From positions 1,310,627 to 1,374,626 of the forward strand of contig CAJINV010000007.1 in assembly GCA_905178155.1 (NCBI GenBank): a DNA stretch of 64,000 bases, in the 5' to 3' direction. The notes below the pieces were generated by a model, which worked only from the letters and a program-made list of their open reading frames with translations, ran no database searches and had not been told where the DNA came from. Source of the stretch: Amoebophrya sp. A120. Taxonomy: Eukaryota; Protista; Dinoflagellata. Shown here piece by piece: positions 1 to 64,000 of this stretch (positions are counted from its first letter, which is position 1; each line of letters opens with the position of its first letter). Made by a program: the position numbers and the translations under genes.

Positions 1-120
1 TTTTTTTCCCCTGAAAAGTCGCAGACAACCTACGCTGCGAGGGGAGTAGACCACGTTGAGCATCGATCGGACCGGGGGGAACTGCAGGAAAGGCAAACAG
101 AGAAACAAGAAGCCGAAACG

Positions 121-3047
121 ATGGGACGTGATGAAAGTAGTAGCAAACGACCGGGTCGCTCCGTGATGTCCGGTCGCGGAGATGAAATTCATCAGCAGGA
201 AGAAGACCTCGCTGCCCCTTCTAGTAGCGCTACTTCCAGCACGAACCGGGGTGGCCAGGGGGAAGCACCAGCATGCAGCTGCACAGGAAGTAGCACGAGT
301 GCGACTAGTAATGCTCTTGGCGAAACAAGAACTCGTGGCATGGGCATCAACAAGCAGACGGAAGCGGTAGATGGTACTACCGAAAACAACCCCCTGGAGG
401 ACGAGATGATCCTGAACAATCATGAGAACAACATCAATAAAAGCCCGTCGACGACCAGCAGCCTCGCGACAACCGAGCACAGCAGCGCCCGGAACTTCGG
501 CAGTAGCAGTCAAAGCAACCTGATGCCAGGAGCCGGGTACAGCAACCGCTCGTCTCCAACCGGCTCCACCGCGCACGACTGCGTGAGCACGGCAGCACTG
601 CACCTCAGCAGCGGCTTGGAATCGTCGCCAACAGAATTGCTGATGTCTACTTCGACGCCTAGTTCATCTAGAGGAGGTACAGGGATCAACATTATGGGGG
701 CGTCGACCACAAGCAATGAGAATGAAGAGGAAAATGAAATAAAAACGGCGCTAGGAGAAACAAGAAATACCCGTCCTGATCCTGAAGATCATGCTTCTTG
801 TAATCAAGAAGAACAGCAACAGCAACAGAAGCAGAATCATCTTGTTCGCAACGGAACGAGTTCTCGTGGTAGTTTTCGTACAACAGAAGAAAAAGTCCTC
901 GAGCTGCCATCCAATGCAACATCACCACACGACGATGTCGACTCCCTGGTGGATCACGAGACCCGGCCGCTAAGCGGCGCACCTAGACGACGAGGAGGAC
1001 AAGCACAGCCGGAAACTGCCGCAGTTGATGCGGCATCTTCGGCCCCCGGGTCATCTTCGCACGACTTTTCGTCCGGGATGAAGCTGCGCGAGAAGGGAAC
1101 AGATGATGTTACGTCTGGAGCACTAGTACACGGCAAGGAGCTACTCGACCGTTACGACTCGGCTTTTGCCGGAGCTCCTGCGTCGACGTCCAGTTCCTCT
1201 TCCTCATCTGCTGTTCGCGACGAGGAGCAGCTTCATCCTGATTTGCCTTCTTCTAGCAGGACGAGCTCCTGTCTTCGAGAAGTAGAAGGTGAACCGTGTG
1301 GCTCAACATCCACTAGCGATATCAAGACACACTACACCGAGAAACTGCAGCTTCCGATAGGAAAAAACGCAACTACTACTTCCCGGCGAGGCAAAAGGGG
1401 TAGTGGTTCCCGCAAAATAATGGATCTGTCGCCCTCAACATGTCGTGGCTCTCTGCATCTTCAAGCACTGGCTGAAGCGGGTCAGAATCACCTCTCTCGA
1501 CGTCAAGGGTCCGTGCACCACGACGCTGTTGAGCACCAGGAACTGCAGGTTGCGCAGCGAATCAATATTGACCCTGCAGCTTCCCCCAGTCGTCCCCTCC
1601 TCGGCGGCGACGGCACCGGGCGGAGTAGCACAGGGTCTACCTGCGGAAACAGCTACTGCAACTCCTCCAACGGTTATCAAACAAAAAAAAGTTCGTCACG
1701 ATCACACATGTTCATTTTTGCATTTTTTTACAAAACTGCGTGTGAGCATCAACTACATGCGTAAAAGTTAAAGTAGTTAATGACAGTCAACCTTCATACA
1801 GGATCATTCCCCTCATGCAATTCTCTACTAAGATGCCGATGCCCGAAAAGTTCTTCATGCATCAAAACCTTGTGGAAAAGGAAAATCAAAATAGCGACTG
1901 GGACTGCAACGAACTTTTTTCTTTCCATCACGGCAGTTCTGGTGGCCAGAGAACCTCGAACCCGAATAATTCTGTGAAGGCCCTTCGGAAGAGGGAGCAA
2001 CTGCACAACGCGAAAAAGATGCGCAAGAAGGTGAAGATTCCGGTTGTTCCGGGCCTACTGTCGTCCTATGGTAGTGGTCACCATTCCTCCGGAACAACAA
2101 GAACCCATGTGGGAAATAGTAAAAACGGTGGAGGAGCTGGAGCTGGAGCTGTCCCTGTCCCGCATCATGCGTATTCCACTTTTCCGGGCAGGTCGTCTTC
2201 GTCTTCTTTCCAGAATAGCAGGAGGGCCGCTCCTGCAGTAGAGCTGCAAAATTCATCTTCCACGACACTGGCTCCTGTAGCTCCTTCTTGCAGCTTCTGG
2301 ACGACCTTGCTAACAATGTCCACATATCCTGTGTAAAAACGTCCCCACACCAGAGTCAACATGGGAAATCTGCTAAACAAATCCCACAGCTTTGGTTGTT
2401 TGGCATGACAAATTTGGACGCGTAGTGTAGTGCTGTTTGAGCTCGTTCAGCAGCATTACAGATCTAGTAGCTCATGCTGATTGGAGCATGACAAATTTCA
2501 AAGCTGCATCTGAAAATGCTTCTCATGGGGCTCCGCATGAGAAACATTTTAAGCATGCAGAGTTGCGTGACAACTATGGTGTGGGGACGTTTTTAAACAG
2601 GATACTACAAGAGCTGCTGCAGCACAAGCAGGGAACAAAGCACCCGGCGGAGGTGCGCCGAGTTGTGCTAGCGACGCTGGCGTTGCTTTGCCATCTGGTC
2701 ATGCGGATGCTGAGAGGCACACGAGCAGCAATACTACAAGAACCCTGTCGGTCAACAAAGAAGTGCCCGGGATGAAGATGAACAAGCATATCGTCATGTC
2801 TGCGAACAGTCTTCAACATGTTACTGATCATTATGACAATGTGAACAGCACCAGCGCTGCAGGTGGAGAGCAGGGGCAACCTCGACATGACTTTCCAAGC
2901 GCCCAGGACCGCAGCTGCTTTGGGACCGATTCTGGCTTCCAAAACTGTTTTTGGTCGCAGGACATGTCCTCCTGGGAGTGCTTGCTAAAGTCCGTCGTGC
3001 CTGCGACCGCAGGAGGTGGCAGCCAGCCGCGGGGAAATCGAAAATAG
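121..3047 (+). CDS. Hypothetical low-complexity (S/T/G/Q-rich) protein, multi-exon
   Basis: ORFs 121-1764, 1815-2336 and the frame ending at 3047. Removing 2325-2609 joins the last two in frame (MST|RAAAAQ). The junction near 1675-1803 is unresolved. Confidence 0.5.
2325..2604. mobile_element. Introner, family A
   Basis: TIR TATCCTGTGTAAAAACGTCCCCACACC...GGTGTGGGGACGTTTTTAAACAGGATA; TSD ccaca/ctaca. Confidence 0.9.
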
Positions 3048-3552
3048 TTGTGGAAATCTTCAAGAAAGAGGGGGGACTGAAGGAGTCGTTGGGATGTAAC
3101 GATAAAATCGAAGTAGAAATTAATGATACGCTGGCTGTACTCCTCGCTAGCGATACAAATACAAATTATAAAGAAGTTGTTTTTTATCTTCAATTTTCTC
3201 CAATGCAAATGCATTGATTTAGTTTAGAGGTAGGTTCGCTTTTTAACGATTACCCGCACTCTGAGAGGTTTGAAATGTACATTACGACTACAACTTCCGG
3301 CTGGTCACCGGGGCCGGATCTTTTATTATACCGTATGCTGAATACTTTGTTCTTGTGCGGACGATTCTATAATGGGGAACAAGTTTTATTAGCACGCATG
3401 CATGATGCATTCGCTCTGCCTCGTCGGACTACTTAGGCCGCTTAGCCCCCCGAATCGTTTGTATACTCATCTCGAGAAAATAGTTGTAGAGACTTTTTCG
3501 CCGTAGTTTGGAAATTTTAATTGTTATTTTGTTTCCACTGCTGTTGGTGAAC

Positions 3553-3679
3553 TGCCCAAGCAGAGGTGGCGCGACGGGTAATGCAAAAGTCATTATTTCG
3601 TAACCGTTGATGTTAAAGTCGAACTTTAGTGCCCAAGCAGAGGCGACGTGACGGGTAATGCAAAAGTCATTATTTCGTA
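3553..3679 (+). repeat. Intergenic ~50-bp direct repeat, 2 copies, 77-bp period
   Basis: tgcccaagcagagg...gacgggtaatgcaaaagtcattatttcgta at 3553-3602 and 3630-3679. Confidence 0.9.
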
Positions 3680-5143
3680 TTCGTACCCATTTGACGAGGG
3701 TAGTTACAATGCAATTTATCGCCTAATGCTCGGCTCGTATTGAGGCTAAATTGGTGAAAGCGTACGAGTTTGAATTTCAGCCGAGTTAATGATTATCATA
3801 TCCGGCGAGTAAGAAGAAAAAGAAAAACGTCTACTCGTCCTCTTTTCCAAATAGAATTCACTCGCATTTGTGAGGACATGGAAACCTTTCCATGAAAGAT
3901 GAGGAATATAGGAAACTACTCTTGCCTAGCCGGTTCTGCTTTTCAAAGACGACGTGAACTGTATTTGCAACGAATTAAGAAAAAGTTTGTCAGACACATT
4001 TAATCATTCTCAATTTCAAAAATAGTCTTCGCGAAAATGCAGCAGTGCAATCAGAAACAGATGTTGAGGTGGGTGCTACGCTGCAGTAGTTGTAGAGCTA
4101 CTTTTCATACTTACCCAAACAAAAGAACTGAAGAATTATTCTACTGAATACTTATGGTGCAACTGGATATCTTTACGCTGCATCATTGTGATTCATTGCG
4201 GTTCCAAGAAGTAGAAGCCTCGTGTTCGTTGTTGGGTATTGTTGTCTTTGTTCTTCGTTTTATGCTCCTTCCAGATCGTTGTATACTAATTATTGACAAC
4301 CAGGAATGTATGCTATGACCACGGTGAAGAAAGAAAGACTACGAGCAGACAGCAAATAGAAGTCGTTTTTCTATGATTTGTCCTTGCTTTTTTCTTCACG
4401 GAGGCGAAGCGGAACTGCAACGCGATGAAGGAGGTACATGTAGTAGTTCCTCGACTTCTTGTTCTGGGTGTTCAGGAGTTTTACAGCGGCCTGCGTAGCA
4501 GCTGCCTGGTGTACGAATGTACGCAAAGACAGAAATCGGTCCTGTAGATGAAATTCAAAAGCAAGCGCTTTTATCGCTTGTATCACACCACAGAAGGTGG
4601 CGACAAGAGTCAGAGCGCAGCGCGACAAGTGCAAAGAGAGGAAGAATAGCTGCAAAGAGATGAAAAGCTACAAAGAGATGAGGGTGCAGGAACTTGCCAT
4701 ACGAATGCGGAAATAAATTATCATCAAAAGTATGATTATTACTCTCGCCTGCGACGTGTGCAAAATAAAGGCGATGTCAATCTTTTTCAGGAAAAGCAGT
4801 GCTCTACTCCGAGTGGAAGGCGTTACGGATGCTGAACAGCAAAGAAATACTTACTTCTAGGAGTGACCTAAATTTATATAGGCCCCCAAACAAGTCGTGA
4901 CGGGTTGAGTGAAGGAGTCTCTTCTTGTTTTTGCGAACGGATATAGGGTTTTCTTTTTCATAAAGAAAGTTTTACTATCGCAAATATCGGCAAACATCAC
5001 CTGGTGAAAAATCTCGATAGCGGCACCAAAAACTGGCGATATTTCGAAAGAGCAGCTGTATACTAGTTTTTTCCCATCCCTATAGTGAAGATCGTGTAGC
5101 AAACCAAACCTGTACAGAACATTACGACGGACTCTCGTCAACC

Positions 5144-6207
5144 ATGGGGCTGCTAAACATCCTCAAGAAGCTGAAGAAAAACCAGAAGGAGGCGAGAATA
5201 CTGGTGCTGGGCCTGGATAATGCGTATGGAACTGGGCATGAAAAGTATCGCGTAGAAAGGCTGGCATTTTATTGCGTGGCTTGCCCAAAGTCTGTATTAA
5301 GAAAACACATTTTGCAGATGCAGGTGGACATACTTTTCTCTTTTGCATTCGATTTCCTCTGCCATGCGTTTTTGCCCAAGTCGCTACGCGATGCTTTTAC
5401 CAACCATAACCCAGGGAAGACAACAATTTTGAAAAAGCTCTCAGAAGAGGACATCTCTCACATCATGCCAACACAAGGTACAGAAAGATGTTTGAATCTT
5501 CGTGCAGTCGTTCTGCATAAAAAGCTTGACTAAGTAGTTACTGTTGATGTGGCAACAACAACTTTTTTGTGGCGTTTCATCTACTTGCTTTAAAGCATTC
5601 TGGTTAGAAAAATTGTGAATCACGCATATCCTTCACTTCCGCACAGGTTTCAATATCAAGTCCTTGGTGCACGATGGGTTTAAACTGAATGTGTGGGATA
5701 TCGGCGGGCAAAAGACCATCAGGCCATACTGGAGCAACTACTTCGAGTCATCCGACTGCTTGGTATCATGATAGGGCGTGAATTATTTAAGAATGTAGCT
5801 GCTGTCATCTTCTGCAAGTGAATAAACTACCGAGCGGCGTTATTGTCCTTTTGCATGCGGAGAAGGCATCATTTTTGTCTATGCAAAAACTACAACGCAA
5901 GAACGCCATTACAAATTTTTAGGTCTACGTTATTGACTCCTCGGATCGGCGAAGGCTCGAGGAGTCCGGGTCGGAGCTAAACGAGCTGCTCCAAGAGGAC
6001 AAGCTCTCGAACGTGCCGCTCCTGATTTTCGCCAACAAACAGGACCTGCTGCAGGCCCTGCCCGCAAACGAGATCGCCGAGGAGCTCTCGCTACACAACA
6101 TCCGCGACAGAACGTGGACGATTCAGGCGTGCTCCGCGAAGGCGGGGGAGGGGTTGCAGGAGGGCATGGAGTGGCTCGTCGGGCACATGAATTTGCAGAA
6201 CAATTAA
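5144..6207 (+). CDS. ARL3: ADP-ribosylation factor-like protein 3 (small GTPase), 4 exons, 181 aa
   Basis: Exons 5144-5224, 5414-5477, 5647-5762, 5923-6207 give [11 protein letters not shown]...GLDNAGKTT...PTQGFNIKS...WDIGGQ...FANKQD...QACSA. Confidence 0.95.
5225..5408. mobile_element. Aged introner forming ARL3 intron 1
   Basis: Ends TATGG...CCATA; removing the element plus 5 nt restores the P-loop GLDNAGKTT; no GT-AG solution keeps the Ala. Confidence 0.7.
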
Positions 6208-7922
6208 AAAGCGGGATCATCTAGTAGTGCGGGTAGAGAAGTACTTTATAAAGGCCCTGATATGATTTGGTTGAAAGCAGACGCCACTTCGGATTCGCTC
6301 GCTTTTGCAAGCACAAGAACCACCCATCAGCTAGTAGCTATAGTGAACGCATATTCCAGTAGCTTTCGCTAAACTGGAATTTCGACCGGATTATTATTTC
6401 ACCCATTTTTTACTTTTGTTTTGATCAACCTCGAAACTGTATTGTTTATCAAAAAGAAGAATCATCAATCTTCAGCACACCGTCAAAGATGTTGCAGCAA
6501 GGGCCGTTTGATCATCAGCGACCACCTAAATCCCATCTCATCATATAATAGCTTTGAAAAATCCTCGATTGTTCTCATATCGCTGAAGATCTTGAACAAG
6601 CGAGCCAGGATTAGTCTCCCGATTGCGATAGTATGCTTCTAAGGAAGATGATAAATTGAGGCTGAATAAACTCCTCGGCAGGATGATGAAGGCAGTACTT
6701 ACTCTACTTGTTCTGAGCAGACAGAAATAACTTCAAATGTGCTTCACAGTAAACGCGACCCCTTAATTTTTTTTCAGAGGTGCTGCTGTATCTGTACACT
6801 GTATTTAACAAAGTACTAACTATTCCAGTTGGACCACCCAAAGCTTCTACAGTACTATCGCCGGAGCTACTACAGCTTCGTCGAGTTGCGGCGCCGCTCG
6901 CAGTACCTAGCACAGAATCAATCTCTGGTGCGCTGCTCACGTAGTGCACCAGTTTCAATGTGAAAGTAGCTCGGTGCCACGTATTCGGACGGTCGGTTAA
7001 TGTTGTGATAGAAGCTAAAAAAAGAGGTCATCGGATCTAGAGATCATCTGTCCGTTGAAACGTGGGACGAAAACGATCCAAGGCCTGACTGCCTGGAAAA
7101 AATTTGTTAGTTAAGATACCAGGATAATTTGATTCTCCAAGAATGTCAGCCGTGATCCCCGGAAAAAAGAATGAAAACTAGACCTGATCATGCTGTGACG
7201 TGGAGATAAAAAGAAGATCGAGAAAATTCCCATAAATTGTTCGTGCCTGTGTTTGGAAAATAATGAGAACCTGGTCGGATTTTGTAGCAGAGAACAGACA
7301 GAGCTTTTAGGCTCCGACCCCGTTCAGAATAAGTTCTTATTCCACGGCGCCAAACTCTGAAGATCTCTCGATCTGTGTGTGTGAGGATGATTTTCCCGTC
7401 GGTGTAGCTAGAGATCCCTGCAAAAGCTCGGAAGATCACTCGTGATAGAGGGCACTACGAAATCAATGTAGAATGAACTGAAGATCGTCATTTCCATTTC
7501 TACTTCCGCCCCTAAAGTTGTCTCAGCCACAATGCTCTTCTGAATCTATGTGCCCGATCACAGGTCCAACACTTTCAAAAAAATCGAACTTAGAAATCGC
7601 ATTTTACTTCGTGAAATAGTCAAGTATTGCTTTATTGTTTTGTTTTTACGCTCCTAGATATCAATCATCTCCAAACCGCACTTGATTATATCCTCCTCCT
7701 AGTTAGAAGTGGAGGAAAACTTTTTTCGACGTATACGATGCCACGACATTGAGCTGTAGTCGCAAGGCCTGCGTTCTTGGCTGCGTGTGCTTGCCTGCTC
7801 AGATCGTATTCTCGAGACCTCCGCTTTTTGCATCAGCTGCTTGGTAATTCAAATTTCTTTCGACACGGATTCAAAAATTTATTATTCTCATCTGAAGCAC
7901 TAGCACGACATCGGAGGACTGG

Positions 7923-10900
7923 GTGAAAGGAAACGAAAAGCAAAGAGAACAACTGCAACAAGCCGCACGACTCAAAGACATCGTCCAAAAGATGGACGAG
8001 AGGCAGCAGAAGATGGAGGCGGCGCAGCGCGCCATGCAAGCTGTGGGCATGAACATGGATGACATGCTCGAGTACATGCTGCAGAAGAAAGTTAAGGAAC
8101 AGCAGAACCAGAACCAGAACAGCATGCAGATGAACAACAATGACCCGACCCAATACAGCCAGTACTGGCAACAGCAAGGGCAACAGTCTCATCCACAAAA
8201 CACGACGAACAACAACCTGGGTACTAACATGAACAACATGCAGCAGAATATGCAGCAGAATATGAATGTGAATACGCCGATGAACAACTATACAAATCTG
8301 CAGCAGGAGCAGTATCAACAGCAACAGAACTATGCGAACAGGAACCAGCTACAGCAGGACAACAGTATGCAGCAGCAAGCCCTTCAGGCTGCCGCGTTAC
8401 TGCTGAACGGGGGGAAAGGGAACAACAATGCAAACGCGTCGTCCTCCTCAAATTCGTCAAACTGGCAAAATATTAGCCACGTCAACTCTGGTAATTCCAA
8501 CATGCAAAATAACGCGGCCGCTGCGCTGGTAGGAAATAACGCGATGCAGCAACAAAACTACTCAAATGACCCAATAAACCAGACGACCAACCAGGGCAGT
8601 GGTAGTTCTTGGATGAGCGGAAGTGATCAGCAATGGGGCAACAAGAATGCCGGCGCCAACAGTACTGGATCGTGGGGCGGCATTAGCCAGAATCAGCATG
8701 ATCATCAGCACGGTGGAATAAACAACAAGGGCAATTGGTCCTCGTCGGGTAATGCGAAGGGAAATAAAAGTGGTGGCAAGGGAAATAATCATCTGCACCA
8801 AGGGAATAACAACAACTATACGAGCGGCGCGATGCAAAATTTCAATAAGGCTAATAACTCGTGGCAAGACCACCACCAGGGACACAGTAGTGGGATGAAC
8901 AACATGAATGTGGCCGCTTCAGATACAACGAATGACTGGTACCACGACGGGAGCACCAATTATAGTACGACCAACAACAAGACCACCCAACAACAGAACC
9001 AGCCCCACAACTCTTCCTGGATGAGCTCCATCGCAGCCAGAGTTGGAGCAGGTTCTTCGTCATCATCTGGAGGCAACAACAAAAACCAGTCGGCCGCGGA
9101 TTTCGTCAAGGGACTGCTCGGAACGTGGAACGACAACGGCAGTTCCGCTGATAGTAACATGGAACAACAAAGGAATCAGAATTTTTCGTCCACGACCCAA
9201 GCCTCCACCACTAACGACCGTTTTGCCGCGATCATGGCACTGGCGGAACAACAGCAGGATACTAGTAGAAATAGTAGTACATCGGTGGGCAACAACCACA
9301 ACAACTATGGCCACAGCAACCTCCAGAGTGGCGGCAAGTTCGGTAGTGCTGTCTCGGCCGCAAAGACGAAAGGCGGGGGTAAGCATTCGAAGTCGAATAG
9401 TGCTTCCACCTCCTGGAATAACGATTCTTGGTCTTCTGCGACGCTGAACAAGGGCAATAATAATTCTAGCGCCTCGTCTTCCTTCACAAATGATTACGCT
9501 TCTGCTCCTCACTACACAGCCGGCGGTAGTAAAGGAGCCAGCACGTCAGGCGGTGGAACTTCTGCAAAGAACACTCAGAAAGGAAAAGGGGGTGGCAAGA
9601 TGAATAAAGGCAATAAAGGGTTCAATAATTACAACGGGATGTCGAAGGCGTCGGGTCACCAAAACAACTGGAATGCAGAGCACCAGCTTCTATCTTCGGC
9701 GCAGGATCAACAACAACAGCAGGCGAAGGGTAAGGGGAAGAAAGGGAAAAAGAAGGGCTTCAAGTCTGCGGACCCGGCGGACAAGGGGGTGAACTGCAAT
9801 CTCCGCACCGCGAATAAGAATTTGATAAGCGAGAACATCCTCGTCACCGACGCAGAGCAGGCGTTGCGGAACCACAATTTGAAGGCCAACAAGCAGGACT
9901 ACGAGCGGCGCCAGCAGGAGCGCGTGGACCGGATGAATTCGGCCGCCGGGAAAGAACCGCAAAAGGACAGCAAGGCCGCGGCGCGGGGCGGGAATAAAGA
10001 CGCCGCGAAGGGAGACGCCGCCACGTCCTTCCTGCTGGACTTCACGAACAACATCGAAGACATTCTGTGTCGCGGACAGCTTCCCAGTACACTGGTCCCG
10101 CAGGGGGCAGCTGCTTCTGCGGGAGCAGGCGCCAACAAGCGAAAGCGGGGGGAGATGGAACAGCAGCAGCAACAGCAAACTGGCACGAATAAAACTAACG
10201 CTGGGGCGAGCACGAACGAAAGCGAAAACGCACAGCACACCCTGAAAAAACCCAAAAATGTGACTGATGAAAGCAAAGTGAACTGGATCAGCAAAACGAA
10301 AACAGCGGACGGTTCGGAGGGAGTGAATAGCGAGAATATTAAACCGAAAAGCAATCGGGAGGTCCTGGAAGCTGCGTTGCGGGACGGCGAAGATCCGGGG
10401 AGTGAGAGCAGCGACGAAGACATGTCAAGCCCCGGCCCCGGATCCGCAGAAGTGAAAGATGGCGCAGGTTTTGTTGGGAGCAGCGGTCAGCATTCTCTAG
10501 ACGACAAAAGCACGGTGCTAGCACCGACGCCAAAAACGCAAGGCATTCTTGATGCGGAGAGCAGCACCCCGTCAACCAGCACTTCTCTGAGAGATGAAGT
10601 CGGGGTGCAAAGCAAAAACAACCCGTTTCTGTTTTGCAGTGACGCGACTGCCACGGGTTTTATGGACAACCACTCAACTACAAGCGTCCAACATCTTCCG
10701 ACTGGAATTATAAACGATGGGATAATTCTTGTGCCAGCTCTTAGTCCCTCCTCGCCTGGTGCTGAAGCGGAGGTGGGGGAGGTGAACACAGCCATCGAGC
10801 CAGATGTTTCGAAAGCAGCACAGAACAACCATGGCGAGGAAGACCCGCAGCCGACACCTGATATAGTTAGCGTCGACGGAGAACAGCCGTGGACTCCGGG

Positions 10901-13900
10901 GAGCGAAATGAATGCGGGAAGTTTTGGGGGAGTCGGAGCAGCCATCGACGTCGCCTGCACCGGCGATAATCCCTTTTTGCGACCACCGACCAAAAACTCT
11001 GCGACAACGATTTCGTCGAGTGCGAAAGTGGGGATCAAAGTTGTCCCCGCAGTCGTGGTTCAAGAACCGGTTCTTGCGGTTCGTGCTCCGGAAGCGCTGC
11101 CAGGTCGTGTAGAGCCTGTATCCACGGAAGATAGTGCACCATCTTCAAAGTCGGTGGACCAGGAAACGAAGGCTGTAGCTGGAGGAGCGGAGGAGGACAA
11201 AAACAAAAACCTCCAAGGCGGAGGACTTCTTCTACGCGAGGAAGCACAGGGCGGTAGAGACGAGCAAGAGCAGAGCGTTCTTCATCTTCCGGAAGACAAA
11301 CCTACGGACGAAATAAATGTTGCTTTCCCAGAGCAGCTGCAGCAGCAACAGCAAGATCCTTGTGGTGTTGTTGGTATGGAAATTGTGGAAGAAACGATTA
11401 TTGAAGAAGAAATTTCGCCATCGGCGTCGTCGGGTGGAGCAGTTGCTAGTGCTGTGGCAGGAGAGGAACGACAGGATATTAGTTGTTCAGGATCTGCTTT
11501 GATGTTCCCAGCGGAGGAGCAGGTACCAGCATCTGTTGAGGTCCGGGGTGGACAAGCTGACACCGAGGACCCTGCTGCGCTTATTGAGGAAAACATCGTG
11601 GAGGAGGAGGTTCTTTCTCCGGTGGAAGCTGCCGCTCCTTTTGCCGCTCCTGTCTCGGTTTCCCCGGTCGTCGTGGAAGCTGCCGCTCCTGATTCCGCTC
11701 CTGTTCTCTCGGTTTTGGCGACTGTAGCGGAAAATGATGTCGAAAACAATACGTCAGCCGCGGTTCCCGCTGCAGCTTTCGTTCGCGTTGAGGCAGAAGA
11801 GGAAGTAGTAGGAGCGCAGTCCAATAATTCCAGTCCCTCAGCTTGTTCCAACGCCGGTGCGGTCGAGGAGATCAAGGGTGTCATCAAAGTCGGCGCTGCT
11901 ACGAACTTGAAGGCGAAGAACGTCACGGACGAACGCAATGAACTTGTTGTCGGCGGCACGGAAAGTAGTAGAACAAGTGGTCCATCTCCCATAGTACCAG
12001 AAGATCACCCGGAACAACGGGAAGCTTCTGCAGTAGACAAAGGAGAAGTTTTGGAACAAAACACAACTCGTCCCAGTATTTTCAATAACCCAGGGACTAC
12101 GACGGACGACAAAACAGCAACTACAAGCGAAATAAAAAATAGCGGCAAGTTCAAAATACCATCGGTTTGGCGTTTCCAGCCAGTGGTCAGCAGCACCGAG
12201 GATTCGTCCGATGCAGAGGAGAAGAAGAATAAATCCGACATAAAGCTGTTGCAGGACGAGGAAAAAAGCCATGCAGTCTCTCACGATCTTCCTCCAACAG
12301 AACAAGAAGAAGTACACGAAACAGTTGATATGGCTCTTCACGCCACGACCAGTGAAGATCCAATCCCTGAAATACAACACAGCCACGAGGACATAATTCC
12401 ACCCCCGAGAGAATCCGCGGCTCTGGCAGCCTGTTCTAGTACAAGTACTTGGTGTTATTTTGAAGAGGAGCAAGAAGAGGAACCAACGGCAACCATCCCC
12501 GAGCCCCGGGCATCGGCCGCTCTTGCAGAGGATCCCACGGCTGCACTCTTCGCTGCGATGGACTTCGCGGAAGACCGGGATGCGCGGAAAATGAGCGGGT
12601 TTGACTATTCGGAGGGGGTGCACGAAATGATGAACGGCGGCAGTTTGGGGGGCGGCGGACATGGAAATGGAAGTGGAACCACCAGCAGCCTGAATATCAT
12701 GAATCTGCTGGGCAGCTTGGGCACAACAACAGGAACGAACTCTATGACAACTTCAGGCGGCAATAACAGCTTTCAATCCAACTACAATTCCTCCACCTAC
12801 GGAGGCAAAAATCACCATTCTACTGCTGGTGCAACCGTCGCTGGAAAAAGCAACGCCGGGCCCTACGGAAAAGGCAACAAGAGCTGCAACAGCAGCTACA
12901 ATTCGTGGCAAAATCATGGCGGAGGTGGCGGTGGTAAAAATTCCGGGACATCTTCTACTTCGTGGTGGTGGAACAATCCTGACAACTCGACGTCAGAGCA
13001 ATATAATGCCGAAGGCTCTGTTGAAAACTATCCCCAGCCAGGAGGTAAGGGCGGGTACAACTACAACAAGGGGAACAAGAACGCTTATTCGCACATAAAC
13101 AACTTCGGCAAGAACTACGGGGAGAACAAAGGGAGTCAGAATTCTTACAGTGCATCCTGGCAGCACAGCAACGATAGCTACAAGGGTGGAAATGATTTCA
13201 ACAACAGTAAAATGTTCAATAACACCTCCAAGGGGGCGTCGATGTCGTCGACCAAGGGAAGCTATAATTTCCAGCAGAACAACAACAACTACAATTACAA
13301 AGGCGGCAGTTCTTTTTCCTCCGCCTTCGACAAAAACACTGCGCAGCAGGGAAAGAGCAATAATAAGTCCGGTAGTTTTATCAATGGCACCATGGGAAAG
13401 AACGCCAACAACTATCATTACGGGTTCTATCCCGGCGGCGGGGCAAAAGGTTCGGGGAAGCCAGCGGGCCAAATCGTCCGTGGAAAGTTCTACTGCCGGT
13501 ACTGCGACTACGACTGCGGGGACAATGAGTTCAAGTGGAAGCATATCCTGAGTAAAAACGTACCCACACCAGAGTCAGGATGGGGATTTTGCAACACAAA
13601 CCTAGGAGTTTTGTGAGTCACGCATGACAATTTGCGCTCTGCAGTGTAGTGCAGGTTAGCAAGTGCAGCCGCGTCACAGATTCATCTGCTCATCCTGTTC
13701 ACAGCATCATAAATTCCAAAACACGATCGGAAATGGCTCTCATGGGGATGCGCATTATAAGTCTTCCTGTCTTTGCAAATCTGCATTACAACTCTGGTGT
13801 GGGTACGTTTTTGCTCAGGATAAAGCAGCACTGCAAGGAGCGGCACATCCAGTGCATCGAGTGCGGGGAATCGCTGCCGGAGTTATCAAATGCAAAAATG

Positions 13901-16366
13901 TCTGGGTCTGGAAGAATGCAACTTGTCACGCTAAATCTGAATCATGCAAAAATCTGTGTTGCATGATTGCCACAAGTCGTCCAGTTTTGACCAAGTCGGG
14001 ATGGAGTTTCTCATGCAGGATAGGCACGATAGAGATCACACAGAATCTGTCATGCTAGGTCCTGCAGTCCAGACCTCGTGGGTCATGGAAAAGCTGCATG
14101 ACAAACTTGCATTCTTCCAGACCCAGACATTTTTGCATTTGATAGGAGTACGCCATGGAGGCGCACATGCTCACCCACTGCGAGGACGATGAGGAAAAGG
14201 ACGAGGAACTCGAAAAGTGGATCGCGAGCCGCAAGGCGAAGTTCCCGACGAAAAAGAGGATCCAGGAAAAACAGGACGGCACCGTCGACGACAGCCACCT
14301 GCCATTGAGTACGTTTTATTATCATGTGGCACCGAAGAACTGCTTTGGTTTCTCTTTCTAATGGGTGACAGTGATTTTGATTTAGCTGTTGTTCACCGAC
14401 CTAGACACAGCAGGAGCAACATCAAGAAGTTTATTTTATCAAGTAGAAGTTCGGACGTCGAAAAATGAATCTATATTGAAGTTGTAAGAAAATAGATGCT
14501 GCAGGATCATTGTGTAGTACTAACTGTGAATAGCTGATAGCTCTAGCGCGAATTAATATTCTCTTTATAGGTAAAATCGAGGAGCAGCTGCGTGAGAAGA
14601 TTGATCCGCAGCAGAAGAAAAAGCTCCGTCCCCAGGATGACGACGAAACCGTGGAAGTGTGCCTGCAGTACGAGTACTTCCACCGCCGGTGCGGCCGCGG
14701 CAAGCAGTGCCCCTTCCGGCACCGCAGGCGGGACCCCTGGTGGATGCAAAAAGTGGCGAACGAGGAAGAGTTTGTGTGCAACGAGGCGGAAGAGGACCAG
14801 TTGGGGCACGGAGACGGAGCGGAGAAGGGTCGTTTAGAAGTTGTTGTACTTGACGGTTATACAGCAGGAGCAGGGATGAACTCCGATACCGCAGGTAGTA
14901 GTAGTTCTCCTGCTGGTGGTTGTGCTGCTGTTAAAAATGCTGTGCCAGCAGCACCAGCTGGCGAAAAAAAAAGTGAAATGACCACGACCGACGACCTTGC
15001 CGCTTCGGAGAAAAGCACTGAGGACGGGGGGACGCCGAAACTAGAGGTGGTTCCTGAACAAGCCGAAGAGATCTTAACTGTAAGAAAGGAGGACGGAGGA
15101 GAAGAAGACAAGAAGGCTGGTGTCAGCAACACCGTCCTCCCTCCAATTACAGACGAAAAGGAGACTTTTATAGAGGGGGACAACAAAACTAAAACTACTA
15201 CAGTCGAGCAGGACAAAGAGCAGACAGCTGCAACATCAGTGGCGGAGCAGGCACAAGCCGAGCCCATGTCGAAGTCGAAGCGAAAGCGGCTAAAAAAACA
15301 GGAAAATAAGAAGGCCGCCGAGAAGAAGGCCGAGGCAGAAGGGAGTACAACCGAGAATAAAACTTCCTCGTCTCTTCTAGACCCCCTCCAAGCGAGTGAC
15401 AGTGGTAACAAAGTAGGAGCGCAAACCACAGAGCTCCTGCTCCAGGAAGCAACGGCGGCAGTAAAGCAGGAACAAGAGAAGACGTATACGTTCGCCCGGG
15501 GGGTGTGCCACGCGATGATCCACAAGAAGAAGTGCATGAAGGGAGAGAACTGCACGTGGTCGCACGAGCACAAACTGGTTTTGGAGGAGCGCGCCAAGTG
15601 GCGGGCCATTTTCAAGCAGGACAAGGAGGCCGAGAAGAGGCGAAACGAGCAGCCGGCGGGGCGCAGCAGCAAGGTAATCAAGATGGACGACTTGTTTCGC
15701 CGCATCGAGGACAAAGTCGACGTGTCCGACGAGGTTGTTCCCCAGGTCCACCGGTACTTCTCCTCTCTGCGCATCAATAAAAGCGCGGACGGGCGAAAGG
15801 TTCAAAAGAGCAACAAGCGAAAGAGGGCGGATCGCACGAAAAAGACGGCGCGGGGTTCTTCTTCCTCAAACAGTGACGGAAGTCGGTCGGAGGGAAATGA
15901 CAGTGAAGGAGAACTAGATAATGGGTCTGGAGTAGAAAGCGATGAAAATAGTTTTTTCAGTGACAGCGACGACCTTTCGAACCTGAAGCCGATTCGGGAC
16001 GTCACGGCGAAAGTGGGGGAGCCGGACCCCTGCCGGACCGCGAAATCCGTTATGTTTTCGTCGCAGATCACGTTTAAGCCCACGAATTTGCTGAAGGCGA
16101 CAGTGACGACGCGGGAGCCGGCAAAAGGCGACGAAAATTCATCGGGTCCGGGACATCTTCAAAAGTCCTCCTCCACAACAGCTTCTTCTACCGGGAACAA
16201 TAAAAACAACAAATCTGCGAAGAGCAGCAGTGCGCAACTGGAAGAGGCGCGGAGGGTGCTGGAATTTCTGCGCAGCGGGAAAAAATTGGAGGAAGGGCAA
16301 ATGCTAGAGAACAAGGAACTGCTGGACATTCTGAACAACGACGATGAGGAGGACAGCTGGGGATAG
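7923..16366 (+). CDS. ~2540-aa protein: Q/N/G-rich disordered N-terminus, two C2H2 fingers, NUFIP1/Rsa1-like domain, two CCCH fingers
   Basis: Exons 7923-13543, 13828-13883, 14150-14308, 14571-16366 sum to a whole number of codons. Motifs: CRYC..KWKQHCKERH, CIEC..AHMLTH, EELEKWIASRKAKFPTK (NUFIP1-like), CLQYEYFHRRCGRGKQCPFRH. The true start codon is uncertain. Confidence 0.8.
13544..13822. mobile_element. Introner, family A
   Basis: TIR TATCCTGAGTAAAAACGTACCCACACCAGAGT; perfect TSD aagca; removal restores the zinc finger WKQHCKERH. Confidence 0.95.
13884..14144. mobile_element. Introner, family B
   Basis: TIR TATCAAATGCAAAAATGTCTGGGTCTGGAAGAATGCAA; TSD ggagt; join LPE|YAMEAH. Confidence 0.95.
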
Positions 16367-17372
16367 TCGTAGTTGGGTACTATAGGTAAAGATAGAATCA
16401 TGAAACTCTTCAGCTACAAGGTGCGCCGCACGACCCGGACGATGAACTATAGTGCAGTTACCATGCAAAGTCGTCACACGAGGAAGAAAGTAGGAAGGGT
16501 GGAATTGGCTACAGCTGGATCACCTTGGCAGGATGGGAGCCTGGCGACGAATTTTTATTCGAACAGCAGAAACGCGAACAAGCGACTTTGATTCTTTTTG
16601 GCACGACGAAGAACGAACCTAGTACTTACTTCCCTTGGTCTAGTAGTACTAAGGCGCATTTTTACGACTGAATGAACAGGAAAACGCGAATTGAGTGTGA
16701 AAGCGAACGCATTTATCTTGACGCAAAACTGCAGCTGTGAAACCGACGCAAGCGAATTTCTAACATCCACTGCAAAAATTATTGGCTCGAGAATTTTCTC
16801 CATTTTTCTTCAGCGTCTCATGCATTGTTGCAAAAGAGGACACGCTGTTGTTGAGTGGCGTGTTTTTCTCCAGATCGGCGGAAGATCGATCCAAAACTTA
16901 TTCTGCTCCTGAAAAATACATCTCTCGAAAGCGTTGTCGTTGAAGATCATCTCATGGCAAAATTGTTCCCGTTTTGCAAGATCAAGATTTCCCTTGTGGT
17001 CTTTTGTGGTTCATGTGAGATGCACAAGGCATTTCTACTCACCGCCTTCAGTTTGGAATTCCACCGCGAACGATTTGTCACAGTGCCCATTTATCAAAAT
17101 CGAAATTTACAATCAGTATGATTACCGCAATAAACGACGAGTAATTCTAATTGCCATTACAGAACACAGTCACGACCACCTGAACAACTGAACTACTGAC
17201 TGCTGTATAGAAGTATGTACTGGAATGCGAATTTATTTTCATTTTCATAAACCAAAAAAGAAATACTTAAAAAGCACTCCCACTACGTAGTGCCAGAAAA
17301 GCACAAAGAACCCGAAGCAAGCACTACACCTACCCAAAAGAAGCGACACCATCACCGAGGCCTAGTTCCACC

Positions 17373-19754
17373 ATGGCCGCCAATCTGCTCGCCAACTTGG
17401 CCAAGCTGAAGGCCGACAAGCAGGCTCTGCTGAAGAAAAAGCAGGCCGCCACGACCCCAACCTCCGCGCCGGTTCCCTCGCCGAGCAATGCCAGCGTCGG
17501 CGGGACAGCAGCAGCGAGGATAGGCCTAGGCGGCGGCGGTGGGTCCTCGAGCTCCTCCAGTGCGGGGGGTGCAGCAGGAGCGGCCGCGGGGGCGCACAAC
17601 AGCACTAATTTCCATGCTGGTACTTCTAGCGACACCAGCTCCCCGATGCAGATACCAGCCGGGGGGCAGCAGCAGCAGCAGCAGCAGCAGATCTCCTCCA
17701 GTTACAGCTTTGTGCCCCAGAAGGAGAAGTTTTCGCTTAATCCGGGGTCCGACCAGGACGACGATGCGTTTCTGAATCAGGAGTACGACCCGCTAGAGCC
17801 GAACAACTACGACGAGATCGTAAAGAAGCGGAGGCGGGCGCAGCAGAACGCGCAGATAAAGAAGCACCAGGAGATATCCTGAGTAAAAACGTACCCACAC
17901 CAGAGTCAAGATGGGGAATCGGCTAGACAAATCCACAAGTTTTGGCTGTTTTGCATGACAAGTTTGGATTCGTAGTGTAGTGCTGTTTGAGCTAGCTCAG
18001 CAGCATCACAGATCTAGCACACCATGCTGATTGGAGCATGACAAATTGCAAAACACGACTAGAAAATGCTTCTCATGGAGCTCCGCATGAGAAACATTTT
18101 CAGCATGCAGATTTGCGTTACAGCTCTGGTGTGGGTACGTTTTTACTCAGGATAGGAGAAGGAACTGGAGCGACAGAGGAAAGCGGCGGAAGCCGCGGCC
18201 CCGCCGGAGGACGATGTATCACATGTAAAAATGTCTGGGTCTGGAAGGTTGGAACTTGTGATGCTAACTTTGGATGCTAAAAAAAACTGTATTGCATGAC
18301 CAGCAAGAGGAGCCCAGTTTGTGCTACGCGGGGAGGGCATTTGTCATGCGGGATAGGCATCAGGAAGGCCTCTAAAAATATGTGATGCTAGATCATGCAT
18401 TACAGACATCTTGACTCATGCAAAATATGCATGACAAACCTTGTAAACTTCCAGACCCAGACATTTTTACATTTGATACGATGCGGCCACCGCCTACATG
18501 AAAAAATTCGGCTGGAAGGAGGGCAGCGGGTTGGGGAGGGAGCAACAAGGTATGAGAAAAATGAACGGTTGCTTTTTCTTTTTGATAATGCTGGCTACAC
18601 AATCAAAACCTATGAAGTCGTCTCTAGCTTGACGACGGCGAAACTGTTCTTCGCGTCGTGTCTCTTTGAGGTGTGATGTCGCAGGTCACGCACGGGGAGG
18701 GAGGATCTTCTTCTTCTACCCAGCACAATTCTATCTCCTCTAGTACAACACATGAGGAGAAGAAACCATGATCATGATCCCGCCAGGTATTACTGCCCCG
18801 CTGATTATGCGGAAGACAGATCGCGGCGCGGGGACGGTCGTGCAGGGTACGACGATGCCGGCCCGGAAATTCGATCCGAAAGTCGGCCCAAGCACCGTGG
18901 TTGTGCTCATGAACGCAGTCGGACGCGGGGAGGTTATCGTGGAGAAAAATGCAGCTCGATTTACTGCTGCGAGAGGTGGGGATATACTTGTCATGCTGTT
19001 TCAAGATCTGATGACAGGTCAGTTGACGGATAATACGAAGCTGCTAATAGTTATACATGATTTTTCAAAGATGCATGGCAAGTGCAGAAAGCGCGGCCTC
19101 TGCGCATCAGAACGCTGTGCATATGGCTGAGCTTTCTGTACAGATCAGTACATCTAACAGAGTAAGCATCACACATGATTTCTATGCTTGCACGACCACG
19201 AGCCGACCAGCAGGAATACGCGAGACAAATTTTTCTCTTCTCGATACCCATCGACGAAGATCTGCAGGAGGAGATGACGGAGGAAGCAGGTACAGAAATG
19301 ATAATGCGTTCTTGCAAATATGTCTGGGTCTGGTTTTGTGGCATGAGCAGTAGTCTGTATTGCATGAAGCGAATTGATGACGAGTCTTTTTGTCGCGCTG
19401 GGAGGCAGTTTCTCGTTCGATTTACGAGTGAGTCTGCATCTGCACTGACGTCGTAGTTCAAATACTTGTATATGCGTTCATGTTGTCGTACAGAAAAAGG
19501 CCTTCTTGTGTAAAGTTTTGCGAAAAAATTATTCAGGTAAATACGGCAAAGTGGTGTCCTGTGTCATCAAGGAGGCGGCCAAGGACGTGCCCGACAAGGA
19601 GTCTGTCCGGATTTTCCTGGAGTTTGACAGCGTTCAGGGAGGGCAATTTGCCAAGGCGAAGTTTACAAACCGGTATTTCGGCGGCCGCTATGTGAACTGT
19701 CTCTTCTACGAGCCAACCCTGTACAAAGCCGGACAGTACTTCGAAAAGCTGTGA
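17373..19754 (+). CDS. RBM17: Splicing factor 45 (G-patch + UHM), 6 exons, 342 aa
   Basis: Exons 17373-17874, 18160-18216, 18484-18549, 18787-18934, 19252-19289, 19537-19754. SPF45 motif EYDPLEPNNY, G-patch MKKFGWKEGSGLGREQQGI, UHM GEVDEDL...KYGKV...VRIFLEF...RYFGGR. Confidence 0.92.
17875..18154. mobile_element. Introner, family A
   Basis: Family A TIR; TSD ggaga. Confidence 0.95.
18217..18478. mobile_element. Introner, family B
   Basis: Family B TIR; TSD cgatg. Confidence 0.95.
18935..19246. mobile_element. Aged introner, D-like
   Basis: TATCGTGGAGAAAAAT...ATTTTTCTCTTCTCGATA; removing element plus 5 nt gives the conserved GEVDEDL. Confidence 0.75.
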
Positions 19755-20696
19755 AGTTCATTTTCGAAGGCATATAGCAGCTGGCTGTTCGTCTTGCTGT
19801 GTCGGGGGAGACGAAAGATGTGCTGGCATAGTGCTCTACAACAGCTCGTGACAATAAAGTTATGAACACGCTTGAGCAGGACCAAGCGGCAGCGACAAGA
19901 AGTAGCCTTCCAGATCTTCATGCGACAAAACAGTTATTCATATCCTCCTTCGTGGAGGATTCCTCGAGGAAGAAGTACTTACTTACTACATCAATCCGCC
20001 ACATCAGAGTTGTCACTCCGTGGTCGCAGAACTTTGGGGACTGTACTTGGAAGAACGACGACCGCCATGTTCGTTTCTCTGACCACCATCTCGTGAATAA
20101 AATCGATCTGTGTTATATGCCTAGTAAAAATCGCCATCACAACTTACCAAGGTATTATTTCGTCGTGAGTTGCAATTCCGTAATATCTATGTTGTTTCTA
20201 CCATAATTCTCGACGTCTGAGACTGAGCGGACCGTGTTCATCAGCTTTCTCGACCCTTTCGTATTTTGTGCAGGAGGAGGACCGACTGTCTTTGTTTGAG
20301 TGAACCAAGGCTTGTTTGTTTGCTTGTTCTGTTGTTCTTCGGCTCGTCGTGTTGCTGCTGTGTCAATTCCACGCGACGTCTTTTGCATTTCGATCGGCAG
20401 TAGAACAAGCCTTAGTATGGCTTGTTTTACATAATTCACAGAACCTGTGTGGTTTGCAATTTGTGTGGGCCGCTTTGTGTCTCATTATGAAAAAATCAAT
20501 TCATAGGCGAGGAGGGCTAGAAGGGATTAAAGCACCACACAAGTGGTCAGAGTCAACATCGCATGTGCGTCGACACGTTTGTGCAGCCACTTGACATCTC
20601 TGCCCGTTCAAGAGGGTCTTGCGCGGCGGGGGGTTTTCTACATCGAGAATAAGTAAGTTACGCAGGAGTTTCTGGAGCAAATAAAACTGGCACGAG

Positions 20697-23600
20697 ATGT
20701 TCGGGCTCGCGGACCGGTTTGACAAGCCCGCGGCCTACAGCCCCGGCCCCGGACACTACGAACACCGGAGCGCTTTTGGCACCAAGGGAAGCGACGATCT
20801 CACCACGCAGCTCGTCCAGAAGCTGTACCAACTGCCCAACGATCCGCTGAACCTAACCTCCATCAGCGTCCGGTCGACGAGATGTAATGAAAAATGAGCT
20901 TAATATTCAACGATAGAGCTGCTCGTGGACACGACTTTCATAGAATTCCAGCTGACCTCAGATCTTGTGCGTTTTTACGACATTGACCCAGAAGAAACAA
21001 AGTGCAGTTCTAGATGTTGGGAGAATCTATCTACTCTTCGGCCTAAATCAGACAGAGACAGCTAGCGGCCACTGATTTACATCAAATTTTTTATACGGAG
21101 TAACAAACTAACACAGCAACACACTTCGACGACTCGCTGGCGGCCAGGGTAGCGCGCTTGGAGACCTCCCTCAATTGCAACAGAACCTCTGCGTGCGCGC
21201 CGGGCAGGAGACGAGGCGGCGGACCTTCCGGGGTAAGATTGATTTTCTGCTGATTGTAGCGTCGTGATTCGTACTCGTGATTCGTTTATAATTGCGTGCA
21301 TGATAAAAAGCGACATTCACATTTGTACTTCTGTAGCATGAGCTACCGCATCCTGCATATCACGATTAAACAGGTTCTCGCATCGTCGTCGACGGAATTC
21401 CAAAGCGCACAGGACGCCGGCTTCCAGCGACATTCCTGGCTTGCGGGAGAGTTGAGCGGCGACGTGTAAGAAATTATTCTGATACGTGCTTATCTCGTCC
21501 TCCAATAAATAGTTTTTTTTGCCATCTGGAATTGCGATTCTTTTTTAGGATTGTTGCAGATGCTCCTTGCATCTCACACGAAATTTTTATTTGTCGTGCG
21601 TCGCATCTTTGATTTAATTGTTGAAGAGGGCGCACGCGCACGCTTTGTTTCTCATGGGTCAGGAATACTACAGAGAGAAGATAAAACTAAAACCGGAATG
21701 AAAACTAAACATAAAAAACATCAGCTTTTGCTTTAAGTCCACGAACACGCCCATAAACATCGGCCCGGGGAGCTACAGTTCCATGCAATCCACCGCCCCG
21801 GAGAAGGTGATTCCGAAAAGTCACAACTACCTGGTGCAACGAAGCGAGGAGATCGCGCGGAACCGACGAGATCTGTGGATCCAGAAGCGACTGCACACCG
21901 GCGCAGCTCCGAGTCCGTTCAGCATGATGAATGGGGACAAATCTTTATCGCTCAGCTATACCCAGTTCGGAAACGGCGGTATGTCGGTCCAGCAAGTAGG
22001 TGGACCACTACAGATGAACCCGCCGATGGTATCAAAATGAAAAATCCCCCCTCCCCATATCAAAACGAAAATTTGTGATGCTGATTTGTGACCACAAATC
22101 GGCTTTGTATTGCAGAGAGGCACTGCGGCCAGATCCCCAGGCTAGGTAGGGGCGTATGGGTCTAGTAGTTCAGCATGGCAAACGGCCCCCCTTTAGGCCC
22201 AGCAGCATGACAAATCGCTTCCATAATGGGGCGGAAGCTTCTGCCCTTGTCTTCTTGCAAGACAGATGTGATTTGTGACCTCAAATCCCCAACGCAAATT
22301 TTTAGAAGCATGCCTTTTCAATATGGGGGGGGGGATTTTTCCTCTCAATAGATGGTGACGAACGTGCCGCAATCGGCGTCAGACCAGCAGCCCGCGGTCT
22401 ACCCCCCGCCGATGGGCAGCGGACCGCAGCAGCCACCCATGGTGTACTACTCCGACCCGCCGGCGAACCCCCTGCAGCTTGCAGGCGCATCGAAGAGTAG
22501 CCGCACGGTGGACCTGCATCACGCGCGGGGGGACAACATGCAGCTCCAAGCGGAAAATTATATCAACAAACCGAGCAGCGAACAGCAAGGGGTAGAGCAA
22601 GTACAACAGCAGTTCCAGTCTACTGCTCTCCAGCAGCCACCACCGATGATAAACGGGGTGCAAATTATATCGGGAACGCAGCCCGCGATGTCCAGTTCCT
22701 ACGTGCCCGGCGCTGGCCCACCATCTACTTCGGGAGTCTCGCCCGTGGCTGTGCAACAGCACTTGCAGCATCAACAGCACCAGCACCCCGGAGTCACGCA
22801 GAGCCACGTGCCGCGAACGATCAACTACAATGACGATCACGTTTCCCCCCACCAGTCACAGAACTCGCAGTTGCAGGAGGACAAGAATCCGTTTTCAGCT
22901 GCGCACCAAGCCGCGACAGCGGGGTATCACGGCTACGGATCGGTGCCGGAGCCGATGGGCAGCAGCAGTAGTGGTTTTCATGACCACAGTGCTCCGACAA
23001 GTCGCAATCAGCGTCAGCAACTATATGGCCGTACTAACTACGGATTTGTCAAGTAGTCCAAAAAATTTCAGGGTCCGCGCGTGATGGTATCAGAGGAGGC
23101 AGCACAGCTCACGCATAAAGGCCTCCTTGTATTTTTTTGCATCGTCCGATCCTTAAGCTAGCTAGTTAGGAAGGCGGGCCGCTTCCAGTATCCCCGAGGT
23201 CCTGGTACATAAATTCGTGTCGGAGCGGGGGGCTAGCCCGCAACCCCGAGCACCGGCAACAAGCGGCACAGGCTCCACGCAACGAAAAAGCTTCCGGGAA
23301 ACGAAGGCCGTGGCAACCTGGCTGGCAAGACAAGAGCCATTCTTTTAGGACTCGCGACACAGTTCCGACGCACAGTGTCAGGACTCCACGCAAGACGGCT
23401 ATGCGATCGTGAGAAAACGGCGCCAGGCCTGACCCCAACAAAAGAAGGGCACTGGCAGCGGCTTCTCCCACAGGCTGGGCGCACTGTTCATGGCCCCCCG
23501 CTTGCTTGGCTCGCCTCGCCTGACACTCACAAACGAAATGCAGGACGACCCGGCTATCGCGCACTTGCATACACCTGCCAAAGCCCCCGCTAAAGATTGC

Positions 23601-25944
23601 AGGCCACTGCCTCCGGGGGTGCTTGGGTTGGGTAATTTGCCTGGCGCCCATTGCAGCGGTCCCAATCCTTCAAAAGCGGGGTAGCCGGTGCCCGGCAAAG
23701 CTCGGCCCCCATCAAAGACGTGGCCAAAGCAAAACCTCAGAAACTAAGCAGCCTGCCCCACATCGCGACGGCCCTCGCAAAAAACCCAACGCGGGCGCAC
23801 CTCCGGGCGGGCCGGCTAGCGCTAGTGTGGCTGCGCTACTGAAGCGCGGCCCGCCTGGTTCGGCGCCCACTGCTTTATGCAAAAGCAGGTGGGCGCAGCG
23901 CAGAAGCAAAAAACCCGGCAGGTGTGGACTAGGGCGAAAATTGAAGGGGAAGGTGGGGGGCCTGATATTTCCAGCGAAGGGGGGGTGGTGGGTTGAAAAG
24001 AGCAGCGGGAAGACTGGGTCTGCCACGCATCCTCTGTCGAAGGGGCTGCGCGGGACGTGTCGGAAGAACTGCGCAGCACCATCGTGGATGTGACACAGGG
24101 CCACAGTTTCAACGCCTTCTGCCTCGTCGAAGAGTTCGGGGTCTTCACCTACAGCCCCGTCGCACATTGGGAGGGCAAGAAGCTCTGGGAAGCCCCTTGG
24201 CTTCTCTTGGGGGTGCGATTGCCTCCACGCCCAAGAGGTCCTTACGAAAGATTCAAACATGACCCGGGTCCGCAGCTCCAGAAACTGGCGGCCCCAGTAG
24301 CAGCCTGCCTAGTTAACTAGTTCAATGAATCTGCGCACTCACAGCCTCATTAGTGGGCGACGGATTTCGCATAAGCAAAGACAACACGGTGAGGGATACG
24401 CGCGGAGACCCTGAAATTTTTTGGACCACTTTGAAAATCCGTAGTTAGTATGGCCACAGTGCTCCGACAAGTCGCAATCAGCGTCAGCAACTAGTCCGGG
24501 TAGACGCTTACGGAAGACCAATATCATCCTCATCCTCTTCCAATCGTAATCTATCCAGCAGGAAAAAAAGTGTGTGAGTCTATACCGTCTATAGGCACTA
24601 GGAGCATCTTGACAAATCAGTGCGCCCCCATGACAAAAAAAATTCCAAACTGTTGAGCGCAGCTGGTAGAACGTGCATCAACCCCTTATGAAGAAAGAAC
24701 AAGGTATAAAACTTTCCATGATAGTAATCTTCGTTTTGCATGAAGATCATGACATCTGTAGAAACAGTCTTGGTCGCTCTGCATGATAGATAATTGCTTG
24801 TACTCACTCAGTTTTTTCTTGGATGCAAGAACCCTTTTCAGATGCACGACGATCCTCAGTGGATCGGGAGTTTGGTGCAGCAGTACCACCGAGGGGGCAG
24901 TGCATCCTCGGTTGTGCCCGCGCAGCAACTACAGGGCTACAGCTACCACCCGCAGCAGCAACCGCCGGTATTCACATCGCCGACCAGCCGCGCGTTCGAT
25001 CCGCCGCCCAGGTTGGTGATGAGTAGTACGGTATCCTATGTAAAAACGTCCCAACATGGGGATTTTGCAACACAAACCTTGAAGTTTTGGGAACCAAGCA
25101 TGACAAATTGCAGGCTGTAGTGTAGTGCAGTTTAGCAAGGGAAGCCGCATAACAAATCGATCTCCTTATGCTGTTTACAGCATTACAAGTTCCAAAACGC
25201 GATTGATTTTGCCGATCATGGGATCGCGCATTACAAACGCTCTTGTGCTCGCAGATCTGCATTACAACTCTGGGGTGGGGACGTTTTTACTCAGGATATA
25301 CGGCCGCAGCGCCCTCCGCGCAGCCGCAGAGTAGACCGACGTCGGCCTTGCAGCAGTTACGCATCAGGCAGCAGTATCAAATGCAAAAATGTCTGGGTCT
25401 GGAAGAATGCAACTTGTGATGCTGCATTTGGACTCCAAAAAAATCTGTATTGCATGAGTAGCAAAGGGAATGCAATTTTTGCTACGCTGAGAAGGCATTT
25501 CTCATGCGGAATAGGCATCAAAAAGCCCTCAAAAAATCTGTATCGCTAGGGTATGCATCACAGACATGGTGGCTCATGCAAAACGTGCATGACAAGTGTC
25601 AGAATCTTCCAGACCCAGACATTTTTACAGTTGATAAGCAGCAGATGCAACAGCTCGGCCCGGCTGCAGGATCATCTTACGTCGGCGGCACCGTGCACAG
25701 AGGTAAATACAATTGATGTCATTTTATTCGTTTGATGAAAAATCAAAATGCTTGTCGTGCTTTCGCTTACTACTTTGAATTGAAGAACCTACTTCGGCGG
25801 CACGATGATTTGATCAGCTACAATTCCGGGGGTTTTATTCGTTTTGCTCTTGACTTTCTTGCCCATTTCTGCTATCAAGGTGCGTCGGTTCCGAATCCGC
25901 AAATGCAAGCGTACGGGCAACCACAGATGCAAGTCGCGAGATAG
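20697..25944 (+). CDS. PGPG-x-Y (SHIPPO/sperm-tail-type) repeat, P/Q-rich protein, multi-exon
   Basis: SPGPGHY and IGPGSY repeats. The frame stays continuous across GT-AG introns and five TIR elements to the stop at 25944. Confidence 0.6.
22030..22350. mobile_element. Introner, family C
   Basis: TATCAAAATGAAAAATCCCCCCTCCCCATAT...ATATGGGGGGGGGGATTTTTCCTCTCAATA; TSD gatgg. Confidence 0.93.
23024..24458. mobile_element. 1.4-kb TIR element inside an exon, with a 35-40-bp flanking duplication
   Basis: ~55-bp imperfect TIR (TGGCCRTACTAACTACGGATTT..GTCCAAAAAATTTCAGGGTC); 22984-23023 is repeated at 24454-24493. Confidence 0.85.
24552..24825. mobile_element. Aged introner, family D
   Basis: TATCCAGCAGGAAAAAAAGTGTGTGAGT...ACTCACTCAGTTTTTTCTTGGATG; removing element plus 5 nt is in frame (RN|HPFQM). 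Confidence 0.7.
25032..25298. mobile_element. Introner, family A
   Basis: Family A TIR; TSD tacgg. Confidence 0.93.
25375..25636. mobile_element. Introner, family B
   Basis: Family B TIR; TSD agcag. Confidence 0.93.
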
Positions 25945-27555
25945 CGCTTGGTAGTCTGAGAACGGGAGGGATCAACAAACCCAGAAATTGCTCGGAAAGT
26001 TTCATGATCTGGAACGTCGTTGAACGTCTGTCTTTCTTCAATTTCAATCAATTACAAGCCAATACTTCATTTTCAATCAATTACAAGCCAGTTTTTATCT
26101 AATGACTTCAGGGTTTGATATCGCTAAGAACTTACTAGGAACTGCAGGCGCACGGTCGGAGTGAAGACACGTTGTGCCTGCTCAGTTCTTGTCCTGCGGC
26201 TCTCCAGGGTCGCAAAACAAAATTGAACTTTTCTCGCTTTTCCATGCCACTGCGTGTGACATCAGGACTGGGTGATGTAGTTTTCATGCAATTGCTCTCG
26301 TGGTTGTGGTTCCACTTCTTTGCAGCTAGGAGTAATCCAAGTAGAACTCCCGAGATCTTCAAATTCGAAAGCCTCGAAGGGATGAAAAATACGTATTGAG
26401 GACACGTAAATCCAACGTAGTGGTAGTCGTTCTGTAACTCCCGGGCATTATTAGAGCACCACGTGAGCAAGAGCAGGCTCCCGCCAAATAGTAGACTTGA
26501 AACTTCGTCCGATTTCTCTACCGCTGTGACCACGTGGTCATCTGGTCCTGTAGGTCTATCCGCGCATGGCAGCACAGTGCGTTTTTACACGCCGAAAAAT
26601 TAAAGCAGCGGAAGAAGGATTTTTATCGGAAGTAGAGGAGGCTTCGATTTCAATTCCATCGCTGTGTTATCAATTATCGACATTTTTCTCTTGTATCTAT
26701 CCCTTTGTTTGGATTGGAGCCGAGGAAAAGACTCTATGAACCAAAAAATGCACGAAGCAGCTCAGGTATTTTGTGAGCTGTGGAACGAAAATCAATGGTG
26801 AAAATGTGGAAAAATAAAGTCATCAGCCTCTAGTATGACGTCGCTGTTGTATTTGTTGTGAAATACTGTTTGAACTTATCAATTGTATGATAACGGGAAA
26901 CTTTTTTCGGCATTATCGCAAACTACAGCGAGTTTGTTAATAATCCTGTTCCGCAACAGGCGAAGAGAGTCCTCTTGGTGTTCTGGCTTCAGGCGTTTGA
27001 ATCGCAAAAATAATGGCAATCGGTCAAGGTAGTTCATCTCCGCATAGTCGGTCGTTCGGTCGTGTGCAATTATAAAACTTCTTCGGATGCTTCTATGTGC
27101 AAACTGGCTGCAAAAATGCAGGTTCGGTCGAAACAATGTAGATTTCGTGCAAGTTAGTAGAAGAGCTGCAACACATTCCTTCGGTTCGTACAGGATGAAT
27201 ATCAACTCGCGTTTGTCGTTCTTTTCGTCCAGATTTATGCTCCGCGGAGCAGCAGTAGCTTCGTGCAGGCAATAGAATACAGTTGTGTGATGCATCAGGT
27301 TTGGTACTATAATCTGCTTCTCGTCGCATGGTAAAGTATAGGTAAAAATTTCTACAACCAGGATTTTGTTGTATTACTTGAAACCCAATAATGCCCCCTG
27401 CTTGATCTTGTGGTCCCACATTATGTGATCCCGCAGTTGTCAGCAATCCATTATCTCTTTTGTCCCACCCGTGTTTATTGTGTGTCACCCACCTCATTGT
27501 TTCGCTACTTCATTTCGAATTGATATTGACCATAAAAAAAAGTACAACGCCCACC

Positions 27556-30500
27556 ATGGCTATACTAGCTTCACAGAACGTTCTCCGCACCTCCGGCCGC
27601 TCCTCCCGGCGGCAGAAGAAGGGGATATCCGTGATGACGGCGGTTTTTGGGTCGGTTGTCTTTCTCCTCCTCGACACACAACTCTTCCCTTACTTGTTCG
27701 GCGACCAGCACGTCCCCCTGACGGCAGATTTTTATATCAAAAAAAATAACTCTCGTCGGGAACAAAAGATGCGAACCATTTATTTGAACGAGAATTCAGT
27801 TACGAATCCTATACCGCAGACGGGGGAGCTGCTGGTCGAAGAGCACCACACGGCAAGAACCAGTACATCGCCCGGAAGTAGCTCTACAACAGCGGCAGAT
27901 GTTAAAAATGATGTCAAAGAGCAGGTGTTGGGAGCACAGCAGGAGTACAACGATGATATTAACGCCAATTCTGGCGCTCCGTCCTTGTTCAACATCGCGT
28001 CTTCATTCGGTAAAAATGGTAAAAATGCTGCTATCACTCTGGAGGAAGAGGAGCTCGAGGTTTCCGGGAACGTGTACGTGTTAGAGATCGCCGTGGTCAT
28101 CATTCTCTCGCTGCTCTTCGAGTACTGCGAGGACATGCTCCGCGAGAACCTGGCGAGGAAGGAAAAGGAAGTGGCGCTGGATATTTTGGACTCCTGTTTC
28201 GGAGAATTGACCGTGCTGGGCTTCATCGGTATTGAAGGTTTTCGCACGACCAAAAACTAGAAGAGGCTCCTTAAAATCATGTTGTATATCGACCTGTAAG
28301 GTGAAATATCTCAAAAATATTGTGGTTTTTGCAAACGCAAGCTCCGCGTGGATGACCACGTCGTCGAGATTGATGTGAACGTGAAATACTACTCGCTTTT
28401 CAAAACTGTCAATGTCATATACGTACTATCATCCCAGGTCTCGCCGTGTTTATTTCCACGAAAACGGGGGCTGCGACGAGATTAGCGGAGCGGCTAGTGC
28501 CCGGCTACGACGGCGAGGGGGAAAACCCACTGTCCGAGTCCTTTGAGAATGTGCACATGTGCATCTTCTGCGTGATGATGGTATTCATGTTCCAGGCGGC
28601 CACGTTGATGTACATCGCGGAAGACTTGGACCGGGTGTGGGACCGATGGGAGTCCATGTCGCCCAAGGGCCGGTCGAATTCTATCGAGGCGGTGCTGAAA
28701 CGCGCGGGGTACGTGGACCGCGACGGGAACCGGGTGCAGTCGTTTAGCCCGGGCACTTTCCGCGAACGCATGTGGCACCAGAAAAGCCACAAAATGGTAT
28801 AGATGCTTGGAATTTGCACTTCGTATGAACCCATGAGTTTAATATTACGCTGTGATGTACTTGTACTACTAGTCGTGTATGTGCAGTCGTGAAGTAGATT
28901 TGATGAAGATGCCTTTGACAAGAACACCGTAGATACCAATTTGTTTCATCTACCACGACAATTTCTTCACGACAGATGGTTTTGTGGCACGGGCTCCGGC
29001 ATTTGTTTTGCTATCCGGTGGCGATCGACGAGGACGAAAATCATTTGTCCGACATTGTGGAGGTCAAGGACCCGGCCTCCTTCGATTTCCGGATGTATTT
29101 GTCCAGCAAGATGGGCCAGCTTTTGACGGATCTCGTGGAGGTCGACAACCGCACGTGGCTCTTCGCGCTGGTGGTCGTGGTGCCGTTTGTGTCCGTCGCG
29201 ACCACGGTCTCCCCGGTCGTCATTATGGTGATGCAAACCGTCATGGGGCTGATCTTCTCCTGTACGATGAATTATATGATTGTTGTTTATAATGAAAAGT
29301 AAAAACTTGTGTGCGGCCACTCGATTGGTGGGGGGGATGGGCGGGTTTACGTTTAATAGAGGAACTATCTATTGCACAAAATCAAAATGAACTTGTTGCG
29401 TCGGAACCGGAAGTTGTTGGTTTTTTTGGATTGCGGCTGCTCAGTCTTTTCTACTAGTGGTACTCAATGAAAAGCATGATGAAGATGTACTTCATGTACG
29501 TTGGCTTCGATTTTTAATCCAAAACCAAAACAGGTATTTTCGCGTGGCTGCTTTCCGACCTAACGCGTGTGGAGTACAACCTGTGCCCGCAGCTGGGCGC
29601 GGACGCGCCGGAGTGGCTGGAGTACATGGCGGAGAAGGAGTTCAACACGATGAACAACGCAGACAAGATATCCTGAGTAAAAACGTCCCCACGACCCCAG
29701 AGTTGTCAAGATGGGGACTTCGCAACACAAACCTAGAAGTTCAGAGAGTCACGCATGACAAGTCGCACTGCTTAGTGTAGTAGTGTCAAGCGGCAATCTG
29801 CGGCCATGGTGCAATGGGGGGGAAAAGTGTGTCGCATTTTGTTTAGCATGACCAGTCCGGTCGTGTGGGGACGCTTTTACTCAGGATACAAGAAGGGTCG
29901 CAAAATCGTCGCGATGGGCGTCACCCGCGAGTCCCAGGCGCCGGGGGCAGAGCACATGGCGAAGGGGGGACTGCTGAACGGGGACGGCATGAGCGCCGAG
30001 TTGCGGGAGCGGTTGCTTTTCAAAGAGTCCACCACGCTTGCGAGCCTGATGGCGCCGGTGCACTTCCGGATCCTGGAGCGGCGGTCCGAGCTGGAAAAGA
30101 AGCAGATGGAGAGCAGCAGCAAGGACGAGTACTTGGAGAAGGTCGCGGAAGAGATGGGGGAGAACAAGCGTCCGCTGCACGTCCGGCTGCTCGGCGGCAA
30201 GGAGGACTACATTCCGCACGAGCACTATCCAAGAAAAAAACTGTGTTATTGTAACTTTCTTTGGCTGGTGACAGCATCGCAAATTTAGATTTTCTCTACG
30301 TGACAGAGAAAACCTGTCATGCGTGGCCCTTCTTGTAAGAGAAAACACACATGAAGAGAAGACTTCATGGCTGTCTGGCATGACAGGCGTAACTCTGTTG
30401 CATGTTCTGCATTTTTACAGAGTTCCACTCACAGAGTTTTTTTCTTGCATAAGCACGACCGGCTGTTCCACTTCCACGAGTTCGGGGTCGGGGTGTGCAA

Positions 30501-33500
30501 CCAGATCATGCGTACCATGATGTTCATGGAGGCAATCCTCGTCGCGTCGCTACTGGTGGTCCTGGTCGTCTTCCCCAAAGGCCCGGTCGGGTGGGGCTTG
30601 TTCATCTTCTCCATGCTCCAGTGGCCGTTTCAGTTGTTGGTGTTGCTACCGAAGATCATCACGAAGTTATCGCGAGGAAAATTGCCCCCTCCCCCAAGGT
30701 TGCAAAAAGTTGTGATGCGAAGTTTCCAAATGAAAAACTTTGCATGAAAGGAGTATGGATCTTTCTGATGCAGAGGCTAGGCGTGTTGCGCATCGCTTGC
30801 ATGACAAACGCCGCTCTTGCTGGGATCTTTTGCAATACAAATTTCCGCTATTCACGATCGAAAATCAGCACGCTGATTGATGCAAGAGGGCGAGTGTTTC
30901 ACTTGGAAAGGTTTGCAATACAAATGCTTTCAAGTTCGGGGGTCGGGGCATTTTTCATTGTAATAGAAGTACTGCATCGTGTCCTCCATCGAGTGCTACA
31001 AGGACCACGAGCTGATCAACAAGGTCACGTTATCCGTGAAGGAGCGCCGCCTCCGGGAGGCGGTGTCCCTGATGCAGATGGTGAAGCTGCGCGGCCGCAT
31101 CGAGCGGCTGGGCGGGCACCGGTTGTCCAAGCAGAAATTCGACGAGCTGTCCGAGAAATTCGACCACTTTTCCGAGGACAAGCTATTACAGTGCACAACT
31201 CCCCCTCGTTCTCATTTCTCATGCAAAACACCAACTCCACGCTTTCCCTCCTGTCACTATTATTTTTGGTAGCCCAAATCGCACTATGCCCCAGTGCAAT
31301 TTGACATGATGATACGTTTGCTGCCTTATGCTGTGCTCCTTTTCTTTGGCGCTAGCAAGGCAATAAGATTTCATTCTCATGTCTGATCGGCAAGATACTC
31401 TTCATCTTTTTAAATATTTTTAAGTGCTAAAACATGATATTTGTTGGGTGCCTCGCTTTCTTCTGCGCCTTTTTCCGCTGGGGCTCGCTTTCTTCTGCGC
31501 CTTTTTCCGCTGGGGCTCGCTTTCCCGCTGGGGCTCGCTAAAACATGATATTTCCGTCTTCGGGTGCCTCGCTTTCTTCTGCGCCTTTTTCCGCTGGGGC
31601 TCATCTTTGCATGACATCGGAGAATATCTCAATATAGAAACAGGGCTAGTAGAAATAAGTAAAAGTAAAAATTTTATTGGTTTACGTAACCGGGGGGCGG
31701 CTTGATGTCTGCGGCGGATGATGACAGTGTGCACACTCCTACAAGTATATGGCTGCCGGGCTGCTTCCCGGTCGGTCTAGTACAAATAAACATTTCGCCA
31801 CTGATCCGCTAAACACCTTGCTGCCAGCCCCGCCCGCTCGGGGGTTAATTATCTCTAGACAGGGCACCAGCTGCGGTTGTCCTTTAGGGCGTTCGAGTCT
31901 AGATAAAAAACTACCATGCGTAAATCTTCAATTTTGCATGGGCTCTTGGTGGCTGCTTCCACCGCGGGAGAGTATAAAAACGCAAAACATAAGTCATTGA
32001 CCACTGGGTCGCTGTGACGCCGTGCCTGCACGCACCATCAGAAGTGCGACGAGGTGCCAATCGTGTTGATGCACGCACCATCAGAAGTGCGTTGATGCGC
32101 GAGGGTCGTGAATGAATGAATGAATTTGTAAGCTTATCGGCCGTTGTGCCATCGGGACTTCCTGCCCGCTGACCACCAATGTCATGCAAAACCGGCATTC
32201 GGGCTGATCCTGATGCTTGTATTGCTGTTCATGCTATACAAATGAGGGGGAGGGGGAGTTGTGCACTGTTATACAAGCAGCGCCACATCGAGAAGGCCTT
32301 CGTCCACATGGATTTCGACCACTCCGGGCAGATCGGGGTCGAGGAGCTGGAGAAGTTGATGTCCTCGATGAACATTCTAGCCAATTCCGACGTGCACAAA
32401 AACGCGAAGCAGCTGGTGCACATGGTCGACATGGACAAGGACGGCATGGTCGATTTGACCGAGTTCAAGGTCCTGATGGCCCTCGCGTACGAGAAGCAGG
32501 ACCCGATGGAGGAAATCCAGGACTTCGACAAATTTTTCGACCTCATCGACGTGGACATGGACGAGGCGCTCGCGTTCCAGGAACTCGCGCAGTTCTGCCG
32601 CGACAACTTCGCCATCCCGATGAACAACGCCGACATCGGGGAGCTGGTGTACCGCTGCTTCCGCACGGTGAAGGCGGAGTTGACCCGGGACGATTTTATC
32701 GTTTGGATGCGGTGGCTGCAGGACTGCGAGAAGGGGCAGATGAGCGAGGACGCGATGCGGGTGGATCGCGGGTTCGGTTTACTGTGAGGAAAAATCCCCC
32801 CTCCCCATATTCAAAAGGTAGGTTTCTAAAAATTTGCGATGCGGGTTTGCGACCACAAATCCTGTCTCTGTTGCAAGAAGGCAAATTGAAAGAACCCGCC
32901 GCCTTATGGAGGCGATTTGTAGTGCTGTTTCACCTACATGGCAGGCCTCTGTCATGCTGAGCGCCTACAGCAAAACACCTCTACGCAGGCTGGGGCTTTG
33001 CCTCTAGTGCTTCACTGCAAGACAGGGCTGATTTCTGTACACAAATCCAGCAACAGAAGTTTCCGTTTCAATATGGGGAGGGGGGATTTTTCACTTTGAT
33101 ACGGTTCCGGCTCCGATCTGGACACGCCGGACGAAAACGTGGACCAGTCCGCCAAGGGGTTCGACCACGGCATCCAAGCGCCACTGCACGGCCACCACAA
33201 GAGCAGCGACTTCGACGCGGACGGCGTGCGCACCTCGAAGCACCGCGACGACCCGCGCGAAGCGTCGACGGACGAAGATATCCTGGAGGAAGATGCTGAC
33301 GAAACGCAAAGGCGAAGAACAAGTAACTCCTTCTTCTGGCGCAGCAGCGATGCGCCTGTGGTGGGAACAGGCGAGAACGCGCCCGCGTCGAAATCGCACC
33401 GGAAGTCAACGAGGTTGAACAAGCGGGAAAGTGTGGGTAATGGCGCGGCGGTGAACATCAATGATGCTGTCGTTGTTCCAGTGGCGCGAGGGGGCGCAAG

Positions 33501-34011
33501 TCAACAAACTCCTTCATCTACTGGAAAGAAGCGTCAGTCCCAGCACCGTTCCAGTGGCTTTTACTCGATCGATAACAAGCCGGTGTACATGACAAATGAG
33601 TCTAATCAGATGGTCTCCATGCTGACGCAGAATTCCGTGGAACCGGTCCGGCTGGAAATGAGCACAGCACCTGCAACAAATAATGCTGACAGCACGACGA
33701 TGTTGAAAAACTCGTCAAAGACTGTGCCTTTACTTGCGAATCAGCAACAGACTGTAGTTGTGGACGAGCAGGAGGCCACTTGTGCGAACAACAAACCGCC
33801 GAAGAGGCGAGAGAGCACCAGTCGGCGGTTGAGCACGAAAGCGAATACCGCGAACTCGCCTGCTATGCTGGCGCGCGGGGACACTCAGCAAGGCTTGCCG
33901 GTACCGCCTTCTTGGCAGAGGGAACAGGAGATGCAGGCGGAAAAAAAGGCGCGCTTGTTGCTGATGGGAAAGTCGGAAGTCCCGGGGAACCTGGAAGGCG
34001 AGTTTGTGTGA
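27556..34011 (+). CDS. MLO-like multi-pass membrane protein with C-terminal EF-hands
   Basis: MLO-like blocks ELTVLGFIGL, ENVHMCIF...WDRWE, FDFRMYL...LVEVDNRTW, DRLFHF. EF-hands DFDHSGQIGVEE, DMDKDGMVDLTEF, DVDMDEALAFQE. Three GT-AG introns plus five introners. Confidence 0.8.
29669..29888. mobile_element. Introner, family A (short variant)
   Basis: Family A TIR; TSD caaga. Confidence 0.92.
30226..30451. mobile_element. Introner, family D
   Basis: TATCCAAGAAAAAAACTGTGT...ACAGAGTTTTTTTCTTGCATA; TSD agcac. Confidence 0.92.
30668..30965. mobile_element. Introner, C-like
   Basis: TATCGCGAGGAAAATTGCCCC...GGGGCATTTTTCATTGTAATA; TSD gaagt. Confidence 0.88.
31184..32273. mobile_element. Long introner, family E (1.09 kb)
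   Basis: TIR TATWACAGTGCACAACTCCCCCTC; TSD caagc; join EDK|QRHIEKAF. Confidence 0.92.
31420..31605 (+). repeat. Minisatellite inside the family E introner
   Basis: ctcgctttcttctgcgcctttttccgctgggg about 3 copies; gctaaaacatgatattt 2 copies. Confidence 0.85.
32780..33101. mobile_element. Introner, family C (opposite orientation to 22030)
   Basis: TACTGTGAGGAAAAATCCCCCCTCCCCATAT...GGGGGATTTTTCACTTTGATA; TSD cggtt. Confidence 0.92.
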
Positions 34012-34759
34012 TTTTTCGGATCATCGATTGGTGCTGCTGTCCTCTTAGGTGCGAGAAGATGCCCGTAGCTGCACCATGCTAGAAGTAGCATTCCCTTTGT
34101 GTATAGATTCATTGTTCCACCCCAAATGTTGGTATGTACCGCTATGAAGAACTACCCAAAGAAATCTTTCAATATTGGTGTACTATTTTAGCCGTAACCA
34201 AAGCCATACATAGATAAATCCAATTATGTCCTACTTACTACCCACGTTGTTGTCACACGTAAATGATTCATTTCAACAAGAATTCTAGTCACGTTTCGGT
34301 TTCTGTATCGAAGAAATTAATACACAGATTTCTTCCATATTAGGAACAAACGGCTTATAATTTCTTTTGCAATGACCCCGGACGTACGAGTGACCCCCAA
34401 TCGCTGTAGAAGCTGCACTGGACCACTGCGATGTGAGTGGGAAGGTGATCCGAATCGATGCTGTGCTAGAGGCTCGTGTCGCAGCAACATCAAGTTTCGC
34501 ACTCACAGAAGAAGCTGATTGAACACTTATCAATATGGTCGGAGTACTAGATCCAACAAAAGTACTAGAACATGCTTCCCGCTGAACCTGGATGGTTGCT
34601 GTTGCAAATGCTAACAGTAACTACAGTAACTTTCAATACGCATACGGTGGTCCGCCGGTCTCGGTTGTCAAAAAAAAAATTTGCAGTTATAATATTTGCT
34701 TGCTAGTTGTGGTCCATTGATCTTCTGGTAACCAAATGCGTCCGCGCGCGGCTCCCCAA

Positions 34760-35200
34760 TTGCCGAAACAAATCCGATCGGTTCTTCAATATCGGTGTAC
34801 TTAATCAGCCTGGTGAGAAGGTGAAACGTGAAATGAGGATCTTAGCTCTATTCGCCCGATGTGCAGTTCTTCAGTTTAATCAAGGATCCCCAGGAGCATC
34901 AAAGTTGTGCTTTCCAGTATAAAACAAGGAAGATATCGGTAAGCGTAAAAAACTTCTTCACGCGACGACCTCATGCAAGGATCCTCGGAAACGGAAATGA
35001 ATTCGATCACCGATAGATCTGCACGAGTAAACGCAAAGTGTTTATCACCGGTCGGCCAAGCATCAAGGCACATCGATATAGAACAAGCAGCATTCATCTC
35101 CATCAGGAACGAGTGGCAGCATTGATTTGGAAATCAGGTTCTTAATCCTTAAGTTTTAGAAGAAATAATCCTTCCTACTAGCCTTACATTTGTACTGCTG
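34760..35200 (+). repeat. Diverged ~450-bp non-coding direct repeat, copy 1
   Basis: Aligns by eye with 39211-39680 (e.g. gagaaggtgaaacgtgaa.tgaggatcttagctctattc). Confidence 0.85.
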
Positions 35201-35402
35201 GGCCTCGTGTCTTGCTGTATTAGGAGCGAATCAGTTCGAACACAAAGAGTATTCTTACAAATTTTCTGGCCTGGTACGCTCGACCGAACTCAGGTATCAA
35301 AAAAAGCAAGACTTGCTTCCGCCAGCGGAAAATCATACCAACTCAAGCTCTGAAGTCATTGGCAATTTTTATATCTGCGCCTGCAGTGGAAGCGAAGTCG
35401 AA

Positions 35403-36257
35403 ATGTTGCTGGTTACGACGAAGACTCACCTGCCGCGCGGGGTCATGCTGACAGCCCTGGCCGTCGTGGGGGCCGCGTATTTTGCGCCCGGCCTTGTGGA
35501 CGGTGTCGGCTTACGTCCGGCCTTGCGGACGTTCAGCACAGAAGATTCGCATGAGATCCTCGTACTCGTTGGACTTGGGGACAAGACAGAGACGTTGCCC
35601 GGGAACACCAGCGCTGCCGAGGCGGCGCAAAAGCTGCATGACATGGCTGCGGGGCTAGCGCTAGTACCAGCAAACGATGCAATTACCTACGGCCTTACAA
35701 CGGTGACGGTTGATAGTCTATTGCAGGACCCTGATCGCACGGTGGGCACTATCCTCCCAACCGGTACTGCGATGATTCGCTTGCTTCCTGGGGGCCCGCT
35801 CTTGTTCGAGGAGATGCCTGCCAATGGTCTCTGGAAGCCCGCTGAAGTGCGGCAAGAGGGCACTTGGGCGGTGCCGTCTGACAAAGAATCTGAAGTTGAA
35901 TTTATTATTCGCACGGTTTTGGGAATCAGCACAGACGACTTGATTAAGGATCGGTACGCCGCCGCAGCTAGAAAAAAATACAACCTGTCGGGACCTAAAC
36001 TCGACCTGTATCTGATGCAGCTGCGCACACAAGCGCAAGCCCATCTTGAGAAGGCTCTTCCGACCATCGAGAAGCAGGAGGAGGAAGACCCAAAGCGCAA
36101 GTTGGACCACCAACGCAAGCTGGTCGAGTTGATCTTTGCGTGGCGGAATTTGAACGGGTCCAAGGGCTGGGAGGGAGATTCAGAGTTCGACAAAGATAAC
36201 AGGCTGATTCAGATTGCCGTCGAATCGATAATGTTCCTTTTCGATGATTATATGTAG
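35403..36257 (+). CDS. Intronless hypothetical protein with N-terminal hydrophobic (signal-like) segment
   Basis: ORF from ATG 35403; hydrophobic VMLTALAVVGAAYFAPG; coding-like composition. Confidence 0.65.
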   Translation: MLLVTTKTHLPRGVMLTALAVVGAAYFAPGLVDGVGLRPALRTFSTEDSHEILVLVGLGDKTETLPGNTSAAEAAQKLHDMAAGLALVPANDAITYGLTTVTVDSLLQDPDRTVGTILPTGTAMIRLLPGGPLLFEEMPANGLWKPAEVRQEGTWAVPSDKESEVEFIIRTVLGISTDDLIKDRYAAAARKKYNLSGPKLDLYLMQLRTQAQAHLEKALPTIEKQEEEDPKRKLDHQRKLVELIFAWRNLNGSKGWEGDSEFDKDNRLIQIAVESIMFLFDDYM

Positions 36258-36720
36258 TGAGGTCACCGAACGGTTCTAACCAGGGAGTTTCTTTGCCACC
36301 TCCCGTGAAAAACGACCGGCAGTTTTGAAGCCTGTAGAGAGTTTTTTTGCATGAAAAAGATTCCAGCGTGCAAGCCTGTTTGGCTTTGTCGGCACCGAAT
36401 CGCAAGCGGATTCTATCGGTCGCCGCTTGAAAAAACGACGCAGGGGAGCCGGCAAAAGGGGCGCCCTTCGGAGGCGCCCACCGCCTTGGTTTCTGGCGAT
36501 TTGGGGCGCCCAAAAGGGCGCCCGAAAAAAACGCGCCCAAAATCAGAACAGCGAAACAGCATGACACGGCCGCGATTTCGGAGCATTTTGGGCGGCCGCG
36601 AAAGCGGCCGCCTTTTCGCCGGTTTCAGAGCCTGGGAAGCTTTGCAAAAAGCGCGGGCGAGAAAAATAAAAACGCAAAAAAGAAAAAGCGCGCCAGACGC
36701 GCAAAGCCAACCCGCATGCT

Positions 36721-37704
36721 ATGGGCCCGATTTTTCCTCGCTTTTTGGGCGCCCCCTGTGGCGCCCGGATTGGCCTCATAGCATGGGGGCTGGCTTTCGG
36801 AAAGGAATTTCAAAAATTTGCCAAGATTTGCGACGCTTATCAGACGGCCGCCATACCGTGGGGCCTAACTTTACCCACGCCGGTATGGCGAGCCCAGAAA
36901 AAGCAAAGCCGCGGCCAAGGCGACGGCCGGCAAGAAAACGCCCACGACCTCACTATCTCCGCCCCGGCGGCTATATTTGGTACTACCCGTGACACGAATA
37001 TGTGGGGACCACTGGCGTTCAGTTATTTGTGTACGTACTACGGCTTGGTGACTGGGGAGTTTCGAGACGCTCTAAAGCGGGCCTGGAAAACACCGGTGGG
37101 GACTTTGGCTTTTCCTCCGACGGAGATTCGGCGCGACATAGCAGAACGGGCTTCCGAGGCGCTGCTTATGCTCCGTGTTGATGACGCGGGTCGCGTCGCG
37201 TGTCATGGGGTCGAGGCGAACAAGGACTCCAGTGATCGTGTTTGGAAAGACCTGCGGAGAGCGAGATTCTGGGAAGCGGCGACAGCAAGCCATCTAGAGG
37301 ATATAGAAGCTTTGTTGTCGTCGGGCGTCGATGGTAGGGGGCCCGTACGCTTTTTTAATCGGAAGGGGAGGCTAGCGGAGATCACAGCGAGTCGGGTGCA
37401 AAACGAGCGCAACGAGCCCGCGGGCAATTACCTATGTCGCAGAGATGGGGGAGGTGGACGCAGGGAAGTGCCCCGGACTCTAGTGCCCATGTCTCAGGCC
37501 GACCTTCGCCTTGGGTTCGAGGGGCTGAAGAGCGCTCTGGCCGAGACGGTGGAGGATATCAACAAGACAGTGGACAACCGTTTGAGAAGGCTGAACGTCG
37601 CGCAGAGCAGCAGTGTTGCCGGGCCGGTGCCGGGGATGACGGGTGGGCAGAGGCGCCCCGCCACTTCGGGGCGCTGCAGGCTATCGTCATGCAAAATCTC
37701 CTAA
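36721..37704 (+). CDS. Hypothetical ORF in a GC-rich segment, possibly mobile-element derived
   Basis: 327-codon ORF with no motif I recognise. Confidence 0.3.
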   Translation: MGPIFPRFLGAPCGARIGLIAWGLAFGKEFQKFAKICDAYQTAAIPWGLTLPTPVWRAQKKQSRGQGDGRQENAHDLTISAPAAIFGTTRDTNMWGPLAFSYLCTYYGLVTGEFRDALKRAWKTPVGTLAFPPTEIRRDIAERASEALLMLRVDDAGRVACHGVEANKDSSDRVWKDLRRARFWEAATASHLEDIEALLSSGVDGRGPVRFFNRKGRLAEITASRVQNERNEPAGNYLCRRDGGGGRREVPRTLVPMSQADLRLGFEGLKSALAETVEDINKTVDNRLRRLNVAQSSSVAGPVPGMTGGQRRPATSGRCRLSSCKIS

Positions 37705-39210
37705 TTTTTTCTACCGCGATCGCCTTTCGAAGATTTTGTGTACAACTACAATAACAATAACCAATATAAAAGGAGCACTGCTCCGAAGCAGAACTTTTGG
37801 TCGTAGCAAGGTTGACTTGAAACCTACCGGAGCTTTATTGCGCGCCGCTTCGTGTTTTATTTTTTCTGGCCTAAGCCATTCATAAGTAAAAGTAACCTAG
37901 CCAGGTCTTGTTTTTCTTTTTTGTCGAAGAAGCTCCGACAACGTGGGGCGAAAGAAAGACCATTCCCGAACGGTTTTCAACGGTCGGTGCAGTGGAGTCG
38001 TAATTACCATAGAGCAGCATAGTGACATTTTGAGTAAGTACAGGAAACGTCATATTTGTCATATGGTAGCAGAACGGGCTGCAACATCCTGAGCCAGTTT
38101 AAGTCGTCGAACATGATGTATGTTTACGGCAACAGAAATCCGAACAGTATGCGCAAGTATACGTATTTGACGAGCATGATGTTTAAGATACGACAACAGA
38201 AATGAACAGATTTTGAGCAAGTGCAGCAAGTAGTTTGCTAGCGCGATGCTGCAATAGAACTAAATCAGGTATTTTTTGACGGATCTACCACACCCCTTTT
38301 TTACGCTGTTAGTGTTTTTTTTTGCAACGATAGCACGCTGAATTTTTCTGGACTCCCTGCGGGCCATCGTTTTCGCCTTTTCAAGACGTCAGCGGGGAGA
38401 AACTGCAGCAAAGGAGCAGCACCACGAGTGAAAGGCATAAAAAGCTCGCACTTTTCTTCGTTTATTTTTGTCTTGTCCTCTTAACCTTTTCACGACCTGA
38501 GATTTGTCTTAAGGTCAAAACTGTCATGCTCTTTGTGAGCTCGACCACCCGCGGCCCGTCACAGGACTATAAATCTAGAGCGTAGGCGCACAGTTGCGTC
38601 AAGATCTTTCTAGAGCAAAGCTACTAGTCCGAAGAGAGCCAGTAAGCTGAGAGTTTTAGCAACAGGCCGAGGAATTTAAGCCCCTAGTTTTGTTTGTGTT
38701 AGATTATTATCCTCGTAAGTCTTTCCACACTAGCTTTTATTTTTGTAAGAGCTCTCACACTGAGAAAAAAATCAGAAGATTTTGAGACGCCTCTTGGACT
38801 TTCTCCAAGAAACATCGGAAATCGGAAAGCGGTCCAGCAGCTCACCAATGTACAACCCATGTAGTTCATCAGCCGGCAACCGGCAATGATTTGTTTGGAT
38901 GGTCAATGTTGACCGCAAGAAAATATCGCAAACTGCAACACGAACAGGAGTGCAGCGCTGTGGAGATATTTTAGGAAGGAAGAGAAAATAAAATCCTTGC
39001 GGAAACAAATAAACCGAAGGGCCTTTTCTGCTTTCTGCCGCAGAATGGAAGGGAGCGGGGCCTGATGCACGGTGTTCGTCCGAACAAGTGCTTTCGTCCG
39101 CCTTCCACGTGTTTTCTTCTTCTGAAGACGGACCATCAGTCATCGCCTCTTCAGAGTACCGGGCCAGAAATTACTTTGCTTCAGTGACTGTGCGTCATCC
39201 AGTCGTTTTT

Positions 39211-39680
39211 TTGCCGAAGCAAATCCGATCGGATCTTCGACGATATCGGTGCGCTTAATCCGCCTGAGAAGGTGAAACGTGAAGTGAGGATCTTAGCTCT
39301 ATTCATCCGGCGGTGTGCAGTTCTTCGGTTTAGTCCATGATTATTAGCCTCAAAGGAGTTGCGGTTGCGCTTTCCAGTATAGACCAAAGAAGAAATCGGT
39401 GAAGAAGTTCTTCGCGCGACGACATCACGCAAGGATCCTCGGAAATGAATTCGATCGCCGATAGATCTTTGCGAGTATATTCAAAGGGTTTATCACCTGT
39501 CGGCCAAGCGAGGACGAGAGGCAATCGGTATACAACAAGCAGAATTCATATTCATCTCCATCAGGAACGAATGAAAACATTGATGATTAATCCTATCCTC
39601 ATCCTAGTTCTGGCTTTCAGGTTTTGATGTTTGTCGAGAACCCTTCCTACTAGGCTCGCATTGTACTTGTAAGTAGGCCT
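39211..39680 (+). repeat. Diverged ~450-bp non-coding direct repeat, copy 2
   Basis: Paralogous to 34760-35200. Confidence 0.85.
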
Positions 39681-40837
39681 GCTGTTTGATTTGCTTGCTA
39701 GTCGTCCTTTGGTACAAGTACAACAAGCATTCGTGTGGTACAGAAAGAAATTTTCCTCGGTCAAGCGAACGCAGTCAGAAATTTACGATCGGTTACTTGC
39801 ATTGACAGCTGCTCTCAACCTACGTTTCGTTGCAAGAATCGTAAAAATTCTGGAACAAGTACTCGGTCGACGATTGCCTTACTGCTCGGTTTTGTCACAG
39901 AGAGAGACTCGTAGAAGTAGTACTTACCCCTTGCTTTGCTCAACAAACCATGCACCGCCATCCATTATGTTTCTATGCGTACAACCAGTACCAGATCGCT
40001 TTCGCTTCTGAACAATTGGTTGCTTGTCTCCCACGAAACAGGTCGGGCGTGGCCTCCAGGCGATGCATTTTTTCCCACCAATTCAAAAACCCCATGCCCG
40101 TTTTTTTTCTCATTTATATAGCATAATTTTTTTACTTTTTTCCAAAAGTTAAAGTCTCACTATGCCGGTCCTTTACCTTATTGCATTCCATAATTTGCGA
40201 TACCAATTTTTACTGGTTGGGCGTTTCTTATTCTTCCTACCATAAAAATTCCTGCACACAGGAGTGTCATAACAATTTTCCAGTAATACGAATTTATTAT
40301 TGCGTCTGCGATGCAAGACAATGTGAGTGTGACATCACATAGGTAGAATTGTTAACCAAGCTATTGCATGAGTCTATAATGCATCGTACAATTTATGTGT
40401 GAAGGTTTGTGAATTTATTTCCGTAGATAGTACAGGCAAGCGGCCTTTCATATTACGGTTGTCTCGCCCGAGGTATTTACTCGATTTTTACAGCTGCACA
40501 GCGAGATTCGATATTTTATTAGTACTGCTTTTTAACCTTCGAGATCGAGATATTTCCAGAAGGATCGAAAAGCTGCAAGTGGACCACCTGGACGAGCTCT
40601 ACTTGCACCACTTGATGTAATAACTTTCGTTTGTATAGTCCGTTTCCACCAGCGCCAGCAATTTCTATTTTTTTTTTACTCTGCTTACCCGGTGGAGGAA
40701 TTGGAGGAGCTTGCTTTTCAAACCAGCACCGGAGTTGTAAAGCCGCAGGGAAAGAACAATAAGAACCACATCAAACAACTTCAACAGCAGCCGATGAACC
40801 CAGTGCCCCTCGTCCTCCTTCTCACGTAGTAGAACAA

Positions 40838-43800
40838 ATGGGTGGTTGTGTTGCGAAATCTGCCGGCAAGGCAACTTCCCCCACGGGGATCTTCCGCTCT
40901 TTCTCCAAAGAGAAGCAGGACGATTTGGATGCGCGGACCATTCCGGGCGTCGGCTACCACTTTTCCCTGACCAGTCTTTCCAGCGAGAACATCGGCCGGC
41001 TCGAGGATTACCCCTCCGACCCGGCGCTGCTCGCGCCGGATGACGGCTGGCAGGTGAGAAGGAACGTGTTCCTCGACCCCTTTCCGACCTACGTCTTCGC
41101 CCGGACTCCGGCTTACGAAACGTTGCAGGAGGCGCTGCAGATGTGTATTGTTCTGAAGGGCGGGGGCGTGACAAAAACCGTGGCGGATAGCACGAATGGC
41201 GGGACCCGACTCTTCGAGGTCCGCGCCGGGTCGAAGATGCGACCCAGTCCCCTGGGGGAAATCTCCTGGGTACCCTACCCAACGAAATTGTGCCGGGACG
41301 AGGACGATAGCTATCTGTTGAAACTCGTGGAAGTGCAGTCCGAGATTTCCCACGACCTGTCGCTTTCCCGGGACACGAGCAAGGGTATGGACGGTTTGTT
41401 CGACAATTCTGCTCCGGTGGAGCTCTCCGAGCGCGGCAGGTCCAATATCACACAGAAAAAAACTGGCAGGTCACATTTGTAATGCAAAAAAAAAAAACTG
41501 TATTGCATATCCGAAACAGCATGCTATGGAGCCACATATGACAGATTTTTTTGTGTATTTATTTTTGCATTACAAATATGCCCTGCCAGCTTTTTTCTGT
41601 GTGATATCCAACTCCGCGCGGGCGACCTCGGGGCAGACCCCGTACGTGACGATCATCAAGCCCATGGACGAAGCCACCGGGATCCCGATGCTGCCGGATA
41701 TCCTGAGTAAAAACGTACCCACACCAGAGTTGTAATGCAGATTCGCAAAGACAGGAAGACTTGTAATGCGCATCCCCATGAGAGCCATTTCCAATCGTGT
41801 TTTGGAATTCGTGATGCTGTGAACAGGATGAGCAGCTGGATTTGTGATGCGGCTGCACTTGCTAACCTGCACTACACTGCAGAGCTCAACTTGTCATGCG
41901 TGACTCACAAAACTCCTAGGTTTGTGTTGCAAAATCCTCATCCTAACTCTGGCGTGGGTACGTTTTTACTCAGGATACCGGGCGCGCGGTCCCTACCGGC
42001 GGCGGTGAACGGACCGGTGCTGAACAATATTGCGCCGGGGTCGGATATGGATCTGTCAGGATTGAAATCGTCAAAGTTGAAATGATTTGCCATGCATAAA
42101 ATGCAAGGCATGAAGTGCCTGTCTTGCTGGGATGGCAAGTGAGGCAGATAATTGTGAGCCTATTTAGGGTCGTTTGGGATAGAGCTGCTAAAGGAGCATG
42201 ACAAAAGCAATCTTCTGTGCCCAAACAGCATGATAAATTGGATTCCGGTGGTGCTCCGAAAATTTGTCATGCGCCGCTTTGAAATTGCTCTTCCAACTGG
42301 TATCCATTTTATGCATGGCAAATCATTTCAACTTTGTCGATTTCAAGCCTGACGCTTCCATATCGGACGCCGCGGCGTTGGAGGAATCCTTGGCGCGGGA
42401 GAAGAAGCGGGTGCTGGAAAGCTGGGCGAAAATCGAGCTGGACTTTGCGGCGAGGGCGTGCCCGGTGAAATTGAAAATCCAGAGCCACGACAAGTTCATC
42501 GCGGGGGTCTACGGGCTGGTGCCGGAAAAGCGCCACAATAACAACCCCATTTGGCGAAAGGAAAACACGAATCCCAGTCACAAGAACAGGGAGAGGGGGA
42601 AACGTATAAAAGAATTTGATAGGATAAAATAAAATTTGCAGCCTCTCGCTGTCGTGTGTGACCTTCGCTTTATTTCTTCATTGGTATAATTCGTAAACGA
42701 AGCTTTTATTTTCATTTTCACCGTGCGATTTGATGATGCAGCAGAGCACACGCATTGGTTTTGGTGTGCAAAAGCAAATCTTTTCCGCATGACGCAAACA
42801 ATTCTTTGGCGAGGATGAATCCCTTCTGTATCAAACGCAACGAATTATCCCTTCTCGAACAACAAACAGAAAACGTCTTTCTCTCGCACACCGGCGAGCG
42901 GTGGGTTTTGTCCCGCGTCGCGTGCCCGGAGGCTGGGCCGCTGAACCCCGCTTCTGGCCCGATCATCACGCAGGGGCCGATCACGAACGTGGACAACATG
43001 TCGCCCCTGGTTGACCCAGTTTGGGAGGACCGGTTCGGGATCCGCATCGCGGATAAGAAAGCGCTAGAAGAGTTCCAACCCGGGCACACCAGCAACGGGT
43101 CAGTGACTCCACCGGGAGGAGGAACAACTGCTGCTTCTAACACCGGGACGACCACAACTTCTGCCAACATGCCCGGCGTAATACTATCAACCTCCGCGAA
43201 CAACGCTGGCGCATCGACAACTACAGTAGATCCAAACTACCGTTCGGAGTCGAAGGAGATCGAAATCGCGGGATTGTATGTCGACCTGACCTTCCCTCCG
43301 TCGGACAAAGCGCTGACCGGCACAACTACCCTGGACCACCTGAAGCCTCACCGGTGGAAAGAATTCGAGCCGGTCTGGATGCGCGCGGGGCATCTGTTCA
43401 AGGGACAGTCCGTCCGGTTGTATGAGCAGATCACGCCGCTGGATTTCCAGAGTTACAGCAGTGTACTGGATAGCCAGTGGATCATGGCGGCGTTGAGCAG
43501 CTTGGCGGAGTACCCGAACTACCTGGAAGACAGGATTTTTGTCGACAAGGGGGACACGAACAACCTCCGGGGGGAGTACAAGGTGAACTTGTTCGACATC
43601 GGCATGCAGGAGTGGGTCACGGTCACCGTCGACGACCACTTACCCTGCGACGGCCGGAAATTGTCGTCCACTTTCAACCAGCCACTGTTCGCGCAACCGG
43701 TGCGCACGCAGATCTTCCCGTGCATCGCGGAAAAGGCGTTCGCGAAACTCTACGGCAGCTACTCGGCGTTGGAGCCCGGGCAGTGCGGGTTCGCGTGGCT

Positions 43801-45496
43801 CGCGTTGACGGGCACGACCAGGGTGGAGAGGTGGAGCATCAGCAACCCGTTTTTTCAGCAAAAGGAACAACATTTAGGAGAAGAAGGTACAACTTCTAAT
43901 CCCGCTGGCGCAAACGGGACGAACAATAATGGTGCAACTACGACGACGTCTGCGTCCTCGAGTGGGGCGAACAATAAGAACGGTTCTATCGAGAGAGAAA
44001 ACAGTTCAACATCAGGGATGAACAAAAGCAAAAAGGAATCCAAGAAGGACAAGAAGAACAGAAAAGGATCAGGAACAATAAACACCGGTAGCGACGAAGA
44101 GATTCAGCCCGGCCCGCAGCTTCCGGTTCCGAAAAAGTCGCACTTTTTCTCGCTGGAAAACAACAGCGACCAGCTGGACTACAGCAAGATTTTCGGCGAG
44201 CTCGCCGTGCCCTGCTTTGAAGGCAACCGGCAGGTGTACGCGAAGACGGGTCGGAAGGAGGGGATGGAAGACCTGTGGACCTATTTGGTGGATTGCGACC
44301 GGAAAAACTACATTTTGACGGGGGGGATTTCCCCGCACCGACGGGCGCCGAGCGAAACGTGCGGGCTACTCCCCGGGCAGACGTACACGATTTTGAAGCT
44401 CTTCACCCTAGAGGTGTCCTCCAGCAGACCAACGTCCGCGCAGCAGGCGAAGGAGATCCAGACCAACAGTAGTCCTGCTGGTGGTTGTTCTACTTCTAAC
44501 GGCGCGCAGAACATCAACCAAAAGCAGACCGTCCGGCTGGTGCAGCTGCGAAACCGCTTCCTGGAGTTCGCCTGGCGCGGCCGGTGGCACCCGGCCTGCC
44601 CGCTGTGGTGCAACCTTCCCATGGAAACCAGGCAGCAGCTGGAGCCGTGGACCTTCAATTTCAACGCGGGAAACGACAACAACCGCCCGTCGTCCAGCAA
44701 CGGCGCTTTCTACGTGCAATGGGAGGACTTCGTGTATGGGGCTCTCAAACGTTACATTCTCAGCTGTTACATGAATTTGTCATGCAAAAGCACCATTATC
44801 ATTCTCACGATCAAGCTGCTCCGCATGACAAATTTGCGGAGGGCTAAATAGCACTATACTCCGTCCCAAATCTGTAATGCAAAAGGCGCAATCTTCCTCC
44901 TTTCACTTTTGCCCTTCTTGCATTGCAAATTCATGTAACAGTTGAGAATGTAACGTTTGAGAACGCCATATCGTGTGCGTGTTCCAGTCCGTTGGGGTGT
45001 GCAAGAAGCGGGACCTCGGGCCGAAGCGCGGGGCGGCGATTGAGCACTACCGAAACACGGTGACCTATCCTGAGTAAAAACGTACCCACCCCAGAGTTGT
45101 CATGCAGATTTGCCATGACAGGAACATTTGTGATGCGCAACCCCATGACAGGCATTTTCAATTGTGTTTGGGAACTTGTAATGCTGTAAACAGGATCAGA
45201 AGGTCGATTTGTGATGCGGCTTTCCTTGCTAACTTGCACTACCTTACGGACTGAAACTTGTCATGCGTGACTCACAAAGCTCCTAGGTTTGTGTTGCAAA
45301 ATCCCCATCCTGACTCTGGTGTGGGTACGTTTTTACTCAGGATATGACCGGGTCGAAATTCAAGAGAGCGACGACGGGGGATTTGAGCGCGTCCACAAGC
45401 ATCTCCGCTGGGCCGTCGGGCGCAAGCATCATCTCGCCGGGGCAGCTGTCGCAGAGCCAGGAGGGAAGTCAAGACAACGGGGTGGACACGGTGTGA
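40838..45496 (+). CDS. Calpain-like (peptidase C2 domain) protein, probably inactive, N-acylated, ~1037 aa
   Basis: Exons 40838-41445, 41612-41698, 41983-42045, 42368-42575, 42824-44734, 44976-45065, 45350-45496. Motifs YVDLTFPP, WVTVTVDDHLP, EKAFAKLYGSYSAL, LRN, WRGRW, FYVQWEDF. N-terminus MGGCVAK. Confidence 0.88.
41446..41606. mobile_element. Introner, family F
   Basis: TIR TATCACACAGAAAAAARCTGGCAGG; TSD tccaa. Confidence 0.93.
41699..41977. mobile_element. Introner, family A, inverted
   Basis: Near-identical reverse complement of 13544-13822; TSD ccgga/ccggg. Confidence 0.95.
42046..42362. mobile_element. Introner, family G
   Basis: ~55-bp TIR TATGGA..GTCAGG.TTGAAATCG.CAAAGTTGAAATGATTTGCCATGCATAAAAT; TSD tcgga. 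Confidence 0.93.
44735..44970. mobile_element. Introner, family H
   Basis: TIR TATGG..TCTCAAACGTTACATTCTCA.CTGTTACATGAATTTG; TSD tcgtg; join WEDFV|CVFQSVGVC. Confidence 0.93.
45066..45344. mobile_element. Introner, family A, inverted
   Basis: Family A TIR; TSD tgacc. Confidence 0.95.
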
Positions 45497-47002
45497 TGCT
45501 GTTCCTGGTTGAAATAAAATTCTGAATTCTGCGGTTTTATTTTTTTCACAGGTTCCGCGCGCCTCTCGGTCTGTTGGTTCTTCGATTTCATCAAGGAAAA
45601 GACTGAAGCAAATTATGTTTGTAAATTGGGATTAATCATTCAAAAGTGATACTGTTGTTCACCTCCGGCGACAACGTCATGGTCCTTTTATTCCGAAAAA
45701 AGTTTGACGTCTTTTCCTTTCGCTCTTTGCCATTTTGATGCCCTCGTTCTGCTTTTGACTTTTTCCTGTAGTTTTGATGCGAAGTTGTAGCAGCTTTATG
45801 AAGTGATAATGTAGTCACATCTGAATCTAAAGATTCAGCACTACTAAATAATTTTCCGCCTCCTGTGCTTGGCTCAAAAATTTGCTGCCATATGTATCGG
45901 TACACCTCGCACTGTTAAAATTTTCCGCGAAAATGCAGAAGGAATGTACCGACTAGACCAGCCTTGCATATCGATGGTATAACAGATAGTTATCATTTTC
46001 CTCTAACCCCTCGACTTTCAATAAGCATTTAGCAGATCTATTGCTCCACTTTTGTTGCACGGCAAAATCTAATTCAGGAGTTTCTGATTCATTTTTTCCT
46101 TGTAGCAAAAATCGTAGCAAATAGAACCCTGTTTTTTTGATTAAACTCTACTGCTTCTTGAAGACGAATTCCTAGCATTGTTAATACAACACTCGGAGGC
46201 CGCATATGAAACTGGTTGGAAAAATAAAACGTCGCGTTGCTCTGTCTTGTGTCTCTCGGACACAAAATAGGCTAGCAGAGACAAACATAGGTCATGTTTT
46301 AGGAATGTTTGGGGTCGTTTGCCAGGGATGCAGTAGATATGTGTGAATTTGAAACGCCCACTCCATTGTGAATTTCAACAACTTACTATAAAACAACCCT
46401 CTTGGAATATAAAAAAAAACATTAGCCCACAGTGGGTTAATTATCCTGGAGCTACAACGAGGGAGGAACCTTTTTGTGTAGCCGAAGGTTCCATCGTCGT
46501 GTGATGGAACTGACTAGGGTTCTTCCGGTGCGTCATGCTGAGGTCAGTTATCCAAAGTCGTGGCGAAGTGGCCGCGGTGAGTCGAGGTAATTTAATTATA
46601 TCACGGTCCAGTACGATATCAAGTTGACGGCAGAGAGAGCATAAACTCAGCAGATTGGCGGCTTCTGTTTCTGCAAAATGGTCGTGTCTACTAGTAGTCT
46701 CTGCTGTTTTAATAGTGTAATTGCGCTCATCTTCTCTATGTCCTCCTCGTCTTCTTCGTGCTGTTTGTTTTGTTTTGAGCTAGAAAAAAACGACTTCTCG
46801 CTTTTGCTGCAGTCTAACAAGAAACCGAAATAAGTACTTACAGAAGGGACGAGTCAACACGGGACGAAAGGAAAACTTGCACCGTGGCGGGGCTCCTCCC
46901 TCCCAACGAAAGGGCCGCGTTTTGGTGTACCAAGGTGCGTTTGTCTTTCTAGTTCCTTGAAATAGCCCGTTATTTTCATCTTTTTGGTCGTGTCGACAAA
47001 AA

Positions 47003-50000
47003 ATGGAGCTGCTCCGCGCTCAACTCGCTGTGAAGGACAACATTATCCGGGAACTCGCCGACGAGCTCGCTCTCTACAAGGAAAATGCTGCAGGAAGATC
47101 CCCTGGTGAACAAGCACTGGCATCATCTTCCCTGCCGCTCCACCAGAACTACACGGCGAGCAAAGACTCCGGCTTGGGATCGAGTACGACGACTGTACCT
47201 CCTACACAGCACGGCGGCACCATCAATGAAGACCACGGGAGCAGCAAAACCGCGAATGCGACGACCAGCGAGGAAGAAAACCAGCACCAAGTGGGCCAAG
47301 GAAACAACCAACAAGCGCAGCTGACCGCGGACTTCAATAAAGTCAACTTGGAGCTGAAAAAGGAGAATTTTGGTATGCATTGAAATTTTGATGTTTGTGC
47401 CTGGAGTTGGAGAAATAAATGCAGGTTTCTCGTCATGCTTGATGTTGCAAATGAATTTTAAGAACTCTGTGAAGTAGATGCACGAGCAGGAGGAAAAGAG
47501 CTTGTTACCTGTCATGCAAAAATGCAGTTTGCCAGCAGCTCAAATACCATACCTGTCACGCTTGACTGCGTAATATTGCGGTTCTCCCCCCAATAGTTCA
47601 CAGATTCGCATCCCAACTCTCCAGGCCCAGACATATTTGCAATGCACAGTCGCACTGCAGGAGCAAATTCAGCAGTTGGAAGACACGTTGACGAAGAACT
47701 TCAACTTGAAATTGCAGGAAATCCGGGAACACGATGCGAGCAACTTTCTCGATACCGCCGAGAAGAAATATCCCAGAGAAAAAAGCTGGCAGGGCATATT
47801 TGTAATGCAAAAATAAATACACAAGAAAGACTTGCCATGGGTGGCCCAATACAATAGCATGCTGTTTCGGATATGCAATACAGATTTTTTTGTCTATTTA
47901 TTTTTGCATTACAAATATGCCCTGCCAGCTTTTTTCTGTGTGATAAGAAAGAAAAGGTATCCGAAGGAAAAAACTCGTATACAGTTACACACCCACTGCC
48001 ACTACTTCTATATTGGTGAATTCAGTAATATGATCACAAACTCGCCTTAGCCTTGCATGTTGACAGAGAGCAATGCAGAGATCATTACCATAACTATTAG
48101 GTAAAATATACATGAAGCGACGCGCGCAACAAGCATGTCGCGCATGACGGAGCTTGTCTGTGGTCCTGCATGTTTTACAACTACACAGTGTGTAATTCAT
48201 TGTAAAACATTTTTTTCTTCGTATAAAAGGAGATTGTCGAGCAGTACGAGCAACTTCATAAGGAGCAAGTTCTGCAGCATGAACGGCAGGCGGAGGAGAT
48301 GAAGCTGCAGTTCGAACAGCAGATGGAACAAATAAAGCAGGATTTAGAGCAGCAGTTGTCCCTCCAGTTTTCCCACGAGAAGCAAAAACACCAGCTGCAA
48401 GTGACGAAGGAGAAGGAGAAGGCAAAATTACTGGAGGAAAGGCAGAAGGTTCTACTAGAGGAAGTGGCGATATGGAAGTGTCAGAATCGAAATTGACAAA
48501 GTCGAAAAATTGATTGCGATGCACAAAATCGACGTCAGTCGGAGCCTCAGTTTCTAAGTGGCGCATGACAAATTTCGGGGGCACCCACATCCAGTCTGTC
48601 ATGCTGTTTGGGCAAAGAAGACCGCTCCTGTAGTCATGCTACTCTGGCAGCACATTGCATACCCCTAAACAGGCTAGCAATCGGTCTTATTTGCGGCCTG
48701 CCCCCCAATACAGGCCTTCAGTGCCCTGCATTTTATGCATCACAAATTGAAACTTTTCGATTTTGTCGATTTCGGTCCTGACACATACATAGGCGAAAAG
48801 GGACCAGATCGCGAGCGAATGGCAGCAGGACGGGCTGAAACTGGAACAGGATTTCCGCTTGAAGGAGCAGGAGTGGAAAGAGGGGTTCGAATATCAACTG
48901 CAAATATGTCTGGGTCTGGAAAATAAAAAATTGAAACCTGTACTATTGGGTGTCTTGCACTCCTGTAAAATCTGTATTGCGTGACCGACAAAAGCGCGAA
49001 TTCTTCGTCATGCAAAAGCGCAGCTATTTCTCATCTCATGCGCATTACAGAGAGAAGCATCCTGAAAATCAAAATTTGTCATGCTTGGCTGCTCAGTCTC
49101 AGGAGTATGCTATGCTCAATCGTCGCCACTTAGCATCACAAGTTTCCAGACCCAGACATCTTTGCAATGCATATCGGAAAGGAAAGGGAAATGCTGGCGC
49201 AAGCGGAGGAAAAATTGACGAAGTTTTCTATTGAGAGGAAAAATCCCCCCTCCTCATATCGAAAAGGTATGTTTGCAAAAATTTGTGTTGCGGATTTGAG
49301 GTCACAAATCACATCTGTCTTGCAAGAAGGCAAACCCAAAGAATCCGCCGCCTTAGGGAGGCGATTTGTAATTCTGTTTCACCTACATGGCAGGCCTCTC
49401 TTGTGCCAAGAGCCTACAACAAAACACCCCTACGCAGACTGAGGCTTTGCCTGTAGTGCCTCGCTGCACAAATCCAGCAACAGAAGTTTCCGTTTTAATA
49501 TGGGGAGGGGGGATTTTTCATTTTGATATTTTCCGAACAATTTGAGCAGGAACGGGCGGAATTTGACAACCAGGTGCGGATCCTGGAAACCGAGAAAACG
49601 CAGCTTTCCGAGAAACTGGCGGAGACCACGGAAAAAGCCAATCAATGGCAAATCGAGTACGAGTCGGAAAGGCTGTGCAGGGAAAAATTGCAGGACCAGT
49701 TCAGAGACCTGGTACTTACTACTTTGGTAGTTTTAGTTGTTTCCTATCCTTGGTGAGTACTTCTTTTCGGGTCGTGGAGAAACGTGTTGCTAATACCTTT
49801 TTCAATATGTACTTCCGCTTGTATCTTTAAAGAAGCTGGCACTCGGATTGTATTATGTATTTAGCTACTAGTGCAGCAACAGCAAGCAAGGACAGTATAT
49901 TGACAAAAAACAGGAAACCGACCTCTCACACCGCCAAGAGCACGCGGAGCGCGCACTGAAGGCCGAGGACGCGCTTCGCGAGAGGGACCGGGAGCTGGCG

Positions 50001-53000
50001 CAAACGCTTTCCGATGTCCGCATGGCCAATGCGAAACTGGATGTATCAAATGTAAAAATGTCTGGGTCTGGAAGATTCCGAGATTTGTGATGCAGTTTAT
50101 CGAAGCTCCACCAAGTCTGCAACGCAGGGTCTAACATCACAGGATCTGCAGGCCCTTGGTGATGCCTGTTCTGCATCACAAATGCCTTCTCAGCATGGCC
50201 AGAAATGGGCACCTTTTGCAAGTCACGCAATACAGATTTTTGTACGATTCGCAACATGCATCACAAGTTCGAATCCTTCCAGACCCAGACATTTTTGCAT
50301 TTGATAGGATGCCCAGGGTGACCATATCGCGAAGTTGGAGGAGCAGCTGGAAACGACACTGGAAAGAAGAGAGAGGGAATACAAGGTGCGAACAAAGATA
50401 ATATGATCAAGGAGCTTCTACTTCTTGTTTTTACTCTCACATTCTTGTCTGAAAATGACACTGACGCAAGAAATAATAAACATATAAGGCGCAGCACTAT
50501 CGACCTTCATTTTTCATCTGTATGTTGCGAGACGCAAATTTTATGTCTCGCAAATGAACTACAGGAGAACCTCGCCCGTTCCGAGCAGCTGCAACTTGAG
50601 TTGATGGAACAAAGCGAACTTGTGAAGAAACAGTCTATCGAACTGGACTCCGCAAATCGCTATTTGGAGCAGCTGAAAAAAGAAGAAGAAAAGCACTACA
50701 AACAGGTGAAGGACTTGGACCAGAAACTAAGACAAACGAAGAAGGACCGGGACGAGAATTTTGGGCAATTGGAAGACTACGAAGTAGAACTTAGGCGGTT
50801 AGTCCGGGAGGTCGATTCGCTGCGAGAGCAAAACTCGCAACTGAGGAGTAGTACAACACCAGTAGCAGCATTATCAACAAGCGCTGCTAGTAGTAGAGAG
50901 CAAGTGCAAGGGCAAGTAGAAGCCTTGGTAGCTGCACGGCAGCCGGCACATCAAAGTAGCACAACTCCAAAGCGGTCGCCCTCCGTGCAGAAGTCGTCTC
51001 CTTCGCAGCCTTCGCCCGCGGAGCAACCGCTGGCACTAGATCAGGTCAAGATGAGGGCAACCAGCAGCCCACGATCGAGTATTAGAATACAAATTTTTGA
51101 TTTGTGTTGCTGTGCTGCGTGTTGCAATTTTTTCGAAGACCACTTTGTCCTCTGTCAACTACGTGCTGGTCAGAAATACGGTCGAGTGCAGTCCTGATGG
51201 AAGATCGATCAATCACATGATGAGAGGAAAAAATCATAACAGCTCTCCCCGTGGAATCTCGTGCGCCCTCGCGCCCGCGCGGGGTCAGCAGCGTAACTTC
51301 CTCTGCGTCAAAGCGATCGCCCGCTGGTGTTAGGATGAGCTCACCACTGTACCCTGCCGGTGGTACCACAAAGCTGAAGACGCCGCAGGAGACGCCGAAC
51401 CGGGAGAAGTCGGTACCTTTTGCTTGTTGCGTTGATCAACATTGTCGTGCATGGTGAACATAGATTTTGTTCCCTGGAGGTATGCAAGGAAAAGTGAGCA
51501 GATCTAGCATGCGGCCACTGGCAAAAAATATACGTCACAGGCCCACCCCCTCTCCGCTTCTGGCTCAAGAGGCGGACATCTTCAAGGGGGTTTATCGTGA
51601 GAAAAACGTGTTACAGTTACAAACCCGGGTGCAAAAATACAAGCAAGAGGACAGAAATCCTCTGTCATGCAGGAAATGCTCCTTCGTGCCAGCCTCATTC
51701 CATGCGTGTTTTCATCCCTTACAGTCAGCTCTTTGCAAGTTTTTTTTTGCCCTGCAGAGTGAGCAAGTTTGTGCTGCTGAAATTCCAAGAAATGTTGAAC
51801 TGTAGCACTTTTTTTCTTGGATATGGTTCTTCCTCTTCTTCTTCCTCCTCATCGAAGCGGTCTGCTTCCCAGTATCAAATGCAAATATGACTGGGTCTGG
51901 GAGATTGCGAGATTTGTCATGCTAGTCCGGCACGGCTCTGAACTCTGTATTGCGTGGCCGCGAACAGCTCCTCTTGTCTGTCATGCAAAAACGCAATTTC
52001 TCATGCGGAGTACGCAACTCAGAACAACGGAAAAACTTGTCATGCTGGGCAGCGCATAAATACAGTGCGCTCACTATTCCCTTTCTTGCATTACAAGTTT
52101 ATTCCAGACGCAGACATACACATATGTGCAATGGATATCCAGCCCGCCACAACCAATTACCGAATTGTACCCGTTTACGGGCAAACCTTCTACCAGCCAG
52201 CGAAGGGCGATGCCGTCGACGAGCAGCTGGGCAATTTCTTGAACACCCGGGAGCACAGCAAAATCCTGTTTTCTCGCGTTTCGAAGGGGAGGTATCTGTA
52301 CGGGAGGCTGGAGGTGGAGCTCTCCGTCGCTCGCAAATCTTCTGCTTCGGAGCTGGTGAAGCGTGGCGAGAGCAGTAGTGGTACCAACTACACAAAGTTG
52401 CTGAAAGTCAACGTCCTCGTGATGCCCGACGAGTTGAAGCAGGAAGTTGGTGGAGAGGAAGTAGCGAAGGAGATCATGGAAAAACCGTTCACCATAAACG
52501 AGTTCGTGCATTTCTTCGAAGATCTAGAGTTCGACGCGTGTGAGCGGCAGCAGGGTGGAGTTCTTGTTGCACAGGACGAGCTGCCCGAAGAGGATGGTGC
52601 AGCTGGTGGAGGCGCAGCTGCACGAGAAGCCGCCCATGCGGGTGGTGAACTACAGAAAGCTAGAAGAACCCGTGCCGAAAGGGTTGGGACGAGAAGAGGA
52701 GACCACGCTGGTTCAGGGCCAGCTGGAACGGGTACAAGCATTGCAGTAGGGCATCAGTCGGGGGCCAATCATCTCGCAAGTATACCGCATCACCAGGGGC
52801 TGGAACCTCAGCAAAGACTACCTCCCGGCCCGGCGAAGGTTTTCTCTTTCTCGTCGAAGGACGGACTGCATGGTGCGCCGGGTCGTGGACCACCTGCAAA
52901 TTTCCTCCGGAACAATCCCTTTCCCCCACCAGCTTCTTCTTTTTCTGCAACTACAGGGGAAAGCAATAGGAATATTAGCAGCTTGAGAGGTACGACAACT

Positions 53001-54468
53001 ATGGTCCCCTCGTCCGGGCCGCCACCGGCCCAGGCTGGAAATGTTCTCCGCGCTGGCTCCGTTCCGCCCCTCGTAGCTGCTACGGCGGGTCCAACAACAT
53101 CACAGCGCCACTTCGACCAGCAAAAAATGCCGCTCTGCTCCCAGCAATTATCTACCTCCCAGTCCCAGTCGAGGAGATTACCACGGAATCATTTGCTCTA
53201 CAGCCTGCAGACACCCTCGCCGAGTGTGGAGGTGGGAGCTGCACAGGAACCTCCTCAAAATGGAGTGTTGAATGTGGCAAGAATAAACTCACACAATTAT
53301 TCTTCATCATCCGTGTCCGTCGGCGCCCCGCCACCGCGGTTACCCACTAGAATGTCAAGCGCCGGGAGTACATTCAACAATAAGAATTCATCTGCGTCGA
53401 TCCCCATCCCGCCGTTCACGACCCACGTAAACACGGATGGGTCGAAACTCACCACGAACAGCAATCGGACCAATATCAAAACGAAAAATCCCCCCTCCCC
53501 ATATCGAAAACGATGAAATTTGTGATGCTGTATTTGAGTACACAAATCGACTTGTAATGCTAGAAGGCCAAGAGACGCAGCTGTGGCCTCGTTTGCAGGC
53601 AATTTGTCATGCTGTCTCCCACTTCCAGCTGCCCCCTGTCATGCTGAAGATGCAAGGCTCTTCCACGCCAACCAGCATTACAGTCCGCATCTTTTCCCTT
53701 CTAGCATGACAAAGCTGATTTGTGACCACAAATCTGCATCGCAAATTTCTAGTTTGAGTATGGGGTGGGGGGATTTTCCATTTTGATAACCAATTCCAGG
53801 GAAAGATCGCACACTTTCGGGACTGTCGCTGGGGAACATGAGCCGCCTGTGAACTTGAGCAGAGGTTATGCATTGCTGTTTTGGAAGTATCGATCTCGGT
53901 CTGGAAAAGCAGTGCCAGGTTTGTCATGCTCGGCTAGGCGCGTGACTGGCAAGACTGTCATGCATGGCGCCCAAAAGTTAAAGTGCCACTTTTCTGTGAT
54001 TCATGCAAAGACGCGGTCGTCTATAATGCAGAAAACACAAGAACATCAATCTACACGTTGTACTTCCAGCATGATCCCCAAACCTTGTCATGCTTCGCCG
54101 TCAGAAATTCAGGCTCTCTCGTGATTGTCCAACCCGCATCTTGTTTCCAGACCCAGACGAAAGTGTTTGCATTCGATAATAGAGCAGGTGGCAGTGGGGC
54201 TACATCAAGCGGAAACAACAGTGGCAAACTGCTTGCCGCCTCGCTCAGTACCAGGCAACTGCAGCGGCCAAGTTCTGCGGGGGGGAACGTACAACCACAA
54301 GGCGCCTCTGTGGGTGCAGCCAATTCCCCCTTTGGCCCCATCCCCACGACCGGTGTGATACCCGCAGCGCATTTGCGACCCCCGCCGGCGCTGAACGTTG
54401 CGGCCGCCTTTGCGAACAAAATGGCTGGATCCTACTCCGTGCCGCAAAGTGTGCGGTTTGCGCAATGA
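47003..54468 (+). CDS. Long coiled-coil protein with GAS2/GAR-like domain (cytoskeletal), ~16 exons
   Basis: E/Q/K/L heptad-rich exons joined in frame. FYQPAKGDAVDEQLGNFLN...ILFSRVSKGRYLYG...TINEFV resembles the protist GAS2-type domain. Confidence 0.7.
47374..47648. mobile_element. Aged introner, family B, now bounded by GT-AG
   Basis: TATGCATTG..TGCCTGGAG...CTCCAGGCCCAGACATATTTGCAATGCACA; TSD lost. Confidence 0.8.
47769..47945. mobile_element. Introner, family F
   Basis: Family F TIR; TSD agaaa. Confidence 0.93.
47958..48225. mobile_element. Introner, D-like
   Basis: TATCCGAAGGAAAAAA...TTTTTTCTTCGTATA; TSD aaagg. Confidence 0.88.
48471..48791. mobile_element. Introner, family G
   Basis: Family G TIR; TSD ggcga. 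Confidence 0.92.
48892..49173. mobile_element. Introner, family B
   Basis: Family B TIR; TSD tcgaa/tcgga. Confidence 0.9.
49229..49528. mobile_element. Introner, family C
   Basis: Close relative of 32780-33101; TSD ttttc. Confidence 0.93.
50044..50306. mobile_element. Introner, family B
   Basis: Family B TIR; TSD ggatg. Confidence 0.93.
51593..51823. mobile_element. Introner, family D
   Basis: TATCGTGAGAAAAACGTG...CACTTTTTTTCTTGGATA; TSD gggtt/tggtt. Confidence 0.85.
51873..52137. mobile_element. Introner, family B
   Basis: Family B TIR; TSD cccag/tccag. Confidence 0.88.
53474..53788. mobile_element. Introner, family C
   Basis: Family C TIR; TSD accaa. Confidence 0.92.
53867..54178. mobile_element. 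Aged introner, family B
   Basis: Degenerate family B TIR; removing element plus 5 nt is in frame (RG|AGGSG). Confidence 0.8.
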
Positions 54469-55609
54469 TGAGTGGAGGTGTCTGTTGTAGTCCACGAACA
54501 AGCTACAGAGCCTCGACTCTTCAAGCGGAAAGTTAGTATAGAAGCTGCTTCAAATGTGGTCTCTTTGTAGAAGAAGTTCTCATTCTCATACGTACATTAG
54601 ATCGGTGACGCAAACAACCAGTATAATTCGTGCGCTGGAAAATTTCAAAAACCACATACGACAACATGGACCGAATGAAATTTCTTACATCGCAAGAACG
54701 TCCAAGACCAAGTGGAACTTTTTCACCCTGCTCCTTTGCGCAGATTTGCTACGAAAAGGAAGTTTCTGTCCGATGCTAGTGCATTTAAACGTGGTACTAC
54801 TGCCACTAGTACCAGGTTCATCGAAGAAGGTCGGTAAGGAAAAAAGTGAGTATTGTCAACGTGCATGAAGACAGAACGTGGAGCACCTCGGTTTTGTAAA
54901 TATATAATGCTGGTCGCATTTTTGTTTTAGTTTTTCGTCTCGGTTGTACAACTTGCCAAGCAGCTCTGCTACTTCCGTTTAAATTGGCTCTAATAAGTAC
55001 GTGCAACACCCCGTTTCTACGATACTAATGAACCACCTCGGTCGTGCCACCTCGCATCATGCTCGGTTTTCGTACAGTGCTTCTAGTCACCGAAGTTTAA
55101 CATCGTACGACTGTAACGTAGCTCGTTCAGGATTACTTACACAAATCGTTTTTCGCCGGTTAAGGTCCTGTACGAAAAGTAGATACGGACCACGGGAGAG
55201 GCGTGTCCTCACTCCTTCGTACAGTTTGGGCCGATACTTGTTTTTGTGACGATTTTAGACACAAATAACTTGTGATGTTGTTGAATTCATGGAGCTTTTC
55301 CTTCTAAAGCACAGGTGCAGGACCAGTTCGCGCACTTCACTTCTCCCAATTCCATTACCCGTATCAATACTTAGCACTGGTCGGTTTCTGATTGTGATGG
55401 TCCTCTTTCGAAAACTTAAACTACATTAGGCGCAACTACTACAACTAGAACTACACTGCTGTATCTTTTTCACATGTAGCGCGACGGCGCGGACCTTTTT
55501 GACGACGTACTTTCTTTCCATTTTGAGGCCTTGACTTGCTGCGGCTTGCTCGGCTTCTGATCTACTCATCTTCTTCCTCTGGTGATAAATATTCATCCAG
55601 GTGAACAAG

Positions 55610-58600
55610 ATGGACGCATCGGCACCCGAAACGCCGAAGACGCGGCCTGATGAGATGACGGCCGCTCCGGTCGTGGCTACCGGGTCTCCGATCGACGCGA
55701 AGAGGATGCAAGAGGGAGCGAAAGTCGACCACATGGAGCTTGCTTTCCCCGAGACTGGAGCAGCGAGCACCGTGATCACAACCCACTTCAACGCACGCAG
55801 TCTCTTTTTGGGCTCCTTTTTCTTCTGGTTATTCGTTTCCGCTGGGCGGTTCATTCTGTTTCCGTTCTTCGGCATCATATCCCGAGAAAAATAAACGGTC
55901 TCAGTCTCAAACTCTACTTTGCAGTAGACTTTGCATAATAGGTTCGCGAAGTAGGATAAACAAAACCGGCAATCATGCGTCAAAAATAAAGTAAAACCCA
56001 AGAGATGAAAACACGCATATTTTTAAAGGACCTCGTAGTTCCACCTGCTCTTGCATGTCGAGCATGTTGACCAAAAACAGTCTGAACGAAGTTCCGCAAC
56101 ACAAGATGAGACTGAGACAGCTTTTTCTTGCCTATACACCACCCCGCTGATGTACTTCTCCATTGTCGACACGGCGATTGTGACCCTGCACGTTTTGGTG
56201 CTGTTCTACATGAACGAGCGGTACCACTTTCGCCCCCACTATCTGTACGCGCACCAGAAAGCCGTGGCACAGAACAAGTTTCTGCCTTACGAGCGCCCGG
56301 CCGCTCCTGCTTTGACGCCTTCTGCCCCCACTCCGCGGTTAACGGTGCGCGCCACGGAACTCGTCGTGGACGAACACGCACTTGCGGTGATTTCGGACCA
56401 AAAGCACCTATCCAACTGCACAAGAACTCTCCCTCCTCCCCATTTGTATGATCTTCGATGTTCATCATCTTGAAGAACAGCAACAGAAACAACAGCAGAG
56501 ATGTTGTAGCTTCTGCATGTGAAGACAAGTCCACAGGACACGAAAAATAAATAGAAGGACTATAAGGGAAAAAATCACCGCAACCTTCAGAAGAAAATTC
56601 TTCAGAAGAACCTTCAGAAGAAAACAAAAATCTTCTGAAGGTTCAAAAATGGCTGTTTTGAAAAAGACACAAAATCGGAACGGATTCAGGTCCTGTTTCA
56701 AGAAAAACAATTTTTTTTTTCAGACCTTCAGAAGCTTTTGTCGAGTTTTGACCTTCAGGAAGGTTTTTGAAACCTTCAGAAGAATTTTGATGCACAAAAG
56801 CTTCTGAAGGTTTGTCAGCTGTTCACTTTTGACCTTCCTGAAGGTTTTTAACCTTCTGAAGGTGCAATTTTTGCAACCTTCTGAAGGCCGAATGAAAAAA
56901 GTGGCGTCTTTTACAAAAAAAATTGCAAAAAGTCGCGAGTTTTTTTTTGACCTTCAGAAGGTCAAAAAACCTTCCTGAAGGCCTTCAGAAGGTTGCAGTT
57001 CTTCTGAAGGTCCAAAAATCTTCTGAAGGTTTTCTGCAGCTTTCCGCAAGCTTGCGAACCCAAAAAATGTTTTCTTCGACTAACGCGCCGCGTGGAAAGA
57101 GCGCGACTTGGCCTCGTTCGCGTTTAGATGCTTCGCGCACTGCTGTCGCGATTCCCGTCGCTCAAGAAGCGCCTGGCACTTTGACAAGAAACCAAAGCTG
57201 CCCGCTTTTGTAAAAACAAAAGGCGAGACCTGGCTAGGTAGCGGACAACAGGCGAGTTCTTTCCTGGTTTCTTCCTGATCTGGCCGGGCCTCCGAAATAA
57301 AAGCCGCCAAAGCTGGCCACTATTGTAAAGCGAGAAGCGACCTCGTTGCTTGTTTGTTAGTCTGGGCCTCAGAGACGAAGCCAAAAGCTGACCGTCTTTG
57401 TTTTCTCCCGAATTTGGCCACTTCGAGAGAAGCCAAACGCGGCCACTTTATTAGAGCCGACAAAGTCGAGCGCGAAAATTTTTCAGGGCAGACTGGCATG
57501 AAAATGGGGCCTACGCTGAAGAGTTGCTTTATTTTTTCCCACGCGGCGCACGCCGCGTGGATTGGTTCTTACTTACTATGTAGTTTTATCGTGTCTTCGG
57601 AGTACTGATGTACAACTGCTTCGTATAAGTAACTGCAAGAGTTGATGATGTCCATCCTCGGACCCCCTACAACGTCCCATGGCTGGGATCTTCATTGCAA
57701 TTATTCGCATGACAAGTAATAGGTGGGGGTTGACGAGTTGTGCACATGGATAGCAGCACCCGCAGGTGCACAAGCAGGTGAAGAACTACATGCGGGCGTC
57801 CATGCGGCGGGACAGCACCCGGAGCCTCCTCGGAGGGCCTAGTCCGCACGGCTCACCGAGGTCCGACGTCGGGGCCAACAAGGCGGAAGACGCTGCAAGA
57901 AATGCATCCCCGCGATCCGACGTGGTTGCAGCTGCAGCCCAGCAACAAGCTGGTGAACAAGCTGGAGCAGCCCCCCTTGCAAATGTTGATGTTGAGCGCC
58001 CGGCCCCCGCGCAGGGGCAGCAGCTGTTGGCGCCGGTGTCCCCAGAACACGTGGATTTCGCGGATGCGACCAGCAACGTTGGCGCAGATCAGCAGGGCGT
58101 GGTTCCGTACGTGCCGGCGGCCTGGGGTTCCACGGGCGACAACGAAATCATCCACTGCTTTGCCGTGTTGCACTACAAGGAGCCGGAGGAACAGCTGTAC
58201 ACGTTGTGCGAGAACCTGGCGGACCAGAAGGCCCGGGGCCGCAAGGTGCTCCTGATCGGCATGGAGAAGGGCACGCCGGACAAGGAAAAGAAGATGGAGA
58301 AGATTGCCGAGATTGCCAACACCCACCCGATCCGGGGGGGGCCGGGGGAACAGGACCGACCGGCGTTCGAGGCCGTGCTGTACACGGTGCACACCCTCCG
58401 GCCGGGCGAAATCCCCGGCACCGGCAGCAACCACTTCCAGTGCCAAGTGGTGGCCGAGCTGTTCTTCGGGCAAGCGGGCGAGCACATGCTCGACAAAGTC
58501 ATCTTCTTATCACAGGAAAAAAGTTAATGTTAACGGAATTTCAATTTCAATTTGTGATGCAATGACGCATCACAAAACGCGCCCGAATTTGTCATCCATA

Positions 58601-61328
58601 GCATTCATATTTTTTTATATAAGTAGGCAAAAGTTGTAGTCACGCGTCCGACTGCACTCTGTGAAAACCGTTAACGTTATACTCTTTTTTGTTTGATACT
58701 TCTCCAAGTTCGACTGCAACATGAGGCTGTCCGGGCCGCTGGTGGAGGAGATGGAGGCCGCGTGGGAACTCACGCACGAGGACGAGCGGGTGGGGCTTTC
58801 CTTCATGCCCAATGTGTGCTGGGCCGCGGACGTGCACGACGAGAAGCGGTCGGCGTGCGAGATCGCGGCGAGCTGCGCCATGTGCTGCGGCATGAACATC
58901 GCGCCGTTCTCGATCGCCTTCGTGTCCGGGTCCCTGGCCAGTGCCATCAAGGCGGGCTACACCAGCCCCACGCTGCTCCCCGAGGACGAGATGCTGTTCA
59001 CGAAGCGGGCCGTGATGGTGCCGCACTCGCGCACGGTCCGCCTGTACTCCCGCGTGATGAAGACGTTCTACCCGGCCGAGTGCAGCTCCTACACCTTCGT
59101 GTTCGGCGTGTTCTGGCCCAAGTACAAGCGGTGGTTCGCCGGGTGGCTCGAGCTCCACGCGTACATGTTTTGCTGGCTGGTGCTCGGCCCCCGCTTGGCC
59201 TCCATGCACGACGAACACCCGCGCCGCCGCAGCGTGTACTGGCCGCGCGCCTGGTTCATCTTCTTGATGAGTGTCCTCCGGAAGTACATGTGCATGGTCG
59301 CCGCCGTGGGCGCCATCCCGATGACCTTCGTCCACATAAGCGCGTGGAACGATTCCGATCACTACCTGGACTACGGGCGCGGGAACTATCACATGGAGGT
59401 CGAGGACTGGCTCTACGAAATCTTTGCCACGAACCCGTCGTTATCAACTGCAAATATCGATATTCGCGCTGGATGTCTGGAACATTTTTTGCCGAGTTTG
59501 TCATCGACAAATTGTACATGACGCGCTCCCGCAATTTTCATGTTGCCTGCGATGCATGCTCTAGCATCAACAACATAGCTTTTATTGCGAAGCAGGTTTG
59601 CAGCCCATGCCTGTCCTGCAGGAGAAATAGTTCTTCTTGGCTACTTTCTAAGTGCCTTTTGCTGCTCATGCAGTACGTCGTGTTTTTGTATGATAGAAGC
59701 GCCATGATCGCAAGGGGGCGCCGCCATTCTTTCCAGATCGGAGGACATAGTATTTTTGCAATGCATAGTCGCACGCGTACATGACGGAGGCGTACGGATA
59801 TCCCCTGTCGGACGAGTACATGCGGTCCCTTATCCTGCGGAAAAACGCCCCCACCCCATAGTTGTCATGCAAATCTGCATGCTCAAAGTGTTTGTCATGC
59901 CGAGCCCCATGAGAAGCGATTTCTAGTTGTGTTTTGGAATTTGTTATGCTCCAATCAGCATAATAGGCTAGATCTGTGATGCTGCTGAACTAGCTAAACA
60001 GGACTACACTACGAAGCCAACTTTGTCATGCGCAACGGCCAAAGCTTCTGCATTTGTCTAGCAGATTTCCCATTTTGCCTATGGGGTGGGGACGCTTTTA
60101 CCCAGGATAGCCCTCCAGAACTACCGCCGGGCCCAGTTTCAAACGATGCTGGTAGCGGTCGGGACTTTTTTCGCCGTGATCACCGCCTTCCGCTCGCTGC
60201 GGAAATTCTACCTGGCTTTCCCAGGGGTCATGAAGTTCAACGCCTGGGCTTTCTTCAAGGGCTTTCTCGTGACGGGGCCCATGAGCTTATTGATGACGTT
60301 CGCTCTGCTGTACACCTACCTGAAACACGGGCTTTTGAACGAGCCGATGTTGCATTCCGCGCAGGGAGATACGGTGGCGGCCATGCAGAAGGGCGGCGCA
60401 CCATCTTCCGCGTCGCCGTCGGGCGACAAGCCCTCGCAAGAAGGAACAAGAACTTCTGCGCAAAACGTCGCACAACCGGCGCAAGAACTGCAAAGCGAAC
60501 AAGTGCAGCCAGAACAAACGACGCCTATCCCGTGGAAAAACGCCCCCATCCCCATACCTGTCATGTAAATCTGCAAGCCTGAGAGAGCTGCTTCTCTTTC
60601 TCATGCGCAGCCCCATGAGGAGCAGGAGGGAGAGGAGGAGCATTTATTTCCATTGCTATCCTCTGGAAGTTTCAAGTTTGTCATGCTCGAATCAGCATAC
60701 GCAACCTGCGTGAGGATTTGTGGTGCCGCTTAGGTTTATTCGCTAGCTAAACAGGATTAATGCACGACTGCGAGCTCAGGTGACCATTTGTCTTGCGCAA
60801 CAGCCAAAGCAAACCTCGGTTGTTGATTTGTGTAGCAGAATTCCTAGCTTCGTGGCCCTGGAGTGGGGACGTTTTTGCTCCGGATAGCTTCACCTGCTGA
60901 CGTCCTTCCCAGGGAGTCCCAGCAGTCTCAACAGTCGTCCAAACCAGCAGAGCCACAACATCTGGCGGTCCCCATGCCCCAGGTGCAGGTGGACGCAGAG
61001 AAATTGGATGCAGAAATACGTTATGCATTGCAAATATGTCTGGGTCTCCTGGATCTGGAAAGATTGGAACTCGTCATGCAAAGTCTCGATCTTTGCAAAA
61101 AAGTCTGTGTAGTTGCATCATGAACTGCACCAAAAGTTGGCCTTTTCTTGCTAGGCAAAAGGCGGACTTCTCATTCGCGGTCGGCGTCAGGAGGGTCTCG
61201 CAAAATCTGTGATGCTTCTGTGCGCATTCCAGAGCGTACTCGTGGTCCGCGAGATGCATGACAAATAATCTTGCTTTCTTCCAGACCCAGACATGTTTGC
61301 AGTGCATATACTTACCTCGTATATGTAA
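55610..61328 (+). CDS. Membrane glycosyltransferase, GT2-like
   Basis: Motifs HYKEP, LIGMEKG, HTLRPGEIPGTGSN, FSKFDCN (DxD position), PEDEMLF, KYKRWFAG (QxxRW-like) plus transmembrane helices. Seven introners removed in frame. The 3' end is uncertain. Confidence 0.7.
55878..56136. mobile_element. Introner, D-like
   Basis: TATCCCGAGAAAAA..GTCTCAGTCTCA...TGAGACTGAGAC..TTTTTCTTGCCTATA; TSD catca/cacca. Confidence 0.87.
56409..57752. mobile_element. Long introner, E-like (1.34 kb) with a probable nested element
   Basis: TATCCAACTGCACAA...TTGTGCACATGGATA; TSD gcacc/gcagc; in-frame join. Confidence 0.85.
56580..57030. repeat. Cluster of ACCTTCAGAAG / CTTCTGAAGGT motifs in both orientations
   Basis: More than 15 copies or variants seen directly. 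Confidence 0.9.
58508..58698. mobile_element. Introner, D/F-like
   Basis: TATCACAGGAAAAAAG..GTTAACGG...CCGTTAAC..CTTTTTTGTTTGATA; TSD cttct. Confidence 0.9.
59442..59767. mobile_element. Introner, family B (diverged)
   Basis: TATCAACTGCAAATAT...TTTTTGCAATGCATA; TSD gtcgt/gtcgc. Confidence 0.85.
59831..60109. mobile_element. Introner, family A, inverted
   Basis: Reverse-complement relative of the 2325 and 17875 copies; TSD tccct/gccct. Confidence 0.9.
60526..60886. mobile_element. Aged introner, family A
   Basis: TATCCCGTGGAAAAACGCCCCCA...TGGGGACGTTTTTGCTCCGGATA; TSD decayed; removing element plus 5 nt is in frame. Confidence 0.82.
61022..61308. mobile_element. Introner, family B
   Basis: TATGCATTGCAAATATGTCTGGGTC...GACCCAGACATGTTTGCAGTGCATA; TSD tacgt/tactt. 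Confidence 0.9.
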
Positions 61329-62922
61329 GTCTTTCACGACTTAATGTTCTCTCCCCTTGCTGGGAATCACTACTACTACTACTACTACTACTACTATACT
61401 GCTGCAAGGCGGTAGAGAAGAAAGTGGGAAGCATGCAAAAACACGAAAAGTGGTGCAAAGGGAAGAAGCATGCCTTCCCACTAGAAGAAGTCGACGATGA
61501 TGTCGACGCTGGAGCGGAATAAATAAAACAAGTAGTTCCCTCTAGTAACCCCGTCAGTTGGGTAAATCATTCACTCATTCATACGAGCTCGCAGTTCGAT
61601 GCTCGGTTTTCTTTTTTCGATTTAAGTAGATACTTCGACTTCTCGGTCTTTTCTCGTTTTCTCGCTGTTTTCGCTTTGTCATTTGTATCTCCCAAAAAAA
61701 AATAGAATTTGCTTATGTACTTCTTCTACGCACAAAGAAGGAGTCAGTCGAGCAATTTTTATCCGAGAGCCGCGAAAATGAAACCCCTTGTTCCGCGATC
61801 GATTTTGACTAGATGTTTTTTCTCGTCCAGTTTTCTTTTCCAAGTATCTTTACTTGATCTTATTTTTTCTCGCTGCTCTTGCATTCGCATTTTACTACAT
61901 GTTTTTTCGTTTTCGCATGACAATTTGAAGCACGTAAATATAAATATTTTTTCACTACACTAAAATTTGAATATGAACTTCTTGTTCTTTTTGGTCCCGT
62001 CCAGTAAATGTTGTTGGCCGTCCAGCTACAGCACGCAAGCCCGCGCACAACAATCTCAAACGATTTCCTATCCCTCTTTCCACTACTTCGAGTCACGCGC
62101 TGTGTCATTTTCTAGAATGAATGTCGCCCTGAAGACAGTTACACTACGAAAACGAGGTTCGGAGTAGTTGTTGGCACTATCATTCATTGTTGTTGTTCTG
62201 CATGAAAACATCAATGATGCTTAGAAAAAAGAAAGACTCTCCTCTGGTGATTTAATGTTCGTCCGGTTCGTGGTTATGGATACGCATACTACACTCTTGT
62301 TAATGAGTACGCAGGTATTTTTCGGGTCGTAAATTCGTTGTCGACGGCGCCACTCGTAAAATAAGTAGGCTCCTCGAGGAGTCCAACTAGTAGCCTCCGA
62401 TCGTTTGGGATCGTGGTCGTGGACGAGTAAAGATATTAAGCCACTGCAAAAATGCTGCTGCTGCATGGAGCAGCACTAGTATGATGTAGAAGAAATGATT
62501 GACAAGTATTTCAAATACTTGTCAATCAGATGAAGTGCAATCCAAAACTTGACTTCTAGTTCACGAAAAATGAGCCTCCTTCGTCTTCACGTCGACACGC
62601 GCATCTGAATAATTATAGTCCGCGGTTTATTTTTTTTCTGTACTTCTTCTTCGTCTTCCATGCCTACTAGTACTACGCGAAGGAAAAAGTAATCGCACGT
62701 CTACTTCAACACTAGCTGATCGTGATCCTTGCGCATCAAGCACCAACTTTGCAAGTTGCCGTGCCGCTCGACAAGTAGTTGATACTGCTTTTATTTTTGA
62801 TTATAATTCTCACGACCAAACAAAAGAGCGTACAACTATCAACACTGGAAGAACGAGTGTTATAAAAAAATATAAAGCAGAACAAGCTTTAACTACAGAT
62901 TTTTGAGCACTGCAGTATCAGT

Positions 62923-64000
62923 ATGGAGGCACAAAAAAAGGAAAGCGTCGCGAGTAGCGGCAGCGGCGGCAGCAGCATCGCCGAGAAGCTACGCAACAAC
63001 ATTCAACGGTTCGACTTCATCACGGACACCGTGGACGTGAGGGCACTGCCGACGAGTGACGTGCACCTGCGCGTAGTGCTGAACTCGGTGATGCCGGCGC
63101 TCGCGCTCGGGCTCGTGCTGTCCGGCGCCGGAAGCTGCACGTGGTTCATCCACCTCGGGCTCGAGACTTGCGGACGGGTCCAGCAGGGTTCTCCGTCGGC
63201 GCCGGAAGGGGACATTGGTGCCCCCGGACCAGGTCCGGGCGCGGTGGACTGGCAAGTCCGCTTGGACTGCACATCTACCTTGCTGTTTGGCATACCGATG
63301 AGCGCAGTGAAGGCCTACAATTTGCTGACGACGACGTTCATGGTTCTGGGCATGTTCTCGGCTTGCCTGTTCGCGGGCGGCCTGAGTGACAGCCGTGGGC
63401 GGCGCGAAACCATGCTGGACTTCGGCGTGTTCGGTGTTTTCGCCCACCTCTTCACGGCCTGCAGCTTCAACTGGCCAATGTTCTTCCTCGGCCGATTTGC
63501 GCAGGGGTTCGCGGTGGTAGGCGCGGCCGGGGTGGCGCCAACCTACATCGCGGAAGTGGTTCCGGCGGAGGAACGCGGGAAGTACGGCACCTGGTTTCAG
63601 ATGATGGTGGTGATTGGCATTCTCGTGTCCACGCTTCTCGCTCTCGTGTTTACCTCGCCACAGGAGGAGTGGACAAATTTGAAAGCCGCCGGACCACTGG
63701 ACTTCGTTGCCAAGAACGACGATGGTGCAGTTGATCCAACTGCCGCGTCGTCCTCATCTCTCTTGCAGTTTTACTTTGGGGGCAGTGCCACTTTTGCCGA
63801 CAACGCTGGTGTCCCGCAAGCCAATGTTGGAACAACTACAGCGAGCACTACGTGCGTGGGCCGCGGCTCCACCACCATCACGCCGGGGTGCCTCGACCCG
63901 TCCTCAAGTTTTGCGCAGAAGAACGGTGGACCACAAAGCCAGCACTTACCGCTGTCTCTCGATGATATCGCGCGTTCCTACTACTTTCAAGCGCACGTGT
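62923..64000 (+). CDS. MFS sugar porter family transporter (runs off the window end)
   Basis: Open frame from ATG 62923, absent from the ORF track; motifs GGLSDSRGRR, GRFAQG, PTYIAEVVPAEERGKYG. Confidence 0.88.
   Translation, partial: MEAQKKESVASSGSGGSSIAEKLRNNIQRFDFITDTVDVRALPTSDVHLRVVLNSVMPALALGLVLSGAGSCTWFIHLGLETCGRVQQGSPSAPEGDIGAPGPGPGAVDWQVRLDCTSTLLFGIPMSAVKAYNLLTTTFMVLGMFSACLFAGGLSDSRGRRETMLDFGVFGVFAHLFTACSFNWPMFFLGRFAQGFAVVGAAGVAPTYIAEVVPAEERGKYGTWFQMMVVIGILVSTLLALVFTSPQEEWTNLKAAGPLDFVAKNDDGAVDPTAASSSSLLQFYFGGSATFADNAGVPQANVGTTTASTTCVGRGSTTITPGCLDPSSSFAQKNGGPQSQHLPLSLDDIARSYYFQAHV

Follow-up and report, generated by a model that had tools for sequence, protein, structure and literature searches.

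How do genes stay readable when their coding sequences are interrupted by transposon-like elements that lack the usual splice signals? The window, a 64,000-nucleotide stretch of Amoebophrya sp. A120 DNA (contig CAJINV010000007.1), raises this question, and an earlier note made from the sequence alone proposed that about 40 terminal-inverted-repeat (TIR) transposons of about eight families act there as non-GT-AG introns under one rule. We propose, with a probability of about 0.78, that these elements are non-autonomous, MITE-like TIR DNA transposons, the "introner elements" of Amoebophrya sp. A120, and that each is removed together with five further nucleotides at positions set by its stem.

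TIR elements and their target-site duplications

We scanned the window for TAT...ATA pairs with target-site duplications (TSDs), followed by relaxed scans and manual checks, and counted 34 TIR elements (Table 1). The elements of the earlier note were thus real, but fewer than it had estimated and of more families, at least 10, with the pattern TATC-N6-AAAAA in most. Thirty-three elements measured 161-361 bp and one 1090 bp (149-361 bp in the comparison with MITEs). A TAT start and an ATA end were present in 32 of the 34, the exceptions being the elements at 32780 (TAC start) and 47374 (ACA end). The TSD was exact (5/5) in 23 elements, matched at 4/5 in seven and was decayed in four, which bore out the claim that nearly all run from TAT to ATA between 5-bp direct repeats. 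Both orientations were found for families.

By TIR alignment score, the TAT...ATA pairs with an exact 5-bp TSD formed two clear groups (22 with a score of at least 13, nine with a score of 6 or less), and a control with flanks shifted by 3 nt gave 16 pairs with a top score of 5. In 122 kb of other contigs, 31 TAT...ATA TIR pairs were detected, with a TSD of 5/5 in 16 and 4/5 in eight; the shifted control on the same contigs gave no 5/5 TSD. The family A TIR had 3110 forward and 3094 reverse matches in the 115.5-Mb genome (control pattern: 0). No target-site consensus was found in 53 TSDs. When 31 elements were folded as RNA, all 31 formed a terminal stem, with a mean z-score of -7.5, a rough value from only eight mononucleotide shuffles per element. 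The stem mismatches comprised 54 G-U and 50 A-C pairs, with no G-U wobble bias on the transcribed strand, so this comparison gave no sign that RNA pairing is under selection.

The elements showed the traits of MITEs: TIRs at the ends, TSDs that do not vary in length, dispersal in many copies and a lack of coding capacity. Integrase-like TIR elements have been reported for A120 (PMC12130899). The search for an autonomous transposase partner through rve-integrase loci, covering 12 loci and four LTR-retrotransposon matches among the 30 matches in the genome, found none; the 12 loci lacked these TIRs within 1.5 kb. The four other matches, which scored identically, were rejected as candidates, being a 7-kb LTR retrotransposon with 368-bp direct LTRs.

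Table 1. Coordinates of the TIR elements, and of two canonical introns, in the window
Feature	Coordinates	Strand	Remarks
TIR element, family A (TATCCTG.GTAAAAACGT)	2325..2604		280 bp; TSD ccaca/ctaca (4/5); 338-codon ORF over junction after excision
TIR element, short 'TATG..AAAAGTATCG' family	5225..5408		184 bp; flanks atgcg/accca 2/5 (TSD decayed); splits P-loop GLDNA/GKTT of Arl2-like GTPase
Canonical GT..AG intron, Arl2-like gene	5478..5646	+	169 nt; no TIR; Arf HMM 46/47/48 continuous over intron
Canonical GT..AG intron, Arl2-like gene	5763..5922	+	160 nt; starts GTATCATG; Arf HMM 85/86 continuous over intron
TIR element, family A	13544..13822		279 bp; TSD aagca; inside 1971-codon ORF
TIR element, family B (TATCAAATGCAAAAATGTCTGGGTCTGG)	13884..14144		261 bp; TSD ggagt
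TIR element, family A	17875..18154		280 bp; TSD ggaga
TIR element, family B	18217..18478		262 bp; TSD cgatg
TIR element, family C (TATCAAAATGAAAAATCCCCCC)	22030..22350		321 bp; TSD gatgg; inside 342-codon ORF
TIR element, family A	25032..25298		267 bp; TSD tacgg
TIR element, family B	25375..25636		262 bp; TSD agcag
TIR element, family A	29669..29888		220 bp; TSD caaga; one of five junctions within 770-codon ORF
TIR element, family D (TATCCAAGAAAAAAACTGTG)	30226..30451		226 bp; TSD agcac
TIR element, family I (TATCGCGAGGAAAATTGCCCCC)	30668..30965		298 bp; TSD gaagt; 88%-identical copy in L015 with its own 5-bp TSD agtcg
Long TIR element, family E (TATTACAGTGCACAACTCCCCC)	31184..32273		1090 bp; TSD caagc
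TIR element, family C	32780..33101		322 bp; TAC start in place of TAT; TSD cggtt
TIR element, family F (TATCACACAGAAAAAAACTGGCAG)	41446..41606		161 bp; TSD tccaa
TIR element, family A	41699..41977		279 bp; TSD ccgga/ccggg (4/5)
TIR element, family G (TATGGATCTGTCAGGATTGAAA)	42046..42362		317 bp; TSD tcgga
TIR element, family H (TATGGGGCTCTCAAACGTTACA)	44735..44970		236 bp; TSD tcgtg; near calpain gene 3' end; inside 744-codon ORF
TIR element, family A	45066..45344		279 bp; TSD tgacc; RNA contig block starts exactly at 45345
TIR element, family B2	47374..47648		275 bp; ends ACA; flanks tttgg/gtcgc not repeats; RNA skip 275+5
TIR element, family F	47769..47945		177 bp; TSD agaaa; skipped in RNA contig together with 47958 element
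TIR element, family D2	47958..48225		268 bp; TSD aaagg; sole window element with GT-AG register
TIR element, family G	48471..48791		321 bp; TSD ggcga; RNA contig skip 326 = 321+5 nt
TIR element, family B2	48892..49173		282 bp; TSD tcgaa/tcgga (4/5); RNA contig block ends 48890
TIR element, family C	49229..49528		300 bp; TSD ttttc; skipped in RNA contig
TIR element, family B	50044..50306		263 bp; TSD ggatg; RNA contig block ends 50038, just ahead of TSD
TIR element, family K (TATCGTGAGAAAAACGTG)	51593..51823		231 bp; TSD gggtt/tggtt (4/5)
TIR element, family B2	51873..52137		265 bp; TSD cccag/tccag (4/5)
TIR element, family C	53474..53788		315 bp; TSD accaa
Probable degenerate B-like element (weak call)	53888..54178		291 bp; TSD lost
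TIR element, family J (TATCACAGGAAAAAAGTTAATG)	58508..58698		191 bp; TSD cttct
TIR element, family A	59831..60109		279 bp; TSD tccct/gccct (4/5)
TIR element, A-like	60526..60886		361 bp; flanks acgcc/gcttc (TSD decayed)
TIR element, family B2	61022..61308		287 bp; TSD tacgt/tactt (4/5)

Elements leave the RNA as element plus five nucleotides

The RNA evidence is one assembled contig (X6 record 11), which would hide minor isoforms and comes from a run labelled as RNA by guess; it joined positions 46955-47371, 47652-47768, 48225-48465, 48792-48890 and 49529-49682. Six elements were missing from it, with a loss of element plus 5 nt for each: the gap at 47372-47651 measured 280 nt (275+5; element 47374-47648), the net loss over the 47769 and 47958 elements was 455 nt (182+273), and that over the 48892 and 49229 elements was 592 nt (287+305). 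The X6 run had no depth over the intergenic positions 46540-46927 and is therefore RNA-like; element sequence was still present in it, at the low per-copy depth that unspliced precursors would give. The DNA contig X1 record 2 was unbroken over 45322-47797, with a depth of 42.5 compared to 41-46 in the flanks. Two raw RNA read sets labelled as the same species, X12 and X13, gave next to no reads on the window and are probably from another strain. These results demonstrated that the elements stay in the DNA, are transcribed within the gene and leave the RNA as exactly the element plus 5 nt, and that this removal from the pre-mRNA restores the pre-insertion mRNA.

Homology searches were run exon by exon, and joined sequence was used only for open-frame counts. 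At element 5225-5408, positions 2-25 of the Arf HMM lay in the exon ending at 5224 and positions 26-46 in the exon starting at 5414, so that exactly 189 nt (184+5) are removed. The RtcB gene of this genome has five exons, which aligned to human RTCB (7p3b_A) at 70-234, 235-287, 289-335, 337-412 and 414-507, with one split codon at each of three element junctions and no insertions or deletions. Sequence that intervenes in the gene DNA and is absent from the mRNA, as belongs to the introner kind, was thus found both between the X6 and X1 contigs and in the exon colinearity of RtcB and Arf. The chaperonin genes held 16 elements, two of them with mismatched TSDs; one change was synonymous and the other fell at a non-conserved residue, and the register is not readable there. 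Elsewhere, elements with mismatched TSDs lay in proteins without homologues, and a homologous-protein search with exon 40763-41443 gave no match.

After excision, open frames ran over several junctions (380 codons over six, 770 over five, 612 over four and 1971 over two), and element length plus 5 fell in all three residues modulo 3. The earlier note had held that the frame is restored at every site; we found this proven at seven elements, six by RNA and one by the Arf P-loop, and the whole-ORF length test alone favoured +5 at only 17 of the 34 elements, since two frames are open in several exons. A naive flank-frame test and a min(L,R) ORF test were underpowered, being disturbed by neighbouring elements and by such exons. 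As to the conserved motifs said to be rebuilt, the GTPase P-loop was recovered by the Arf HMM, and calpain was present but its match is split by no element; the UHM and GT2 motifs were not located, and a zinc finger matched only below the Pfam threshold.

Splice signals, cut register and published counterparts

Among six possible registers, a canonical one was available in three of 32 elements (GT-AG, GC-AG and AT-AC, one each) and in none of the other 29, in line with the claim that most lack a usable GT-AG. An in-frame GT..AG within 12 nt of the element ends was absent in 18 of 32, and GT and AG supplied by the element plus its TSD, the canonical introner type, occurred only in the 47958 element (TSD aaagg; 1/32). 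At element 47374, an in-frame GT..AG at 47373-47649 was available and unused in the RNA contig, so the use of nearby GT-AG sites, which the earlier note had named as a possible refutation, did not appear there.

The additional 5 nt were removed despite a decayed TSD at 47374-47648 (by RNA) and 5225-5408 (by the P-loop), suggesting that the cut is set from the TIR hairpin and not by the repeat; this favours boundaries measured from the hairpin. We defined r as the count of TSD bases retained from the upstream copy. It was 3 or 4 for the 47374 element, at least 4 for the 48892 element, where the RNA block end at 48890 places the fourth TSD letter in the upstream copy, and at least 3 for the 5225 element. 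On these three junctions, a single register can tentatively be written, with the intron as 1 nt + element + 4 nt. We also observed that the N-TAT intron start given by this register resembles the GTAT start of canonical introns in this genome, a likeness that would fit a spliceosomal reading.

Introner elements of A25 and A120 were described by Farhat et al. 2021 (BMC Biol, PMC7789003) as repeated non-canonical introns with TIR hairpins. That study reported 29,850 repeated introns (17% of the genome), validated by RNA-seq, with U1 not detected; it gave the A120 inverted-repeat motif as TAT + 7 nt + AAA and the direct repeats as 3-5 nt at variable positions, and stated that the splice borders relative to the hairpin were unknown. 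The element system of the window is this published system, which shares its non-canonical introns, TIR hairpins, boundary direct repeats, TAT + 7 nt + A-run motif and 115.5-Mb genome. The kind is therefore already known, and the "one rule" was in large part in print. TAT followed by 7 variable nt and at least three A was found in families A, B, B2, C, D, F, I, J and K and in the short family; families E, G and H have TAT alone in common with the published motif. Unlike in the published account, the window has a single TSD length, 5 bp, and every removed unit is the element plus 5 nt, even without a repeat; and whereas PMC7789003 argued against mobilisation by a transposase, the constant TSD length here argues for it. 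Our additions are the constant TSD, the element-plus-5 unit where the repeat has decayed and, tentatively, the 1+4 register.

The canonical introners of Micromonas and Aureococcus, in the account of Huff et al. 2016 cited in PMC7789003, are TIR DNA transposons, non-autonomous and flanked by TSDs; each brings one splice site and borrows the second from its TSD, giving a GT-AG intron for the normal spliceosome. They likewise make introns at genomic scale from TIR and TSD elements, but only one of 32 window elements yields GT-AG.

The idea of hairpin recognition now has precedents in SOS splicing and in Euglena. In SOS splicing (Zhao et al. 2025, Nature, PMC12779559), DNA transposons are cut from exons in RNA upon TIR pairing, independently of GU-AG and TIR sequence; RTCB ligates the fragments, and the elements stay in the DNA. 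The process is imprecise, with several sites used and indels left, and acts as a fail-safe on rare insertions (PMC12779559). A120 resembles it in the RNA-level removal of exon-borne DNA transposons and in possessing an RtcB gene. It differs in that excision is exact and constitutive and concerns tens of thousands of elements: all junctions examined were exact at element plus 5 nt, and imprecise multi-site excision was not seen. Furthermore, a six-frame Pfam search gave no match to the SOS factors CAAP1 (PF15335) and AKAP17A (RNA-binding domain, PF25015), a weak negative because these proteins evolve fast and the genes are split. Our literature search found no paper linking SOS splicing with Amoebophrya elements. 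Euglena has two intron classes (Nomura et al. 2025, PNAS, PMC12501133), of which the nonconventional one lacks GT-AG and has pairing ends, with a positional cut code read from the paired motif (N3 before CAG, N5-6 after CTG; 3' spacer 2-3 nt longer). Measurement of the cuts from paired ends would be common to both, with spacers of 1 and 4 nt in A120. The paired motifs differ, however (CAG/CTG with N3 and N5-6 spacers versus TAT/ATA with spacers that sum to 5), and the Euglena introns, which belong to an unrelated lineage, are not characterised as TIR transposons with TSDs and many copies.

Candidate mechanisms and their implications

In the mechanism that we favour, transposition with a 5-bp staggered cut would have put the elements into coding sequence, leaving the 5-bp TSD. 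The two element ends would pair into a long stem, and the cut sites would be set by distance from the stem base, not by GT/AG or by identity of the flanking repeats. In the best-fitting register, the 5' cut would lie 1 nt upstream of TAT and the 3' cut 4 nt downstream of ATA, giving an intron of N5 + TAT...ATA + N1-N4. Only transposons whose TSD length equals the 1+4 offset could then invade exons harmlessly, and this match would account for the single end grammar common to many TIR families.

For the catalyst, a route that cuts and ligates outside the spliceosome, comparable to SOS splicing or to the Euglena system and plausibly with RtcB as its ligase, may well be responsible, at odds that we judge slightly short of even. 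The alternative of a divergent U2-type spliceosome, with U1 lost or unrecognisable and the TIR stem serving only to bring the exon ends together, is plausible at somewhat lower odds. Its weak signals would be TAT at intron +2 to +4 and the U-run of the 3' arm, with the first and last intron nucleotides free. The genome holds at least eight U6 snRNA copies and gave no match to U1 snRNA, ordinary GT-AG introns occur in the same genes as elements, and nearly all spliceosomal proteins were found by Farhat 2021 (PMC7789003). Canonical introns start with GTAT or GTAC, comparable to N-TAT under the 1+4 register; a T5 run lies in the 3' TIR arm, 11-16 nt from the element end; and the U2 spliceosome of Fritillaria, as cited in PMC7789003, can process massively non-canonical introns. 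Such a spliceosome would, however, have to tolerate any nucleotide at both cleavage sites. At element 47374, it would have bypassed an AG 3 nt upstream of the observed 3' site although the 5' site can be read as GT, and the removed length is still element plus 5 nt once the repeats decay. The earlier proposal of an excision route that reads the TIR hairpin or terminal geometry is therefore upheld in that removal is exact, independent of GT-AG, common to unrelated TIRs and both orientations, and maintained with decayed repeats; the route may or may not be non-spliceosomal, with U6 and the GT-AG introns of the same genes leaving room for a stem-guided spliceosome. It is rather doubtful that a second, constitutive, exact and geometry-only pathway exists. 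Such a pathway would dispense with the spliceosome: it would cut at any long terminal stem, 1 nt ahead of the base and 4 nt past it, and rejoin the ends, perhaps through RtcB. Any other catalyst appears improbable.

Excision at the DNA level by a transposase-derived nuclease, yielding an expressed genome copy as with the internal eliminated sequences of ciliates, is very unlikely. TA-bounded ciliate sequences of this type resemble TIR and TSD elements with conserved termini, and loss of exactly one element and one TSD is also the outcome of precise transposon excision and repair. Unlike those sequences, however, the window elements persist in DNA contigs at flank depth, as in X1 record 2, and the element-free contigs come from the run that lacks intergenic sequence yet keeps element sequence at the low per-copy depth that fits unspliced precursors.

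Hardly credible is template switching by reverse transcriptase over the hairpin between direct repeats, with the elements really kept in mRNA or in pseudogenes: all RNA evidence is cDNA-derived and direct repeats around a strong hairpin are the classic setting for such jumping, but the essential, conserved RtcB, Arl2-like GTPase and CCT subunit genes would be destroyed without removal in vivo, element length plus 5 covers all three residues modulo 3, and the 47374 and 5225 elements are removed without being flanked by repeats.

About two thirds of the introns in Amoebophrya A120 are removed without GT-AG, and how this happens has been a question since 2021. Stem-set removal of element plus five nucleotides, the reading that we prefer, offers a concrete and testable positional code, as the rule is constant and kept where repeats have decayed. 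It also links Amoebophrya introners, Euglena nonconventional introns and animal SOS splicing, which have so far been discussed apart. If the geometry-only pathway is real, it would be related to animal SOS splicing and to the Euglena nonconventional code, as a precise version at genome scale, and its 1+4 offset would have selected transposons with a 5-bp TSD, leading to the colonisation of about 30,000 exon sites. Should a single hairpin-measuring machinery serve all three systems, it would represent an ancient means by which eukaryotes coexist with DNA transposons, and also a route for transposons to become introns.

Introner elements in the window and across the genome

Inverted-repeat scans of the window revealed dozens of short elements with complementary ends. 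In a strict census, TAT...ATA pairs separated by 100-1500 nt and flanked by an exact 5-bp direct repeat (target-site duplication, TSD) fell into two groups by gapped terminal inverted repeat (TIR) score, with 22 pairs at 13-30 and 9 pairs at ≤6; a control with the flank comparison offset by 3 nt gave 16 pairs with a top score ≤5. The full list, built from this census plus relaxed termini and TSDs, cross-locus comparison, one conserved gene read by eye and a final permissive scan, comprised 34 elements. Both TAT and ATA were present in 32 of them (one starts with TAC, one ends with ACA), and the TSD was perfect over 5 bp in 23, matched at 4/5 in 7 and decayed in 4. Elements measured 161-361 bp, except one of 1090 bp, and formed at least 10 TIR families, the majority fitting the template TATC-N6-AAAAA; families E, G and H have TAT alone in common with the rest. 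These counts are close to the roughly 40 elements from about 8 families claimed in the earlier note, whose rule of TAT...ATA ends plus a 5-bp TSD was borne out. Integrase-type DDE enzymes produce 4-6-bp TSDs, which would suit this 5-bp duplication. TIR elements bearing integrase-like ORFs have been reported in A120 (Gozashti et al. 2025, PMC12130899), but no link between them and the 5-bp TSD was found.

The window lies on contig 7 of a 115.5-Mb assembly of 401 contigs, in which the family A TIR had 3110 forward and 3094 reverse matches (reversed-pattern control, 0). Other contigs (122 kb) yielded 31 TAT...ATA TIR pairs, with TSDs of 5/5 in 16 and 4/5 in 8 and no 5/5 in the shifted control, and the chaperonin gene loci held 16 further elements, 14 with perfect TSDs. 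No target-site consensus was found among 53 perfect TSDs. Families A, B, C, F and G occurred in both orientations within plus-strand genes.

The motif GTCATG/CATGAC (often TGTCATGC) is common to element interiors and was 13-fold enriched there (53 in 7.5 kb of interiors vs 28 in 54 kb outside). It occurred in either orientation, in 27/33 elements and 9 TIR families, and could act as a shared site for transposase binding or RNA-protein contact. Other repeats are listed in the table. The LTR retrotransposon has three near-identical copies on contigs C1, C2 and C18 (98.7-99.7% identical), which probably reflects recent activity.

Coordinates of the features discussed (window positions, or loci of genome G000)
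Feature	Coordinates	Strand	Description
Element 5225	5225-5408		Interrupts P-loop GLDNA/GKTT of Arl2-like GTPase; flanks atgcg/accca
Long inverted-end element	23024-24458		1435 bp; long near-perfect inverted ends (TATGGCCGTACTAACTACGG...GGCCACA); no 5-bp TSD; appears distinct in kind from introners
Element	45066-45344		Carries GTCATG/CATGAC
Element 47374	47374-47648		Carries GTCATG/CATGAC; flanks tttgg/gtcgc
Element	47769-47945		Adjacent to micro-exon
Micro-exon	47951-47957		7 nt
Element	47958-48225		Adjacent to micro-exon
Element	48471-48791		Carries GTCATG/CATGAC
Element 48892	48892-49173		Flanks tcgaa/tcgga
Short inverted-repeat tract	56580-57030		Dense CCTTCAGAAGG / TTTTGAC units; no relation to TAT...ATA elements
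RtcB (L021/L022)	G000:C5:6115035-6117073	minus	RNA ligase gene split by one GT-AG intron and three elements
LTR retrotransposon (L014+L018)	G000:C8:3694608-3701653		7 kb; 368-bp direct LTRs; 1986-aa open frame

Removal of the element plus 5 nt

Because two raw RNA read sets had no coverage of the locus, the read evidence is at contig level. A 1075-nt contig from X6, an RNA-like run whose RNA label is a guess, mapped to 46955-47371, 47652-47768, 48225-48465, 48792-48890, 46 unplaced letters and 49529-49682. Its lengths were consistent with loss of the element plus 5 nt at all six elements of that gene (280 = 275+5; 455 = 182+273; 326 = 321+5; 592 = 287+305), bearing out, at contig level, the exact loss expected in the earlier note. 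Depth in X6 was zero over intergenic 46540-46927, the longest contig was 15 kb, and two other contigs terminated precisely at element or TSD borders (45345 and 50038). The DNA run X1 gave one unbroken contig over 45322-47797 at a depth of 42.5, equal to that of neighbouring unique sequence, and the elements are therefore kept in DNA. The X6 lengths also fit retention of the micro-exon. In three estuary metatranscriptomes from 2025 (X9-X11), 6-9% of sampled words from window 44600-50400 were present, which may represent element sequence or a related environmental strain.

Conserved proteins were searched one exon at a time. RtcB has an ordinary intron of 109 nt and elements of 290 nt (TSD caaca), 154 nt (cgcga) and 157 nt (ctacg). 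The five exons matched human RTCB (7p3b_A) at 70-234, 235-287, 289-335, 337-412 and 414-507, and the protein was colinear with no indel, given one split codon per element junction. In the Arl2-like gene, the exon that ends at 5224 matched positions 2-25 of the Arf HMM and the next one, from 5414, positions 26-46; the HMM ran unbroken over the other two introns, which are plain GT..AG. In-silico excision gave plus-strand ORFs spanning two junctions (1971 and 744 codons), three (365), four (612), five (770) or six (380). The claim that deleting the element and one repeat restores the frame was supported by the X6 contig, RtcB and the Arf P-loop, but removal of the element plus 5 nt gave the longest ORF at only 17/34 elements; with several exons open in two frames, ORF length is a weak single-element test. 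As element length plus 5 falls in every class modulo 3, inexact removal would destroy the reading frame.

The TSD renders six registers equivalent, and all six were scored for canonical ends. A canonical-type pair was possible in 3/32 elements (one GT-AG, one GC-AG, one AT-AC), and in 18/32 no GT..AG in frame lay 12 nt or less from the element ends, in line with the earlier claim that most lack a usable GT-AG. At element 47374 an in-frame GT..AG at 47373-47649 was available, yet 280 nt were removed in the X6 contig. The flanks of 47374 and 5225 are not repeats, and the element plus 5 nt was still lost at both (RNA and P-loop spacing, respectively), which argues for boundaries measured from the element ends and against reverse-transcriptase jumping between repeats, an artefact also excluded because essential genes require removal in vivo. 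The direct repeat would be a mere scar of insertion, unneeded for excision.

The register r, the number of TSD bases retained from the upstream copy, was 3 or 4 at 47374, at least 4 at 48892 (RNA block mismatch-free through 48890) and at least 3 at 5225, where a lower r would replace a conserved Ala with Pro. A value of r = 4 fits all three junctions, giving an intron of N5 + TAT...ATA + N1-N4, and we tentatively propose a single register in which 1 nt, the element and 4 nt are removed. Two more elements with mismatched TSDs, in a chaperonin gene, added no case, as one difference is synonymous and the other affects a non-conserved residue; mismatched TSDs at other loci fall in proteins that lack homologues. 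In both decayed-TSD elements, G directly precedes TAT (5224 and 47373), so that under this register these introns start GTATG. The canonical introns seen start GTAT or GTAC (RtcB intron 1, Arl2 introns 2 and 3).

Published systems and the excision route

The introner system was described in strains A25 and A120 by Farhat et al. 2021 (PMC7789003), who reported that non-canonical introns exceed 60% of the total, that A120 has 29,850 repeated introns (17% of the genome), and that hairpins arise from inverted repeats of 8-20 nt, which in A120 begin with TAT followed by seven variable nt and an A run; U1 was not found. The observation of elements in the earlier note is confirmed, and is therefore a rediscovery of a kind already known. 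The present refinements are a uniform 5-bp TSD, compared with direct repeats of 3-5 nt in that study, removal of a fixed 5 additional nt even where no repeat is left, and the register proposed above. In animals, mRNA is freed of DNA transposons upon TIR pairing by SOS splicing, which is spliceosome-independent, uses RTCB and is imprecise (Zhao et al. 2025, PMC12779559); none of the papers in the library searched links it to Amoebophrya or introners. Nonconventional introns of Euglena follow a positional code whose distances are counted from a paired motif (Nomura et al. 2025, PMC12501133).

A terminal stem formed in all 31 elements folded as RNA (mean z-score -7.5, rough control of eight shuffles). 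Stem mismatches on the transcribed strand comprised 50 A-C vs 54 G-U, and this near equality gives no signature of RNA-specific selection; in long stems, single mismatches may be of little consequence. The genome contains at least 8 U6 snRNA copies, and U1 snRNA had no match in it, in agreement with Farhat et al. An RtcB gene is present, and searches of the genome for CAAP1 and AKAP17A domains gave no match, a weak negative given fast evolution and intron-split genes. The RtcB gene, whose product is a candidate for the ligation step of hairpin-guided excision, itself carries three such elements.

The proposal that excision reads hairpin and terminal geometry instead of splice dinucleotides is partly supported: removal is exact, at the RNA level and anchored to element ends, but a spliceosome guided by the stem remains a rival, since the N-TAT intron start resembles the GTAT start of the genome's canonical introns. 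Both cleavage sites, however, tolerate any nucleotide and nearby AG is ignored, and a cut-and-ligate route is therefore slightly favoured. We conclude that excision of these elements is RNA-level, hairpin-anchored and positional.
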